64,000 nt of DNA from IMG/VR virus record IMGVR_UViG_3300048929_000185, positions 1 to 64,000 of that record. One strand, given 5' to 3'. Source of the stretch: a virus. A model generated the notes under the pieces. That model did no database searches. It was given only the letters and a program-made list of their open reading frames with translations, and was not told the origin of the DNA. Positions within the stretch are counted from its first letter, which is position 1. Each line of letters begins with the position of its first letter. Made by a program: the position numbers and the translations under genes. This document shows positions 1-64,000 of the stretch, piece after piece.

Positions 1-57
1 ATATTTAATTCTTGAATCACATATGATTATATCATATGTGATTCAAGAATTAAATAT
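1..57. repeat. Perfect inverted repeat with 27-bp arms and TAT spacer
   Basis: 1-27 ATATTTAATTCTTGAATCACATATGAT is the reverse complement of 31-57. Confidence 0.97.
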
Positions 58-89
58 GTAGTAATGTTAAAAGCACGCAAAAAAATAAA

Positions 90-109
90 GCCAGAAATTA
101 ATCTGGCTC
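90..109 (-). terminator. Probable intrinsic terminator of ORF 115-360
   Basis: AGCCAGA-AATTAA-TCTGGCT stem with an A-run on the plus strand (U-tract on minus). Confidence 0.65.
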
Positions 110-114
110 TAGTA

Positions 115-360
115 TTATTTCTTATCCGTATTCTCTAATATATTTTTTAATTCTGAAACGCTCATCTTCTTCTCGTCTAAAATTGATGTCACCATCAGAG
201 ATACCTCTTTAAGCTGTTCCTCTTTCATTCTGGCGTTTAATGCTCTCTCTTGTTCTTTTAATTCTTCTATTGCATCTCTATGCTGATTGATTGAAACTTG
301 TATTTTATCGAGTTCTTCTTTAATTTTTTCTATGGGTGATTTACGTGTTCCTCTTGCCAT
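115..360 (-). CDS. Small coiled-coil hypothetical protein
   Basis: 81 aa with heptad-like pattern; AAAGGAG RBS upstream. Confidence 0.75.
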   Translation of the reverse strand: MARGTRKSPIEKIKEELDKIQVSINQHRDAIEELKEQERALNARMKEEQLKEVSLMVTSILDEKKMSVSELKNILENTDKK

Positions 361-516
361 AATTACATCTCCTTTGCAAATAGATATTTTGATTATTAAC
401 GTATTATTTGATTTTAAAACAAGGTTATTTTATTTGATATAAATATTAGTTTTAGTACATATATCAAGTATAACAAAAATGTAGAATAAATCAACCGTAA
501 TTATTATTAAAATTGC

Positions 517-785
517 TGACCCCATTGTATTATCAAAATTAGATTTCTACCCCAATTTACACCCACACTGATGCGTTTTGTAACACTTTTAAGCGGTCTA
601 TATCGGTCTAAAAAGTATTTTTGCAAAAATAAAAAACCGCTAAATCCCTTTGTTTTAGGCACTTTCACGGCTTTTTATTATAGTGGAGCAGACGGGATTT
701 GATAATCTGTTCTTGCCGTAAATGCCTTATAAAACAAGACATTTTTATAATATTTTCATTAATTGACCCACATTTTACCCACATA
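517..785. other. attP-like attachment site; core 684-702 resembles the 3' end of tmRNA/tRNA-Ala
   Basis: Minus strand TCAAATCCCGTCTGCTCCA = half T-loop, T-stem, acceptor stem with U70 and discriminator A; ACCC(A/C)-type arm-like repeats on both sides (517-569, 761-785); directly downstream of the integrase. Confidence 0.75.
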
Positions 786-2000
786 TTATTTACCACTTAC
801 TGAGTTCAGATTCATAGCCTTTACAGTTTCTTCCTCAATTGCATGTATATATTTGGTATAAGTAGTATAGATATCTCCATGACCCATTAATTTACTAACC
901 ACAGATATATCTACCCCTTTTCGTATTAATTCAGATCCGAATGTATGTCTTAATAGGTGTAACCATAGATGTTTTTCTAGGTCGCTATTTTCTACAACTA
1001 TATCAAAAGATCTCTGTAGGTTTCTAGCAGTTGCATATCCACCAGTAGAAGAACAACAAACTAAGTCGGATATAATACCCCTTCTACAATTATCAAGTTT
1101 TATTTCATTTAATAAAAACTCAACTTCTTCGTTTAATGGAATTAGTCTTACCGCATTTTTTGTCTTTGGTTGTGTTACGTTGAAAGTTCTTTTATTCCCC
1201 TTGCCTTCTCTGTTTTTGACATTTGACTGAACTGCTTTATTAATCTTCAGAAACTTTTTCTCAGTATCAATATCATCCCATTGCAAAGCTAACATCTCTC
1301 CAACTCTAAGCCCAAGGTTCAACATTAACATATAAATTAAACCATACCTATATTTATAAAGTAGATTATTATTAGTTTTTTGCAAACATGCCTCTTTTAA
1401 TGATTGAATTTCAGAAGGAGACAGGGAGAAAGTTTCTTTTGTTTCTGTTATACACTTAGATTGTTTTGGCAGCTTAACTTCAGCCATTGGATTATATGTT
1501 ATATCCCCATTATTATGTGCCATTTTGTACATATTTTTTAACAATTCGTAAACACGTTTTGTTGTTGAATAACTGTACGCTCTTTGATTTTTGTCTTTTG
1601 GAGAAATCATGTCATTAAAAAATTCTTTAAATTGATTCGAGGTTATTTTACCGAATTGTTCTTTTGATAATTTACTATTAGATATTTGAGTATTTATCAT
1701 GGTTTCTAACCTGTCATATGATGACGGTTCCAATTCGTCGAGTTTGTATTCTACGATCCATTTAGACGCATATTCGTATAAACTATCTGTTTTGGGATTT
1801 ATTTTACCTCTTTCCGTATCCTTTAAGAACTTTTTAATTTTTCGTTCACATTCAGCATGGCTTGGTGCATATACCGATTTTCTAATTCCGTTAATTGAAA
1901 ATCTGCCTTCGTATCTCCCATCTGGTCTTTGCCTTATACTTCCAACCGATGAAGTCCTTTTTACTGTAGTACCCAATTTAATCTCCTTTCGACGTACCAC
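786..2000 (-). CDS. int: Tyrosine integrase
   Basis: N-terminal arm-binding motif GSIRQRPDGRYEGR; catalytic GLRVGE, KT, HLLRHT, MGH and TYTKYIH motifs. Confidence 0.95.
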   Translation of the reverse strand: MVRRKEIKLGTTVKRTSSVGSIRQRPDGRYEGRFSINGIRKSVYAPSHAECERKIKKFLKDTERGKINPKTDSLYEYASKWIVEYKLDELEPSSYDRLETMINTQISNSKLSKEQFGKITSNQFKEFFNDMISPKDKNQRAYSYSTTKRVYELLKNMYKMAHNNGDITYNPMAEVKLPKQSKCITETKETFSLSPSEIQSLKEACLQKTNNNLLYKYRYGLIYMLMLNLGLRVGEMLALQWDDIDTEKKFLKINKAVQSNVKNREGKGNKRTFNVTQPKTKNAVRLIPLNEEVEFLLNEIKLDNCRRGIISDLVCCSSTGGYATARNLQRSFDIVVENSDLEKHLWLHLLRHTFGSELIRKGVDISVVSKLMGHGDIYTTYTKYIHAIEEETVKAMNLNSVSGK

Positions 2001-2041
2001 AGTTAATTTATTCTACCCACATATTATATCATTTATTGAGC

Positions 2042-2221
2042 CTAAAAATCAACTGTTTTACCTTCATTATTTTTTATCCACTCTACGATTTGCTCATCTG
2101 TTGTTATGTATGTTCTGCCAACTTTAGTAACTGGAAGTTCACCTGACAACAACAATTTTTGCAATTTAGTTTTTCCAAATGGTAACACCTCCAACAAATC
2201 CTTTTGCGTTAATATCTTCAT
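2042..2221 (-). CDS. xis: Excisionase / HTH_17-like protein (59 aa, absent from ORF track)
   Basis: MKILTQKDLLEVLPFGKTKLQKLLLSGELPVTKVGRTYITTDEQIVEWIKNNEGKTVDF; GGAGG RBS; immediately upstream of int. Confidence 0.8.
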   Translation of the reverse strand: MKILTQKDLLEVLPFGKTKLQKLLLSGELPVTKVGRTYITTDEQIVEWIKNNEGKTVDF

Positions 2222-2273
2222 TTATATCCTCCATATTTTTTAGTAAAATACCGCCCCGAAGGACGGCTCTATA

Positions 2274-2948
2274 TTAGTAGCAATAACTGTGCCATTTGGT
2301 TCTTAAATACTCATGTTTGCCCTGTCTACCTTTTGACTGATAGATTACGTATTCTGGTAATATACTTCCGTTATCCAAAAGCCATTTAGCGTTAGCAAAA
2401 TCATTTTCTGTTGGCTCTTTATAATAATTTCCATCAGATACACAAGAATACTGCCCTTTATCAAACACCACTCCTGCGATTGTATTAGGAAAATCTTCAT
2501 GAGCCACACGATTCAATACTACTGAGCCAACATATCTCTTCTCTAAGTCTGAACAAATTTGCGCTTCCCCCGCAATTAAGTGTGCCATAATATATAAATC
2601 TTCTTGTGAATATGTAATCTCAACGTCTGACAAATACTCTGATTTAATAAATGCGTGGTTGTTCTCGCAATCTTCTGCAAATATCATGCTCCAACCATTT
2701 ATTTCCAAGATAACATCTACTGTTCCATTTAATAATGTCTGACCATATATTCCTGAATTCGTATTAGGTTCTTTGCGAATATTTATATTTGCTTGTGTAT
2801 ACTTTGGTGTCATATCTGATACGTATGGTAATTCTTTCTCAAACTGTGCCGTTGTTACGGTTTCCTCGTTATTATTCGCCCATGTTGCCACGGGCGTAGT
2901 AAGGGTGAGACATGCGGATAACATGCCTACGGTTAGTATTTTTCTCAT
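2274..2948 (-). CDS. Secreted cell-wall hydrolase (SH3b plus Hydrolase_2/SleB-like)
   Basis: Signal peptide; NIRKEPNTNS SH3b motif; AHLIAGEA...VGSVVLNRV...FPNTIAGVVFDKGQYS. Confidence 0.9.
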   Translation of the reverse strand: MRKILTVGMLSACLTLTTPVATWANNNEETVTTAQFEKELPYVSDMTPKYTQANINIRKEPNTNSGIYGQTLLNGTVDVILEINGWSMIFAEDCENNHAFIKSEYLSDVEITYSQEDLYIMAHLIAGEAQICSDLEKRYVGSVVLNRVAHEDFPNTIAGVVFDKGQYSCVSDGNYYKEPTENDFANAKWLLDNGSILPEYVIYQSKGRQGKHEYLRTKWHSYCY

Positions 2949-3042
2949 AATTCCTCCAAATGTTTATTTTAGAGGATACCGGTATCCGAATCTATGTTAA
3001 ATCTCTATGTAAGCTATTGTATTTGCAACTACAATAGTAAAA

Positions 3043-3720
3043 TTATGTATCGTTTTCTTCTAGTATAAATTGTTGATCATTATAAGTGTAGGATAATATA
3101 TATTTCGATAAGCCAATATTATAATACAATGAATTATGCCCAAACATCTTTATTTCATTATTAAACCTTGCTTTGACTGCTTCATTAAAATCATCAAATC
3201 TTCCAATGTTTTTTAATATTCCATCTCTTTGAATATATGCTATCCATTTATTTCTACTTTTATCATATGATACTCCTTTTACTCCACTGGTATTTCTAAT
3301 CGATACGAGAGAGTTCATCATATTTTCGCTTTTATTTACGATTCTTAGATTTGATTTTCTGTTATCATTTATATCATGATTAATATGATCAACTGTAAAA
3401 TCGGTGTTGAGTATGTAATTTTGAATATATGTTTTTATACCACCGATTGATGCCATTGGGTATCCCTTTTCTCCACATTTATACCAATGGTAAGGCTTGC
3501 ATTTATCTACGTCCTCTACGTCAATCTTTATTTTATATTCATCTATAATTATAGTAGAATAAATAATGTTTTTATCTAATCTGGTGCGTATTATTTCACC
3601 ATACTTTAATAATTGTCGATAATGTCTATCACACAATATTTTATTAAATTTATTCTTAAATTTACCAGTATCTTCACAATAAAAGCACTTGTTTATATTA
3701 TCTAATTCCAGAGCTTCCAA
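3043..3720 (-). CDS. HNH-AP2 homing endonuclease
   Basis: [17 protein letters not shown] plus AP2-like [16 protein letters not shown]. Confidence 0.9.
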
Positions 3721-4150
3721 ACCCTCCTCTGTCTAAATTTTTCAAACCACTTACTTCGTTAAAAATTATTTTTTCTTGATGTTTCATAATTCTAAATTGA
3801 CATATTCTTTCATTAACATTAATTATACAATTTCTAGTAGCGTATACTGGCATTTTCCATTCATCATTGTCTCCGCAGTAAGTCTCATCAATAATTCCCA
3901 TGCTGTTGGTCTGAATAATGCCGTAATTTTTATAGGTACTGCTTCTTGGAACCACATGGGCTTCATAGCCGGCAGGAAGTTCCATGGCAATGCCAAGAGG
4001 GATCAGTTTAAATTCACCTGCTTTTAATTCCACTTCCTTCGCCGCACGCAAATCAATCCAGTCGGATTTCCCGTCTATATATCTTAGTTTTTCTATTTCA
4101 TTAGTAAAGTATTTGATTTTAATATACTGTAATTCTGGTTTAATTGTCAT
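3698..4150 (-). CDS. dut: dUTPase
   Basis: [18 protein letters not shown] and RGGFGSSG motifs. Confidence 0.95.
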
Positions 4151-4355
4151 GTGTTGTTAGTCTCCTATAATATTCTTGCTTTCTTCTATTCAAACTTTCT
4201 TTCATTGCGAAAATTGCTAGCTCATAATGAGAAACTTTTGTTTCTATGTATGTGCGATATTCTGCATTCATTATACCTCCCAGCATAATGTTGTATTGTC
4301 TAATCTCTTCTTCGAATGATTTAATCACCTCTTCCAATAATTCACCTCAAATCTG

Positions 4356-4877
4356 TTAATAGTCTATTCCCATTTTGTAAATATGTTGATTACTACTTGC
4401 TAATACAACTCCACATTCAATGTGATTTATTGTGGTTAGATCTTCTTGATAATTACCGCACTTTACATAATCAAAGACTCCAGTTTTTAGCAATAACTGT
4501 ATTTTAACATCGTTAAATTCTCTCCCAGTATAAAGCATTGTAATTAACCCGTTGTTTTTAGCTGTTTCTGCGATATTAATTGCTTCTGATGGTTGGTTGC
4601 TCCATTCTAATCCACCTAATATAATTCCTTTGTTAAATGGATTTGATTTAACTTCGTTTATTATCTCAACCGAATCTTTCTCTTTAGTCGGCAAATCTTT
4701 TAGTGGCTGATTGAAACAGTTTTTGCAATTAAATTTACAATCTATGGCAGAGATGAGACAGCCCACAAATGGACTATCTTCAACCCTTTCATGCTTGATC
4801 AGTTTATATTTAATATTCAAGTCTAAGCTGATTCCTTTCGTTAAACTCAGATCGCTTTCCTTCGTTAAAATTATCAA
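4356..4877 (-). CDS. nrdG: Anaerobic RNR activating radical-SAM protein
   Basis: CKFNCKNCFN motif and ILGGLE; follows nrdD; true start probably downstream of the called start. Confidence 0.88.
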   Translation of the reverse strand: MIILTKESDLSLTKGISLDLNIKYKLIKHERVEDSPFVGCLISAIDCKFNCKNCFNQPLKDLPTKEKDSVEIINEVKSNPFNKGIILGGLEWSNQPSEAINIAETAKNNGLITMLYTGREFNDVKIQLLLKTGVFDYVKCGNYQEDLTTINHIECGVVLASSNQHIYKMGIDY

Positions 4878-6579
4878 CGCATCTCAAATATCCTGTTATC
4901 CTCTGGTATTTTTGAACTTTTCTATGACAGATTGGACATTCCTCAACATCGTCTGCGATATATCCATGTTCAGGACAATATCTATTTAATGGAGAAATAC
5001 TTACGTATGGAACTTTATAATTTTTACACACCGTATCAATGATGCTCTTTGCTGTTTCACCGCTAATAGCTGCATTACAGTAAATGTGAATTACCGTTCC
5101 TCCGGTAAATAAAATCTGCAAATCTTCCTGGTGATCAAAAGTTTCTTTGATGCCATTAATTTTTGATACGGGAATGTGGCAACTATTTGTATAATACGGA
5201 GCTTTTTTCGTGCCTCTCGTAATGATTTCTGGAAACTCTTTTGTGTCTTTTAATGCCAGTCTATAAGCCGTGGATTCCGCTGGAGTTGCTTCAAAATTAT
5301 ACAAGTTTCCGGTTTCTTGCTGAAATTCTAATAGCTTATTTCTAATGTATTTTCCAACTTCAATTGAAAATTCTTTCCCTTCATCTGATAAAATATCTTT
5401 ATCCGTTCCAAAGAAGTTTTCACACATTTCGTTCATGCCAACAATTCCAATAGTTGAAAAATGATTTCTCATTGTTCCTACATAAGTACTAAATGCAGGA
5501 ATTAATCTGGTTTCGATTACATTCTTCTGTAACCACTCGCGTTTGATTTCAAGACTGTCTTTGGCTGCTATCAATAATTCGTCCAACGATTTATAAAATA
5601 GCTCTTTATTTCCTTTATTTTTATAGGCCAATCTTGGAAGATTAATGGTTACAACCCCAATCGATCCAGTACTATCTCCAGAGCCAAATAACCCACCATT
5701 ACGCTTCTGTAATTCAGTAAGATCCAGTCTTAAACGACAGCACATACTTCTTGCATCTTCTGGTTTCATATCACTATTTAAGAAGTTCGCAAAATAAGGA
5801 TATCCATATTTACCAGCCATTTCCCAAAGCAAGTCGTTATTCTTGTTGTCCCAATCAAATCGCTCGTGAATGTTATATGTAGGAATTGGATATGCGAATG
5901 GGCGACCTTTGGCATCTCCTTTAATCATTAATTCGAAGAAAGCACGATTAATCATATCCATTTCTCTTTGGCAATCCTTATATTTAAAATCTAATAACCC
6001 ACTCCCAATTAATGCAAATTGATCTAATAAATCATTCGGAGGTGTTAAATCAAGTGTAATATTAGAAAATGCAGGTTCTGCTCCTCCACGACTGTTTGAG
6101 TTAATGCTGAAGATAAAATTCTGCATCGCCTGTTTTACTTCGCTGTACTTTAATTCATCATTTTTAACAAATGGTGCAAGTAATGTGTCAAATGAAGAAA
6201 ATGCTACAGCTCCCATAATTTCGTTCTGGTAAATTGTAACTAAATTTGCAATCTGGTTCAAAATCGAATCAAAATGTTTTGCTGGACTTGATGTCGGAAT
6301 GTTTGGAATCCCTTGCACTCCCATAGTAATGATATTTTTTAGAGAGAATCCACAGCAATAAAGAGTGAGTCCGCCCAAGTCGTGAATGTGCATATCTCCA
6401 CTTACGTATCGTTCTGCGATATTACTTGGATAAACCTCTCTGAGCCAGTAATCTTTTGACACCTCTGATATCATGTGTTTTCCAAGTCCGCCATAAGAAT
6501 ATGGTGAATTCGAATTCTCTTTAACTCTCCAATCCTGTTTCTTTAAATATCCCTCTACAATTGTTTTACTACTATTCAT
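4810..6579 (-). CDS. nrdD: Class III ribonucleoside-triphosphate reductase, no ATP cone
   Basis: HIHDL, YCC, SMCCRL, EATPAES, CxxH...CxxC and glycyl-radical RITGY. Confidence 0.96.
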   Translation of the reverse strand: MNSSKTIVEGYLKKQDWRVKENSNSPYSYGGLGKHMISEVSKDYWLREVYPSNIAERYVSGDMHIHDLGGLTLYCCGFSLKNIITMGVQGIPNIPTSSPAKHFDSILNQIANLVTIYQNEIMGAVAFSSFDTLLAPFVKNDELKYSEVKQAMQNFIFSINSNSRGGAEPAFSNITLDLTPPNDLLDQFALIGSGLLDFKYKDCQREMDMINRAFFELMIKGDAKGRPFAYPIPTYNIHERFDWDNKNNDLLWEMAGKYGYPYFANFLNSDMKPEDARSMCCRLRLDLTELQKRNGGLFGSGDSTGSIGVVTINLPRLAYKNKGNKELFYKSLDELLIAAKDSLEIKREWLQKNVIETRLIPAFSTYVGTMRNHFSTIGIVGMNEMCENFFGTDKDILSDEGKEFSIEVGKYIRNKLLEFQQETGNLYNFEATPAESTAYRLALKDTKEFPEIITRGTKKAPYYTNSCHIPVSKINGIKETFDHQEDLQILFTGGTVIHIYCNAAISGETAKSIIDTVCKNYKVPYVSISPLNRYCPEHGYIADDVEECPICHRKVQKYQRITGYLRCVDNFNEGKRSEFNERNQLRLEY

Positions 6580-6593
6580 GTTTTGTCTCCTTG

Positions 6594-6806
6594 TTAGTTG
6601 TTGTTTTTTATATATTCTATCAGCTCATTTGCGATCAGTATTTTTCCATAGACTTCTGCAAATGGAGCTGACATAATATTATGCATATCTGCTACTTTCA
6701 TAATTTCGTTGATGTCTGTCATGTATTCATATTCAACCCCCTTGCTATCCATCATTGCTTTGATTTGGTTGCATTGTGGGCAACCGGTGGAATAAAATTT
6801 AATCAA
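6594..6806 (-). CDS. Glutaredoxin-like (NrdH-like) protein
   Basis: CPQC and SAP motifs; adjacent to nrdD. Confidence 0.85.
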   Translation of the reverse strand: MIKFYSTGCPQCNQIKAMMDSKGVEYEYMTDINEIMKVADMHNIMSAPFAEVYGKILIANELIEYIKNNN

Positions 6807-6999
6807 TCTGTCTCCTCCTTGTTTTCTTTATCTATATTAAATATAGTTCCGAGCGAGAGTGAAGCGAATACAATGGCACAGCCACACCCAAATGCCCAGT
6901 AACTTATATCCCACAAGTTTAATGCTGCATAAGCAATTATCATTAGTGAAAAATAATCATATGTATGAAATTCGCGATTATTCTTCATGACCACTCTCC

Positions 7000-7434
7000 T
7001 TATTTGATTAATAAATAAAATGCTAACGGGTAATAAATATAATCTAAAATTACATTAAACAGAAAATACCATCTGTGAAACTTATGATGCTTCATATCCT
7101 GGCTAAAAGCGTTCATATTTAACTGAGTTATGCTGGTGTAAATAACAGTAAGTATCTGAATCAAAGTTAATATTGTGAAGTATGTAATATTTATTCTGGC
7201 TCCAATCGCCATATAAAAAATAGCTAACATAAACTGTAGAAGTCCGACAACGGTTAATGCAAAGTGTTTTGTTATTTTGACTTCTTTATCTGTCCTGTCT
7301 TTAAAATTTTCATCATTCTTTTTAAGCGATTCGTTCAGCTTTTTAAAAAATGCTTTCTTAGAAATCATTCTCGGAGTTCCATATACCCTCAAAATGAATA
7401 AAAGTAAGGTAATTAATAGTAGAAATATTTTCAT
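7000..7434 (-). CDS. Membrane protein, hypothetical
   Basis: About four hydrophobic segments. Confidence 0.7.
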   Translation of the reverse strand: MKIFLLLITLLLFILRVYGTPRMISKKAFFKKLNESLKKNDENFKDRTDKEVKITKHFALTVVGLLQFMLAIFYMAIGARINITYFTILTLIQILTVIYTSITQLNMNAFSQDMKHHKFHRWYFLFNVILDYIYYPLAFYLLIK

Positions 7435-7678
7435 GATTCTTCCACCTCTTTTTCTTTCTTTGTTTTGGTCTTATGATGTTCAAGTAAATAAATGACGAAT
7501 GCAGCAATTATGCACACTCCAAATAAACTTGGTACAGCTTCAGTGATTATTAATGCTAATAAGAAATATACGCATAATGTAAAATATGTAAGTATTTCCT
7601 CTACTGCATCTAACAGTTTAAAAATAAATTTCTTCATATTTCTCCTTCCTTTGAAATTCGTGTTTTATTGGTGTTTTT

Positions 7679-7726
7679 TTGCTATATATTGTGTATCGTT
7701 AAACGTTAAACCACTATATATAGTAT
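7679..7726. promoter_or_regulatory. Tandem NrdR boxes
   Basis: TTGCTATATATTGTGT (7679-7694) and CCACTATATATAGTAT (7711-7726), 32 bp apart, upstream of the nrd genes; match acaCwAtATaTwGtgt. Confidence 0.8.
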
Positions 7727-10053
7727 TGATGGACACAAAAATTAGCCACGATATAATTTTACGTTATCATTATCTTCTTCGGATTTGAAACTTTGAATTG
7801 CTGATTCAATATCTTTTAAATCTTCAATGTAAACATAGCCACATATTCCGTCTGTTAGTGATTTGATTTCTAACCCATCAAAAATTGGTATCACTCGGTA
7901 TTCAGGCTTATCCAAATCACTGTTTAATGATTTATTGTATGCTTCTGCGCAATCAATCAACTCCTTTGGAGCTAGCCCGTTACCTGGCTGTAGTTTATTT
8001 TTTAAGAATAATATTTTCATTATCAATCTCCTCCCTTGACAAGCTTTCTTTTAATTTACGTCTCGCAATCTTTCTAAACAATTTCTTTGCTTTTCCTCTC
8101 CATCGCGGATTATATATCTGCGGACAATCCAAATCATATGTGGTCATATTTGATTGCGTATGATTTTTAAAATCATCTTTTCTAATTTACATCACCTCAT
8201 TTACCGATGAACTCGTCGTTTCGAGTTATAATTCATCTGGCAAGTCAATAAATAAAAATATTGCCTTATTCCACTTAACACCTCGATCTTCTAAATCCTT
8301 AAGTCCGTCTTCAGTGAAAAAATCTTTATATCTTAATTCTCCTTCTTTCAAATTATCAAAAAAGTATTCTCTGATCATTGATTTACCAATACTGCCAGCC
8401 CATCTAGGATAATCATCACACCAACATACCTCATACTCAACCATTGGAATGACTTCGAGTTCTGGATTCTCCGCAATTAATTTGTTGAGTTCATATCGTC
8501 TTATGTATCTATCGCAAGACTCTTTATTTGAGTTTTTATAAAGTACAGTTCCATATAATAACTTCCCATCATTATCAATAATTCTGTCATTATTGTTTGG
8601 TATTACACAGTACTTTCCGCAAGACATCTCTGTAACAATTAGTTCGTTCATTTAATACTCACCTCTCTTTTTTACCAATTAAACCAGTCATTTCAAGTAC
8701 TCTTTACTCAACTTAATTACATCTGAAGCCCCAGTTCTTTTCACATAATCAGAAAACATAATTTTGATCATGTCTTCTGTATTCAATTCATTAATCATTC
8801 TCTTTCTATATTGTTCTATTGTACCCTCTCTTTCTATTTCGTATTTATGTAATTCGTGATAACAATCTGAATAATCACTCACTCTTAATTACCTCCTATT
8901 AGTCAGTTTTATACTCAATTGAATTCAAATCAATTGTCTGGAATTCGTCATAAATATTAGGTATAAAAATTCCTATCCAAAAGTCTCTCTGAACTTCTTT
9001 ATTGTAAGATAAATTTTCGTTCCAATTTTGTACTTCATCAATGTAGTTTTTATTGACTATTCCAAACTTATCTCTACACGCCTCCGTTTCTGATTTGTAA
9101 ACTAATGCTTTATATCTTTCTCTATACTCAGCAGATGTTCCTTTCGATCCACAATGCAGCGCAATTACAATAACCAACATAACCACCCCGATTGTTGTAG
9201 CGACTGCTCCAAGTATTACCCACAAATCCTCTAAATCTAAAACATAAAAATGTGCCATAATGAAAAATGCTATAGCCAAAACTACAAAAATCCAAAACAC
9301 CATCTTTTTTTCTCCTTTTCTTTCTATTATTTTCCACATGAAACTGATTTTCTATTTGCAATTATGATTACTCTTTCTCTACGTTTATAACACTATTCAG
9401 CACATATCTATCGTTTAAATAATCAACAATGAATAGATGCTGTTTATCAATATCATCGTCATCTCTTATTGTTACTGTAAAATATGCTCTTTCGTTATGT
9501 ACTTCTAACGTCTCTTCTATAACATTAACTAGATTATAAAGTTCTTTTAATTCGATTATGTATTCTTCTTTATTGACATATAAATACAATTTTGTACCGT
9601 TCCATCTATTACAAAACGCAAATGTGGGTTCATCATCTTTAGAATATTTAACAATTCTTTCAAGTTTACCAAGTCTTTTTAACTGCTTTTCATACTCATT
9701 TTGCTCGTTGCAAAGTTTATCAAATTTTTCCTCAAGCGCTTCAATTCTCTTTTTATTAAACATATTTTCTCCTTATCTATAATGTTTTATTTGTTATACT
9801 TTCCAGTTCCATTACATCTAAGATACATTTCTTTCAAATCAGATGATCGCTCGTACGGATCGTTTCCGTCTGATTTTCTATAATAATATCCACTTCCACA
9901 ACAATCTGGGCATACACCATTTACTTTATATAAGATCTCTCTTGAATTAACCAAATCTTGTTTCTCCTGTGTTAATTGGATTATTTCACTGTCAATCTTT
10001 TTAATTGCTTCGCCTAACTCATTGATTGCACTTTCCATTTTGTTTGTTTCTCC

Positions 10054-10491
10054 TTATCCATAATATTTTTCTATGTAATTCAATGCGTCTAACATGGCTT
10101 CCTTGCCCATTTTAATTTTGTTACAAGCAGGAGGAACCCAACAGTATGTAATCTTGTTTAAATCAGTCTCATTGCCATCGTAGAATCCAACGATAGGTTT
10201 TCTCAACATATTAGCCCACGCAACTTCCATAAGCGTACCTCCAGAATCTTTTGTATTATTTAAGTTAACCAAGATTACTTTTGCTCTCTCAACTCTTTGT
10301 CTACAAAACTCCATAATTTCAGCATTAGAATCATGCAACTGCTCACGATAATTATAATAATCGTTTGGATTAATACCTCTAAAACTTTTAGAATTATCTT
10401 CAAACCATATCTTACAAAACTCACGCCATTCATTACTTTCTTCGAAGCTGATCCTACCGGACGCTCCGCATAACCATACCTCATCTCGCAA
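10054..10491 (-). CDS. Nucleoside 2-deoxyribosyltransferase-like protein
   Basis: VWLCG...WRE...NP...SGGTLMEVAWA...KPIVG pattern. Confidence 0.8.
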   Translation of the reverse strand: MRDEVWLCGASGRISFEESNEWREFCKIWFEDNSKSFRGINPNDYYNYREQLHDSNAEIMEFCRQRVERAKVILVNLNNTKDSGGTLMEVAWANMLRKPIVGFYDGNETDLNKITYCWVPPACNKIKMGKEAMLDALNYIEKYYG

Positions 10492-11203
10492 TACTAATCC
10501 TCCTCATCGTATAAAATATTCATATCCTCAAATGGCGAGTTTGTCATACTAATGTGTTTTCCATATATATTCATCAATTCCCATAACTGAAAACTTGAGT
10601 ATCCGCTGCTGTCTTCTTTAGGATATTCTCTACATAAATAATCGGGACAGAATCCATCTGTTTTTAAAAAAAGCTCCATCAACCAATCATTTTTATGAAA
10701 ATATATATCTTTACCCGTTGGATTTAATTTTACCTTAACCTTTTGGTTGAGATTGATTTTCATTTATTCTCCTTAAACTCTTCATTTACATCGCAATCTT
10801 TACTAATCCAGTACAATTCTCCGTCGCATACATCACACGGCTTGATTATCTCAGACTCAAACAATCTTCCTAACTTATTGAGCCTGATTGATTCATCTGC
10901 GCTGTTCCGGTAATAACATGACTTGCACAATTCACTTCTGTATTCTCTCATTTAAATATCCCAATTCTTTCTAATACTCTTTTCGTTGCTATACGGAATA
11001 CCCTCTTTTACAAACTCATGATTTATAAAAGTATCACAATGAGTGGAAAGTTCGTATCCTCTTTTCTTTTCGGCTATAGTAACCGTGTAAATGTGACCAT
11101 CAATAAATCCAAATGAATTTTTACCGCCTATGTATTTGGCAAATATCTGCCGATCTAATACCATATTTCACCTTCTTTCTATACCAATAAAAACCATAAT
11201 TTA

Positions 11204-11509
11204 TCAGTCCTGATATGCAATCGCTTCCCTTTCGTTTCTCAGCAACTTTAATAGTTCCTTCGTATACCACTCTACCTTTTCAAAATCTTCAATTTCGGCA
11301 GATAACGGATCTTTGTCTATTGTTTTCTTTCCTGCTCTAACGGAATATTTGATGATATTAGCAATACAAAATTCTTTTCCGATTCCCATTGCTTCAATGA
11401 TTTTGATTGCTTCGTATGTATTGTCGGCTCCCCCATAATGACTTGGGTGTGAAACCATCTCCTTTTTAAGAGTGTCCATAGTTTCTTTATCAGCTAAAAC
11501 TGTTTTCAT
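11204..11509 (-). CDS. DUF3310-like protein
   Basis: VSHPSHYG...EAIKII...FCIANIIKYSVRAGKK...EDFEKVEWY. Confidence 0.85.
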   Translation of the reverse strand: MKTVLADKETMDTLKKEMVSHPSHYGGADNTYEAIKIIEAMGIGKEFCIANIIKYSVRAGKKTIDKDPLSAEIEDFEKVEWYTKELLKLLRNEREAIAYQD

Positions 11510-12189
11510 TTATTTTCCTCCAATCCACATTTAATTAGTTCATCTGCATACGGCAAACTATTAACCCAAGCAATAAATGCTTCGCTCCATTCAGATAATT
11601 TATGATTTCTTCTACTTCGATAAATTGAGTATAAATTCTCGTAATTCATAGTGACGGTGCGAGTCTGGAGCCAAGATTCCGGAAGCCAACGAATTAATTC
11701 TTTCCAATATCTCTTATCTTTTGTATTAATATATTTTTTGCGTAAATCTTCTAAAAAGTATATGATACATTCAACTTCCTCTCCTACGGTTGAATTTGCA
11801 TATGAATGAGTGTCTTCACATTCTAAATCCAAATCAACATCGTCTATTTCAAAGCAATCAAGTATAATTGGCGTAGTTGAAAGTTTGTGCATTGTACTTG
11901 TTGAGTTAGCAACCGTACCTATCTTATATGTATCAAATTCTTTCCACCAGTACAGAGGAGCCGTAATATCTACTGAAACCATTATCTGACGAAGGAACTT
12001 TCTGTGTTCGCTTCCTGCCACAATCAACTGTTGAGCAAGTTTCATATCATTACTTCCAATTACATATTTGTTCTGATCCCATTCATCATATCCAGTGTAG
12101 CTATCACTTCTAATCCAAGATTCTTTAGGATTGCGCATACCGCGGAGTGCATGATCAAAGCCCCATACATCTGTCAATTCAAACCTCAC
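11506..12189 (-). CDS. thyX: ThyX-like flavin-dependent thymidylate synthase
   Basis: GSEHRKFLRQI, APLYWWKEFDTYK, STSTMH, RRNHKLSEW; GTG start at 12189 after GGAGG. Confidence 0.7.
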   Translation of the reverse strand: MRFELTDVWGFDHALRGMRNPKESWIRSDSYTGYDEWDQNKYVIGSNDMKLAQQLIVAGSEHRKFLRQIMVSVDITAPLYWWKEFDTYKIGTVANSTSTMHKLSTTPIILDCFEIDDVDLDLECEDTHSYANSTVGEEVECIIYFLEDLRKKYINTKDKRYWKELIRWLPESWLQTRTVTMNYENLYSIYRSRRNHKLSEWSEAFIAWVNSLPYADELIKCGLEENK

Positions 12190-12430
12190 CGTTATTCTCC
12201 TCCACCTTATACTTTTCCATTTCCTTGTAAAATTCAGTCTCTTCTTCATTATCTTCGGTATTGATTTTTACGACCAGTTTCCATCTCGTATCAAGATTTA
12301 GTACTGAGATAAACGACTTTGCATCAACTGATTCATGCCTGGCTGCAAGTCTGAGATCTATATCACTTTTGTACTTACTTGTGATTGTCACAAACTCTGC
12401 CACTTCCTCCAGATTTAATTTAATTTCCAT
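12179..12430 (-). CDS. HPr-family protein lacking His15
   Basis: FV...SKYKSDI...VDAKSFISVLNL (Ser46 region); no GLHARP motif. Confidence 0.8.
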   Translation of the reverse strand: MEIKLNLEEVAEFVTITSKYKSDIDLRLAARHESVDAKSFISVLNLDTRWKLVVKINTEDNEEETEFYKEMEKYKVEENNGEV

Positions 12431-12748
12431 TTACACCTCTCCTATTATTTTTTATTTACCATCATATGTACAAACACTTATTCACCGGAAAACAGTCTAA
12501 GTTCGCCGTTGCCATCAAAATCATCGTAATCAATAATTATGTCATTTCCATCTCTACGGAAAAGTCCTTTAATTTTCCTATCGTCTCTAAATGTGAGAGC
12601 GCTCTTTTTATTTTTGCCAATATAAAGATTTGCGTCAGGGGTCTCTTCAAACATTCTAATTAGTTCATTTAAAATTGCCATTCCTTGTGTCATTTAATAT
12701 TGTTTCACTCCTATCATGTATTTTATTTTGTATGTATTATTGGATTTA

Positions 12749-12780
12749 GTGGTATTTACATTTTGCTTGCTGCCACAAGT
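12749..12780 (-). promoter_or_regulatory. Leader element 1 (UGGCAG-loop hairpin plus AAAUGUAAAUACC)
   Basis: Plus strand GTGGTATTTACATTTT-GCTTG-CTGCCA-CAAGT. Confidence 0.8.
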
Positions 12781-12783
12781 TTT

Positions 12784-12855
12784 ATTACTATATTACCTTT
12801 GCTACTTCTTTAGTATATCATTACTATATTTCTCTGTCAAGGTAAAAAATAAAAA
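12784..12855 (-). promoter_or_regulatory. Repeated sigmaA promoter, copy 1
   Basis: TTGACA (12835-40)-17-TATACT; ATTACTATAT at 12784 and 12820. Confidence 0.88.
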
Positions 12856-13652
12856 CATTTTTCGACTTGAAATCCTAGATTTATTGCTCCAAACTTTCAA
12901 GAGCGCATTCAATAGCTTCATTAAAACCGCAACCGCCGTTATAATAACTTAATACATAGTCAATCGTACCGTCTTCATTAATCGAAGCATGATATATGTC
13001 ATCTCCGTCAGCTTCCACATCCTTGATTATTTTATAAACATTGTTGTTGCAAATTATAAATTCTTTACTACATTCATCACTAAAACATTCTTCGTATGAG
13101 CCATAATATGATCTCATTTTAATTCCATTTCGAATGCAGTATTCTTTACACCAGACTTCTACTGTCTGAAAGCTTGATATATCTATTTTTAATAATTTCC
13201 CTACATGAACTTCTGTCTGTGACATGTTAATTCCTCCTTTAAATCTCCAATTTTATTCATTACTTGTTGACTTATCTGTTCTGAGTAAATCTTTGTAATA
13301 TTTTACACTGTTATCGTAAGTTACGGTTGATCCCTGTGAATTATATCCGCATGAGCATTTATAAAATACCTGTGATTCTCCATACGAATACGAAATATAA
13401 CTCTGCATTAGCCTACTACAATTTGGGCAAAACATGTTATGCTCCATCTTAATCCTCCTTACTCATTTCCAAAATATATACATTGTGAACACTCATTATC
13501 GATTGCCACTTCTATCGCATCATCTACATCTTTTTTATGTACTTTCTTAACCTGATTCGTAAATTCATATCCTAAATTTTCTTCAATTATCTTTAATGCT
13601 TCTGCAAAACTCTCTACCCGTTCCCAGTTATTATTTACGTAGACCGTATCCG

Positions 13653-14048
13653 TTACACCTCCTTATAAGAGTCTGGCATCGGCTTCCATGCGATCACCTC
13701 AAAACTATCGTCATTAAAATTACACCATTTTCCGTCTACGGTTATATCGTCGCAAGTAAATACTGTATCATTATCATAATTTTTCACAGTAACTAATACC
13801 ATATCTGATGCAGCATATCGTCTAACATCTATAACCGCCATAGTATCTATGTCCCATATATCTCGCGATTCTTCATGTTCTTCTGGCATACATTCGCTTA
13901 CTGGAATCCATCTGTCTTTATCTTGGTTCTTCAACGCTTCTATCGCCATGACAAGAGCTTCTGTGATTTTGATTGCTTTTGGATATTCTAATTTAAAATG
14001 AATGTCCATATGATCTTTTATTCTTGAAATTGCTTCACCCTTTGTCAC
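13653..14048 (-). CDS. DUF551-like phage protein
   Basis: WIPVSECMPE...VIAWKPMP. Confidence 0.75.
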   Translation of the reverse strand: MTKGEAISRIKDHMDIHFKLEYPKAIKITEALVMAIEALKNQDKDRWIPVSECMPEEHEESRDIWDIDTMAVIDVRRYAASDMVLVTVKNYDNDTVFTCDDITVDGKWCNFNDDSFEVIAWKPMPDSYKEV

Positions 14049-14894
14049 TTAATTACCTCCTCCTTGAAACTACCATTTTATACGCTTACTACCAACGTCA
14101 AATCTTCCGTACCGTCATCATTATTCTTTATTTTCACCTCAAAATCGGCTTTATTTTTAACCGCTAGTCTTACCTTGTCTTTCATATCTCTATCTTTTAT
14201 TCTAAATAGATAATAATGCTTTCCGGATCTATCCTTAATTTTAGTATCTACATCACTTGTTTCATAGATAATACCCTCTGTCTCTCTTCCAAAATAAAAG
14301 AATAACCAACCGTATAGTGGATAATCCCCTTTACCGAAATGCTTATCACACTTTGGTAATAACCACGGGTCTTTTAATGAAAATTGAAAATAAATAGAGT
14401 ATGCTTCTTTTGTTTTAAAATTCACATTTAATAAATTCCATGTAAATCGTCTCCTATCGATATGTAATAACATACGTCCTCCTACTATGGATTTGCAGTT
14501 TTAACTATCCTACCGTAAACCATCTGTCGTAATCGTTTTCACCCACATTATTTTTATGTAATAAGTTTTGCAACTCATTAAAGTCTTGCTCTGTACTTTC
14601 TGAATAGTCTGGAAACAAAGGCTCGCTATTATAGTCAATATCATAGAAATCAGATTCAACCACTGAAGAATCTCTCATTACCACTACTATTTTTCTATTC
14701 ACTTATTCTCCTTCATCCCATCTAAATTTAAAGATGTTTCGCAAAACTTCTTGATCTCCTGAACACTTTTACCATCGTCACACATATTTAGCACAGCACC
14801 AAGTATTCCACAAGCACCTGCCCTCATTCCGTCCAGTCTTACTTTATCCAACGTTTTCTTAGCAGCATTTTCAAACTGCTGTTCAACTGCATTT

Positions 14895-16076
14895 TTATTT
14901 TTCATTTAATAATCCTCCATTCTTTTTGTTAATTTTGTTTGATCTGAATTCCATAATCTTACTTTGCAAATATGCTGGCTGAACAGGATATTCTAAATTC
15001 AAGCCATTTAAAACGCTTTCATCATATCCAAGTAGTTTCACACACTCCAATGCCATATCTTTTTCAAAATAATCCAATTCTTCTTGAATATCAAATCTGC
15101 CGTACCTAATTAGTGCCGCATCTATTCTCTCTTTATAATTCGTTGTAGCAACGTAAATTGTGTTTTCAGTAGAATAAATTCCATCTAGTAATTGAAATAC
15201 CGCGTTCTGGTTATTATCTTTCTGCTTTTTACTTTCTATATCCAGCTCAACACCTTCAGTTTCTTCCCGACTTTTAAAGAACATATCGAAATCTTCAATT
15301 AATACAATTATGGTTCCATCGTATTTCTTACGCATCTTGAGAATTTTGTTAATTGAATTCATGATATTGGCAGGATCAATTGTTAATATCGGTGCATTTC
15401 CAAACATGGAACTTATGGCTTTCGCCACGGTTGACTTCCCAGTTCCTGGCTTTCCGTATAAAAACACCCCAATTTTATGAACTAACTGATGATTTTCGTA
15501 CCATTCTTTGCTCTTATTCCAGCTCTTTAAACCAGAGACTATCCTTTCTTTTACTTCGTCATCAAGGATTATGTTGCTGAAGTCGTGAGGTATAGTATCA
15601 CAAGTAACGTCAAACTCATTTAAAAATTGCACTCGTATGTGTTTATCATCTGTAATTTTAAGAGCGTCTTTTAAAAATTTTTCTCTGATTTTATATCTAT
15701 CTCTTCCATAAAAAATAAGTTTAAGACGAGGTTCTGGATAATATGTCTTTTCGCTTTTGTTCTTATAAGACTCAACCTTTATGTAATTACCCCTATTTAC
15801 TTTGACAAAATATGTAGTGTCGCTGCATAATTCATAAAATTCCTTATTTGTGGTTGGGGTTCTATGTTTGATAAAAGTGTCAGGATCTAGTTTGTATATC
15901 ATCTTATTTATGTTGTTGTAGGCATTATCCCACTCTCCAACGTCAATAACAGAACTCTTTAAACCCTTTATTATTTGAATCGCACTAGATATAGCTGTCG
16001 CTCCAATAGAAACCGCAACTCCTGTAGTTATCTGTTTTAAGACTGTATCATTTTTATTTGATATAATGTGTTCCAC
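14895..16076 (-). CDS. AAA+ ATPase (BCS1-like)
   Basis: GKPGTGKS, VLIEDFD, LLDG, TTN, IDAALIRYGRFD. Confidence 0.9.
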   Translation of the reverse strand: MEHIISNKNDTVLKQITTGVAVSIGATAISSAIQIIKGLKSSVIDVGEWDNAYNNINKMIYKLDPDTFIKHRTPTTNKEFYELCSDTTYFVKVNRGNYIKVESYKNKSEKTYYPEPRLKLIFYGRDRYKIREKFLKDALKITDDKHIRVQFLNEFDVTCDTIPHDFSNIILDDEVKERIVSGLKSWNKSKEWYENHQLVHKIGVFLYGKPGTGKSTVAKAISSMFGNAPILTIDPANIMNSINKILKMRKKYDGTIIVLIEDFDMFFKSREETEGVELDIESKKQKDNNQNAVFQLLDGIYSTENTIYVATTNYKERIDAALIRYGRFDIQEELDYFEKDMALECVKLLGYDESVLNGLNLEYPVQPAYLQSKIMEFRSNKINKKNGGLLNEK

Positions 16077-16115
16077 TTCCTCTCTTCTGCAAATGAACTG
16101 TTGGTTTCCTCGGCT

Positions 16116-16883
16116 TTACACCACATAATTTTTATCGTTTTCTATTTTAACCTTGTGATTCAATAAGGCATTATATAACTTAAGTGAAATCATATTTTTG
16201 TATTCTTCGGCAACGCTTTTTATTGCTTCCTCTTTTTCTTTAGCATATATTTCAAATGCATCTAATATATCGTCATACGCTCCAAGCATATACCCATTGT
16301 ATTCTGCTCTATATCTACCATATTTATCTACCCATATTCCATTTGGTAAACCTCTTTTGTTTGGCTTATTTAGAAATAACATGTTAATTCTTTGTGGAAC
16401 AAGTAAACATTTATCTGGTGAATATTCCTTGTTGCCCGGAATTAAAATATCTTTATCTAAGTGCAATCTTTCCTCTGTATCTATATAGTTATCATCAAAC
16501 CACTTAGCAAAATTTTGATAATTATGCCACTCTTCACATGTAGTACAAATCCCAGAATATGTTGGAAATTTCTTTTTATTTTTAGAATAACATCTCCTAA
16601 TCATTTCATACCAGCCCGCATATGCTAATGTATGCGCTTTAGATGTACCAGTTTTATACTTTCCGTCTCCAAGATATCCAACCCCATAAACTATTTTATC
16701 ATATGGATTACAGATAACTCCATTTTTAAAATTAACATATGTATTATTAAATTTGACATAATGATACTCATCAAGGAATTCTACATCTATATTAGAACAA
16801 TCTTTGTATTTTATTATTTTCATTGGAGTACCTCTATTATTAATGCCTAATTCCCCCGTTCTATCATTAAATAATCCATGCAA
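16116..16883 (-). CDS. Free-standing HNH-type homing endonuclease
   Basis: WYEMIRRCY...CEEWHNYQNFAKW...LDKDIL..GNKEYSPDKC. Confidence 0.85.
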   Translation of the reverse strand: MHGLFNDRTGELGINNRGTPMKIIKYKDCSNIDVEFLDEYHYVKFNNTYVNFKNGVICNPYDKIVYGVGYLGDGKYKTGTSKAHTLAYAGWYEMIRRCYSKNKKKFPTYSGICTTCEEWHNYQNFAKWFDDNYIDTEERLHLDKDILIPGNKEYSPDKCLLVPQRINMLFLNKPNKRGLPNGIWVDKYGRYRAEYNGYMLGAYDDILDAFEIYAKEKEEAIKSVAEEYKNMISLKLYNALLNHKVKIENDKNYVV

Positions 16884-16887
16884 TTAC

Positions 16888-17226
16888 CTACTTCCTCCCC
16901 TCACTCTTAATGGTTTCTAATTTATACTGTTCTAAAAAGTTACTCGCCAAATGCTCCAGGTACTTACGATGTTCATTTGTCAGTTTGTACTTCAAGTCAA
17001 ATCCGGTTGCGCTGCTGTAATCTTTCAGGCACTCATAATAAAAACATTCACTGATTCTATCTCTATTCTCATTTACTAACTTCTCGAGAAGTTTGGCACA
17101 CTTATCGTAATCCGGATCTGAAATTATATTACAATTGTAATCGTAGTAGATTATGCTATGTATTATGAGCTTACGGCAGATCCAGTCGATTTGATCTGTT
17201 ATGGTGAGATTATTAAACGTTGTCAT
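16888..17226 (-). CDS. Stand-alone NAD-dependent ligase domain Ia-like protein
   Basis: HSIIYYD...IISDPDYDK...LEKL motif without an adenylation domain. Confidence 0.7.
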   Translation of the reverse strand: MTTFNNLTITDQIDWICRKLIIHSIIYYDYNCNIISDPDYDKCAKLLEKLVNENRDRISECFYYECLKDYSSATGFDLKYKLTNEHRKYLEHLASNFLEQYKLETIKSEGRK

Positions 17227-17880
17227 TTGTTTTCCTTATATTCATTCATTGCCTTCTGTAAACATTTGGCTGCTTCTTCTGCGGTAATATTGCTAACATC
17301 ATCACAATTCATCATTGAGGCTCTTTCTAATTCATAATATTCGCATCTTCATGGTTTAAAAGTAGTGCATTTCCCGTGTTCGTCAATTTCAATTCTTTTC
17401 TCTTCAAGATTTCTTTGGCAACAATCTTCCCAGTAATATTTACACTTTGTGTTCATACACATCATGTTTATAGCCATCTAATCATCTCCTTACCTCAGTT
17501 CTTATTTTTTAATTGGCTTTCCAGTTCCGGACACGAAATTGTGACCAAGGTTCTCAATAATGTCAGCGATTTCATCTTGCAATTCTGATACAATTTCAAT
17601 ATACGTTCTTTTGTCTTTGACATTAAATTCAACAGAGAATTTAAGTTCTACACCACCGATCTCAGAATCACCAATTATCATACATTCGTTCTCAGTACTC
17701 GAATGCTTTTTATTCTTTCCTTTATGTCTGTATATACCGTATGCTTCTTTCATTACCAACAAAATACTTATTATAGCCGACACACATAGCAATACGCTTC
17801 CATAAAACAATATATTGTTAATTAAATTTAACACTCACAATCACCTCTTTTCTCCCATGAAAGGTTTCTTTCATTTCATT

Positions 17881-18252
17881 TCATTCTATTAATCCTGGGT
17901 TTTCATAAATATTTCCGATCACTTCATAACTTCCATTAACAGAGCCATGATATCCACGATATTGTTTTACTCCTACGCTTTTAAATTCACTTCCTATGTA
18001 TGTTATTACTCCAATGTGTCTATGTGATTTACCTCTATTCCACTCTTTCCCCTTTATAACGTCGCCTTCATACATCACATTCTCATTCTTATCTTTTAAT
18101 TCCGTAGATTGCATTAGAATAACATCATTCCAAAAATCCAATGGTGTCGCGTGTAGATATGGATAACAAGTTCCATCTCCGAAATCTACTATCGGAATAT
18201 CAACCATTAATTCATTTTCTTTATCCCATACCCTGAATTTAATATCTCTCAA
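17881..18252 (-). CDS. YopX family protein
   Basis: IKFRVWD...LMQSTELKDKN...YEGDVI...EVIGNIYENP. Confidence 0.92.
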   Translation of the reverse strand: MRDIKFRVWDKENELMVDIPIVDFGDGTCYPYLHATPLDFWNDVILMQSTELKDKNENVMYEGDVIKGKEWNRGKSHRHIGVITYIGSEFKSVGVKQYRGYHGSVNGSYEVIGNIYENPGLIE

Positions 18253-19581
18253 AAAATTTCCACCTCCATAGTTGTAATGAATGTATTAATTTAATTTAAC
18301 TTTTCAATAATTATCTTGTACTTATCGTCTTTTTCGGTATCTTTTCCAATTAACTCATCTAACGCGGTTGGTACGTTAGCAGTAAATATTGCATCTTCGG
18401 TTTCGAAATACCAGTCATGACCGTCTGTTCTCACTGTTCCACTAATTTCTATAATAGATTTTGCATTGTCAAACTTATCATACGACAAACCATTATCTGT
18501 AACTTTGTTGATTTTTTCCATAGCATCATCTATGTCTTTAACATCTCTAACCAATTTTTTAATAATTTTAATCAGTTCATCATTTACCATTTATTTTCCC
18601 TCCTTGAAACGTCGGTTTCAACTGCTTAAAGTGCATTTTTCATTAAATATTCTGCAATATCTGTTGTAATTTCTTCATCAAACTCTTCAAAATCATCTAA
18701 TGATATCGTTCCAACCCCGAAGGCTGACTTATCTCTGGTAAGGTTGTAAGCGTATGAATCGTTTCCGATATCAAAATATTTATCCAACACAAGCTTGATA
18801 TTTTCTTCTGTAAACGCATTCTCATAATCAAACAACTTTCGTACAAGTAATGCAACAATACCTACTTCTTCTCTATCAACACGATATAAAACTATGCCGC
18901 GAGCATCTAAGACATCAATTGATCCATCACTATTTTTATCTAAAATTTTATTCATATATAATCCTTTCTTTATTTTGCTTTGTTCTCCAAAATTTCCAAC
19001 CTTTCATTGAGTCTCCAAATCAGATTTTTTAGTTCTCCTAATTCTGTTTTTAAAGATTCAACATTCCGCTCTCCATACGTAAATCTCCTCTCAAACCTCT
19101 TTTTCATTTTATAGAACTCCACACATTGACCATAAATCTTCTAAATACGCGGATGCCAGCTTAAGCATCTCTTTTTCTACATATACTTCGGTTCCCATCA
19201 TTCCTGGATATCCTATTTTCGACTTCTCTTTAAGGTAGTTAAGCACTTGTTCTGGATTGCTTACTGCATCAAATTTTTCTTCAAAACAAGAATCCAATTT
19301 GGTGTTTTTGCCTTGTGAAATAATCATGTCATATTTTTCCAATGAGTTTTCACCAATGTAAAAAAGTCCAAATTCATCATTAATTTTTAAATAATAATAC
19401 TCGCAACCATCATCATTGTTCACATGACTTTCTGTAATTACGGCTATTCCATTTTTTATTGTTTGTTTTTGAATAAAACTTTCGTTGATCTCAGTTATTG
19501 TTCTTGTAATTTCGGGGATTAAAAACCTATCCCCAATTTTATACTTTCTACTCATTAATATCCTCCAATTCTCCATTAAAA

Positions 19582-20127
19582 TCATACTTTCAAAGCCCTG
19601 TCATATTTGATTAACTCTTCTATAATTAAGCTATCTGACAATACATCTTTGCAAAAATAACAAGTAGCAAAACTATTCCATGTTTTACATTTTTCTGCCG
19701 TTTCATGAAATCCAATCCTTTTATCAAAAGATAACATCTGAATTCCGTCTTTGAAATATTTATATCGTTCAATTCCTTGCAGCGTTTGCAGAGGTAGCAG
19801 CATAGCAAATGGTATATGTAAATTATATAATCTCTCTAAGATCAAATCTTTCTTGGAGAATGGAGGATTTGAAACTATGTAGTCAATTTTTTCATCTGGT
19901 AAATAGTCAAAGAAATCCTTGCCATCATCTATGTGTGATCTTGTAACATGGAACCCTCTTTCCTTTAGTAAATTATAGAAAGCACTTCTTGACGAATCAA
20001 ACGGTGTCCAGATAGTAGATTTGGGCTTTAAGTATTTTATAATTGGTTCAACCGCATAATATGGAGTTTCCCAGTTGTCTTGATTACTTGTTCTATCGCT
20101 GTTTAAATATCCTGTATTTCGTGCCAT
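19582..20127 (-). CDS. Small DNA adenine methyltransferase
   Basis: WETPYYAV, IWTPFD, DFF and IVSNPPFS motifs. Confidence 0.82.
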   Translation of the reverse strand: MARNTGYLNSDRTSNQDNWETPYYAVEPIIKYLKPKSTIWTPFDSSRSAFYNLLKERGFHVTRSHIDDGKDFFDYLPDEKIDYIVSNPPFSKKDLILERLYNLHIPFAMLLPLQTLQGIERYKYFKDGIQMLSFDKRIGFHETAEKCKTWNSFATCYFCKDVLSDSLIIEELIKYDRALKV

Positions 20128-20211
20128 TAGTCACCTTATTAGTAGCTGCGCAGCTTTATCATCGATGACTTTTACCTTTCTTTTTTGTCTTTGAATCTTT
20201 AATTTCATATC

Positions 20212-21120
20212 TTATATGTATTGTTTTAAGTTACTCAAAATAAATTCTACGGTAGGTTCATTCCAACCATTGCCCATTAAACTACACCGTTTTGCATAAC
20301 TAAGTTTTTTACCATTTACTTTTACATTTGTAAAATTGTCTGGAACACCCTGAAGCCTCTCGTATTCTATTTCTGTCAATTTTCTTGGTTTACCGTTGTC
20401 TAAAACTTTCTTCTCTTGATATCCACCACTTACGCAGGTTAATGTTGCCATTTTATAATTTGGATTGTAAATTCTCTTACACATTTCAGTCGTATTCACA
20501 AGCAGCTCTCCACAAACCTTTTTATCCATATTAGTAATTTTAAATGGCTTATTATAGTAATATTTATCGCTAACATTTTCTTCCATAATATCTTTTAGCA
20601 TTAGTGAGTTGTGTACTGGGAGTTTATCTAACTTAATATTAGTCCAATAATATCTTTCTCTATCTTGAGCAGAGAATAAATTACTGTTAATCAATATAGG
20701 ATCTATTCCAATAAGTTGAGTCATGGTATTTAAATCTTCGCTTTTAGTAGGAATTACGTTTTCAAACATAATCCACCTCGGCTTTATTACATTTATTGCT
20801 TCAATCGCTTTAAAGAAAATGCCAGATTTGCCCATTAACCCATTGTTTATTTCTTCGTTTTCAATTCGTATTCTCGAAAGAGATTGACAACAGGTTCCAG
20901 CCAAAACTAAATCAAACCCAATAAATTGTTCAAAATTTGCTTTATATAAATCTCCACAATGATTAATGAACGGAAAATGATATGACGAAACGGCTATTGC
21001 TTCCGATAATATTTCGTATGTACAATATTCTTCTATCGGTATATTCAGCCTTTGTAATGTAAGTAACCCCGTTTCAACTCCACCGCAAAGACTTAGAACT
21101 CTTAATCCTCTATTATTCAA
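20212..21120 (-). CDS. DNA cytosine-C5 methyltransferase (variant motifs)
   Basis: LSLCGG, GTCCQSLS, FENV, AQDRERYYW, ERLQG and GNGW motifs. Confidence 0.92.
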   Translation of the reverse strand: MNNRGLRVLSLCGGVETGLLTLQRLNIPIEEYCTYEILSEAIAVSSYHFPFINHCGDLYKANFEQFIGFDLVLAGTCCQSLSRIRIENEEINNGLMGKSGIFFKAIEAINVIKPRWIMFENVIPTKSEDLNTMTQLIGIDPILINSNLFSAQDRERYYWTNIKLDKLPVHNSLMLKDIMEENVSDKYYYNKPFKITNMDKKVCGELLVNTTEMCKRIYNPNYKMATLTCVSGGYQEKKVLDNGKPRKLTEIEYERLQGVPDNFTNVKVNGKKLSYAKRCSLMGNGWNEPTVEFILSNLKQYI

Positions 21121-21279
21121 TTTTCCCTATTTACAGGGAATGCGCATTCACTTGTAACCGGTGTTTTACTGTTTTCCTTTCTAATTTTTTGTATGCCGCT
21201 TAGACCTGGAGTTCGCGACCACCAGATAAAAGCGAAGTTTCATTACTGTTTCAGTCCATATGTTGTATGTATTTTAAAA

Positions 21280-21966
21280 TTAAACTACTATATCTTGTAA
21301 TCTTTTATCTGCTATATTGAAATATGGCGTTTCTAATTCAGATCCAAGATAGTTTCTTTTTAATTCCTTGGCAGCAACCATAGTGGCTCCCGTTCCTATA
21401 AACGGATCAAAAACAATATCTCCTTCATTGCTTGAATTCAATATATAAAACTTTAGTAACTCAACTGGCTTCTCACACGGGTGTGTTTTATTTCCTATGA
21501 TATTGTTAAACTGATGAACTGTCTTGCTTCCTCCGATATCATTAATCCACTTTGCTTTACCTTTTCTTAGAAATAATACGTATTCACAATTTTTCATATA
21601 AAACTGTGATGGCGTACAATTGTTCTTTTCCCATACGAGCAAATTGTGCAGTTTAAATCCTGCCTTTTGTGATTCATTAAGCATTTCTGTTAGATTTAAT
21701 GAGTTTGTAAATATGTAAGCATGAGAACCAGATTTTAAAATTCTGTATAATTCTGGCATCCAATCGGATATTTTTATATTCTGATGCTTGAATAATTTTC
21801 TATTTCCAGACAGCATACCTTTTGGTCTTTCTGAATTTTTACCATTACTGTCTCCGCCGGTAATCGTCTTATATGGGGGATCTGTCACTATGAGATCGAC
21901 ACATTCTTCCTCCATGTTTTTCATTGCTAAAATTGAATCTTCATTCCGTATAATATTTGATTCCAT
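21280..21966 (-). CDS. N4/N6 DNA methyltransferase (beta class)
   Basis: TDPPY, HPCEKP and DPFIGTG motifs. Confidence 0.93.
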   Translation of the reverse strand: MESNIIRNEDSILAMKNMEEECVDLIVTDPPYKTITGGDSNGKNSERPKGMLSGNRKLFKHQNIKISDWMPELYRILKSGSHAYIFTNSLNLTEMLNESQKAGFKLHNLLVWEKNNCTPSQFYMKNCEYVLFLRKGKAKWINDIGGSKTVHQFNNIIGNKTHPCEKPVELLKFYILNSSNEGDIVFDPFIGTGATMVAAKELKRNYLGSELETPYFNIADKRLQDIVV

Positions 21967-22051
21967 TATTAACCAGAAAGGTAGAATTCTTTTGGTCGCG
22001 ACACCTTTATCCTTTCTGCATATTTTATTTTGTTTTTATGATTGATTTTTA

Positions 22052-22082
22052 TGGTATTTACATTTTTACGATCTGCCAATCG
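22052..22082 (-). promoter_or_regulatory. Leader element 2 (UGGCAG-loop hairpin plus AAAUGUAAAUACC)
   Basis: Plus strand TGGTATTTACATTTTTA-CGAT-CTGCCA-ATCG. Confidence 0.8.
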
Positions 22083-24514
22083 CTTATTCTAAATCCTTTT
22101 TAATCCCAATATTTGATAACTTATGTAATAATTTCGTGATTCTATATTTTCTTTTCCGTGGTTTATCTGATATGTATGCAATCCACACCAGTAATGGAGC
22201 AAGATATCCGCATAGTAATGTTATAACCATTGCAAATACTGTTTCTACTCCGAAGTATTTTGGATCAAACTCTTCCCCTCTCATATCGTGAACAATGATA
22301 CAAAATATTGTTACTAATCCAACTAAAAAGTATCCAATTCCAATAATATCTGCCACTTTCTCCTCCTTTAAGATACAGATTTTAACCATTATTCACCTGT
22401 TTCCACTTGCCCAGATTCTTCTAACCACTCTTCAATACAGGGGAGACATGTATAACACGAAATTGGTTCTCCATCCATAAATCCAGTCTCCAGTAGGACA
22501 TATTCACCTGCTTTAATTTCGTTCCCACAACCACCCAAACACTCATGTGGTTTGCGACACTTTACGATCTTTTCTTTATGATTTGTGATATCATCTCCAA
22601 AATCTCCACTATAAAATCCGCTATCTAAATACAATTCTTTATCATATTTCATTTTTACATCTCCTTTTCTCAGATGAAACTCGCCTTTTACTTGTCTTTA
22701 AATAGTTCAACCGCTTTCAATGCTCTTTCGTATTCAAGTTTTGCTTGATTTAATTTGGCTTCAGCCTTATCTTTCTCGTCTTTCTTTTTAGTAATTTCCA
22801 TCTGTTCTCTTATATCTTTGTAGATCTTCTCAATATTTGGTTCATCTACATTCCAAAATAGCCCGTCAAAACAGCTATAGTAATATGAGGTGTAGTATTT
22901 TGCGAAATCATTACCGACACTTGAAACTCTTGCATAATTCAAACATTCCTTTTTTCTGCCATCTTTGTAATATACAACCTCACTGTTAATGTAAATAACT
23001 GGATACTTTTCACAATGTAATACTCTATCAGATGACTCGTAAATTCTATAAATATATTTCTGTTTACTCAGCTCTTTTAAATTCAACATATTAGCTCCAC
23101 TTTCTCTTTCTAAACTCAAAATATTTTCCATCTTTGTTCCACATTCTGTACACTCCATCAACCTTTTCAAAATGGTCGACTTCTGGATAATTCCTATCAT
23201 CTAATACGTGTAAAATTTCATCACTAGATAATTCACAACGTCGCTTGTTTATGTATTCACTTAATAGTTCAATCGTTTCAGTTGGCATAGTTACCTCATT
23301 TCGTCTCTGTTACTGAACCATCTGCTCATTATCCCAGAATGTAAATAATTGAATTGACTCTTAGTGGCATAGTTCTTAAATTCCGAATCTTTGTACTTCT
23401 CGTGAATATCTACCATTTTGCATCGATGTTTCGCAAGTTTTGTTTTAAGGTATAATTCTCTGTCTATCGCCCATACAATTTTTAAGAAAATCAAAAACTC
23501 TTTAATCATATAACTCCTTTCACTTTTCAAATAAACTTCATCTTTTATTTCTAAAATATTTCCTTATTTTTTCTTTTGCTGAATCTATGATCTGTGACGC
23601 AATACACCACAAAATCACAACAACAAATATCGCAAGTACAATTAATCCAATGATATCTTTAATTGTAAAAATTATCATGTTCACTCCTTCTGAAAATATC
23701 AGTTTAGTTCTCAATATTAATATCTCTACGTTCACAAACTTTCTTCCAATATCCATACGGAAAAGTATAGTGACTTCCGTCCTTACATTCTCTGCACCTG
23801 CTACAATAATCTCTATCTTCCCACCAGCAAGACGAGCAGTCAGATATATGTGTTATTGAGGTTCTATGATTCATAACCAGTGATTCAAGTTTCTGTAAAT
23901 CATTAGTGTTATTTGCGAACGTTTGTATACAATCACTTGCACACTTCTCACGAATATACCATTTTATAATTGCGACCTTTTCAATTTTTTTCATCATCAC
24001 TCCTTACTACTCTGGAAAATACTAATTCAACAGAATTCACTTTGAAATTCGGATATGAAAGCATCAACCATTTTTTTCATCTCGCTATACGTTCCGATAT
24101 TTCCTTTTGCTGGATCGTAATTCATAGCAACCAGTGCTCTCAATTCTCCAAACGCTCTTTCTGCTTGTGCTATTTGCAAGTTATACGTATGACCATAGCT
24201 TAATCTTTCCAAAACATCACCTCCACGCAATCCTAATATAGCCTATTTATTAACCATTGCTCCGCATCATTTTTCTTTGTGAATATTACTCGTTTATTTA
24301 AATTCTTTAAACTAAACTCCATTGGTGTACCCCATTTACCATATAATCCATATACATAACCATGTGCTGTATAATCGCTGGTGAACACTTTTAAACAATC
24401 TGGAATAAACTCACATACTTTGTTTTTTTCGATAGATGACACATAAAGTTTATCACCTACCTTACACCCAAAATCATCAAACATAATGTTCCTTTCTACT
24501 TGTTCAGTTAAATA

Positions 24515-24760
24515 CTAATTTGTTCGGCTATTCCACGCCTTAACTGCCGATTCCTCTGCCCATTCCTTTTCTAACGCCCATTTTATTATCTTCGCCCCAC
24601 ATTCTCGATTTTCACACATAATAGTGGTTCTGGTTCCTATATCTCCTGAGATACTTCCTTCTTGCGGCACAGATATTGAAACAGCTTTACTCCCGCAAAA
24701 CGGGCAAAAATTCAATTCTATCTTAGGCGGATTAAAAACCGAAATAATATCAACTCCCAT
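24515..24760 (-). CDS. Lar-like zinc-finger protein
   Basis: CPFCGS...C...CGA...AVKAWNSR. Confidence 0.8.
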   Translation of the reverse strand: MGVDIISVFNPPKIELNFCPFCGSKAVSISVPQEGSISGDIGTRTTIMCENRECGAKIIKWALEKEWAEESAVKAWNSRTN

Positions 24761-24796
24761 GTAGATCTCCTTTCTTGCTCGATTATATTTTATATC

Positions 24797-24868
24797 ATTA
24801 CTATATCGCTCTTACTACACTCTTATATTATCATTACTAGATTTCTTTGTCAATAGAAAAAATAAAAA
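24797..24868 (-). promoter_or_regulatory. Repeated sigmaA promoter, copy 2
   Basis: TTGACA (24848-53)-17-TAATAT; ATTACTATAT at 24797 and ATTACTAGAT at 24833. Confidence 0.88.
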
Positions 24869-25172
24869 TCCCTTGACAAATTATCGACTCAGATGAAACC
24901 CAAATTTCAATGGCAAAATATGCCATTATTTCTCACATTTTTCGTGTGAAACAAGCCAATCTGACACCTCTTGCTGCCGTGGAAGTCTGTTCAAAACATT
25001 ACAAGCATCATTGATTGCGTTATCATCTGGGAAGCTGACGTTGTACTTTGATTTTATGTAGATTAAATATTCAATAACTTCTCCTATTTTCATTTCTCTT
25101 ATCCTTTCTTGACTTAGAGTATAAAACGGTAAACCATCAATAACCTCAGGAGTTATGTTCATAATTCATCTC

Positions 25173-25664
25173 CTATTTCAATATTTTAGAATCCAGACAA
25201 TTCTTGCATAATTCGTAAATCATTCTCGCCATATTTTCCTTTTTAATGAAGTATACATGCATGTTATTTCTAGCTTGCCATGTTAAAAGAGTTCGAATAT
25301 AAGAATCCGGATTATAATTAGATCTGTATTTATGAGCAAAGATATCATCTAAACAATCGTCTTCTATCACTAAATACACTCTCTCAATATTTATCATACG
25401 ATTTAATTCTTTAAAAATCCTATCATCTTCTTTATTTGCTCCAGCTAAATTCCCAGCTAATTCTGATATGGAGTTTTTTCTTTCTATGCATAATTCGTCT
25501 ATAAAATAAGTATCTCTATCGAATCCGAGTTCTGGGCAAGCCTTTATTTTAAACGTATAATCACCAGTCTTTAATGCTTTTTCTTCATGTAATATCTTCT
25601 GGTTATCAAACTCTTCTAAGATATGATTATTTTTTTGTTCGTTTCCTGTATGTAATATAACCAT
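25173..25664 (-). CDS. ERCC4-domain nuclease
   Basis: EQ...LKTGDY...IERKNSISEL...LVIED. Confidence 0.88.
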   Translation of the reverse strand: MVILHTGNEQKNNHILEEFDNQKILHEEKALKTGDYTFKIKACPELGFDRDTYFIDELCIERKNSISELAGNLAGANKEDDRIFKELNRMINIERVYLVIEDDCLDDIFAHKYRSNYNPDSYIRTLLTWQARNNMHVYFIKKENMARMIYELCKNCLDSKILK

Positions 25665-25707
25665 GTTTTTAATTAATTGTTTGTACTCTCTATCGGTATA
25701 ATATTGT

Positions 25708-28700
25708 TTAGGAATCTTTTTTCACCGCCTTTATTATTGTCGTAAAACTTTTTATCCAGTATACTTTCGTGTTTGGTATTTCTACGTATTTATCATCTAC
25801 ATAATGTCCATCTAATTTCGTCTCCCATTGTATAAGTTTTATAACATCTCCTTCTTCAATTGGATTTTTATTGTAATCCGGTTTTTTAATCTTGAACTGC
25901 ATAGATACCCCCTGGGTAACCGTAATAACGTCAATTTTGGGAGAATATCTTGTATTGATTTCTTTTACATACAAGTATCCACTCAATTCTTTTATATTCG
26001 TTCTTGGTTCACCGAACACATCTAACTGAGCTTTAAGATTTTCTATTGGAGTTAATGAAATATCAGAATGGTTTTTTTCATACCTCTCTAATTCGGGTCT
26101 TCTTTTTTGTTTTGTTTTATCTGTGTGCTTTTTATCGTATTTATTTTTACCATCTTTAACTTCATCAAATATATCCAATAATTTTTGAGCTTGCCCGAAT
26201 TCACAAAAATAATCGACTGAGATCAACTTTCGAATATATTTACTCATAATATTGTTATCTATGAAATATATCAACAAAGATACAAAACTATTAAATTTCA
26301 TATCTTTTATTTTATACAATTGATCAGCCAATCCGTCACCTATGCCTTTTATTGACTTTAATGTTCCATTAATTGATTTACCATCTTCCGATATGGCAAA
26401 CGTTCTATTGTCTTGCCTAAATCTTAACGGAAGAAGTTCAATCTTGAACGCTTGCTTCATTTCCGATACCGCAAGAGATATTTTATTTTTATCTCCCTTG
26501 TCATTCATAATATTTAAGTATGTTTTGTAAAAATGTAATGGATAATAAGCTTTTAAAAATGCTCCATATAAGCTATCTAAAGCAACACAATAAGCATGAG
26601 AAGCGTTGAAACCATATCTGGCTGAATCTTGTATAATTTGCCAGACTTTACAAGCTAATTCATTAGATTCTTGTTCTGTCTTATTATCTATTTCCATAAT
26701 TTTTTTTGTAAAGTTTGGTACGAAAATAGATTCATATTCCATAATCTTCTTTTTACGCTTCTTACTAATACATTTAATTACAGTATAACAATCCCCCATT
26801 GAAATTCCCGCATAGTTCAGGGCAGACATGATCATCTCTTGATATAAAATAAAAGAGGAAGTCATTTCTGGAGTCTGGATAATCTTGTCAAATGCCGGGA
26901 TACCGTAATCAAAGTGCTCTCTATTCTGATATATTTTAAACATTGTCTTAAATGATGGTCGAATAGCAGCTACAAAAGCAGTTAATTCGGTAATGTTTTG
27001 TGCCTGATACTTCATCATTTTATTCTTTGATCCGCGTTGCTCAACCTGGTTGATTCCAATCGTGTATCCATATTTGTAAATATCGTTTACTTTTTGATTA
27101 TATTCGCTTTTTTCTAGTAGTTCAGTAACGTCATCTTCGCTTATTCCTATGCTTTTGTAAGTCAATTTTATTAGTTTTACGACATTTACTTTTAATAAGT
27201 CATTTTTTAAGAAATGATATTGCTCTGCCCATAGTCCATCCATTAAACTACATAAAGTCAATTTCTTTCCTTGATCAGATCTCATCATTACGAGTCCAAT
27301 TTCTTTACGAATATCTCCTTCATATATGAGATAAGCACAAGGATGAGGCGACCATGAAGCTATAATTCCCAAATATTTTTCGCTATCTTTTAGTATCTGA
27401 TGGTATTTTTCATCTATGTAATCCAATAATTGAATATCATCTTTGTCTTCTTCATCTACATTATTTAGATCTTTTTCATATTGTTTTATCTGAGCAGTAA
27501 TATCATTAGCTATATCAAACGGCACAGATTTTGCCTTTGCATACATTTTAAAAGCAGAAGATGCTTTATATTTACCATAGGCAATCATTGGGTAAGCGTT
27601 CTGTTCTCCGAAAATTTCTTTTTGTGTCTCCGCAAATACTTCAGGATTGCCAATATTAAAATCAATATCTGCAAGGGTTCTTGACTCTAAAATTCTAGTA
27701 GCAGACATAAATCTTTCAGGATACATTTTTACCTTTGCGGATATCCTATCTACTTTTGTAAAGCCTAGTAGTTTGTTAGTATAAAAGCTAACAGCAGATC
27801 CCCTTCCGGTATTGGTTATCATCCCCCCTTTGCTCACTGATTTTTTAATTAGTTCATAATCCATTAAAAAATAATCTGCGTGTTTAGATATAATAACCGT
27901 TTCTACTTCTTTCTCTATCTCTTTTTCGTAATGAGAAATTACGACGTTTATCATTTCTTCTTTTGGTAGATTATAAACATCCACATCTTTTACAACGTAA
28001 TAAAACTTATTAAATTCATGATTAATAATGTACTTAGCTAATCTGATAGTGTCCATGCTATCAAGTCTTTTTATTATCTTTATTTTTTCTTCTTCCCATA
28101 AGCCCCATATTAAATTTGAGTATTTTTCATCTCTTTCTTTTTGTGTCAAATTTTTATTTTCCGGAAGAATCGGCATCTTAACATCAGTATTAAAGCAAGG
28201 ATTATCATATTCTTCTACTGATAAAAATACATTTGTGTTACTAATGGCCTGCTCTATTTCGTTATCTGTCAAGATTCCCTGAATGACGAATCTCTCATAA
28301 GCGGTATCTCCGTCTGGATAGTCTAAATACCAACCTTCCTCATCTGGATAACTAATTCCTTTTGATTCTAAGTAATCATCTCTCTCCCACGCTGTACTGT
28401 CTGTTATATAATGACTATCACATCCCATAATGAGAGGAATATTTAATTGTTTCGCCAATTCTGAGATATGCTTATTTAATGACTTTTGTTTCTCTACGTT
28501 ATGATATTGAACCTCCAAGTAAAAATTATCTTCAAAAAATGAATGTAGTCCTTTTACTATTTCGTCTATGTCTTCATATTTCCAAAATGCAACGCAGGCT
28601 GTGCATACAATAACATCTTTAGGTGGTAGGCTATAAATTAAATCTAAATCTATTCTAGGCTGATTATAAAATCCACTAATATTCGCCTCAGATAAGATAT

Positions 28701-29088
28701 CATTTATTGCCTGTCTTCCGTTTTCATTTTTGGCATATATACAAATATGGCAATTAAAACCATCTTTTTCGTATCTATTTCTTACCCAATAAGCTTCAGT
28801 TCCAAATACAAATTTTAGAGGTTTTGTAGAATTATTACAGCCACCACATCTTCCTCCACATTTTTTACACTCCTCATTATCTTCGTCGAAATTAAAACAT
28901 TTATTTGCCAACTCATATCCTTCTATGTATCTTCCTTGCCAGCCGTGCTCCATGATACAAATTATTCCATGACCTAGTTCTACGGCTCTTTTAGCATAAT
29001 CCTCATTACTAACCACACAATCTGGAACTTTGGGATTACTACCATAACTATGTTTATGCTGGTTCTGAAATATTCTCGTTTTTATCAC
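25708..29088 (-). CDS. dnaE: DNA polymerase III alpha subunit (phage)
   Basis: PHP domain (HKHS, EHG, GTEAY, DSHY); GRGSA, ADIDFN, KNDLL, YGFNASHA. Confidence 0.95.
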   Translation of the reverse strand: MIKTRIFQNQHKHSYGSNPKVPDCVVSNEDYAKRAVELGHGIICIMEHGWQGRYIEGYELANKCFNFDEDNEECKKCGGRCGGCNNSTKPLKFVFGTEAYWVRNRYEKDGFNCHICIYAKNENGRQAINDILSEANISGFYNQPRIDLDLIYSLPPKDVIVCTACVAFWKYEDIDEIVKGLHSFFEDNFYLEVQYHNVEKQKSLNKHISELAKQLNIPLIMGCDSHYITDSTAWERDDYLESKGISYPDEEGWYLDYPDGDTAYERFVIQGILTDNEIEQAISNTNVFLSVEEYDNPCFNTDVKMPILPENKNLTQKERDEKYSNLIWGLWEEEKIKIIKRLDSMDTIRLAKYIINHEFNKFYYVVKDVDVYNLPKEEMINVVISHYEKEIEKEVETVIISKHADYFLMDYELIKKSVSKGGMITNTGRGSAVSFYTNKLLGFTKVDRISAKVKMYPERFMSATRILESRTLADIDFNIGNPEVFAETQKEIFGEQNAYPMIAYGKYKASSAFKMYAKAKSVPFDIANDITAQIKQYEKDLNNVDEEDKDDIQLLDYIDEKYHQILKDSEKYLGIIASWSPHPCAYLIYEGDIRKEIGLVMMRSDQGKKLTLCSLMDGLWAEQYHFLKNDLLKVNVVKLIKLTYKSIGISEDDVTELLEKSEYNQKVNDIYKYGYTIGINQVEQRGSKNKMMKYQAQNITELTAFVAAIRPSFKTMFKIYQNREHFDYGIPAFDKIIQTPEMTSSFILYQEMIMSALNYAGISMGDCYTVIKCISKKRKKKIMEYESIFVPNFTKKIMEIDNKTEQESNELACKVWQIIQDSARYGFNASHAYCVALDSLYGAFLKAYYPLHFYKTYLNIMNDKGDKNKISLAVSEMKQAFKIELLPLRFRQDNRTFAISEDGKSINGTLKSIKGIGDGLADQLYKIKDMKFNSFVSLLIYFIDNNIMSKYIRKLISVDYFCEFGQAQKLLDIFDEVKDGKNKYDKKHTDKTKQKRRPELERYEKNHSDISLTPIENLKAQLDVFGEPRTNIKELSGYLYVKEINTRYSPKIDVITVTQGVSMQFKIKKPDYNKNPIEEGDVIKLIQWETKLDGHYVDDKYVEIPNTKVYWIKSFTTIIKAVKKDS

Positions 29089-29090
29089 CT

Positions 29091-29873
29091 CTATTCTTCA
29101 TTTTTGTATTCACATTCGTCTCTATAGTCGCACAATGAACTACACATCATAAAAGATTTTTTCTCTATGAAATTTACATCTCGATAAATTTTTTGTATTG
29201 TTTTCTTTGCCCAAGTCAGTGTTTCTTGATATTCTTCTTCGTTAAAATCAATTACCGTTAATTTACCGCCATCTTTAAAATGATTCCATACAATTTTTGC
29301 TGGTTTACCATAATTATCAATAACAAACTTTGAATATATATACATTTGATGTTTGTACGATAAAAATTCTTCTATGTAATTTTTTAAAACTGTACCATCT
29401 TTTTTAAGAGGATATCCACTAGATTTATGATCGACAATTATAATTTCTTCTGTGATTTTGTTTTTAAGTAAAACATCTATATATCCGCGGAATTTATACT
29501 TTCCAACCTTAAAATTACAAGACAATTCAACTCCCAGTATTTCATAATTATTTAATAAATAGGATTCTACTGTACATAGATAATCACAACATTTTTCAAA
29601 AGTCGAATCCATTATTGACTGTTTTACTTTTTCACAAATAAGAGTATATTCTTCTATGTATATAAGTGGAGCTTCTTCAAGTTTTATCTCACCTTTAATG
29701 ATTCTTTCAATCACAGAATGCATAAGCTTTCCATTAGCTGCGTAATAATTCTGAATTCCTAGTCGTTTTTCTATGTATTTTAAATAAAAACTATAAGGAC
29801 ACTGTTCATAGCAATGAATACGGCTAAACGACCAGATCATTCCATCTAACACTTCTTTGTACTGATTTGACAA
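29091..29873 (-). CDS. PD-(D/E)XK nuclease (RecB/AddB/Cas4-like)
   Basis: SFSRI..YEQCP, GYIDV, DHKS, QMYIY and C-terminal C..LCDY...C. Confidence 0.88.
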   Translation of the reverse strand: MSNQYKEVLDGMIWSFSRIHCYEQCPYSFYLKYIEKRLGIQNYYAANGKLMHSVIERIIKGEIKLEEAPLIYIEEYTLICEKVKQSIMDSTFEKCCDYLCTVESYLLNNYEILGVELSCNFKVGKYKFRGYIDVLLKNKITEEIIIVDHKSSGYPLKKDGTVLKNYIEEFLSYKHQMYIYSKFVIDNYGKPAKIVWNHFKDGGKLTVIDFNEEEYQETLTWAKKTIQKIYRDVNFIEKKSFMMCSSLCDYRDECEYKNEE

Positions 29874-29877
29874 TTAA

Positions 29878-30882
29878 TCACCTCACTTTAGTCTTTGTTT
29901 CATATAGTCTTTTGAAAGTTTCATACCCAACATCAGCTGGTGAATTTTTTGTTTTTTCACCTCCTAAATCTTTATCTTTATTATCTATTAAATACAAATT
30001 AGTAAATCTTTTTAGTTTATTAATGTCTCTTTTAATATCTTTTTGTTTATAGTTAACATCAGTATCATAAGCGAATACAACGCTTACTCCAAGTTTTATA
30101 AGCAGAATTATTTGACTATCTGTTAAGTTATGCTTTTCTGCTGACACACAGTTTTTATATCCCCACCCATATGCTTTCATTACACTTTTTATAGATTCAA
30201 AAATAATAATCTCATCATTTTCTTTTACGTATGGTAATGTAATATCTAAACCTTGAAAATAATCCATATCGCCAATAGTTTTATAGTTTATGTATTTAGG
30301 TAGTTTTAACTGTTTATAATTTTTGTGTCTTGTTCTAGCTTTTATATTTATCAATCGTCCATCAATATCTCTCACAGGATATATAATCCTATTTGATCTT
30401 TTATCTATTCGTACATTAAATAAATCTAATTCCTCTTGACGTATACCTTCTTCTAACCACTCCGTTATTTCCTCTTTTGAATATTGCTCATATTCGGATT
30501 CGCTTAATATTTCGTGACTAATTTGCTCAGGATATATTCTGGATTGTTTAATTTTTCTTAAATAAGATACCGTAGGGGATTGACACATTTTACCCATGTC
30601 TAAATCTGCAAGTTTTGCGGCCTTTTCTACCGCTTTATCAAAAGATAATCCTTCAAAGTCAACCAAATATCCAATTATGTATCCACCTTTTCCACAGGAA
30701 AAACAATAATAACTATTTTTTGCTGGTGTTATAGAGAATGATGGCGTTAAGTCGACATGTAAAGGACAGCTACCAAAATAATCATTTCCCTTGCGTTCAA
30801 GTTTTATTTGCTGGCTAACGTAATTAAGTAAATCAACTTTAGAATTTATTTCTCGTAAAAAATCGTCATCATAGACGCTCAA
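29878..30882 (-). CDS. dnaG: DNA primase
   Basis: CHC2 finger CPLH...CFSC; TOPRIM FES..S and YDTD. Confidence 0.92.
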   Translation of the reverse strand: MSVYDDDFLREINSKVDLLNYVSQQIKLERKGNDYFGSCPLHVDLTPSFSITPAKNSYYCFSCGKGGYIIGYLVDFEGLSFDKAVEKAAKLADLDMGKMCQSPTVSYLRKIKQSRIYPEQISHEILSESEYEQYSKEEITEWLEEGIRQEELDLFNVRIDKRSNRIIYPVRDIDGRLINIKARTRHKNYKQLKLPKYINYKTIGDMDYFQGLDITLPYVKENDEIIIFESIKSVMKAYGWGYKNCVSAEKHNLTDSQIILLIKLGVSVVFAYDTDVNYKQKDIKRDINKLKRFTNLYLIDNKDKDLGGEKTKNSPADVGYETFKRLYETKTKVR

Positions 30883-30896
30883 TCATTCTCACCACC

Positions 30897-32255
30897 TTAT
30901 TCAAATGGTTCTTGTGTGTTTTGATGCTGTTCCGCTTCAATTATTCCTACTCTATCAGAGGTAAACATCATATCGAGATAATCATTTTCTCCCATATGTT
31001 GCTTTCCTAACCTGTTTAATTTAACTCTTAGCTTATGAGTACCACATTTTGCTCCGTCTCTTATAATTTCTTCATCTGTTTTTTCTGACCATTGAACCGC
31101 AACGGAGCAATATTTTTCAATCCCATCTGATTCCGCTACTTCGTTTGCTCTATTTAACTGGCAAAATGCGAGTACGGACATTTTTAAATCTCCCGCTATT
31201 ACATTTTTAAGCCAGTTTGTAATACCTGCCATGTAAGCACTTCTTTCCGCCGAATTTAAAATTGCATCATCGCATTTTATATAATCCCAAACAATAAACT
31301 TTAATCCAATCTCAATCTTCTTTTGTGCACATATAGAGTAGAACCTTTCCTTTGTGATATATGGATCAAAATTATGAAACAACGGCAAAGACTCTATGTA
31401 TTCATTTGTTTCCTCTATTAGCTTAACTTCTTTATCCGTAAGCGTATCGTTTTTAATTCGGCTAACGGAAATTCCAGTTAAATATGCAGCAACTCGGATG
31501 TACCAGTTTTCATCTGACATTTCACTATCTTGAATAAAAGTAGGAACGCCATTCATTGCTTTATGCAATCCTTCAATCTGAGCAACCCATGATTTACCCT
31601 TTTTCATTCTGGCTTCAATTACAATTAACTCCGTTTCCTCATATTGAAAAAATTCATTTACTGTAGGAAAGAAAGATGGAAGGCCGTAAGACTCGCCCCT
31701 ATCTTTTTTCTCTTTTATTTTTTTCCATATTTCTTTAACTTTTGATCCAAAGGTTGTTATTTCTCCGTCTGTAACATATTTTGTAGTTAATCCATTGACT
31801 TCTTTATAGATTCCATTACTCATATCATCTAAGTGCACATTTTCGTTAAAACATAATTTTTGCCACTCGAGTGTTTTCTTGTAAAAATCTCTTTTGAAGG
31901 AAAGTTCTACAACATGATTGACTAGCATTTTATATTCTTCAACGGAATCTCTTTTTGCATTTATACATAAATCAATGTATTCTTGCATACTTGGCATATT
32001 GTATTTTTCTAGTTCATTCTTTTTAGCGGGATTTGATTCTATCATCTGTTCAATATTCATCGCCGTAATATTAGTAATCTTCTTATTGTATAATTCTTTA
32101 ATTGCCCAATAAATAATTGCATTATCAGAACTATAAAAGTATTTATCCTTTAAATAATTACTGTTTAATATAAATTCAGGATGGTAAACCAACGTGGAAA
32201 TAATGCCCGCTTCTGCTTTATTGTCTGAAATTTCATTGATCTCTATTGTCATCAC
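30897..32255 (-). CDS. dnaB: Replicative DnaB-like helicase
   Basis: Walker A ARMKKGKS; SEM, WDYIK, QLNR and LNRLG. Confidence 0.9.
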   Translation of the reverse strand: MMTIEINEISDNKAEAGIISTLVYHPEFILNSNYLKDKYFYSSDNAIIYWAIKELYNKKITNITAMNIEQMIESNPAKKNELEKYNMPSMQEYIDLCINAKRDSVEEYKMLVNHVVELSFKRDFYKKTLEWQKLCFNENVHLDDMSNGIYKEVNGLTTKYVTDGEITTFGSKVKEIWKKIKEKKDRGESYGLPSFFPTVNEFFQYEETELIVIEARMKKGKSWVAQIEGLHKAMNGVPTFIQDSEMSDENWYIRVAAYLTGISVSRIKNDTLTDKEVKLIEETNEYIESLPLFHNFDPYITKERFYSICAQKKIEIGLKFIVWDYIKCDDAILNSAERSAYMAGITNWLKNVIAGDLKMSVLAFCQLNRANEVAESDGIEKYCSVAVQWSEKTDEEIIRDGAKCGTHKLRVKLNRLGKQHMGENDYLDMMFTSDRVGIIEAEQHQNTQEPFE

Positions 32256-32733
32256 CGCCTAAAATTTGACCAAAGCCAGGGTTGCAAGTTGAACTAAACT
32301 TAAAAGTTCTTTCTCTGCTTACTGGTTTAATGTCATTATTCATGTTTTTTTCAATTTCTTTTCTCTTAATTTGATTCTTCATTGCTTGGTATTTTTTCTT
32401 AATTTCCATATCATTCTTAACTAACCACCCAAGTGTAAAAATCCCTTTGAATGGAGTTTTTTTATGTATCGCCTGACATAAAACATATAGCACGTATTCC
32501 GCATTTGAATTGCTTACAAAACCATTGATGGCTTTTCTTACCATGTGAAAATCTTCAGTTGATCTGTAATATTTATAATAAATATCAAATATTTGTGTTT
32601 TAAAACATTTTTCTTCGTGGCAATCCTTATGATAATAGCGAGTACCATCCTTTATTGCTTCTTCGGATGGTATTTTCTCGCCATTGTGAAGGCAACCACT
32701 ATATCCACAAACATATTCCTTTGCCTTCGCCAT
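32233..32733 (-). CDS. Hypothetical replication-module protein with Cys/His finger
   Basis: CGYSGC...YHKDC; lies between ssb and the helicase. Confidence 0.7.
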   Translation of the reverse strand: MAKAKEYVCGYSGCLHNGEKIPSEEAIKDGTRYYHKDCHEEKCFKTQIFDIYYKYYRSTEDFHMVRKAINGFVSNSNAEYVLYVLCQAIHKKTPFKGIFTLGWLVKNDMEIKKKYQAMKNQIKRKEIEKNMNNDIKPVSRERTFKFSSTCNPGFGQILGGDDNRDQ

Positions 32734-32747
32734 ATTTATCTCCTCAA

Positions 32748-33191
32748 TTAGTTGAAGGGTAAGCCCCCGTCTTCCACTCCGTCTGGAATATTCATAAATC
32801 CATCATTTGATGCTGCCTGTGGCGTTGGTCTTGATGTCTGTCTTGGAGAATTCCCCTCTGTTCCATTAGAACCCTTACTCTCAGCAAATTCCACTTCTTC
32901 TACAACCACATCTGTTGTATATATTTTCTGTCCATCTTTGTTAGTATAATTACCCGTTTGGATTCTTCCTACCACAGCGATCTTAGAACCCTGTTTAAAA
33001 TATTTTTCAATGAATTCTGCTGTCTTTCCAAATGCGACGTGATTAATAAAATCTGCCGTAGGTTCCCCCTCTTTTTTGATTTTACGGTCAATAGCTAGAG
33101 TGAATTTAGCAATTGCCGTAGGGTTTGCTCCCTGAGAATATCTTACTTCCGGATCACGAGTTAATCTTCCGATTTCAATGAGTTTTTGCAT
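32748..33191 (-). CDS. ssb: Single-stranded DNA-binding protein
   Basis: GRLTRDPEVRY, ADFI, acidic LPF tail. Confidence 0.97.
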   Translation of the reverse strand: MQKLIEIGRLTRDPEVRYSQGANPTAIAKFTLAIDRKIKKEGEPTADFINHVAFGKTAEFIEKYFKQGSKIAVVGRIQTGNYTNKDGQKIYTTDVVVEEVEFAESKGSNGTEGNSPRQTSRPTPQAASNDGFMNIPDGVEDGGLPFN

Positions 33192-33194
33192 ATG

Positions 33195-33854
33195 TTATGT
33201 CTCCTTTTTATAAAATATATTATAGTAGTGACTAATTAAGCTTTGATCACAGCCTAATTGATTTGCTAGTTCCACTTGTGTCTTGTTTTCTAATTCACTA
33301 TTTAGCATCTCTTTAGTAATATTGTATTTAGTTCTTGCTTCTCCGCTATTCCGCACTGGAATGTTATATTTATGCAATAAGTTACGTATAGGGTTAGTTG
33401 ATATATTAAACATCGCCGCAATATTTTTAGGACTCATGTTCTCAACAATATATAGTTGGAACAATTCTTTCCTTGAAATATAAAAACATTTTTTCAATCC
33501 AGTTCTCAATGCATGTTGAGCATTTTCTTGTGGGGTGCACCACTCTAAATTTTCAACGTGATTATTTTTAGGGTTTCCGTCAATATGATTGATAAATGGC
33601 TTATCGTCTGTGTTTTCTATAAAAGATTGAGCCACAAGTCGGTGCACCTTATACGAGGTTCTTTTCTTGTCAATATACAACTCAACCTTCTTGTATCCGG
33701 TCGACGTAAAACTTTGTTTTAATATTTTTTCATTCTGGACATAAATCCCCTTTCCATTATTTCTTTGTCTTTGTATACTTTTTATTCTTCCATGATTACT
33801 TACCTGATAATATCCGACGTATCCGGGTATATCTCTCCATTCTTCTGCGATCAT
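33195..33854 (-). CDS. NUMOD4-HNH homing endonuclease
   Basis: EEWRDIPGY..YQVSNHGRIKS; VHRLVA; NHIDGNPKNNHVENLEW. Confidence 0.92.
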   Translation of the reverse strand: MIAEEWRDIPGYVGYYQVSNHGRIKSIQRQRNNGKGIYVQNEKILKQSFTSTGYKKVELYIDKKRTSYKVHRLVAQSFIENTDDKPFINHIDGNPKNNHVENLEWCTPQENAQHALRTGLKKCFYISRKELFQLYIVENMSPKNIAAMFNISTNPIRNLLHKYNIPVRNSGEARTKYNITKEMLNSELENKTQVELANQLGCDQSLISHYYNIFYKKET

Positions 33855-33867
33855 CTTCCTCCTTCTA

Positions 33868-34608
33868 CTATATTTTTCTAATACCCATTAACTTCTTCTT
33901 TAGTTTCTCTAATACTTCATTATCTTCGCAAAGTCTCGGATCTCCATTTTCTTCGCTTAACATTTCTTTACATGTCTCAGCTACTTTTTCTTTTGTTCCT
34001 TCAGAAAGAGCAGACCTTTTCGTGATTAGTTCCATACATTCAGCCTGTAGCTTATTCATCTGTAATACTGATTCTGGAGCATCTTCCTTAGTCCATAAGT
34101 TAAGCCCCACACCAAACATGCTTAAATTCTTCGCAAAACATCTCATTATTGCTTTATAGATATCTCCGAATGTCGCAGCCGGTACGGTTTTATTACCAAA
34201 TTTTGTTTCATATGTATAAGGCTCAAGTCCCATGCTTCGATATGAGGTGTCGTATACAGGCAGATTCATTTCCTTTTCAATACCGTCGATGGTAACAGAT
34301 GTTCTTACTTCTAATCCGGTATCGGTTACTGTATAGGGGATCTCCTGCTCGATGGTGGTTGTATCTTCAATTGTTGTGTTTTCATCGACTTTAGTGATTT
34401 TTTTGATTTCCCTCGTCTGTTTGTTCCTTTTAAAAGTGTATTTTACATCGCTAAAATGCTTACAAACCTCACTGTAAGTAGTCGCCCACGGTAGGTAATT
34501 AATTTTTGTTTTGCCAGTGTCTTTTTCAACCGACCTTTCTCTTGTGTCAATCTCGTAAAGGGTGTTAAAAACTGATTTTTCTAACTTCTTAATGTTAATC
34601 TCTTCCAA
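33868..34608 (-). CDS. Sak/DUF1071-like single-strand annealing protein
   Basis: YLPWA...EMNLPV...DIYKAIMRCFAKNLSMFGVGLNLW; upstream of ssb. Confidence 0.85.
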   Translation of the reverse strand: MEEINIKKLEKSVFNTLYEIDTRERSVEKDTGKTKINYLPWATTYSEVCKHFSDVKYTFKRNKQTREIKKITKVDENTTIEDTTTIEQEIPYTVTDTGLEVRTSVTIDGIEKEMNLPVYDTSYRSMGLEPYTYETKFGNKTVPAATFGDIYKAIMRCFAKNLSMFGVGLNLWTKEDAPESVLQMNKLQAECMELITKRSALSEGTKEKVAETCKEMLSEENGDPRLCEDNEVLEKLKKKLMGIRKI

Positions 34609-34662
34609 TCATTTTCCTCCTATTATTTTTGCATATGAAAAGTGAATTTTATCTCAATTTTA

Positions 34663-34709
34663 ATACTATATATTGTGTTTAAATCTTCTATAATTACAAG
34701 ATACAGTAT
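34663..34709. promoter_or_regulatory. Tandem NrdR-like boxes upstream of the replication operon
   Basis: ATACTATATATTGTGT (34663-78) and weaker TTACAAGATACAGTAT (34694-709), 31 bp apart. Confidence 0.6.
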
Positions 34710-34800
34710 GTATCAGCTATAATAAAGCGGATGTCCCCTATCTCCCAAATTAACACCTCCAATATTCAGTTTTAGTTATTTTAATTTTGTGATTGTTTTA

Positions 34801-34830
34801 GGTATTTACATTTACACCGCTGCCACGGTA
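34801..34830 (-). promoter_or_regulatory. Leader element 3 (UGGCAG-loop hairpin plus AAAUGUAAAUACC)
   Basis: Plus strand GGTATTTACATTTAC-ACCG-CTGCCA-CGGT. Confidence 0.8.
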
Positions 34831-37800
34831 TTATTTTTAATATACAGTCTTTATATTACTAATTTCCAACAATTACATCATTTGCCAAAATGCAGAATAT
34901 CTATTACCGTATGGCGGAATATAGATTCTCGTATCGTATTTTGACTCAAATTCTTTAGTTTTTTTGATAATCTCTTTTCGCAGATTCTCAATTTCCTCAA
35001 GATCTGAATTAAGTTTCTCCTTTAATTCTTTTTCTGCCTTTATAGCTCTCATTTTCTCTTCTTCAATTTGTTTTTCGTAGGCTACACACTCTTCTACTGT
35101 CTTAAATCCATCTTTACCATCTGTTGCTACAATTCTCATATCATTGTCCTCCTTAATTAAATATTATTTCAACCGTATGAAACGGAGATTTTAAAGTTTA
35201 ATTCCGCCTGATCTGTCTTCTGCAATCCAGTATCTATCATTGCCGCCTAAGTCTTTCTCTATTTCGTAGTCTTTAGGATTAAGCATTGTACATGTAGCGT
35301 TTCCAGTCTGTAAGGGTGAAAATAAATCGGTAATTCTTTTACCACAATTCTGACACTCTACAACTTCTGTACTAAAAAATCCAGAATATTCAATCTGGCT
35401 ATTGCCACAATTGCATTCTACATTAAAAGATTCTTCATCTTCGTGTAGGTTCCAGCCTAATTCAGAAATGCACTCCTTAAAACTCATCACCTTAAAATCT
35501 GTAACGTCTTGTAATTTTTTCACTAATTACCTCCTTATTTTAATACCGAGGAAACTCGGATTTTATTCAATTAAAGTAACTTTTCCATCGTTAAATTCCC
35601 ATTTCCATTCGCTGCCGTCTTCTCCTACAAAACAGAGAAACGACCCAGGTTCTACATATGTAGCAATTGCACTAAAAAATATTTTTTCATCTCCATATTT
35701 TTCTCCAACAAATTCAACATCACAAATATCTCCAGCCAAATTAAATATTGGTAAATATCTTATACCAGTTAATCCGTCTTCAAGTCTTTTACTATCAAGT
35801 ACAAATTTTGTAGACACCCATTTAAAATGAGGAATTCTTTCACCATCAATACTATCGTAACATGTCATATTTTCGGTAACAAACACACTTTTCAAGCTAT
35901 TTAGCGCCTTTGTAAAGTTTTCCTTTCTAATAATAAAATTACTATCTGTCATTTCTATAAGATACCCCATTCTATTCCTCCTTTAGTTTTACAATTTTTT
36001 CAATTAAATCAATATCTACACGACTTCCATCTATAACAAGTTCCCCACCGCTTCCAGATTCATACCAGATCTCTTCTAGCATTCCGTCTCTATGCCAACC
36101 ATTAAAATAGTATGCGGACACTTCATCTCCAATTTTCACCATGCTACAATCTTCATTTATTAATCCGGTTTTAACCATATGTACCGTTCCTTTCTCCTGC
36201 CATGAAACAGGTATTCTATTCTATTTAGATGCTTCCATCAATTTTGAAAGCAAAAGTTTTTCTTCTGCCGGCATATTATTAAACTTTGTAATTACGTCCA
36301 TAATATATTCTGCTTTATAATACGGGATCTCTTCTAGCTTTTTATATACTTCAGATAATTCCTTATTCAATTCTGCAACTGCATTTTTAACCTGTTCAAT
36401 TCTCGGCTTTTGATCGGAAACTAATTGGCTATACTTACAATATAAATCTTCGCTCTTGCTTATTTCTTCTTCCACTGCTTTCCTATATTCGTCTCTAACC
36501 TTTTTAGCATGCAATTTAAAATTCAAGAAACTATCTTCTAAACATTCGTCCATTGCACTAGTGTCTCCGACAATTCTATTTACAGTTTCTTTAATGTCCT
36601 TTCCTTTTAATTTAATGCAATCCATTATCAAATCAAAATACGGCTCTAGCTCATCATCAATATGCTTATATCCCATATATTCTCCTTTTCTCTTTAAAAG
36701 ATTTATTTTATCCACATTAGATACACCCACCACAGCTTCCGTGCCTCCAGTCCTTGCTTTGGAATGCGTCATAAATTTGGATTTTTAATTCATGATCAGA
36801 AGATATGTTATTTAACCAATAATTGTTTTTTTCGATCCATTCTTCACAAAACAATCCGTCATCATAATCTTCAAATACTTCACTCCACTCTTCGAAGTGC
36901 CATTCCTGATACGTTCCGTATGTATTCATGTCACTGCATCTTATGTCGTCTGGTATTTTATCTGAAACATCGATATCATCAACAAATAAACTCCATTTAC
37001 CGAAACACAAACACGGATATGCTCCACTCCATTCCACTGATACCATAATATTTTACCTCCTATTTAAAATAAACATCTTTATTTATTTCCATATTTTCAG
37101 GGCGCCATTCAAACACTGTATATGGATAATAATCATCAGTATTTTTGGTTCCAACTTCTAAGATTAGTTTATTATCGGACGAATATATTTGTAAAATATT
37201 AGCCGACTCAGACCAGTAATCATCGCTTACCTTATCAACAAATTCGCACCTCACTTTTTGTCCCGGGAAAACATTTTTAATTTCCCTATTTGTTATTTCA
37301 AGTTCCGTCATATAGCTTCTATATCCGTCTGCTTGATCCTCGGTCATAATATAATTAACACCATCAATGCAAAACAAGATATCATTACCGAAATCATCCC
37401 ATTCATCTTTAGCAGATGTTGACGGAATATAATCAACACCAGAAAATAGATGTTCACCACTTAAATCTCTTAGTTCCATATTTACTTCTCCCTTTCTTCC
37501 ACAAATAAATCTTTTCATTTATCTGCTAAAACTCAGTTTTCTACTACGCCTATCCGATCTAAAAACTCTTTTTCAGTCTGCCACCTAAGCGGATTCTCAA
37601 TGTCCTGGTACTCCCAACCCTCTCCGCAGCCTTCGTCTTCGTCAAAGTTGTAATACATGTAAGCGTGTGGATTTTCATCACTTTCGTCTGGAATTAACGC
37701 ACTATAGCTGTTATATGCCGGTACGTCTTTAAAACTGTATGTCTGCGGCATATCCTCATACGCTCCTCGCATAATACCATCTGCATTATTCCAAAGTATT

Positions 37801-37904
37801 GCTCCACGCCCGATCACTTCCACTTTAGTCAATTTACAATCTTCATTTTCACAAAACTTGCACACTCTTCATACCTCCTTTGCCTCATATACTCTGATTT
37901 ATTT

Positions 37905-37976
37905 ATTACTATATTTTCTTCCCTACTCTTATATCTTATCATTACTATATTTCTTTGTCAATAGAAAAAATAAAAA
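37905..37976 (-). promoter_or_regulatory. Repeated sigmaA promoter, copy 3
   Basis: TTGACA (37956-61)-17-TAAGAT; ATTACTATAT at 37905 and 37941. Confidence 0.88.
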
Positions 37977-39278
37977 GTTTGCGTTATATATTCCATTACT
38001 ACTCAATCCATCTCATAAACTCTTCAGCTCTTTCATCACACAAATCTAGTTCCTCATTCTCTGATGCTTCGTCCTTCGTTCTTATCACCTCCAGACATGA
38101 AACCATGATTTTAACTCAATAAACCTCTTTTCCATTTACTCTTAATCCAGAAAATGTTTCTGTGACCATTTGAATCGGTGGCGCCTCTGGTAAATCTTCA
38201 TCATCGTCCCCATAGCTAGTATGTTCTTCTATTGGATTAATCTTGCATTTAGGTATAATTTCACTCATTAGTTTATCAAAACATTTGCAGCACATATCTA
38301 AATTAATCTGCTTGCCATCGTATCTACTTCCGTATCCTATTTCATCTGTATGTATCCCAAAATTCTCCTGATCGTCAAGCATATTAAATTTCTTGCCACA
38401 AACGTTGCAAATCGTTTTACCTCTCGCCATGATTGCCTCCTTTTTTATTCAACCCATTCACAGTTTGGAACTACCGGAACATACCAATCTCCATCTTTTC
38501 TTGATCTACAATACATATTGTCTTTTACGTCTTTTAATATATATTTATCAATTTCATCTAATGTAGATAAGTATTTTGATATCGCTTGTTGTAATGATAA
38601 AGTATTTCTATATTTTTTCTTGTAAATATCTAACCCTCTACTCATATATGTGTGGTTCTCGAAATAACATTTATCTACCGAATTTAATCCATGGAAAAAT
38701 TCATCTTCAGATACTACGTTCTCATTAATCAAGTAAATTCTTTCTTGAGTATCTATTAATAAACGTTCGATAAAAATTATACCTTTATCTAATAATCTAT
38801 TTCTAACATCAATTTCAAACATCTCATATTTAAAATATTTATCCATTACTTTTTCTTCCATTTTTCCTCCTTAAAATGATGTTTCTATTGATAGATTATT
38901 TAATAGTTAGAATAGCAGGATTTACCACGCCATCACCATCATAATCATATTCCTTGTTGTGCCATTTTCTTAATGCCTCTCCGTATTCCCAACAGCTTGA
39001 CAGAATGTTGACGGCTGCACCATACATAAATCCAGTAATTCCTTCCGTATCTGCTTTATAACTTGTTTTATCTGCATTTTCAATAATGACTTTATCCGAA
39101 TTTTCAGAGGAGTCGTTTATTAGTTCCTCAAGCAATTCTGCCCACCTTTCAGCAAAACGGAAACATGCTCTGCCATAGTCTGCGCCTTGATTTTCATACC
39201 ACTCTTTGTAGTCCTGCTCTTTACCATTTAAAATTTTCATATTCTTCTCCTTTTTACAATAAATTCAAAACTTTATTG

Positions 39279-39599
39279 TCATTTTGCTCTTTTAAAATGC
39301 GACCTGTTATTACAGCCCAAACATATATTTATGTCTTCTCCCAAATGTGCACAGTAATCGCATAAGATCAATTCGCACCTGTGATTCCACGCTTCTATGA
39401 TATCTTCAATTTCGTAAAATCCACCGCCAAAATGACAACCGCAATCGCAGCCAATATGATATGGATCTCCTCCGCTATCAGGATCATAATACGTTGGCTT
39501 CCACTCTTCTTCACCACCGTGTATCTCCACTGGTTTTCCACAGAATGGGCAATGTTTCAAATTTGGTTCTCCATCAACAAATAATTCTTCTTTGTCCAT
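39279..39599 (-). CDS. Lar-like zinc-finger protein
   Basis: LKHCPFCG...CDCG...IEAWNHR. Confidence 0.7.
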   Translation of the reverse strand: MDKEELFVDGEPNLKHCPFCGKPVEIHGGEEEWKPTYYDPDSGGDPYHIGCDCGCHFGGGFYEIEDIIEAWNHRCELILCDYCAHLGEDINICLGCNNRSHFKRAK

Positions 39600-41554
39600 A
39601 TTTAACTCCTCATTTTTTCTGATAAAACACCGATTTAACTATGTTTTTCAATCTAACTATGAACCATCTACATAGTTGAATACAGTATTACAACACGGGC
39701 ACTTATACTCTATCTCGAATTCATAATCATAAAACCCGCCACTGCTCCATAATATTTTGCCTAGCCCCAAATCTTCATCTGCGTTCAACGAGTCCCACCC
39801 ACAGTTTGGACATTGATACGGTTCTGAATACTTGTTTGTTGTTAATCCACGTTCATAATCGTAACTTACGTGACAGAATCCTCTATGATACATTTTAAAT
39901 TTCTTTTTAATAATACGTTTATTCATATTTTTCTCCACGAAATATTCATTTCAATCTTATCTCGTTCTAAGTCTATATAATTTACTGATGATTCTATAAA
40001 CCATCTTCCTTGGCAGTTCTTTGCATATAATTTTGCATAAACTATATAGACGTTCATCGTAATATATACATTCACTAACTAGCTGGTCTACGAGTTCTTC
40101 ATTTGACATTGATGATAAATCAACCATAATTTCTAACCCCTCTCTTTCAACTTTTCCCAGTCAACTTCTTGCAAAATCTTCCACAATTTCTCCGTTTCTC
40201 GGCTCCTCCATGAAGTCATAGCATATGTATGAGCATCTTCTGAGTAATGATAATTGTTAGACCTTAGATGATTTTCCGCATCTTTCTGGGTGAGAAACAT
40301 TGTATTCTCATATATTTTAGGAATAATCTTATAGGAAATAACATTATAATCATATCCTTGTTCTTCTAACCATGTTTTGATTTCGTCAATATCAGTTAAC
40401 TCTTCTCGTTCCTCGCATTCTTCATCTCCACCATCATTCCACGTAACAACAATCCTATCGGAGCCAAATACACCCTCTTCAAACTCAACAGTAAATTCTT
40501 CACCCTCCAATCTATTGCTATTAATCTCTTCAAGCTGATTATCATTTATGTATTCACATATACCTCTTGTATCTTCGGCAAGAGTATCGCAGCAATCCGG
40601 ATCATATAATTCAAAACCGTCCGCTTCTTCCACATGATAAATCTTTTCTGTTCCTTTGATCACCCAATACCTCGGATCTGCCTGACTAACATGATCCTGA
40701 GTATTCATCTCTTTTTGTAAACTCAGAAGAAAATCAATTTCTTCCCGTGTAATTTCGTGCTTATTCATAGTATCCTCGTGATACTCTAAAAATTCATGAT
40801 ATTTTGCCATGTAAAAATCCTTTCGTCAAATTATTATTGTATTGGTTTCATAAACGATTGATTCTATTTTTTCCAATTCTTCTGTTCCAGAATAAAATCC
40901 ACCATCATCTCTATACTGAACTTCAATGTTATAATTCTCAATCCCAAGAATTTTAGCAGCGTCATAAAGTTCTTTTATCGTCATAATAATACCTCTCCTT
41001 TTCTTAATGAAAGCATTGTTTTAAACCGATTATTTAAACAAACGGTATTTCAATTACTTCTTTGGTATGTTTATCATCAAAGAATTCTTCTGGTTTATGT
41101 ATCATAATATCTTTTTTTAATACATCGGTTTCAATGGCCTGATAATATCCGCACACCATATCCTTCGCTTCTACTTTATTATCTGCCATTACAAAAACAG
41201 TTGGTAAGGAACCGTCGTGTATTCCAATATATATCATTTATTCCTCCTTACAATATAATTTAATTTTTATAAATAGTCTTCTGGCAAGTAATATCTTACA
41301 AATTCACAAATCCATTTTTGTGCTTCGTCATAGCTGGTTATTCCTGGCAACTCTTCTAATAATTTAAATAATTGTTCATAGGCTTCATGCCTCAAATATG
41401 CAATAAATACGGTTTTAGTTTTACCACATCCTCTTGGTACAACACGATTAGAGTCCCAGCCTCCGGGGTACAATCTATCACGTTCTTCTCTCAGTCGTTT
41501 TATTAATTCGTCATTCATAAACACCTCTGTTTATCATAAAAGCAGTTAAAATAG

Positions 41555-42325
41555 TTATTTGATTGAATACTTTAACACCATTTTATGAAGTAATGTATAA
41601 TATGTCTCAAATATCCAATCAATTTGTATTGGATCTAGCCAACCATTCATTAATGTATCCAATGATTTAAAATCTTCTTTTCCTAAAAAATTAATAATCG
41701 TTGAATTATTCACCTTTTCAGTAAAATCAATTGCGTACATTTTACATATAGAACGTCTGCCCCAATAATTAAAAATCATTCCAAGTATCCTAGATAATAA
41801 TTCTAAAGTTATAGATGGTTTTGTATTTATAATTTGGGTTGCTAAAGTATGAGCTTCGGTAAGCAAGTCTTCTGCTTTTTTTACGCCAGTATGATCAAGT
41901 ACTTTTTCATTCATAGAAAAACTAAAATTGTCATCTAACTTTGTGAATCTAACTAACCTCATAAAATCTATCTGACCTGCGTGATATTCTGAAAATCCTC
42001 TATACATAATATTCGTAATTTTTTCACCTTTTGGCACATAATTTTTATTATCGAGCATATGTGTAAACTCATGAAACAGAACCCAATCTGCATGTAAAAT
42101 TGGCTCCCAAATATTTGAGTATACTTTTAACAAGTGAGCGTTGGTTGAAACGTCATAATAATACGAAGCTAGTGAATCGTAACCGTTCTTCTCTCCTCGT
42201 TCGACAAAATATTTTATTTCTTTTATTTGATACCGTGGTAACTTTTTAATTCCCATGAAAACGATATACTCTTTTGCAATTTTATTAATATAATTTTCTA
42301 ATCTGTTCATGCAATCATACCTCAT
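41555..42325 (-). CDS. Putative zinc metallopeptidase-like protein
   Basis: LFHEFTHMLD...GFSEYHA (HExxH plus downstream E). Confidence 0.65.
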   Translation of the reverse strand: MRYDCMNRLENYINKIAKEYIVFMGIKKLPRYQIKEIKYFVERGEKNGYDSLASYYYDVSTNAHLLKVYSNIWEPILHADWVLFHEFTHMLDNKNYVPKGEKITNIMYRGFSEYHAGQIDFMRLVRFTKLDDNFSFSMNEKVLDHTGVKKAEDLLTEAHTLATQIINTKPSITLELLSRILGMIFNYWGRRSICKMYAIDFTEKVNNSTIINFLGKEDFKSLDTLMNGWLDPIQIDWIFETYYTLLHKMVLKYSIK

Positions 42326-44557
42326 TCGATAAATATTTTTTGATTAAAACTAACCTTTCAACTATATTCACTCAATTCTTTTAAAATCACATGTAACTCA
42401 TCATTGTCAACAAATTCAATATAATCGACACTGGAGTTTTCAAACACTCTTTTAATAAAAACCGTATCTACAGATTTTACATATATTGCTAAAGGTACAC
42501 TTACCACGTTTTTACCTTTAAATAAGCCCGTCAACTTGTGATTTGTTTCCCGATTAATTTCATACCAATAATCTTTATTTACTCCGTCGGTATCTCCTAT
42601 AGCTTCAATAAATTTAAAATCACTTTTATTCATTCACAACCCCCTCTTCGAATTCTCTCATCTCATTCGCCAACTCCTCGATAATATCTTTAATCTCTCC
42701 CGCAATAACCGAAACCCCATTCGGTTCATGAATCCTAGCTGCTTCAATCTGTAAATTAATATCCACCAACTTAAGCCGCCGAAGATTATCATTAATCACT
42801 TCTATGATTTCTTTCCCCGTATATATTCTCCTTCCCATTTAAAACCTATGATTTATAGGCTCCAATCCAACTTTTGTCCGCAATATTTATGGCTACAATA
42901 GTATTCATCATCGTCACCATTAATATAATTACCACAACAGGGACACTCTCCACTCTTAAACTCCATTCTAATAGAACCATCATTAGTTTCTTTTAAATTT
43001 AAAGGCTTTTTAGCTATTTGTTTATCGAGTGCCCCAAATACAATTTCTTTAATTTCACTTGTTTCTTGCCCATTATCACAGATTATAATAATTCTGCAAT
43101 ATTCGTCCGTATTACAGAGATCTTCGTCTTGTAAAATGTATAATACTTCAGATTCTGTCATTTATTGAATTCTCCTTCCTTTGAAATCCCTCTTTGATCA
43201 GTTAAAATATACTTTGTAAATCTCTTTTGCAAGACTATTCAATAAACTTAGTGCATTATCCTTGTCAATATCGTCGGTAGCTTCTGATAAAATGTTAGCA
43301 TAATCTTCACATAATTCATCTATACAAATATTTTGATATACCGCAATGTCTTCGCATATTCTTTCGTTATTTGCTTCTAATTCTTTTAATTTATCTCTTG
43401 TCGTTTTACTACTATCTTTCATATCATTCTCCTTTTACGATTAAAAGTCTTCATTTATTGGAATCCAATGGGCATAATGGTAATCCAGCATTAAACCCAT
43501 ATGCGTCCATGTCATCAATTTGTTTATTTAATTTGATACAAACATTAGTCCAATCATCAATCGATAAATCCCATTGTCTGAGATATGGACAATTTTTATC
43601 ACAATCTACAGGAAATTTTTTCATTTTTTATTCTCCTCATTACATTACCATTCACTTTTTTTATTTTTTAATACAATTTCAGCTTCCGATTTTTTCAAAA
43701 ATACAGTCTTTCCAATACTACTTTCAGCAAAAGATCCATTATATATATTTTCATTCTTATATTCACCAACTACAGAAAATTTAAATTTTTTACTATAATA
43801 TGTACGTTTAACTTTGCACTCAATTAACTCCCATGACGTACCGTATCCGGTAATTACATATACAGTATTGTTTACCTCTATTTTTGATTGTGCTACCGTT
43901 GGTTGCTTATTAATTTCTTCAATTACTTCGCTCGTTTCGAGTTGGCTGTAATACGACCCATCATCTCCCAAATACGAGCTAAACGATTTAATTAATTTAT
44001 CTGCATCAATTAACCTCATTTTATTCTCCTTATTTTCTCTGTTAAAAGAACCATTTCCTTTGCTTCTTATTATTTTTTATGACCAGGACAAGGCATTCCG
44101 TTTTCATCTCTATATGGGACACCCAATAATTTACTCGCGCATTCTCCACAAATTTCAATATCCTTATAGGGAGTCCATGATTTTGAATTCCACCAGCCAC
44201 TATTGCCATGCGACTCCCAATAACCCTTTAAGCTTTACTTTATCTTAAAACTTCTGCTTGCATCTCTTGTATTACATATGTCACAAATTCGCCTCTCCAT
44301 TCATACCTCCTATTTTTCAAAGAAAAGAGTCATTTTATGTCCTCTACCCTACATATTGCTTTCATATCAGGATCATTTACGTGATACACCATTCCATTAA
44401 AAGCAATCATAGAATAACCCACGCTCTTAGCAACTTCTCTCACCTTATCATAATGACCGAAGAACCTCTTTGGATCAAAAACATCTCTCCATGAGATACT
44501 TTTATCTTGTGGTGGATTAAATACCGAAACTATATCAATTCCCATTTATTTTCCTCC

Positions 44558-45361
44558 TTAATAAGCCATAATCTCTTCTAATTTATTATTGATTTCCTGT
44601 AACCCATCTTCCTTAACTCCAATGCTATTATGTATACTATCCGAAGAGTAAACTTTGAAAAACTTTTCTCCTGCCTGATTGACTTCCTGAATCTTTTTAT
44701 GTATGTATCCCATTGCTTTTGCCCACCTGGTAATCTGACCCTTTTTCAGATTCAACGCTTTAGTCACATCGGTAATTGAGTAGCAGCCTTTCTTATCAAT
44801 CCTCAGTTCCGCAAGAGCTGCCATAGGTTTCTGCTTCTCAATCGTTTCGATCAACGGCTGCGCAACCAAGCTTTCTAACTTATTAATGGCTAAAGCACGC
44901 TCGACTTCTGAATTTGCATTTACAATAGCAATAATCGCCAAATCTTTTTCTGAGATAGAAGATTTAACTGCACTTCTCATCTCAAAATATTCATCAATGA
45001 ATTTATCCATCGTATCCCAAGATTCATCATCATCCATATACTTAATCAGTTTGGAGTATCCTCTTTCGGATAGGATGAATGCATTTTTCTGACCATTGCT
45101 GGTAATTAATCCGAGGTCACCAGCAGTGACCTTGAGTTCTTCGCTCAAAAACAGGTCTATATAATCAACATTTTCCTTAATTCTGCCTTTCTCTATCAGT
45201 CTTTTAATTGACTGGTTGATTACTTTGGCTTCCAGTCCATGAGTACTGGTAATCATAGGAACCGTTGTAACCCTCTTATCGTTTCCGAATCCACCCTCAA
45301 TAACAGGAATCTCAATCCCCATAAACATTTGCTTTCCTACCACTTTTAATTCATTACCCAT
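44558..45361 (-). CDS. Antirepressor (ORF6N-like plus ANT/KilA-C-like)
   Basis: IPVIEGGFG...FILSERGYSKLIKYMDDD; C-terminal EKQKP...YSITDVTK. Confidence 0.8.
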   Translation of the reverse strand: MGNELKVVGKQMFMGIEIPVIEGGFGNDKRVTTVPMITSTHGLEAKVINQSIKRLIEKGRIKENVDYIDLFLSEELKVTAGDLGLITSNGQKNAFILSERGYSKLIKYMDDDESWDTMDKFIDEYFEMRSAVKSSISEKDLAIIAIVNANSEVERALAINKLESLVAQPLIETIEKQKPMAALAELRIDKKGCYSITDVTKALNLKKGQITRWAKAMGYIHKKIQEVNQAGEKFFKVYSSDSIHNSIGVKEDGLQEINNKLEEIMAY

Positions 45362-45909
45362 TCACTTTTCTCCTTTAATTTTATTAATCATAAGCAATCA
45401 CAACTTTTCTATCTTCATAAAAATATTTATCAAGTTCTTCTTCGGTTATTGCATAACTGATAATTCCACAACACGGTATGCGCTTTTCGTCAAATTCTGT
45501 AATTACAAAACTCCATTTGTTGTCTATTGTTCTACACATAGACACAAACAGCCATTCTCGTTCTTCCCAACCACCAAAAATAGAACCAGATATATTTATA
45601 TCTTCTTTTTGTTTTAATACAGATTCATATTTCCTCATATTTTTTATCATATCCGTCATAACTTTTCTCCTTTAAAATCTATCATTCATTCTCCAACCAC
45701 TCTATCAAGGACGGCTCCACAATATGGACAGTAGTTCCATCTCTCTATCTCGCTATCCTCTTTGCCGTTTTCAAATCTCCATCTCCCCAAATATTCACCA
45801 CATCTATCGCAATAAAGTAAACGCGTAACTGTCTTGTTTTCGCAATGGGTAAATCCAGTTTCGATCATATTTTCACCTCTCAATCCCAATTAAAATTCGT
45901 ATTCTATAT

Positions 45910-46095
45910 CTATTTTATTTTCTTCTTTAATACAACTGCTAATTCTTTAATCACTTCACCAACATCTTTAGTTCTTCCATTATTTTCATTAACAATAGAA
46001 ATGCCAATGCTATCTAACGTATTAAAAACAGAAACAACATCTGTGTTCATATTGCTTAATTTATCAAGCACTTTTTCCATTTCTTTATTTTTCAT
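45910..46095 (-). CDS. Small protein resembling a tape-measure segment
   Basis: TLDSIGISIVNENNGRTKDVGEVIKELA; own GGAG RBS. Confidence 0.55.
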   Translation of the reverse strand: MKNKEMEKVLDKLSNMNTDVVSVFNTLDSIGISIVNENNGRTKDVGEVIKELAVVLKKKIK

Positions 46096-46300
46096 TTAAA
46101 CGCTCTCCTCACCCATAAAATCAGCCTTCTAACGTCTTATTTTTCGCTACAACCCCATCATTGCTCTTAACTTTATACTCTATCCGTTCATGACACTTGG
46201 GACACTCTTCATATCTTCCATGCTGCTTTGCTTCGTAATGAATACCAGATTCCATCATACATTTACATCTATTGCACCACATATGTATTTCCTCCTTATT

Positions 46301-46360
46301 ATTACTATATATCTTTGCCTACATTTATAATATAACATTACTATATTTCTTTGTCAATAG
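46301..46360 (-). promoter_or_regulatory. Repeated sigmaA promoter, copy 4
   Basis: TTGACA (46352-57)-17-TATATT; ATTACTATAT at 46301 and 46337. Confidence 0.85.
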
Positions 46361-46366
46361 AGATTA

Positions 46367-46395
46367 TTGACTTTTTCTAATTATTTTTGTATAAT
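46367..46395 (+). promoter_or_regulatory. Plus-strand sigmaA promoter, back-to-back with copy 4
   Basis: TTGACT-17-TATAAT. Confidence 0.85.
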
Positions 46396-46400
46396 AAAAA

Positions 46401-46511
46401 AGTGCAGATATCTTCTGCACTTCTATCACAATTCGTCCGTTCAGGACAAATCGTGGTATTTACATTTAGTGGGTAAGGCGAGCCTGCCAGCGATGACCCT
46501 TGCCCATTTTT
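46401..46511 (+). ncRNA. Putative trans-acting small RNA
   Basis: Consensus promoter upstream; no ORF; three hairpins, the last (TGGGTAAGG/CCTTGCCCA) followed by T5; carries GGTATTTACATTT and a CTGCCA loop. Confidence 0.75.
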
Positions 46512-46514
46512 AAT

Positions 46515-46820
46515 TTAAACCGTAAGCGTAATATGTACATCTTCATATATGTATGTAAGCCAAAGTCTCTTATTTTTATCTATCTTCAAATCAGTCAAAT
46601 TCACGTACCCTATCGTTATCTTATTATCTAGATTTAATTTATCGGAAATGCGAATCTCATACCCCACCGGTTCCACAACTGCTTCTTCAAATAATATTTT
46701 ACAACTCCCCCAGCACCTATCACAAAATGGCTGCGTTATCCCGACACAAACAGTTTTGCCATTTCGTTTCATTATTTTTTCTTCTGCTACTTTTTTTTCA
46801 ATGTCAAGTTCCCCGTTCAT
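46515..46820 (-). CDS. Hypothetical protein under an SOS-box promoter
   Basis: GGAGG RBS, GTG start, CxxCxxxC. Confidence 0.7.
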   Translation of the reverse strand: MNGELDIEKKVAEEKIMKRNGKTVCVGITQPFCDRCWGSCKILFEEAVVEPVGYEIRISDKLNLDNKITIGYVNLTDLKIDKNKRLWLTYIYEDVHITLTV

Positions 46821-46852
46821 TCACATTTCCTCCAATTATTATTGATAAAAAC

Positions 46853-46927
46853 AGAACGTATGTTTGCCTTAATGAGATAATACCACTTTAGTTTATATGT
46901 GTCAAGCCCTAAATGAAAATACGTTCG
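46853..46927 (-). promoter_or_regulatory. SigmaA promoter with LexA/DinR-type boxes
   Basis: TTGACA (46900-05)-17-TATTAT; AGAACGTATGTTTG (46853-66) and TGAAAATACGTTCG (46914-27) vs Firmicute consensus CGAACRNRYGTTCG. Confidence 0.75.
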
Positions 46928-46951
46928 ATACTATATTACTTTTTCTACTTT

Positions 46952-46983
46952 GTAAAAAAATAGACCGGATATTACCGGCCTAT
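46952..46983 (-). terminator. Intrinsic terminator after the MrpR-like gene
   Basis: ATAGACCGG-ATATTA-CCGGCCTAT with A7 on the plus strand. Confidence 0.7.
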
Positions 46984-47924
46984 AATCTATCTAAAAAGTC
47001 TCTTACATATGCCCCATATCTATATCTGACCACAGATAGTTTAGCAACTTTAGGAGATAATCCATATTCTAGCGCCCATAACTCAATTTGCGGGGGTTCT
47101 TTTTTGAGTTCTCTTGAATTGCTTCTATTATCCTTGAAGAAAATATCCTCAAGAACTTCTTCGGAGTAATTACACTTCCTGTATAAATAGTTAATAAGTC
47201 CTGACATATACAACCTCGTTGTTGTAAATCCAGTTTTTACAAGTGTTCCGCTAATCATATGCATAAATAAAGTATAGTTATCTTCAGATCTTGGGTGATC
47301 TGGAACCTTAACAAAACTATCTTTATATGCATCATACAAGTTGTAATTAAGAGATACCTCTGTTTTATTTCTACCAGTAGACTTTATTGTTTCGTAAGTT
47401 TCGATATTATAATATAATGAAATTGATTCGCAAAGTTTTTTAGATATATTAATTGTGTAATTTTTAAAATGTATTTCCCTATTTGCAAGATCAACATCTT
47501 CCTTTTTTAAATCATATATATCATTCTTTTCTTTAGCACCCTCATACAGTAGCCCTAGAATACAATCCCAATAAATCTTATTAATTTTAACCGATCTATC
47601 TAGTTCTTCTGGAAATATATATATACCCTCATTAATATAATAAAACAAATTGTCTGAAGACAATTCAATAGAATCGCTAAACGGATTGTATCCGGTATAT
47701 CCTTCAGATTTACAAGCTTCATACATTAACGAATACGCTTTTACATATTCGTCTACGGATTGACGCTGCATTTTACCATTGTTTTTAAAAGCAGCTTTCC
47801 AATCGTCTACTCCCATCTTCAAAATATCTTTTCCATCAATAACTTTTAATATTATATTTTTTATTTTTATGTCATGTTTAATACATAATTCCATTAATTC
47901 TTTCGATTCCATACTGACCTCCAC
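46980..47924 (-). CDS. MrpR/YopR-like repressor (degenerate integrase fold)
   Basis: YNPF...CILGLLYEGA...LKKEDVDL...TRLYMSG; lacks RHR catalytic residues; sits in the control region. Confidence 0.65.
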   Translation of the reverse strand: MEVSMESKELMELCIKHDIKIKNIILKVIDGKDILKMGVDDWKAAFKNNGKMQRQSVDEYVKAYSLMYEACKSEGYTGYNPFSDSIELSSDNLFYYINEGIYIFPEELDRSVKINKIYWDCILGLLYEGAKEKNDIYDLKKEDVDLANREIHFKNYTINISKKLCESISLYYNIETYETIKSTGRNKTEVSLNYNLYDAYKDSFVKVPDHPRSEDNYTLFMHMISGTLVKTGFTTTRLYMSGLINYLYRKCNYSEEVLEDIFFKDNRSNSRELKKEPPQIELWALEYGLSPKVAKLSVVRYRYGAYVRDFLDRL

Positions 47925-47934
47925 CTCTAAAAAT

Positions 47935-47988
47935 AGAACATACTTTCGCTATTATAGCTACTCTAGCACAAAGTATAGCATGTGTCAA
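47935..47988 (-). promoter_or_regulatory. Promoter of the MrpR-like gene with a LexA-like box
   Basis: TTGACA (47983-88)-17-TAGAGT; AGAACATACTTTCG (47935-48). Confidence 0.6.
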
Positions 47989-48346
47989 TATGGTCATTCG
48001 TATACTTATGCTGTTATTACTACATTTTCGGTAATAATATTACTTTATGTTCTAATCCTACTGGTTTTATATTAAATATATCTTCTTGTAAGGCTGTATA
48101 TAGAGCGTATATATCAAGAGAATCTTCCTCTCCAGCATCATCAATCATTGCAATTATTGTTTTACATGTATCTACAAGTTTTTTTGCGTCAACTTTGCTG
48201 CAACGCGTGGTTCCTTTATCTTCTTGTTTTTCAATATCAGATGTTGCGACCAAAATTCCACCGAATAGTCCCATGTCTATAACCTCATGAAGCTCAGCTG
48301 TTGTCATTGCTTTTATTTCTGCCATATTATAATCCTCCTAGTTGTT

Positions 48347-48775
48347 TTATGCTACAGTATTAGCATCTTCGTTATATACGAGTGCATTTCCATCAAGATC
48401 TCCATATCCATATGTGGCAGAAACCAAAAACCGCTTAAAGACTTCCCTTTGGATCTCTCTATCCGTAATGCTGCCAACCTTATCTATTACCCTACTTTTA
48501 TCAATTGTCATAATCTGCTCCGCAAGCAGCATCGAATCTAATTTTAATCCATTATCCCTGTTCGCCTCAATCAATAAATGGGTAGGCAGATCTTCTTTTT
48601 TGTACTCACTCGTCATTTTTAAAACCATCAACGTAGGAGAATATTTATTCCCAACATTATTTTGTATTACTATAGCTGGACGCACCCCACCCTGTTCCGA
48701 TCCTATATTACCATCAAAGTTTGCATATAGTACATCATATTTCTTAAATTGTATTTCTCGTTTTTTATACTGCAC
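48347..48775 (-). CDS. mazF: MazF/PemK endoribonuclease
   Basis: GSEQGGVRPAIVIQNNVGNKYSPT...EQIMTIDKSR, close to the NdoA/EndoA pattern. Confidence 0.93.
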   Translation of the reverse strand: MQYKKREIQFKKYDVLYANFDGNIGSEQGGVRPAIVIQNNVGNKYSPTLMVLKMTSEYKKEDLPTHLLIEANRDNGLKLDSMLLAEQIMTIDKSRVIDKVGSITDREIQREVFKRFLVSATYGYGDLDGNALVYNEDANTVA

Positions 48776-48816
48776 TTATCGCATCTCCTTTCTTTATGTA
48801 ATCATCTTATGCACTT

Positions 48817-48896
48817 ATTATATAGGTATATACCTATATATACAATAGGAAATGTGTACAAAGTTTTAATATATTTTTTGTAGGTATATACCTATA
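48817..48896. promoter_or_regulatory. mazF promoter with two palindromic operators
   Basis: Minus strand TTGTAT-17-TATAAT; TATATAGGTATATACCTATATA (48819-40) and TAGGTATATACCTA (48881-94). Confidence 0.8.
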
Positions 48897-48924
48897 TTGT
48901 ATAAAAAATAAAAAACGAGACGGT

Positions 48925-49101
48925 TTATTTTCCATCTCGCTCTAACTTTTCTTTAACAGATTCGTTAATATACCCATTAACAGATTTTCCAGTAGATTGG
49001 ATTCTCTCCTTAGTCCCCTTTGGAAATCTAACGAGTATGTTATCATTCACTTCATCGTGATATTTTTTAGAAGACTTTTGTGCTGCCTTGCTGACTGCCA
49101 T
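48925..49101 (-). CDS. Ribbon-helix-helix/Arc-like DNA-binding protein (possible antitoxin or regulator)
   Basis: MAVSKAAQK...NILVRFPKGTKERI...SVNGYINESV; own promoter TTGACA (49154-59)-17-TAAGAT. Confidence 0.7.
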   Translation of the reverse strand: MAVSKAAQKSSKKYHDEVNDNILVRFPKGTKERIQSTGKSVNGYINESVKEKLERDGK

Positions 49102-49603
49102 CGGATCACCCCTCTGATATGATGGTTTATATCTTACAGGATAATTCAAAATCTGTCAACTTTGGCTATTAAAATTCTAATTTTATGTCAACAATATTTA
49201 ATCATGTCTTCAGCCTTTTGTCTTGGAACGCCTAATTTCAACAATATCATGAACATATCTTCATCTTTGTGTTCTATACCATCATTATCTAATCCATATA
49301 ATCCCTCGCTCAAGGCCATGCGAATACAAGATGTTATTATATCGACTTCTTTGTTCTTTAATTTTATTGTAACCTCATCTTGAACCGGAACAATACGTTT
49401 CCAATATTTTGATTCACCTGGAATCTCTCCTATAACACCTGTACCATAATTAACATCATCTTGGGGAATGTCAAGGAAATATGTTTTTCCATTATAATTT
49501 ACCATATTATTAAGAACATATCGCACCATGTAGTCATATGTTCCATAATGTATGTACTTTCCCATATATCTCTCCTCTCTGTCAAATGAAAATTTAGTTT
49601 TAT

Positions 49604-50113
49604 CTATTTTCTCTTGCTTTTCATATAATTATCTTGTTCGTGCATATCCCTATTTTTAAGTATTTCATCAAAACATATCATTTTAAAACTAAAATATTGA
49701 AGTTGGTCGTGCTGCATGTGTATCATTCTCGACATACTTATTAATATTACGGTTAATATTACGGCAACTAATTTACCAAAATTATATTTGCTCATATTAA
49801 AATATGTATATATCGGGTTTTCTCCAATTATAGTAAGCATTACAGTAATCATTAATCCCCAATAAGCAAATCTCACGGAAACAAAATTACTAAAGTCGTT
49901 TTGTTTTAAATGTTCAGCTCCAATTAAAGCATCAAGTCTGTTTTCTTCAAATTCATCATGTTTCATATTTTTGAGTTCTCTTATTACTGAGTTCTTTAAT
50001 TCCACATATGTTGAATTTATTTTAATTTTGTCTCCAAATTCCTTTTTGGCGAGGTTTTCAAGAATTTGATTTGCGGCTATTCCATTTGGACAAAACAACC
50101 ATGTAGCTAACAT
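49604..50113 (-). CDS. Membrane protein, hypothetical
   Basis: Two hydrophobic helices; flanked by 18-bp sites at 49586 and 50151. Confidence 0.65.
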   Translation of the reverse strand: MLATWLFCPNGIAANQILENLAKKEFGDKIKINSTYVELKNSVIRELKNMKHDEFEENRLDALIGAEHLKQNDFSNFVSVRFAYWGLMITVMLTIIGENPIYTYFNMSKYNFGKLVAVILTVILISMSRMIHMQHDQLQYFSFKMICFDEILKNRDMHEQDNYMKSKRK

Positions 50114-51259
50114 ACTTCGCCCTCCTACTAAATATTTAATGTATTCCCATATGAATCTTAAAATTTATTGATATTTTATTAATATTTCAATCCACGTTCT
50201 TTACATAAATATCTTTCATATTGTAATCCTTCATATAAAGGATTATCGGTGTCTCCATTCGGATATAATCTTTTCCAATCTTTTTCGAGTTGTACTACAG
50301 ACTTTAAAAGTTCTTCATCTTTATAAAATGTTGCCTTCATATAACACTCCTTTCATAAATCTCAAATTTTATTATGAATTATTTAATATTGATTCCAAAT
50401 CGTTAATAATTTGCCCACATAGCGAAAACTTCCCGTCTTTGTGCATATCCTGAGACATTTTATTATACTTATTCAGCAATCCAGTTATTTGTCTACGATA
50501 CCATTCTGGACATTTTCCTTTTGTTGTTTTTGCATATTGCTCATCACACAATATTTTTTTATAATCACCTTTGTTTATCATCTTCAATGTTTTTATCGTT
50601 TTATTCGCATCTATTTCACTAAAAACTTTTGCGGAAGATATGTTTCCGTTAAAAATAGATGAACTCCCAATCCAATTCGTAAAATATCTATTATTGGAAT
50701 CTTTAATTATGTACACGACTTTACCTCCATCTTTCGTAAACGCCAGCTTGAATCTATTATTTTATCTACTCATCAAAAATCATATAAACATCACTATCAT
50801 TGCTTTGATCGTCTCTAATGTTCCATATGATTATTTTCTTATCATTTTTATCTAAATAGTCCATATGCCGACAAATATATTCATTTACTTTTTCTTCAGC
50901 TTCTTTTAAATTATTTGCAATTACAATTCCACCAGTATATCCATCGCAACATCTAAACTCAAATATATTATCGATTGTCATTTAATCCTCCGATCATTAA
51001 ATAATCATTTTAATTCTGATCTAATAGTCGCTCAATTAATTCTTGATAAGCAAGTACAAGACTCAACTCTAATGAATATGTGCCACTTATTTTCCCACTT
51101 AATTGATACAATTTTTTCATAGTTTCATTTTCAAGATTTCCTTTTGAATAATAAATTTCCATTAACTCTTCTGTAGACATATCTCTTATCGTTTTAATAA
51201 AATCAATTTCATTGTTCATTAACATATTAGCGCCTCCATTCTTCAATAAAACAATTCTT

Positions 51260-51477
51260 TCAATTACATTTTTCAATATCAAATATAGGCAATTCGCTAC
51301 TTAACTCAGGCTTCCATGTCGTGTTTAGATCTTCTTTCTTCAATATCTGCTTAACCGCCTTTACGTCCATGCGGAACACTGTAGCAACCCGCTTAACGTC
51401 TCCAAATCGTCTGTACTCCATTATAATGTCATCATCAGTTAATCATAGTATACCGGCTCATTCATGTATTCTTTCAT
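51260..51477 (-). pseudogene. Frameshifted small HTH-like ORF downstream of the recombinase
   Basis: MKEYMNEPVYYD* then, in the -1 frame, LTDDDIIMEYRRFGDVKRVATVFRMDVKAVKQILKK. Confidence 0.45.
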
Positions 51478-51488
51478 CTTGTATGCTC

Positions 51489-52481
51489 CTATAAACTCAT
51501 CATCAAAGAGGCCATTTTACTTTTATCCATATGAACATAAAACTTAGCAGCCGTTTCCAGGCTCCTATGTCTCAACTGTCTTTGTACAAATACAATATCC
51601 TTAGTCTTTTCGTATAATACCGTACCTACCCAGTGGCGTAGCATATGTGGATTTATCTGTCCATCACTATACGCGCTGAAGAATGATGCAATGGGAGTCT
51701 TGCTAATGCGATTACATCTATTAGATAGGAATAATGCGTTTTCATCTTTTATACCGCGATCTGTCACAAATTCATCCCTCTTTATTAAATAATCTTCCAA
51801 GTAATATTTTGCCTTTGCCGAAATAAACACTTCGTCTTTGATTTCACGTTTACCCTTGCCCATTACCGTAATGTAAGGAGCCTCTTCTTCAAAGTGCAAA
51901 TCAGATACATCAAGTCCGATCAGTTCTTCTGATCTAATTCCACTACCTAAAAATAATTGTACTATAGCAATATTCCTCGTGCAATCAAAATCATTATTAT
52001 TTCCCTGTTCCACACTATTGATGAAGTTCTCAAGCTGATCCTCGGTAGGAATCTTCACAACGTGATTTGTTATCTCAGACTTATATAAATGTCCTGGTAT
52101 TTGTTTGATGATGTTTTCGTCAACAATTTTCTGCTCCACAAGATATGACCAAAAAGCACTTAGAACATTCTTTTTTGTGCCTAGCGTATTTAAGGTATTC
52201 GGAGTACAATCAATTCCGTTCTTCAGAGAGTTAAGGTAGTTGATAATATCTATTGAAGTAACCTGATTCATAAGTACTGGAGTAATTTCTGATATGGAAT
52301 TTACAGAGATGCAATTAGCACACAACCATTGTAGCATATTTTCGATATATCCCCAGTATACAACTTTACTGGCTTCAGATTTGTACCGTGTGAAGTAGTT
52401 GCATATAAATCTAGGAGCATTTACCATCTTCTCAGACAAGATATTCGCAAGTTTCTTATGCCGTTCGTCTTTATAACACAT
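51489..52481 (-). CDS. XerC/D-like tyrosine recombinase
   Basis: RNIAI..LFLGSGIRSEEL, GKG, PHMLRH, LRH and FYVH; no arm-binding domain. Confidence 0.93.
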   Translation of the reverse strand: MCYKDERHKKLANILSEKMVNAPRFICNYFTRYKSEASKVVYWGYIENMLQWLCANCISVNSISEITPVLMNQVTSIDIINYLNSLKNGIDCTPNTLNTLGTKKNVLSAFWSYLVEQKIVDENIIKQIPGHLYKSEITNHVVKIPTEDQLENFINSVEQGNNNDFDCTRNIAIVQLFLGSGIRSEELIGLDVSDLHFEEEAPYITVMGKGKREIKDEVFISAKAKYYLEDYLIKRDEFVTDRGIKDENALFLSNRCNRISKTPIASFFSAYSDGQINPHMLRHWVGTVLYEKTKDIVFVQRQLRHRSLETAAKFYVHMDKSKMASLMMSL

Positions 52482-54541
52482 GTTATTTAGCCACCTCTTC
52501 TAAAAGTTTACCTGTTCTTCTGAAATACTCATTGCTTATGGTTGGGTTCATCACGCCACATCTTTTATACCACTTTTCAATATATCTCAATTCTGAATCA
52601 GTCAGCCTTGGCATGGTTGCCGAGGTATGCCATAAACATTTTTGATGTATGACCTCTTCCGGAGTTTTACAGTTTACCAACATTACATCACCAGCAGCTG
52701 CCACCTGACCTTGCCATTTTGCTTCTTTATATAATGAACTTGCACCTTTGCCGATTAATCCTGCAATAAATAATCCCCACATGCTAAACTCCTCCTAAAA
52801 TTGCTCGTTTCGTGTTAGTATTTTACATTTTTTATATGATTATCAATATCCTCTTTGACTTCAGACGGAGATAAACTTTTGCAATTACAAGCATCTCCGC
52901 GCCACGCACCATAAGAATAAATAAGTTTACCATCTTCCCAACATTCCATACAATTAAAATCTTCTCCGCACTTAACTTCCTTGGAATTTAATAATTCTGA
53001 TACAAAAATAACTGCTGAATCAAAATTATCACTTACAAACGCATTTTGGCTCCATTCATAGTCACCACGCACAACTACATATATTCTCATCTATATACCA
53101 TTCCTTTCATGTTTAAAATTTTTGTCATCAGATACTTTCTCCATTTTAGTTCATCTACTCTTGTAATAGATAAATCTACTAAATCTCTGTATTCTATTAT
53201 ATCATTCTTCATTCTTGTTCTCCATATTTGCAAGAAAATAGCCAGCAACATTTGACCGCTACTGACCATAAAAATCAATATATTTAACCAAGTTCGGGTT
53301 CTTCGTTTATAAAATCGTACCTTCTATTTGAGAATACTTTTAAATCACAAAACATAAATTTTTCTCTACCAGTCCAAAAATTTGTTACATCTCCGGTATT
53401 GGTGATAATTGGATTTGTGCTATACTTCCGCACAGCTCTATAATACGTCTCCCCTGCTTTTAACTGATTCGAAAATTCTTCTAGTGTAATTTTAGTTTTT
53501 TCTGATTTTTCGAAATCAAATTCGTTCACATTCTCAATGTAAGCAACCACATCGTTTTCCACGTCAATTTCAATAATTAATCTTCCATCGGCATCCATTT
53601 TTTAGCCCTCCATATTATCATTATTTCATATGATTATATCATAAGCACAATTAACAGACAATGAATGTTGCCAAAGAAATGATTGATTTATTGATAAATT
53701 TCAGTTTAGTCAATGCAGAATTCTCTTTTCCACTTCTCAAAACATACTTTACAAGCAGTAGCTGGGAAAGCCAATACTTCACTACTTGCAATATCTGTAT
53801 CATAAAAATCTGTATCTTGCTCATATTTTTTACATAAACTATTTCCTTCGATAAAACAGTGGTATTTTGCTCTTCGATCTATGTAATTACGTTTTCCATA
53901 CCTTGGATCTTCTTTCACAGGAATCTCCCATACTGGTTGCCCACTAATCATCTTAGGTTTTATGTATTTAACCATCTTTAATCCCCCAATTCCGCAAAAT
54001 TCTAACCTAACTAATAAATCACTTATTTTAAAGTTAAATCTTGGTCTATAATGATTCATAAAATGTATCAAGCAATTCGTTATACCATTGTTCTTTATCA
54101 AACTCCGTACTCGTATGAGTGGCTATTTTATCACCTGACATATTAAATACCATAAACTGCCCATTAAAGGTATTTAGTATTATTGCAAGTGGAGTATCAT
54201 GCCACACTCCTTTAAAACTTGCGAAATCTCCTCCGTTGTCAAAATCTCTAGTGTCAACTTGCATACCTTTATCTTCCATTAGTTTACAAATATTTTCATA
54301 TTTTCTGTTTCCTTTATATTTTTTCATTTTTATCTCCTTTTCTACTTTGAAATTGTGCATTTATCTGTTTACTTGATGCATAATCTTTTCTTTTGCGCTC
54401 TCAATGTCTTTTGCGACCACATTTATTTCTTTATCATTGATGACAAATGAATATGTGGCATACAGCCCATAATACAGTCGTGATGATTCATCATACTTAC
54501 TCATTTTTATATTCCTCCAATTGAATCTTGTATTCATTTTG

Positions 54542-54803
54542 TTAATTGTTCAATCTGTTTCCAGTCAACTTGCTTGAAAATTTCTTCTGCAAATTCTTCA
54601 GCTTCTTCTTTCCATACACAATAATTTGACTCGCATATGTACTGAAGTGTTCTAGTGGATAATCCATAATCTTATTAATAAGAATATGGTTAGTCTTGCC
54701 ATTGTTTAAGATGTCTCTGGTAATCAACGCAAGTTCTCGCCACTGTCCGGTTAGTTGCTGTTTAGGTAATACTGGAATTAAATCCTTGTGCCATAATCAT
54801 ATT
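54542..54803 (-). pseudogene. Decayed paralogue of 55106-55531
   Basis: After GGAGG: ATA TGA TTA TGG CAC AAG (LWHKDLIPVLPKQQLTGQWREL...NHILINKIMDYPLEHF), then unrelated sequence. Confidence 0.75.
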
Positions 54804-55105
54804 GTGAATACCTCCGTTTTTAAGGTTTAATTAATTCCATAAAACATGCGTTTGCTATCAACGTATATGTTTCATCAAATCTATCATACATTAAAACAAT
54901 GTTTCCATCACTATAAGCCTTTACAAGTTTTGAATTACTAATCCATTGCGCAACATCTGATTCAATAAAGTAATGTAATAATCTTTCTTTTACTTCATCT
55001 TCTTTTAAATTAATTCTTGTAAATAATCTTTTAGAGTTTTTATTTGCTTCTTCAAATTTCATATTCTTATCTCCTTTCCACTGTAAAATATCTCTTTCGT
55101 TGGTT

Positions 55106-55531
55106 TTATAATATCCTCTCGCAAACCGTTTCTACTTTGTTCCACTCTTCTTCTGTCAATCCACCGCAGTCATATTTCTCTTGCAAATTATAATAGCACT
55201 GACGCAAGTATCTGTCAGTATGCCATTCGGAAAACAGTTCATCATATGTAATTTTGTTATTGGTATCGCAGACAGAAAATATCTTATCGCTCACTTCAGG
55301 ATTGATTCTACGCCCTCTATTAAAGCATTCCTGACGTATTAACTCTGCGTACAACATAAAGTGTTCCATTTGGTAATCCATGACTTTATCGACCAATAAA
55401 TGCTTTGGACTACCTTTCATTAATATATTACCTGCTATAGCGCTAAGTTCTCTCCACTCACCACCAAGTTGATCCATGGGCAATACCGGAATTAAATCTT
55501 TATGCCAACATCTCATTATGCAATCTTCCAT
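55106..55531 (-). CDS. Pyrimidine-dimer glycosylase/TIGR02328-like protein
   Basis: MRCWHKDLIPVLP..QL.GEWREL...H...YLRQCYYNLQEK. Confidence 0.7.
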   Translation of the reverse strand: MEDCIMRCWHKDLIPVLPMDQLGGEWRELSAIAGNILMKGSPKHLLVDKVMDYQMEHFMLYAELIRQECFNRGRRINPEVSDKIFSVCDTNNKITYDELFSEWHTDRYLRQCYYNLQEKYDCGGLTEEEWNKVETVCERIL

Positions 55532-55914
55532 TTAAAAACTGTGTGCCACGTTTATTCAACCCTCTTTTGCGATAATTAGATTCTAATTGAACAATTTCGT
55601 TACGTGTAGGTTTCAGATCATCTGTAGGCCAATAAATCCCTCTTATATAATTATTAGTATCTACTTTAAATACGCAATTACCAAATCGATACTTTTTTCC
55701 ACCAGAATAAAAAGATATATTAGTTTGATCCACAGAATCAATTATACTATTAAGCCTCAGTTTTAAAATCTCATAATCAATATTTACATTTTGTTTTGCT
55801 CCGTTTCTAAATTGACGATAAGCGGTAATTGATATAGCTCTTATCATATGTTTATCCTCCTCTACTTAATTGAAATCAGCCGATAACATTTGACTGCTAC
55901 CGGCTGTAAATTAC

Positions 55915-56670
55915 CTATCTATATTTCCACTCACTTACATAATCAAAGGCTACATCAAAATATTTTGGATTGAGATCCCTGTATGACGCACAACCATAAA
56001 GAGCCTTGAGTCCGTTCCACATATTAATGAAGTAACTTTTAGCATTCTCTTTATATTCCATGCTATGCGCTCCGCCTAACAAAGCACCAATTCTATCTTT
56101 TCCAGCCTTATAAATCTTCTGCTGTTGTCTTGTTGATAACGTCATATTATCCATTACGCAGGATAGTATTTCAAGCTGTTTATCAATAGTTTCTTCCATT
56201 CTGTTAATTTGTACTGTCTGAGTCTTCTGAATCTCTTTCATTTCCATGATTTGTCCTTCTAATCCAAGTGATGTATGAAGTGCTTCTTTCTGCTCACTTG
56301 TTTCGTAGAATGCTTTGTGAAGAACGTCTGTTGCTTCCAATTGATACTTTAGCAAAACACCTGTTGCTTCCGGATTCTTATTCAGCATAGATGGAGTAAG
56401 ATGAATTTGAGCCAACCACATAGGAACAAATCTTTCAATTAAAACAAATATTGTTCTTACCTGTCCGTCATATTTGACGGATAGCTCTTTCCAATTATTA
56501 TTAAATAACAAGTTCTTTTTTACCTTTTTTACTTCATTGTCCGCCTGATTGCCATTAAGTCCAATGTCTATTGACGCTTTTCTAATTGCTAACCAAATAT
56601 TTCCGTCTTCTGTCTTTACTCCTAATAATGTTTTCCCGTTGAACGGGACTTCTTTGATCTCTGTTTTCAT
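55915..56670 (-). CDS. Antirepressor (P22 AR-N-like plus ORF6C-like)
   Basis: EVPFNGKTLLGV...VPMWLAQI...YQLEA; C-terminal SYRDL..KYFD.AFDYVSEW. Confidence 0.85.
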   Translation of the reverse strand: MKTEIKEVPFNGKTLLGVKTEDGNIWLAIRKASIDIGLNGNQADNEVKKVKKNLLFNNNWKELSVKYDGQVRTIFVLIERFVPMWLAQIHLTPSMLNKNPEATGVLLKYQLEATDVLHKAFYETSEQKEALHTSLGLEGQIMEMKEIQKTQTVQINRMEETIDKQLEILSCVMDNMTLSTRQQQKIYKAGKDRIGALLGGAHSMEYKENAKSYFINMWNGLKALYGCASYRDLNPKYFDVAFDYVSEWKYR

Positions 56671-56804
56671 ATACTTTTTACCTTTTCCTTTTTATTCGAC
56701 ACACTCTTTCACAGCGGATTCACGTTGTTACCGCTTATACAAGGACTTTCACCTTATAGTTGTGGATGGATGAAATTTTCAATGTGCAAATAAGGGATTA
56801 ATAC

Positions 56805-56912
56805 TTGACTAAAGTAATTAGAATTGATAAACTAGACTAATCAAGTACGGCTTCGGCTAATCTTGTGTTGAATGGCGGTTTCAAGTTTTCCAGGCTGCGA
56901 ACCGCTATTCTT
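56805..56912 (+). ncRNA. Putative antisense/regulatory RNA in the antirepressor leader
   Basis: Plus-strand TTGACT-17-TAAACT (56805-33); terminal hairpin GCGGTT...AACCGC followed by a T-rich tail. Confidence 0.5.
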
Positions 56913-57066
56913 ATTTCTTCTTGTCATTCTCTCTTTCAACTAGAATCATTCTTACTAAATTTGAAAAGTTTGTGCCTTTCTCGGCAGCTTCCTTCTCCAA
57001 CGATTCCTCTAGTTCTTTTGAGATGTAAACGGACTTTCTAACTCCGTTCTGTTTTGGTTTAGCCAT
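56911..57066 (-). CDS. Ribbon-helix-helix (CopG-like) protein, 51 aa, absent from ORF track
   Basis: MAKPKQNGVRKSVYISKELEESLEKEAAEKGTNFSNLVRMIL; AAGGAGG RBS; promoter TTGACA (57112-17)-17-TAATAT. Confidence 0.8.
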   Translation of the reverse strand: MAKPKQNGVRKSVYISKELEESLEKEAAEKGTNFSNLVRMILVERENDKKK

Positions 57067-60000
57067 CTTTCAGCCTCCTTACATCATTATATTATCACTT
57101 TAACAAGTACCTGTCAAGCACTATTTTATGTATTTTGTGTTTATAAACGCCTTTAAAATCACGCTTCTATCTGTCTATTCAGCATTCAGTTCAACAGCAG
57201 CGCCTTCACAATTCCTAAATCTTAAAGTACCATCTTGTATCATTTCATACATGGCTGTTTTGAAACCAGAGTCTTCTCTTATAACTTGAATATTTAGTGG
57301 AAGAAAATCTTCTTCTAATATAAGATGAATTACTTCTGTTTTCTTGTTGTCGTAATAGACACTAACTGCATTTATAACTGAATTCAATACTTCACTATCA
57401 CAATTCGAGTTTCCCGCTTCCCATTTCCCCTGATCTTTAATTAAATATATTGATTCTTTCTGACCGCAACGTAATCTACCCTTAAAACATGAAGCGAAAT
57501 TCCCAACACTTCTATAAAATTTGAATTCTGAAAATTGATCCATTATATTCCCCTCTCTTTCTCAATAAAAGACTTCATTTATCAGTTTAATAATAAAAAA
57601 AGAAGCCATATTAAGCTTCTTATGTTTGTACGTCATCTAATACTTCTGAGATTGCTCTTTGTCTGTTTTTCATAAGCACATCATACATTAAATTTGGATT
57701 TTGCTTTTCTGGCATGACTATGATGTCAGATTCAAATGATTCCAGTCCTGTAATTATTATTTCATATGCCCACTTACCATCGACTTCATATTCAGTAAAA
57801 TCAACCGAATCGCTAAAAATAACATTTTTCTGTAAAATATTTATATTTTGTTTCTTACACAACATTTCAAAGTCGATATCTTCAAACCCTTGTATCTCAT
57901 ACTCTATTCCATCGTAAACAAATTTTACCATTGCCATAATTAAGTACCTCCATGTATTGATTATATTATCATAAGTATTTAATTACAAGCACATCATTAT
58001 AAATTCATCTGTGCTCATTGCTCCTTCATACCAACATACAATAGCTGGGTGTGCCTCTGATTGGTCGTTTAGATATTCCTCTAACTGATTCTGAAAATAT
58101 CTTAGCATCTTATGACCAAACGCTTGTTTGATCTTAATAAATTCTTTGCATTGCTCCAATACTCCGTATTTCATGTCGTTATCTCCTTTATATTTTATTT
58201 TTAGATAGTGCCTTGACAGCCTGTGACAGCCACGAGCCAGGAAACGCTCTTCAAGGCGGCTTATTCAATTCCCGTGCATGACAACGCTTAATATCTCGCT
58301 AAAACTCTTGCATGTAGCTAAATATTCATTACCTTTGTAAAACCTCAATCTCCCCGTTATTGGTCAGTTTATAACTAAATCTCAAATTACTCATGCTTTG
58401 CTGTCTCCTTTATCTGTGTAAATAACGCAACCGAAACAATTAATGACCATGCTGCCAATGTCCAGTTTCCGTCCTGATCTGGTAGCTTATATAAAACAAA
58501 AATGGAAAGCAATAGTAAAATGCCTCCCACGATCTTGTAGATCTTATTCAGTTTGTTTGACTTCTGTTTATGTATGACTGACCCATAATCGTATGAATTG
58601 TCGTAGTTCCTAACTGTGTCTACCATGAGCTACTCCTTTCTTGATATTAACTTTCTGATATCCTCCAATGCCTCTGTGAAGCTACTATGCCACATATAAT
58701 GCCCCTCAGTATCATAGACGTATATATCTTTGCCTTTAGTGGTTTTACCGCCGTTATCGCTCATATTTTTTCCTCTTTCCAATTATAAATTTGCCAATGA
58801 TATACCAGTAATTGAATTTTGCCTAAATCCGTTTTCCTTGCAGAAATCTTTCCATAATGAAGAAAGTTCTTTACACTTACGCTGAATGTAGTCAAATTGA
58901 TATGGAAGCACATCTAACTGCGTCTGATCATATTCTCCTTCAGTGTTTACAAAATCAATGTTGAAATTCCAGTAACCAAATTCGTCTGTTAGAATGACGC
59001 AGCTTGATGGGATTTCTATATTTTTAATAGCACTTTCAAATACCATTTAATTCCCTCCGTTTTAATAATAAAATGTGCTTTTTATTTGATGTTACAAGAT
59101 TCTTTTAACTCCCAATTTGCTTGCTCTGCATCTTTCTTGGTAACATAACACTCGATAACCGGATTAAATTCGTATCCCTCTTGGTCATATACAAGTGCAT
59201 ATTTCTTGCTAGGATAATATTTGCTTGTAAGAGGATTATCATTTTTAGATATATCTGTCACACCCTCAAAAGTACGTTTTACTATTTTAATATTAGTTAC
59301 CTGCATTCTTATTTCCTCCTTTAAAACCTGTTTTTTATCTGCACATATCAAATGGAATATAGTAACACTCACCATTACAAAGCATATATTCAAAGCCAAA
59401 TTTTGTTATCGTTGTAATAGTTCCGTTGATGTTATTTTCTCTCATGTATCTAGTAGCTAGACATTTTTCCATTCTATTCCCTCCTTAAAATCTATTTTTC
59501 ATGGTGTATTGACGCACCCATTTTATTGCCACATGAACACCTGATCTCCAATGTGATTTTTTCTAATTTGCCATTAATGGATTCACAATAATGATGTGTT
59601 GGCACTATCCAAGCTTCCTTTCCGCACCTATTGCATACAACACTAAAATCTTCATTATTTCCATATTCTTCTGTTCCAAATGGTCTAATCATTTTACATT
59701 CTCCTTTTCATTTTAAAATTACAATTTTAATTATATCCTAGACATGTTTTACAAGCTCCTACAAGCGCGTGATCCGTTAACATTTGTCTGGTAATAATTG
59801 CATAAGCTAATTGACGGTCGAGCAATGCTTTTTCTGTTAAGTGCTTGATTACATCGCTACCGTCTCCCATTTCAAAACAAGCATCGAATTCCCTGTCGTC
59901 TTCTCCTCTGCGTGGTCTTCCTGACTTTATCATACTGGCTGCTAATGTTGCTCTTGCTTTTGCGGTTTTTACTGTATATGGATTTCTTTTATTCATAATA

Positions 60001-60280
60001 TTTAAACCTTTCTTTTATTTTTATAAGCCATTGAAAATTACATTTTATTTACATTATTTCTACATTATACTTTTTACTATCTATTGCTTGACCCGTGTAT
60101 CCATCTCCACAAAAATCTGAAACATTCATTGCTTCGGTTTTATTCCCTGTGATTGCTAAAATCTTATAAAAAACAGTTTCGCTATGTGAATATTGAGATA
60201 TTTCATTGTTCTCTTTGTTTAACACTTTAAACATATTTATTGCCCTCTCTTTCCAAAGGAAACTTACTTTTGAACCGCTT

Positions 60281-60925
60281 CTATGCAAATACTTTTCCAT
60301 CTGATTCTCTTATTTTAAAGTTTCTATACTCGACCACTGGCTTCCCAAAATGTTCAACACAATCTTTAAAAAATCTTGCATCGAAACAGCTGTATTTTGA
60401 TTGACGTAAATTATCGCTTATTTTATTGTGTGTAACTTCTTCGGATAAATCATGCCAACCCTTATATATTGCAAGGCTGCAATCATAGAAATTAATATAC
60501 ACGTCAGAGCGTTTTATTGCCCTTTTAGCCGTTATTTTGATAGCATCAGTATATTGTGCATACTGGCAAGGTGAAACGCCTTTAAACACGATTTTATCAG
60601 CTACAGGGAAGCCAAATTCATTCATATAAACAAGAGTGTATTTGTTCCCTTTGATCAACTTGGCGTTGATAATTGCTTTCTGAAATGGTTCTGCATTCTC
60701 AATATAAAACTGCCTGAATTCGTCTACTGTGTCCGGTTCCATTTCTCCAGATTCTATAAAATAAGCAAGCACATTTTCGTCTGTCAATTCCCTTTGCCAT
60801 CTTTTGCAAAAAGAAAAGAGTAATTTTTCATACTCTTCTTTTGTATGTGCCTGTGATGTAACCGTAAAATATTCCTCTGCGATATGATTGTAAAATCCTG
60901 CGTTACTTCTGATATATGGCAACAT
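60281..60925 (-). CDS. Hypothetical phage protein
   Basis: 214-aa ORF on the coding strand with GGAGG RBS. Confidence 0.7.
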   Translation of the reverse strand: MLPYIRSNAGFYNHIAEEYFTVTSQAHTKEEYEKLLFSFCKRWQRELTDENVLAYFIESGEMEPDTVDEFRQFYIENAEPFQKAIINAKLIKGNKYTLVYMNEFGFPVADKIVFKGVSPCQYAQYTDAIKITAKRAIKRSDVYINFYDCSLAIYKGWHDLSEEVTHNKISDNLRQSKYSCFDARFFKDCVEHFGKPVVEYRNFKIRESDGKVFA

Positions 60926-61145
60926 GTTTATTCCTCCCGTACTTCTTGTTTATTGTCAATGTAATCATATAAATCTGCAAGAGTTTCAAAAGTCTCTGTA
61001 TAATCCTCTGGCGTTTGTAAATAAAAATATCGTATTTTCATGTTTTCAATCCAGATATATGTTTTGTATCCCTTATAATCACAATCTTCCAAATAAGCAG
61101 AAAAACTTGTTCTATTATATCTTGACATATTCTATATCCACCTCC

Positions 61146-61736
61146 TCAAACTAATAATAATGCTTCTTTTCTGTTTACATCTCTAAGATTGTGAAAATTC
61201 GGTTTCATGTTGCCTATATAAGTTGAACCGACAGGAGCAGTACAATAACCTAAATTAACCCAACCTTTTGGCATTTCTGTCATAACTTCAATACTTCTTT
61301 CTTTTGCAAATTCTTTTACTTTTCTAACCTTTTCTTCTGTAGCTGTTTCACCTATGGCACTTGAAAATAATCTGAACGTTTCGTCAATTAATTTTCCCTT
61401 GTTTTCTTCAGTTGCTTCATACATCCAGTCAAAATTTATAACTGCTCGTTTACCGTCTTCACTCCGCTTGCTCTGAGGATTATACATTATCCAGCATCTA
61501 CCCTCTGTATCTGTTACATACGTTGAAATACACCAATATGTTTCTAAAACTCTATCTATATATCCGTGCTGTTTCCACAAAACCGGAAGTGCATGACTCC
61601 CTCCCCAATTAGTGCACAATGATAGTTCAATCGTAAGTGTCTCACCTTTTGCATTTGGTTCTGCAAATTTATACCACCATACTCTTTCTGCTGACTGTTC
61701 TACTGTGTATTCTTTTTTCATGATAACTACCTCCAT
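61146..61736 (-). CDS. Hypothetical phage protein
   Basis: 196-aa ORF; likely start at the MKKEY methionine after GGAGG. Confidence 0.7.
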   Translation of the reverse strand: MEVVIMKKEYTVEQSAERVWWYKFAEPNAKGETLTIELSLCTNWGGSHALPVLWKQHGYIDRVLETYWCISTYVTDTEGRCWIMYNPQSKRSEDGKRAVINFDWMYEATEENKGKLIDETFRLFSSAIGETATEEKVRKVKEFAKERSIEVMTEMPKGWVNLGYCTAPVGSTYIGNMKPNFHNLRDVNRKEALLLV

Positions 61737-62785
61737 TTAATTTAACTTAATTATTCCCACTATTAAAGCCACCGGAACGCTGTCCAATGGCTTTAAACTG
61801 TGGATAAAAGTACTATTCTATGTGTATTAATGATTCTCTAACCACTTTCAAAAGTGCGGTAAAATTATCTTCATGTATTGTATAATCTGAATAATAGTTT
61901 TTAAGTTTCCAACCGCTTTTGCAACCAATGACGCACCAAAACCCATCATCATCTTTATATATATCTTTAATGGCAGCGTGATACTTTTTAGGTATCCTAT
62001 TTAATAATTTTTTATCCATATATGTTATCTCCTGTTTGTTTTAGGTTAAAATCCGCATTTTATTAAGCAAATAGGTTCATGGGTTTCATAGTCTTACTTG
62101 CTACCCAAGACTTCCAACCATATGAATAATAAACGTTTGTATATTCTGGATTTTCGTTACTGAATACGATTGCCTCTTCTTCAAAATCAAATGTATAAAA
62201 ATCATGCGTTTTGTTATCTGTATAACGTTCCATTTGATTACCTTCCCTTTTACTGTCAAAGAATAGTTTTATTTACTATTGTTTAAGTACGGAAAAACCT
62301 TTTTCGTTTTCCATATCGTAAAATAAACTTGCTTCTTCTAATGATATTTCATCTATTGATTCTATATCATGTGTTTTATAATGATATTTCATCATATCAG
62401 TTTTCAAGAAATTCCATACTTGTTCTCTTGATGGCTGTTCTACATCTGATTTAATGCAAATACCGTAACTATCAGTGAATAAAATTTCATAATACTTTGT
62501 GTTCTTGCAATATTTCATCTTCTTTTCCTCCTCATAAAATAATCGTTTAATTGGTTTAATACTTCAATGTAAAATCATCTGTTAAAAGAATGTCGTGTAC
62601 CCCTTTAATGAAATGAACGTATCCTTTCTGATTTATGTACCATTCCTGCCCCTTTGTGTTATAGATATTGTTTGATGTGTAACTACCTACAACACTGTTT
62701 ATAAGTTCTTCTTTTAGCTTTATACAAGCATTATTTGTATAGGCTTCTTTAATACAGTAGGCCATGTCATTTCCTCCATTCTACA

Positions 62786-62860
62786 CCTACGGACTTGTGA
62801 CCGTCTGACTTGCGTCAGGTGCATTAAAACGGCTATGTGTCAGCCGTTTCACTCTGCTGA
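62786..62860 (-). ncRNA. Twister ribozyme (circularly permuted, P5-type)
   Basis: GCA-GAGUG-AAACGGCU/AGCCGUUU-UAA-UGC-AC-CUGAC(GCAA)GUCAG-A-CGG-UCACAAGU-CCG: P1-P4 plus pseudoknots GUG/CAC and AC/GU. Confidence 0.85.
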
Positions 62861-63452
62861 TTAATAAGTATACATAGTTTCAATGTCTACCCATTTGTTA
62901 TTTTCTTCATTATAAAGTTTTCCGGTACAACCATCTAACCAACTAGCTTTTATAAACCAATCACCAGAAAACTCAAAGTATTTGTAAGAAATATTATAAT
63001 TTGCTTCAAGTAATTTTAATATTACTGTTTTAGGAACTCCTTCTCTTCCGGCAGATAAATAACATCCACATTCCCCTTCTTTTCTTGCTTCTTCAATTTT
63101 GTCTAAACATTTAATCAATGCTTTTGGTTCTGTCTCCATTCTCATATTTTCCGCTTTTGGCACATGAATTTCTTTGATTGTTCCGTTCTTTTTCATAATT
63201 ATTATTCTCTCTTTCCGCCACGTAAGGCTATAAAATTCGGTATTTATTGATTAGTCATTTCTTCGATTCTATTTGTTACCTGTTCAATTTTACCATCTAT
63301 TGCAATCAAGCTTGATACAAGCTGCCAGTCGTAACCGCTACCTAATTCCTTGCAAATCATTTCTCTTTTATCTTTCATTCTTTGTAAATCGGTAATTAAA
63401 TAATCAATCTGTTTCATATTTATGTCCTCTCTTTTCTGATAAAATGGATATT

Positions 63453-63629
63453 TTAACGTTCCCAATAGTAACCAGATCCGTCTAATAACGTAATCTGTAC
63501 GCCATCTGCGTCTGCTTGAATGTCTGCAACCTGATTCATGTCAATCATGTCTCCGTTTCCAAATCTGCCAAATAAAAAAGCACTTATGACAAGTGCGGTT
63601 GTGATGATTGCATATTTGATTTTTCTCAT
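63453..63629 (-). CDS. Small secreted/membrane-anchored protein (58 aa, absent from ORF track)
   Basis: MRKIKYAIITTALVISAFLFGR...; AAAGGTG RBS; stop codon lies inside the 18-bp site at 63439. Confidence 0.7.
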   Translation of the reverse strand: MRKIKYAIITTALVISAFLFGRFGNGDMIDMNQVADIQADADGVQITLLDGSGYYWER

Positions 63630-64000
63630 ATTTATACACCTTTCTTTATAATTATTCGCTTAATAGAAATGAGCCTATAACCTGTAACAGCTATAAGCCC
63701 TTGTTTCACGCTTCAATTTTCAAATCGTTAAACATTTCATTTACGTCCGTTTCGTAATATTCACACAAGGCTGAAAACGACTTAATAACGCATTGCCATT
63801 CATCTTCCTTTACATATTGTAACCATGGTTGCTTTCCTCTGTTCTGTAAATCAATGTGGTATTTATTTTTGAGTTGTTTGTATAAGTCGTTCCATACTTT
63901 ACCATAACCTACGTGTGCGTACTTGGAAAGCTTTCTGACTGCAAAATTAATACGGCTTCTATCTTCCCATTCAAGGATTCCATTTGCAAGCGCCTTGTTT

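Follow-up and report, generated by a model that had tools for sequence, protein, structure and literature searches.

Why does a phage genome carry the same short palindrome between so many of its genes, and does that palindrome serve gene exchange? The window analyzed here is a 64,000-nt stretch of a large SPbeta-like phage with a genome of 123 kb. An 18-bp dyad, two inverted 6-bp arms around a 6-bp spacer, recurs there approximately 50-60 times. Its copies separate a stop codon from the following ribosome site and are restricted to the leftward early arm. A preliminary description read these dyads as joints of an integron-like cassette array, shuffled by the tyrosine recombinase encoded at 51489-52481. 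The dyads appear to serve SPbeta-like phages, including the model phage SPbeta itself, as ready-made joints at which genes are exchanged. The explanation favored here, to which we assign a probability of roughly two in five, is that the dyads are bound by a dimeric protein, with an HU-family protein as the lead, and are exchanged by annealing, rather than being sites of integron-type capture by the 51489-52481 recombinase.

The motif is real and is specific for a 6-bp spacer. The window contains 25 copies of the strict form, WTRAAANNNNNNTTTYAW (WTRAAA-N6-TTTYAW), versus 1.39 expected from shuffles (sd 1.10, maximum 5), and none of 100 shuffles reached 25. The spacer-length scan proposed in the preliminary description found N6 alone enriched, with 0-4 strict matches at every other length from N0 to N12. 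With up to one mismatch, N6 gave 81 matches versus 29.1 in shuffles and 27-47 at N4, N5, N7 and N8. Across the whole 123-kb genome, a weight matrix recovered 57 sites at score 12 (8.2 in shuffles) and 101 at score 10 (28.3 in shuffles), scores that are descriptive only because this very genome served to train the matrix. Given this excess, the earlier estimate of about 60 copies is fair. The 61 sites then listed comprise 20 perfect copies, 25 with one mismatch, 14 with two and two with three; 43 score at least 10, the one placed at 37501 fits better four bases on, and 17 are by sequence alone too weak to separate from chance. Ten junction sites absent from that list are marked in the table. 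The stop codon occupies arm positions 2-4 in 15 sites, and all 15 gene ends named earlier were recovered. All 56 junction spacers differ from one another, which for 56 sites is close to chance expectation and is no finding alone.

The dyads sit at gene boundaries, as had been described. With crude gene calls, and counting junctions with a gap of at least 25 nt, 50 of 87 in the accessory blocks had a site. For the two core blocks the count was 5 of 10, and for the rightward late arm it was 5 of 35. Strict matches are likewise concentrated, with 26 of the 29 in the genome between 1 and 66 kb and three between 66 and 123 kb. The claim that the core blocks lack boundary sites is nearly right, although in a crude count 5 of the 21 core junctions have a weak site; two strict matches, at 291 and 33480, fall within genes. 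The 3' end of a site is mostly 12-27 nt ahead of a start codon. The long gene arrays contain few promoter-like or terminator-like sites, consistent with the suggestion that a few strong promoters feed them.

Table. Dyad sites, accessory arrays and recombination genes in the window (dyad scores from the weight matrix).
Feature	Position	Strand	Remarks
Accessory array 1, small genes punctuated by dyad sites	7651..24910	-	14/26 junctions (gap >=25 nt) with site scoring >=10
Accessory array 2, continues to ~66 kb of genome	34635..63456	-	36/61 junctions (gap >=25 nt) with site scoring >=10
Dyad site	7651..7668	.	strict; score 15.8
Dyad site	8679..8696	.	score 12.0
Dyad site	9338..9355	.	score 13.4
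Dyad site	11187..11204	.	score 12.0
Dyad site, absent from earlier list	12867..12884	.	score 12.8; stop codon in arm
Dyad site	13239..13256	.	score 12.1; stop codon in arm
Dyad site	14064..14081	.	strict; score 16.0
Dyad site	17857..17874	.	strict; score 14.0
Dyad site	18604..18621	.	strict; score 14.1
Dyad site, absent from earlier list	19576..19593	.	strict; score 13.4
Dyad site	20191..20208	.	score 12.8
Dyad site	21226..21243	.	strict; score 12.7
Dyad site	22674..22691	.	score 15.2; stop codon in arm
Dyad site, absent from earlier list	23531..23548	.	score 11.4
Dyad site	24893..24910	.	strict; score 14.7
Dyad site at head of replication block	34635..34652	.	strict; score 12.3
Dyad site	35177..35194	.	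strict; score 13.4
Dyad site	35549..35566	.	score 13.5
Dyad site	36202..36219	.	score 14.4
Dyad site, absent from earlier list	36694..36711	.	strict; score 13.9
Dyad site, earlier placed at 37501	37505..37522	.	score 11.0
Dyad site	38097..38114	.	strict; score 15.8
Dyad site	38871..38888	.	score 11.8
Dyad site	41007..41024	.	strict; score 14.1
Dyad site, absent from earlier list	41546..41563	.	score 12.5
Dyad site	42344..42361	.	strict; score 14.7
Dyad site	42839..42856	.	score 13.2
Dyad site	43181..43198	.	score 14.2
Dyad site	43441..43458	.	score 12.8
Dyad site	44042..44059	.	score 12.2
Dyad site, weak	44321..44338	.	score 10.5
Dyad site	45672..45689	.	score 12.6
Dyad site	45890..45907	.	score 13.9
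Dyad site	46115..46132	.	score 13.1
Dyad site	49169..49186	.	strict; score 14.0
Dyad site	49586..49603	.	strict; score 13.0
Dyad site	50355..50372	.	score 11.7
Dyad site, absent from earlier list	50748..50765	.	score 13.7
Dyad site, absent from earlier list	51246..51263	.	strict; score 14.7
Dyad site, absent from earlier list	54014..54031	.	score 12.4
Dyad site	54347..54364	.	score 13.0
Dyad site	57153..57170	.	score 13.2
Dyad site	57565..57582	.	score 12.3
Dyad site	59068..59085	.	strict; score 13.6
Dyad site	59321..59338	.	strict; score 16.1
Dyad site	59485..59502	.	strict; score 14.3
Dyad site	59713..59730	.	strict; score 11.9
Dyad site, absent from earlier list	60001..60018	.	score 11.3
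Dyad site	60031..60048	.	strict; score 14.0
Dyad site, absent from earlier list	61804..61821	.	score 12.0
Dyad site	62046..62063	.	strict; score 16.2
Dyad site, weak	62534..62551	.	score 10.1
Dyad site	63230..63247	.	score 12.8
Dyad site	63439..63456	.	strict; score 11.7
Xer-like tyrosine recombinase	51489..52481	-	Pfam PF00589 1.4e-23
Sak-type single-strand annealing protein, candidate agent of short-identity exchange	33868..34608	-	Pfam PF06378 1e-24
PD-(D/E)XK nuclease, replication/recombination block	29091..29873	-	Pfam PF12705 3e-19
Second tyrosine recombinase (integrase type), left end	786..2000	-	Pfam PF00589 1.5e-27

Across a supergroup of large Firmicute phages that includes SPbeta, dyads are maintained where exchangeable modules of the early arm meet. 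The SPbeta genome has 34 strict matches versus 0-5 at other spacer lengths. Matches also far outnumber the controls in MT835469 (35 versus 5 in the reversed control), phage Nate (23 versus 0), Geobacillus phage E3 (36 versus 2) and genomes G002-G006 (17-38 versus 1-4), and 50 of 55 IMG/VR loci from gut phages have at least three matches. A Tsamsa-like phage also carries the motif. Host chromosomes outside prophages showed no excess (51 matches versus 33 in the control over 2.8 Mb, 10 of the 51 within a prophage). The occurrence in distant phages, together with the absence of a host-chromosome excess, indicates that the protein reading the dyads is probably conserved and phage-encoded. Identity with the SPBRE/MrpR operator was considered and rejected; the dyad is a different element.

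Alignment of related phages supports the dyads as preferred crossover points for swapping flanking genes, a role seen in relatives and likely to extend to this phage. No close relative of it was found in the collections searched; the nearest have 71-74% nucleotide identity in the polymerase and almost no accessory DNA in common with it. The expectation that gain and loss breakpoints fall at the joints was borne out in two independent clades. Of 363 unique sharp breakpoint classes in the gut clade, 154 are on a site (3.7% null) and 209 are off any site scoring at least 9; for the 52 classes of the SPbeta group the counts are 33 on a site (2.7% null) and 19 off. The classes are not independent events, many loci being near-identical strains. 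A breakpoint was seen at 130 of the 225 junctions that have a site and at 134 of the 624 that lack one. Homology coming from the right begins at site position 5 or earlier in 72 of 77 classes, and homology coming from the left ends at position 15 or later in 74 of 77. Three SPbeta relatives cease to be homologous precisely on the final base of one dyad, 116414-116431. The flanks of one centre fall into 11 upstream and 13 downstream classes, at least three of the four gametes are seen for 13 centres, and the order of centres along genomes is concordant in 12,821 comparisons versus 19 that are not. A given site can border any of many different left and right neighbors, with no change in site order. 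At 146 of the 154 site-associated classes in the gut clade, the two partners match over the entire spacer, contrary to the proposed tolerance of non-homologous spacers.

It is proposed that exchange occurs at the dyads because an identical tract of 12 to 18 bp or longer would be the sole sequence that otherwise unrelated neighbors have in common. The phage's own annealing recombination, by the Sak protein and the nuclease, would exploit this tract. The presence of Sak and PD-(D/E)XK genes, and of the Sak4-like YorG in SPbeta, argues for annealing over a dedicated recombinase. So do other precise junctions in the SPbeta group, which lack a dyad and fall on ribosome-site sequences or on stop-start overlaps. 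Moreover, the centre changes as well once both flanks have diverged by at least 10%: 15 of 96 positions have drifted, in 6 of 7 site families. The alternative is addressed site-specific recombination of the tyrosine-recombinase type. A 6-bp centre, inverted arms and identity of the partners' centres are exactly the look of such a site, and annealing recombination would have only a short tract, 18 bp, to work on. Every motif-rich phage examined has two or three recombinase-fold genes, and different lineages could use different recombinases. However, neither recombinase family of this phage tracks the motif across the phages compared, which again favors annealing.

The arms point to what binds the dyads. 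Both half-sites share one 6-bp consensus, WTRAAA, and the arms do not covary: the variable positions 3/16 are paired in 38 of 57 sites versus 40.1 expected, with 15 A-C mismatches, and positions 1/18 in 24 sites versus 27.4. Pairing of the spacer with either flank is not above control (3.66 versus 3.60 +/- 0.10). A shared consensus without covariation points to putative double-stranded sites for a dimeric protein rather than hairpins. A symmetric two-subunit protein would dock on the 18-bp element, and binding by a phage-encoded dimer would keep the dyads maintained.

The best lead for this reader is a YonN-like protein of the HU/IHF family, encoded outside the window at 79582-79914 of the genome (Pfam PF00216, 8.3e-32), which may have an architectural role or shut off early genes. 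Among the motif-rich genomes tested, a homologue is present in SPbeta, W01, W03, G003 and G004, is weak and possibly spurious in W02 and G002 (E ~1e-4), and was not found in G006, which is 71% complete. Three motif-poor records (W04, G001 and G007) lack a homologue, two of them being only 42-46% complete. The homologue occurs in 35 of 45 further relatives, including all nine that are at least 90% complete, and HU-like genes may simply be among the core genes that these phages conserve as a group. A purely architectural site would leave the placement of dyads at nearly every module boundary without explanation.

Integron-like capture is not supported: the dyads, at 18 bp, have neither arm covariation nor a folded-strand signature, and each stays with no single cassette, being common to the partners whichever neighbor is replaced. 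Since neither recombinase of this phage tracks the motif, this model is unsupported, as is the 51489-52481 protein as its enzyme. A homologue of that protein is absent from the motif-rich SPbeta, MT835469, phage Nate and Geobacillus phage E3, and is present in a relative (L039/G007) in which the motif is absent. The recombinase looks catalytically intact, judging from its alignment: the best solved relative is XerH (5jjv, 1.5e-14), and R183, H279, R282, H305 and Y315 are invariant in 20 sequences.

The 18-bp dyad WTRAAA-N6-TTTYAW, two 6-bp arms around a 6-bp centre, is far more frequent in the window than expected. The strict pattern has 25 matches, compared to 1.39 expected, and a scan of spacer lengths from N0 to N12 gave 25 strict matches with N6 and 0-4 with every other length. 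The 6-bp spacer claimed in the preliminary description is therefore genuine. With one mismatch allowed, N6 yielded 81 matches versus 29 in shuffles and 27-47 at other spacers. A weight matrix, trained on this same genome, recovered 57 sites at a score of 12 versus 8.2 in shuffles. An unbiased count of trimer-gap-trimer pairs upstream of left-arm genes placed AAA-N6/7-TTT and TAA-N9-TTC directly after the ribosome-site words; the same count upstream of right-arm genes gave neither pair such a rank. Across the whole genome, 26 of 29 strict matches fall within the first 66 kb. Read along the gene strand, the stop codon is followed by the dyad and, after 3-20 nt, by the ribosome site and start codon. 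By crude gene calls, dyads occupy 50 of the 87 accessory junctions with a gap of at least 25 nt, but only 5 of the 35 such junctions in the late arm. Of the 61 dyad positions first proposed, 45 match the pattern with at most one mismatch; 17 are too weak to be accepted from sequence alone. All 15 cases in which a stop codon was said to lie in an arm were confirmed, with arm positions 2-4 (TAA/TGA) serving as the stop. Information content is at background level beyond the 18 bp, leaving 6 conserved bp per arm.

The consensus WTRAAA is identical for both half-sites, yet the arms do not pair more than expected. Among 57 sites, positions 3 and 16 are paired in 38 (40.1 expected) and positions 1 and 18 in 24 (27.4 expected), and 15 mismatches between arms are of the A-C type. 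The sites fold with a mean energy of approximately -0.9 kcal/mol. Swapping spacers between sites left folding energy unchanged (-2.64 versus -2.72), and no pairing of the spacer with either flank was found. A hairpin or other RNA element was rejected because the arms do not covary and folding is weak. A symmetric consensus without pairing instead points to duplex DNA, and indicates that the dyad is a putative recognition site for a two-fold symmetric protein.

The window is the first 64 kb of one 123,206-bp virus record. Genes run leftward at 1-66 kb and rightward at 69-122 kb of the genome. Among approximately 120 small genes, the left arm contains NrdD, a DnaE-type polymerase, DnaG, DnaB, two tyrosine recombinases, an AAA ATPase, a Sak annealing protein, a PD-(D/E)XK nuclease, antirepressor-like genes, C5 and N6/N4 methylases, two HNH endonucleases and a MazF-like toxin. 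A tblastn search against SPbeta revealed homologues of YonO, YonJ, YonN, YomM, YonG, terminase, tape measure and Dut, identifying the phage as a distant SPbeta-like phage. Relatives carry the host labels Lachnospiraceae and Eubacterium. Megablast against phages returned no close relative. In IMG/VR, the polymerase query found a single relative (45%) and the Xer-like recombinase of the accessory array none; among metagenome contigs the recombinase query found none, and the polymerase query found three with nucleotide identity of 71-74% and almost no accessory DNA in common. In these three nearest relatives, compared at window positions 25708-25915, nucleotide homology stops approximately 200 bases short of the polymerase gene's end, everything downstream of the polymerase homology differs, and a dyad with one centre in all three follows the polymerase gene. 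Since the collections contain no close relative, breakpoints were studied in sister clades, in which many loci are 93-99% identical and carry indels.

The dyad is a feature of phages over a very wide evolutionary range. Recombinases of approximately 330 aa related to the Xer-like recombinase are common in phage contigs of 90-166 kb. Fifty of 55 loci encoding such a recombinase have at least three strict N6 matches in approximately 21 kb, and other spacers never have more than three. SPbeta has 34 strict N6 matches versus 0-5 at other spacers, with the same stop-dyad-ribosome site layout. In counts on whole records, many records of relatives being fragments, the motif and a reversed-pattern control had 35 and 5 matches in MT835469, 23 and 0 in Nate, and 36 and 2 in Geobacillus phage E3; five further motif-rich records (G002-G006) had 17-38 versus 1-4. 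The corresponding counts were 3 and 0 in Lactococcus phage P1048, 4 and 0 in G001, and 2 and 3 in G007, the motif-poor records. Two host genomes had 51 versus 33 and 65 versus 29 matches, the excess lying in the prophage contigs. A crude 5-mer palindrome scan of two motif-poor loci, L001 and L039 (from G007), found no alternative palindrome. P1048 lacks an HU-like gene and has only three strict dyads in its 123 kb, although it encodes a YomM-like recombinase (45% identity) and the DnaE-type polymerase; it thus represents a natural negative control group. Lactococcus uses XerS rather than XerC/D (PMC5357621), which may or may not be relevant to the scarcity of dyads in P1048. At the other extreme, positions 13,000-21,000 of L082, a metagenome contig with a polymerase 52% identical, form an extremely dense array; the contig has 18 strict N6 matches in 23 kb, nearly all of the ATAAAA/TTTTAW arm type.

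The preliminary description took the sites for joints of gene exchange, to be checked by whether gene gain and loss in related phages break at them. Alignment of relatives supports such joints, since breakpoints of gain, loss and replacement coincide with sites in a gut-phage clade and in the SPbeta group; the evidence concerns the sites of relatives, and breakpoint classes are not independent evolutionary events. At individual junctions of the gut-phage clade, homology begins or ends at the dyad. A site scoring at least 9 is present at 154 of 363 unique sharp breakpoint classes versus 3.7% of random positions, and a site scoring 12 at 121 of 363 versus 1.6%. A breakpoint is carried by 130 of 225 gene junctions with a site (58%) and by 134 of 624 without (21%), an odds ratio of 5.0 from data that are not independent. 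Where the right flank is shared, homology starts at or before site position 5 in 72 of 77 classes; where the left flank is shared, it ends at or after position 15 in 74 of 77. Both partners thus have the centre in common, and each arm variant stays with its own flank. In 19 classes position 15 is the last homologous one, and in 14 classes homology begins at position 4-5.

The same pattern is seen in the SPbeta group, where 33 of 52 classes from seven loci fall on a dyad scoring at least 12, compared to 2.7% for the null. In Goe12, SPbetaL2 and Goe13, homology to SPbeta extends up to the final base of the dyad at 116414-116431 (NC_001884; 21414-21431 of the SPbeta locus L065) and no further. 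Individual centres are reused. A single centre is joined to 11 flank classes upstream and 13 downstream, in 25 different pairings; three or more of the four gametes occur at 13 gut-clade centres and at 4 centres of the SPbeta group. The order of shared centres was concordant in 12,821 comparisons and discordant in 19, although synteny alone would yield such an order; the DNA between consecutive centres differs in length in 32 of 97 pairs.

Purifying selection on the centre was first suggested by a spacer divergence of 1.7-2.6%, versus 13-23% at upstream wobble positions. This was not replicated in the SPbeta set, where the spacer had diverged by 5.3% and upstream positions by 4.1% (22 pairs). 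Where both flanks are at least 10% diverged, the centre differs too (16 pairs in 7 families, 6 with differences). The apparent conservation of the centre is thus a by-product of one-sided mosaics and was withdrawn as evidence. In laboratory hybrids of phi3Ts and SPbeta, 15 of 16 junctions are described as lying within homologous regions and one as following yosA (bioRxiv 10.1101/2020.05.06.055103). The latter, non-homologous junction is in the same neighbourhood as the SPbeta dyad at 116414-116431; a search of the hybrid records for SPbeta 115.7-117.3 kb did not find it. The contigs of three sequencing runs, two of which are possibly the source, contain no joint at a dyad and a sole joint elsewhere, from 46361 back to 40001, that is due to the 63-bp repeat listed in the table; being confined to contigs, this analysis says nothing for or against circles.

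Two mechanisms fit the comparative pattern, site-specific recombination governed by identity of the centre and annealing on an identical tract of 12-18 or more bp. The preferred reading, given a probability of roughly 0.4, is that the dyad may be a protein-bound boundary element used as a short-identity crossover point. Annealing-type recombination would act on the identical tract of 12-18 or more bp that two partners have in common. The phage encodes its own Sak protein and nuclease, which is consistent with annealing. Precise junctions in the SPbeta group also occur at ribosome-site or stop-start sequences that lack a dyad, centres drift once both flanks have diverged, and no recombinase tracks the motif, all of which likewise argue for annealing.

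Known boundary elements offer partial precedents. PeSL (promoter-early stem-loop) cassettes of T4-type phages consist of a sigma-70-like promoter and a terminator hairpin (Arbiol et al. 2010, PMC2839356). Like the dyads, they are short conserved repeats that separate small non-essential genes where a large phage genome is plastic, and recombination between them is described as yielding insertions, deletions and replacements among close relatives; PeSL mini-circles were demonstrated (PMC2839356). The corresponding breakpoints are found at the dyads of relatives of this phage. Unlike PeSL elements, dyads have neither promoter enrichment (115 promoter-like sites versus 103.6 +/- 9.9 expected) nor a hairpin, and a ribosome site follows 3-20 nt after. 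PeSL exchange also takes place between largely identical elements, whereas the dyads have 6-bp arms and a centre of their own in each copy. The pdif sites that flank dif modules of Acinetobacter plasmids are, like dyads, many dispersed core sites with a 6-bp centre in varied contexts, and the action of an enzyme was likewise deduced largely from comparative data (Mindlin et al. 2019, PMC6449649). However, as described there, they are dif-like 28-bp XerC/XerD sites that bracket modules in alternating orientation. The dyads are symmetric, have 6 conserved bp per arm, belong to Firmicutes phages and have no cognate recombinase among the phage-encoded candidates. The dyads share the behaviour of PeSL and pdif elements, a repeated boundary element at swap points, but fail their defining anatomy. 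The most apt description of the dyad is as a new variant among the boundary or linker elements of modular exchange.

The other mechanism, addressed conservative site-specific recombination, is possible though doubtful. A tyrosine recombinase dimer would bind the arms, cut at the edges of the centre and join only sites with the same centre, which would serve as a 6-bp "address". Unique centres would keep the approximately 60 sites of one genome from deleting each other, and co-infecting or resident relatives would swap any module precisely and in register. Such a system would be a natural counterpart of cassette exchange as engineered with heterospecific lox/FRT sites. Either the phage, with a different paralogue in each lineage, or the host could encode the recombinase. 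The inverted 6-6-6 architecture with its strict N6 spacer is as expected of such a site, and so is the segregation of arm variants with their own flank around a common centre. The near-absence of duplicate centres (none among the 56 sites of this phage, and 0 of 668 and 1 of 77 among those of relatives) agrees with it too, but is near the chance expectation and therefore is not used as evidence. No catalytic residue is missing from the Xer-like recombinase, whose best match among solved structures is XerH; the XerH site arms AGTTATGAAAA and AAAAGTTTGA, with a 6-bp centre between (PMC5357621), resemble the dyad arms. In difH/XerH and difSL/XerS, as in the dyads, inverted arms end in an A-run beside a 6-bp centre (Castillo et al. 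2017, PMC5357621). Xer/dif core sites and dyads thus have in common inverted arms and a centre of 6-8 bp. They differ in the arms, which are approximately 11 bp, outer positions being conserved, in Xer/dif core sites (10-11 bp in difH and difSL, each present once per chromosome for dimer resolution; PMC5357621) and conserved over only 6 bp in the dyads. In addition, the matching hexamers in difH would stand 8 bp apart instead of 6. The drift of centres between diverged flanks and the precise junctions without dyads also argue against addressing.

The distribution of recombinases is a further difficulty for addressed recombination. The preliminary description had named the Xer-like recombinase as the enzyme, a proposal that did not survive comparison. 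It has no homologue in motif-rich SPbeta, MT835469, Nate or E3, but one is present in G007, whose locus L039 lacks dyads. The YomM-like recombinase is common to SPbeta, MT835469, Nate, E3, motif-poor P1048 and motif-poor G007, and is weak or absent in G002-G006. Neither phage recombinase tracks the motif. Several recombinase-fold genes are nevertheless present in every motif-rich phage examined, which would leave room for lineage-specific paralogues. The Tsamsa phage, for example, is described as having three unrelated recombinase genes (PMC3903500). Orthology of the Xer-like recombinase with SPbeta YopP or YomM was without support (BLASTP E values of 0.96 and 0.018), and a literature search on yomM returned unrelated papers only.

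An HU-family protein tracks the motif better than the recombinases and may be considered a candidate reader. The HU/IHF-family gene, similar to yonN, was found in eight of nine motif-rich genomes including this one, two matches being weak and the one miss a genome 71% complete, and in none of three motif-poor records, two of them fragments. It was also found in 35 of 45 further relatives and in 9 of 9 of those at least 90% complete. The association amounts to a lead and not to a result, since membership of the gene in the conserved core could by itself account for it. TF1 of phage SPO1, also of the HU family, acts in early-gene shut-off. TF1 has a long specific binding site (PMC2528193).

The co-occurrence of the HU-family gene could also favour an operator array similar to stoperators, in which a regulator blocks or times early transcription and has no mechanistic part in recombination. 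The coincidence of breakpoints with dyads would then follow solely from the scarcity of non-coding bases between genes, to which both are restricted. This explanation is unlikely. It is consistent with the long co-oriented arrays, in which promoter-like sites are few (115, near expectation) and terminators few, and with the restriction of dyads to the early arm at a fairly constant distance before the ribosome site. Cluster A mycobacteriophages offer a precedent, with 20-30 intragenomic repressor sites (PMC6550527). Stoperators resemble the dyads as dozens of copies of one short protein site, mostly apart from promoters, in short gaps between co-oriented genes (PMC6550527). However, breakpoints are 2.7 times as frequent at junctions with a site (58% versus 21%), and the entire site, including the centre, is kept whichever flank is replaced, which random joining within a 40-nt gap would not produce. 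Stoperators are described as 13-bp asymmetric sites, oriented with transcription and bound by the repressor without cooperativity (Mavrich and Hatfull 2019, PMC6550527). They diverge with the repressor between heteroimmune phages, as immunity operators do (PMC6550527), whereas the dyads are symmetric and their arms are identical in phages of Bacillus, Geobacillus and gut Clostridia.

The known operator of the SPbeta group is a different element. SPBRE is, like the dyad, a repeated intergenic element in the same phage group, and is read by a protein of recombinase fold, MrpR/YopR/SroF (PMC10516654). It is described as having about ten promoter copies with a 15-bp motif (PMC10516654), and SroF as reading a non-palindromic operator of 24-26 bp as a monomer (bioRxiv 10.1101/2025.11.27.690993). 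That the SPbeta master repressor binds another, non-palindromic box of 15-26 bp as a monomer argues against the dyads as an immunity operator array. The SPBRE core AATATGTATA is present in nine of ten listed SPbeta upstream regions and is unrelated to the dyad; SPbeta has both. Identity of the dyad with the SPBRE/MrpR operator was rejected, as core sequence, operator length and symmetry differ. An MrpR-like identity was also rejected for a 314-aa ORF in the 46-49 kb control region of this phage, which has no Pfam family, no BLASTP similarity to YopR and no PDB relative.

Integron-like capture, the original interpretation of the sites, is very improbable. Each promoterless gene would carry its own site, and the Xer-like recombinase would move circular cassettes and tolerate unlike spacers. 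The small promoter-poor units of ribosome site and ORF, the stop codon in an arm at 15 sites and the intact recombinase inside the array are consistent with this interpretation. Integron attC sites likewise mark boundaries of small promoter-poor genes and often contain the stop codon; they are, however, longer, fold as a single strand, are cassette-specific and lie beside an IntI/attI/Pc platform. None of these properties is found in the dyads. The arms pair no more than chance, so the folded-strand signature is absent, and the site is not cassette-specific, the complete site staying with the conserved flank of relatives whichever neighbour was replaced. The proposed tolerance of non-homologous spacers is contradicted by the breakpoint partners in relatives, which share an identical spacer. 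No attI/Pc-type platform is evident beside the recombinase gene, whose neighbours are ordinary small genes, and the recombinase does not co-occur with the motif.

The weakest explanation treats the dyad as a signal in the RNA (a hairpin, a processing site or a translation enhancer) or else as a side effect of stop codons and AT-rich composition at gene boundaries. It is suggested by the place of the dyad in the transcribed gap directly before the ribosome site and by the stop codons in arm positions 2-4, but is already largely refuted and extremely improbable. The consensus is symmetric, arms do not covary, and folding is weak and indifferent to the spacer; strict N6 spacing and the rarity of dyads at late-arm junctions of this genome (5 of 35) exclude plain composition.

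The clean joining of unrelated genes at their boundaries in mosaic phage genomes is a long-standing open question. Here, one short conserved site of the protein-binding type marks such boundaries across a very wide group of large Firmicute phages. Swap points of two independent clades coincide with it, and its presence in the tractable model SPbeta makes its role directly testable. If a dedicated enzyme acts on the site, it would represent a new class of addressed recombination system and would explain the circulation of anti-defence and other accessory genes among these phages. Addressed recombination would then be common to SPbeta-like, Tsamsa-like and Geobacillus E3-like phages and many phages of gut Clostridia, and the dyads would embody the "linker sequences" that the modular theory of phage evolution postulates. 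If exchange is guided by homology, the dyads would nonetheless provide the clearest case yet of "linkers" that function in modular exchange. No description of the motif was found in the portions of the literature searched, including papers on SPbeta, phi3T and Tsamsa; the 1999 SPbeta genome paper could mention it.

Coordinates of genes and sequence features of the phage (window positions unless marked genome)
Feature	Coordinates	Location	Remarks
Near-perfect palindrome	1-57	contig start	~57 bases
HNH endonuclease gene	3043-3720	core block	HNH_3 with AP2 domain
12-base box, first copy	7682-7693	upstream of the NrdD core block	minus strand; A precedes on gene strand
C5 cytosine methylase gene	20212-21120	array 1 (7651-24910)	adjoins N6/N4 methylase gene
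N6/N4 methylase gene	21280-21966	array 1	adjoins C5 cytosine methylase gene
HNH endonuclease gene	33195-33854	core block	NUMOD4 + HNH_3
12-base box, second copy	34666-34677	upstream of the Sak/replication core block	minus strand; A precedes on gene strand
63-base repeat	46299-46361	control region
314-aa ORF	46980-47924	control region
PemK/MazF-family toxin gene	48347-48775	control region	PF02452, 1.2e-25
Xer-like recombinase gene	51489-52481	array 2 (from 34635 on)
HU-family, YonN-like gene	79582-79914 (genome)		PF00216
YomM-like recombinase gene	80958-81989 (genome)

Several minor features of the phage were also observed. For the near-perfect palindrome at the contig start, possible explanations are a hairpin telomere, a feature of packaging or replication, and an artefact of assembly where a linear molecule ends. 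The 12-base box has exactly two copies in the 123-kb genome, each approximately 13 nt upstream of the dyad that heads a core block, and may act as a promoter or regulatory element of the core genes. The 63-base stretch is repeated at three other places in the same genome, and the 46-49 kb control region that holds it has the strongest promoter-like and terminator-like sites. The two HNH genes interrupt the tightly packed core blocks in the manner of free-standing homing endonucleases.

Follow-up and report, generated by a model that had tools for sequence, protein, structure and literature searches.

Judged from its genome sequence, an uncultured temperate phage resembling SPbeta probably produces an RNA of 110 bases that is complementary to four tags at its lytic gene blocks. 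The analysed window comprises the first 64,000 nt of a 123-kb record. We favour the reading that the plus strand at ~46402–46512 encodes a trans-acting antisense small RNA marking four tagged leaders or spacers, and hold it to be likely, though by no means certain. Such an antisense RNA regulon would probably be a variant of the RNA immunity of the P1 c4 and P4 CI type. The phage presumably infects a Gram-positive bacterium, a view based solely on its likeness to SPbeta. Of the interpretation offered by the first-pass annotation, the trans-acting antisense RNA with its two-part pairing stood up to the analysis, while the termination output and the number of targets did not.

A predicted small RNA opposite a 101-aa gene

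The 68-kb arm coded on the minus strand contains six plus-strand promoter-like sites matching the consensus at at least 11 of 12 positions, of which TTGACT-17-TATAAT at 46367–46395 (11/12), the site chosen in the first-pass annotation, alone has a spacer of 17 bp. It carries no copy of the operator repeats of this phage. Downstream of it lies the predicted small RNA of ~110 nt (46402–46512, plus strand; its ends are inferred). The plus strand of this region folds at −40.8 kcal/mol (z −5.45), a value equalled by none of 200 shuffled sequences. The fold consists of three hairpins, namely hairpin 1 (46402–46420), hairpin 2 (46424–46458) and a terminator-like hairpin (46468–46508), the last of which is followed by AUUUUUAAUUU. 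An ORF-less unit with three hairpins and a U-tract had been described at this place, and the fold agrees with that description. No coding potential was recognised by reading, and a 48-aa ORF begins inside the −35 box.

Two elements of the unit are complementary to the tags, and both were found at the positions given for them earlier. The seed GGUAUUUACAUUU (46455–46467, plus strand; GGTATTTACATTT in DNA letters) is complementary to the 13-mer of the tags, and its last 9 nt are unpaired in the fold. The hexamer CUGCCA (46484–46489, plus strand; CTGCCA in DNA letters) forms an apical hexaloop at the tip of the terminator-like stem and is complementary to the UGGCAG loops of the tags. An Rfam search of the whole window at the gathering threshold gave Twister-P5 at 62789–62858 as the sole match. 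A permissive scan of 46300–46600 returned three noise matches (E 1.5 or worse) and no C4. No Rfam family was thus assigned to the unit. The sequencing runs listed for this sequence are DNA runs, with no RNA run among them; the three, from root metagenome and two of them possibly the source of the record, are near-identical and have no listed difference at 46300–46600 or at tag 3.

The unit is convergent with a 101-aa gene (46515–46820, minus strand), which has four cysteines at residues 25–40 and its own promoter (46905–46877, 11/12) and terminator (46424–46398). The small RNA is perfectly complementary to the 3′ untranslated end of this gene (46514 to ~46398). The promoter region of the gene (46853–46927, minus strand) contains two LexA-like boxes (46914–46927 and 46853–46866) with two mismatches each, and a similar pair flanks the corresponding promoter in the related phage G405, which encodes a 28% identical homologue at the same position. 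LexA control of the 101-aa gene is plausible by position; window-wide, 12 LexA-like boxes were found vs 8.5 expected, which is not above chance.

Tags at the heads of lytic blocks

The 13-mer occurs in five exact copies in the 123-kb record, at 12751, 22053, 34801 and 46455 on the plus strand and at 68991 on the minus strand. The last of these lies beyond the window, in the arm coded on the plus strand. The first-pass annotation had named three trans targets, at 12751, 22053 and 34801, where the copies are indeed exact; with the one at 68991, the count becomes four. Read in the gene direction, the four sense copies have the order stem–UGGCAG–stem, 2–3 nt and AAAUGUAAAUACC. Tag 1 (12751–12779, minus strand; CUUG-UGGCAG-CAAG, CA, AAAUGUAAAUACC) begins ~26 nt into the transcript of the promoter at 12840–12812 and is located ahead of the NrdD block. 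Tag 2 (22053–22082, minus strand; CGAU-UGGCAG-AUCG, UAA and the 13-mer) is intercistronic and directly follows the stop codon of the ORF at 22084–22389; no promoter matching at at least 10 of 12 positions was seen upstream of it, and the genes past it encode N6/N4 and C5 methylases. Tag 3 (34801–34829, minus strand; ACCG-UGGCAG-CGGU, GU and the 13-mer) precedes the genes for Sak, DnaB, DnaG and Pol III alpha. The fourth tag (68991, minus-strand copy of the 13-mer; tag 5 in our numbering of the copies), with the stem CUCA/UGAG, is found ahead of the YonO-polymerase/late arm. These genes bear out the placement of the first three tags before the nucleotide-metabolism, methyltransferase and replication blocks. 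On both arms of the genome, the tag orientation equals the direction of transcription.

The stems of the four tags differ in sequence and keep their pairing, as had been noticed for three of them. In the six tags known from the two phages, all 24 stem cells pair, and all four stem pairs changed on both sides. The covariation score of the tag hairpin was reached by none of 500 shuffles, and slid controls paired at 25–50%. The comparison thus indicates that the tag hairpin is real. Meanwhile, the hexamer TGGCAG/CTGCCA is present 51 times in the genome; at least three flanking pairs accompany five of these hexamers, and four of the five are the tags. Each tag has the exact 13-mer 6–7 nt past its UGGCAG hexamer. 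Only six 12-mers have at least five copies in the genome, and two of them come from the 13-mer. These counts bear on the idea that the tags are a chance resemblance or a functionless remnant of duplications. The genome is A+T-rich (33% G+C) and near-matches are no commoner than expected (11 found vs 5.6 expected, a figure that counts matches with up to two mismatches and not exact copies), as such an idea would have it. However, the five exact 13-mers, the share of tags among the stem-flanked hexamers, the covarying stems and the conservation of orthologues in G405 make it very unlikely, and we give it next to no credence. No additional degenerate copies of the tag were found in the genome.

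The surroundings of the tags were also inspected. The G-poor tract reported after each target is present as a G-free tract of 31–40 nt (hand count) on the 3′ side of tags 1–3 and is absent from the fourth. Apart from the tag, the leaders are unstructured (z −0.9 to +1.4), and a ribosome-binding site or start codon is first met about 45–255 nt (hand counts) past a tag. The first-pass annotation had suggested termination or antitermination as the output. This is not borne out by our scan, in which no terminator-like site was found in 12400–13000, 21800–22500, 34500–35300 or around the fourth tag (Rho-dependent sites fall outside such a scan). As the tags have no terminator beside them and no ribosome site within 45 nt, the sequence points to no particular output among decay, termination or another.

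The small RNA is complementary to each tag through the 6 nt of its loop and a seed of 13–16 nt, exactly so in all four. Cofolding, in which kissing is not modelled, predicted 13–16 intermolecular pairs with each tag and gave −11.2, −10.9, −8.9 and −5.0 kcal/mol for the RNA and its own tags. The value of −5.0 kcal/mol belongs to the fourth tag and compares with −6.2 kcal/mol for one control leader lacking a tag. A genome-wide duplexfold of the small RNA was dominated by long imperfect duplexes, the method ignoring internal structure. A link to MazF was considered and dropped: the seed includes UACAU, which we take to be the Bacillus MazF site, but the seed of G405 reads UACGU in spite of a mazF homologue in that phage, and the site is therefore unsupported as a conserved feature.

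The related phage G405 and other genomes

The tags and the antisense unit are known from only two phages, the present one and G405, an IMG/VR fragment of 37 kb with two tags. The antisense unit is kept in G405. Its promoter hexamers, TTGACT and TAAAAT, stand 17 bp apart, while the spacer has diverged. The counterpart of the small RNA has three hairpins of the same architecture (−43.3 kcal/mol, z −4.99) and a poor U-tract (UUUAAAGUUU), and a hand comparison of the two folds showed changes on both stem sides in hairpins 1 and 3. Its loop is CUGCUA, at the position of CUGCCA, and its seed is GGUAUCUACGUUG. The orthologue of tag 3 (15366–15394 of G405) reads CUCG-UAGCAG-CGAG-A-CAAUGUAGAUACG, so that the loop has changed in step with the RNA, as have two of the three seed positions that differ, and the third gives a G.U pair. 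The orthologue of tag 2 retains UGGCAG and pairs with CUGCUA via one G.U; its seed core is just 7 nt (cofold −3.9 kcal/mol), and its stem includes a U.G pair. Cofolding of the G405 RNA with the G405 tag 3 yielded −11.3 kcal/mol vs −2.2 to −6.9 kcal/mol for cross-phage pairs. The check for co-variation in related phages, advised in the first-pass annotation, thus revealed a loop and a seed altered together with the orthologous tag. The retention of the unit with these changes upholds the claim of a separately promoted antisense RNA with two-part complementarity to lytic-operon tags.

It should be noted that matched changes among all copies would be equally expected if one protein reads every copy. 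In such a case, all five copies would be cis-acting RNA sites in the sense direction, serving one phage or host protein as nut/boxB-type loading sites or as processing or stability signals. The copy at 46455 would then count as one more sense copy, located at the 3′ end of the message for the 101-aa protein, and the plus-strand promoter would be incidental, or its RNA would act in cis only. The tags do resemble the lambda nut site (boxA/boxB, N protein) in shape, with a small hairpin and a linear box in an early leader, and the hairpin and the linear motif are kept as RNA in the sense direction. The 3′ end on the minus strand displays a UGGCAG hairpin and a free 13-mer, and the corresponding strand of G405 likewise shows a UAGCAG loop on a clean stem of 4 bp, AGGA/UCCU. 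The conserved G-free tract at tags 1–3 is, moreover, unexplained by small-RNA pairing.

The fold energies do not separate the two strands. The whole unit folds equally well on the minus strand (−42.1 kcal/mol) and on the plus strand (−40.8 kcal/mol); its loop-bearing, G+C-rich long stem is better on the plus strand by 5 kcal/mol, and hairpin 2 is stabler on the minus strand by 4.7 kcal/mol, the latter being in line with cis-acting sites. In G405, the antisense strand of the unit folds 5.4 kcal/mol better than the sense strand. The arrangement of the copies argues against a common protein. The seed and the loop are 16 nt apart in the 46455 copy vs 6–7 nt in the tags of the same phage, and with both phages taken together, the spacing is 16–18 nt in the 46455-type copy vs 5–7 nt in six of six tags. 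Such variation would not be expected of a site for one protein. The 46455 copy runs antisense to the genes around it. Read on the minus strand, it would sit past the stop codon and just before the terminator, where a leader element is of no obvious use. In addition, the hexamers of the antisense promoter are conserved while the spacer between them diverged. Both differences between small RNA and tag are G.U-compatible as well, which in two cases only would happen about one time in four by chance. We therefore regard cis-acting protein sites as an unlikely account, albeit one to be kept in mind, and retain the trans-acting small RNA as the preferred reading.

Other carriers of the system were sought among relatives reached via Pol III (L130/G001), the polymerase (G404, G403) and Ant (G406). 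None of G404, G403, G406 and G001 has the 13-mer, the tag or a multi-copy complement of the equivalent spacer. In G404, exon 1 of the polymerase is 89% identical, yet the system is absent. Searches with the exact tag pattern gave single matches per contig in viral and genome contigs, none of them with a 4-bp stem and a second copy, and none with these features among the matches listed for metagenome contigs. The single-copy matches in public contigs were rejected as coding or chance matches. The promoter/operator word had no match in viral contigs, the seed-plus-loop pattern found G405 only, besides chance matches, in the same contigs, and blastn of 46100–46900 against phages gave no match. 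In SPbeta, 12-mers with at least four copies in 50–134 kb included no tag-like repeat besides SPBRE.

Candidate operators, known RNA systems and a proposed mechanism

Back to back with the small-RNA promoter stands an early promoter, TTGACA-17-TATATT (46301–46357, minus strand), which drives an operon ending in a gene for an Ant-like antirepressor. It contains two ATATAGTAAT repeats (46337–46346 and 46301–46310), 36 bp apart. Such promoter-embedded pairs with the same 36-bp distance are present at five promoters of the phage, and the G405 repeat ATAGCAAT has the same layout. This pair, which is separate from the tag, appears to be the better candidate for a repressor operator.

The candidate repressor is a 314-aa protein (46980–47924, minus strand) with a faint likeness to tyrosine recombinases; its PHROG matches are all faint (phrog_5830 integrase, E 1.1e-4). 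BLASTP and profile comparison detected no similarity to YopR/MrpR of SPbeta, a search of PDB sequences gave no match, and the AlphaFold model (pLDDT 47.8) was too poor for a fold search. G405 encodes a 38% identical homologue, and two homologues (53% and 47% identical) are found on short ENA contigs. No relatives were detected in viral contigs, genome contigs or the phages collection, and there was one weak match in 399 scored genomes (the class of an arbitrary Bacillales centre).

These repeats bear on the possibility that the tags act as DNA, either as repressor operators analogous to SPBRE or as hairpin-type promoters or loading sites used by the YonO-type polymerase or by a replication protein. 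The phage does encode a YonO-type polymerase, and we know of no described promoters for this type of enzyme. Meanwhile, SPbeta has SPBRE, the operator bound by MrpR (YopR), as a repeated element at the start of early operons that are like the tagged ones, with a recombinase-like repressor gene beside it (PMC10516654). SPBRE is a conserved 15-bp motif inside the promoter core and acts as DNA. As we derived it from the SPBc2 record, at the ten regions that the paper lists, it overlaps the −35/−10 region and has a different sequence (TAGACAAATACAAAnAATATGTATATAA), whereas the tags are located downstream of promoters or between genes. Its counterpart in the present phage is the promoter-embedded ATATAGTAAT pair and not the tag, so a candidate operator of its own is already there for this role. 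The tags are oriented along transcription on both arms, and a minus-direction start at 46455 would hit the terminator within ~40 nt. Moreover, the stems vary and still pair, including the U.G pair in tag 2 of G405, which favours a single-stranded nucleic acid over a duplex protein site. We consider a role as DNA improbable, and the reading as RNA-borne tags addressed by a small RNA is preferred here too.

If so, several known systems offer a comparison. The c4 RNA of P1/P7 is cut out of the ant-operon transcript that it controls; the sequence of the predicted small RNA shows a promoter of its own, convergent with a neighbouring gene. The c4 RNA has a single target leader, in the ant operon, where its target covers the ribosome-binding site; here, four dispersed targets on both arms, up to ~34 kb away, are involved, and no tag is at such a site. 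The systems are alike in that c4 (immI) is a small, immunity-type-specific phage RNA that pairs via two short complementary segments exposed in loops or unpaired regions. Its specificity shifts by matched changes on both partners, according to a review (PMC12197685). The P4 CI RNA with seqA/seqC is likewise an RNA immunity factor that pairs with repeated sites in lytic transcripts (PMC4825925). However, CI is released by processing of the very leader that it controls, and it makes transcription end early at terminators close by, whereas the present unit, as predicted, is separate and convergent, and no terminator was found near any tag.

CopA/CopT of plasmid R1 and the Inc RNA of I-complex plasmids pair by a kissing-loop mode, with a hexaloop–hexaloop contact followed by extension via an adjacent single strand. 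The predicted apical hexaloops CUGCCA/UGGCAG, and CUGCUA/UAGCAG in G405, are complementary in the same manner. In contrast, the plasmid RNAs are cis-encoded, fully complementary and have a single target, and the small RNA would pair over 6 + 13–16 nt with several targets in trans. Antisense RNAs of the SR6/yonT type belong to type I toxin-antitoxin pairs of SPbeta, a Bacillus prophage, and RNase III is reported to silence prophage toxin messages (PMC5848175, PMC3531473). They also are convergent small RNAs overlapping the 3′ end of a message, but of one toxin gene in cis; the unit described here overlaps a non-toxin-like 101-aa gene and has four tags in trans.

[quoted passage not shown] The host sigma-A polymerase would transcribe the small RNA from the promoter at 46367–46395, and the RNA would display its CUGCCA hexaloop and a partly single-stranded seed. 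The tagged leaders and inter-gene spacers, which precede the blocks for nucleotide metabolism, methyltransferases and replication as well as the late arm with the YonO-type polymerase, would be contacted loop to loop first, and a seed duplex of 13–16 bp would then form on the tagged transcripts. The likeliest outcome would be that the downstream message is cleaved and decayed, or released early, and the lytic blocks would thereby be silent in lysogens and during superinfection. This RNA layer would be immunity-type specific and work alongside an operator-bound repressor. When induced, the 101-aa gene, possibly under SOS control, may titrate the small RNA or collide with it.

A further-reaching scheme is conceivable, although we hold it only tentatively and rather doubt it. 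In SPbeta-type phages of this immunity group, lysogeny would be held by a lock with two keys, one being a recombinase-like repressor on promoter-embedded operators and the other the constitutive small RNA on four lytic operons. DNA damage would open both via the LexA-controlled 101-aa gene, whose message end would be a sponge and whose product may be an antirepressor. If this were true, the small RNA would cover two sites that have no operator repeat pair of the family, one SOS transcript would disarm both keys at once, and changes in loop and seed would set RNA-level heteroimmunity between related phages.

RNA-based phage immunity is represented by a few Gram-negative cases (P1/P7 c4, P4 CI and N15), in each of which, to our knowledge, a single RNA controls an adjacent leader. 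Research on the SPbeta family has focused on arbitrium, MrpR and MazF. Full-text searches of the published literature, judged on titles and abstract starts, found no such RNA layer in this family, and a 2025 review of phage small RNAs does not mention Bacillus or Gram-positive hosts. Loop, seed and hairpin measure just 6, 13 and 14 nt, which makes the system compact and modular. Together with the natural variants and their matched changes in a second phage, this opens it to direct testing in Bacillus subtilis by reporters and compensatory mutations. It may also be of use as an orthogonal multi-target RNA switch. If real, one separately promoted RNA would address four distant operons on both arms beside a protein repressor, and would add an RNA layer to lysis–lysogeny control.

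The phage and its tags

The IMG/VR virus record (G000:C1) comprises 123,206 bp with 33% G+C, and the window is its first 64 kb. By a greedy call of reading frames, the genes run on the minus strand up to ~68 kb and on the plus strand from 69.5 kb onward. The gene content is SPbeta-like (Pol III alpha, DnaB, DnaG, Sak, NrdD and DNA methylases) and includes a YonO-type polymerase, used as a query for relatives, an Ant-like antirepressor and a MazF-like gene. The phage is distant from SPbeta, and its top Pol III hit in the phages collection shares 38% identity. The sequencing-run search found phage sequence in three DNA runs from root metagenomes and in no RNA run.

The record end (G000:C1 ~123079-123206) repeats ~125-130 bp of window ~23-150, beside a short palindrome (1-45); the record may represent a complete circle or carry att repeats, despite being classed as linear with 62% completeness. 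A type-P5 twister ribozyme (62789-62858, minus strand), scoring 51.3 bits where the gathering threshold is 37.6, lies among small early genes. The frame of the first plus-arm gene, L005:1768-2012 (G000:C1:69258-69502, plus strand), stays open over 77 codons before the called ATG, and a ribosome site, AAGGAGGG, stands 5 nt ahead of an in-frame ATT. This gene is probably longer than called, and an ATT start is suggested.

The 13-mer GGTATTTACATTT occurs exactly on the plus strand at 12751, 22053, 34801 and 46455, and a scan of the whole record yielded a further exact copy beyond the window, on the minus strand at 68991. In the direction of the local genes, the copies at 12751, 22053, 34801 and 68991 (tags 1, 2, 3 and 5) share one design, namely a 4-bp stem with a UGGCAG loop, 2-3 nt, and then AAAUGUAAAUACC. 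The first-pass annotation had described stems that differ yet keep pairing, and the stem letters are indeed distinct in each of the four tags with pairing kept; its coordinates for the promoter, 13-mer, loop and copies were likewise all borne out on re-examination. The TGGCAG/CTGCCA hexamer occurs 51 times in the genome, with at least three flanking pairs in only five cases, four of which are the tags. No degenerate extra tag was found in the genome.

Tag 1 lies ~26 nt downstream of an 11/12 promoter, tag 5 ~36 nt downstream of a 10/12 promoter and tag 3 downstream of a weak promoter; tag 2 is intra-operonic and begins directly after a stop codon. Folding showed the leaders to be otherwise unstructured, and scans around all four tags gave no terminator-like site. 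A small reading frame beginning MGDRGHP follows tag 3 (~34715-34750, minus strand) and is conserved in frame in G405, a 37-kb IMG/VR fragment of a relative carrying the system (L223, ~15437-15480, plus strand).

The predicted antisense unit at 46402-46512

The promoter TTGACT-17-TATAAT (46367-46395, plus strand) precedes a predicted ~110-nt RNA with three hairpins (-40.8 kcal/mol, z -5.45). The last stem is G+C-rich, carries CUGCCA as its apical hexaloop and precedes AUUUUUAAUUU; 9 of the 13 bases of the seed (the copy at 46455) are unpaired in the predicted fold. Six plus-strand promoter sites of at least 11/12 occur in the 68-kb minus-coded arm, and of these this one alone has a 17-bp spacer. 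No plausible reading frame was seen in the transcript by eye, and the Rfam search proposed in the first-pass annotation was run and matched it to no family.

The -35 box of the small RNA lies 9 bp from that of a divergent early promoter, whose operon ends in the Ant-like gene. On the other side, the unit is convergent with a 101-aa gene (46515-46820, minus strand). This gene has a promoter (46905) and a terminator (46424-46398) of its own, so that the 3' end of its message is exactly complementary to the small RNA. Strand tests within this phage were mixed: the terminator-like hairpin folds 5 kcal/mol better on the plus strand, and hairpin 2 folds 4.7 kcal/mol better on the minus strand.

The seed holds UACAU (46461-46465, plus strand), the sequence that Bacillus MazF cleaves; the MazF-like gene is at 48347-48775. 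The motif is not conserved, since the G405 seed has UACGU. A partial seed match, AGAUGUAAAUGUA, lies at ~46250-46270 (minus strand), ~17-29 nt into the first gene of the Ant operon, which encodes 53 aa; this match cofolds with the small RNA at -6.2 kcal/mol and may be a weak fifth target.

The counterpart in G405 and the rival readings

Most routes to relatives came up empty; G405 was found via the Ant-like protein and has the same gene order. Its mazF is 54% identical, its 311-aa gene 38% identical to our 314-aa gene (46980-47924, minus strand), its 97-aa gene 28% identical (E 2e-7) to the 101-aa gene, its small gene 52% identical to the 53-aa frame, and its Ant 79% identical. The G405 antisense unit lies after the 97-aa gene and before an early promoter with a ATAGCAAT repeat pair, after which come the small gene and Ant. 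Its own promoter has TTGACT and TAAAAT hexamers with the 17 bp kept and the spacer letters changed. Three hairpins are retained, and hairpins 1 and 3 show both-sided changes between the two phages when the folds are compared by hand. The hexaloop is CUGCUA and the seed GGUAUCUACGUUG; here the antisense fold is more stable than the sense fold by 5.4 kcal/mol.

G405 has two tags, at orthologous places. The first, CUCG-UAGCAG-CGAG-A-CAAUGUAGAUACG, stands between the homologue of the gene that precedes tag 3 and the MGDRGHP frame; its loop has changed to match the G405 RNA, and so have two of three altered seed positions. The third forms a G.U pair. Covariation of small RNA and target loops in related phages had been put forward as a check in the first-pass annotation. 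The second, GCGAU-UGGCAG-GUCGC-AAAUAGAUACAC, lies in a methylase leader; its loop pairs with CUGCUA via G.U, and its seed keeps a 7-nt core only. In a cofold model that leaves kissing outside, our RNA gave -11.2, -10.9, -8.9 and -5.0 kcal/mol with its own tags, and the G405 RNA gave -11.3 with its first tag and only -3.9 with its second. Cross-phage pairs gave -2.2 to -6.9 and one tag-less control leader -6.2 kcal/mol. The modelled energies favour cognate RNA-tag pairs.

Across the six tags, all 24 stem cells pair, all four pairs vary on both sides, and none of 500 shuffles reached the covariation score. This pattern marks the tag hairpin as a feature of RNA (or of a single strand). A role of the elements as DNA fits the covarying stems poorly, and we consider it improbable. 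The main rival, that the tags are cis elements read by a protein and the copy at 46455 is one more sense copy, seems rather unlikely: in both phages the loop-to-seed spacing of this copy is unlike that of the tags, and it sits after a stop codon and ahead of a terminator. With reasonable but not high confidence, we take a trans-acting antisense RNA to be the most likely reading, as the RNA-type hairpin is joined by a conserved, convergent, own-promoter unit with exact complements and matched changes.

Control region and proposed action

The SPbeta repressor MrpR (YopR) binds its operator, SPBRE, at ten SPbeta promoters, according to Kohm et al. (PMC10516654). Taking these regions in the SPBc2 record, we derived SPBRE as ~TAGACAAATACAAAnAATATGTATATAA, overlapping -35 to -10; this is our own derivation, not the published logo. 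The tag is not this operator, differing from it in both sequence and position. Meanwhile, the repeat ATATAGTAAT occurs in the spacer of five promoters (12820, 24833, 37941, 46337 and 68915) with a second copy 36 bp downstream. The element TTGACAaAGAAATATAGTAATG with the second ATATAGTAAT at exactly that distance spans 12784-12829, 24797-24842, 37905-37950 and 46301-46346 (minus strand) and G000:C1:68915-68960 (plus strand); at 67095-67150 (minus strand) the second copy is 46 bp away (67141/67095). The G405 counterpart consists of ATAGCAAT pairs 37 bp apart, and the relative G404 has a different repeat, with AATAGATTGAAATAAAATTG pairs flanking its promoters. The ATATAGTAAT pair, rather than the tag, is likely the repressor operator, analogous to SPBRE; tags 2 and 3, half of the set, are not preceded by a member of this promoter family. 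The 314-aa gene near the antisense unit had only faint integrase-family matches and may encode the repressor.

LexA/Cheo-box-like sites with two mismatches each cluster in the control region (46853-46866, 46914-46927 and 47935-47948). It should be noted that their count over the whole window is not above chance. Two of them lie on either side of the 101-aa promoter and are plausible by position; they are kept in G405, where comparable boxes bracket the promoter of the 97-aa gene.

The small RNA would be made in lysogens, because its promoter lacks the operator repeat. Loop-loop contact and seed pairing would then result in cleavage and decay, or in premature release. The message of the convergent 101-aa gene, which sits behind the LexA-like boxes, could sponge the small RNA or collide with it.

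This logic is shared with P1/P7 c4 (PMC12197685) and P4 CI (PMC4825925). In contrast to both, the predicted RNA here has its own promoter and four dispersed targets, none of them at a ribosome site or terminator. According to a recent preprint (10.1101/2025.11.23.689978), what was taken for an arbitrium antisense RNA works instead through a 29-aa peptide. Full-text searches, judged by title or abstract start, found no publication on such an RNA-plus-tag system, and the 2025 review of phage small RNAs (PMC12197685) makes no mention of Bacillus or Gram-positive hosts.

In G404 (L209, 14280-14545), the small-RNA position is taken by a spacer of 260 nt, poor in ORFs, in which GGTTCAAATCC between GTTGG and CCAAC resembles a tRNA T-arm; ARAGORN called no tRNA there. 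The system was found in none of the relatives G404, G403, G406 and G001, and G404 is 89% identical in polymerase exon 1, yet lacks it. On this evidence, the system moves with the immunity region rather than with the backbone of the phage.
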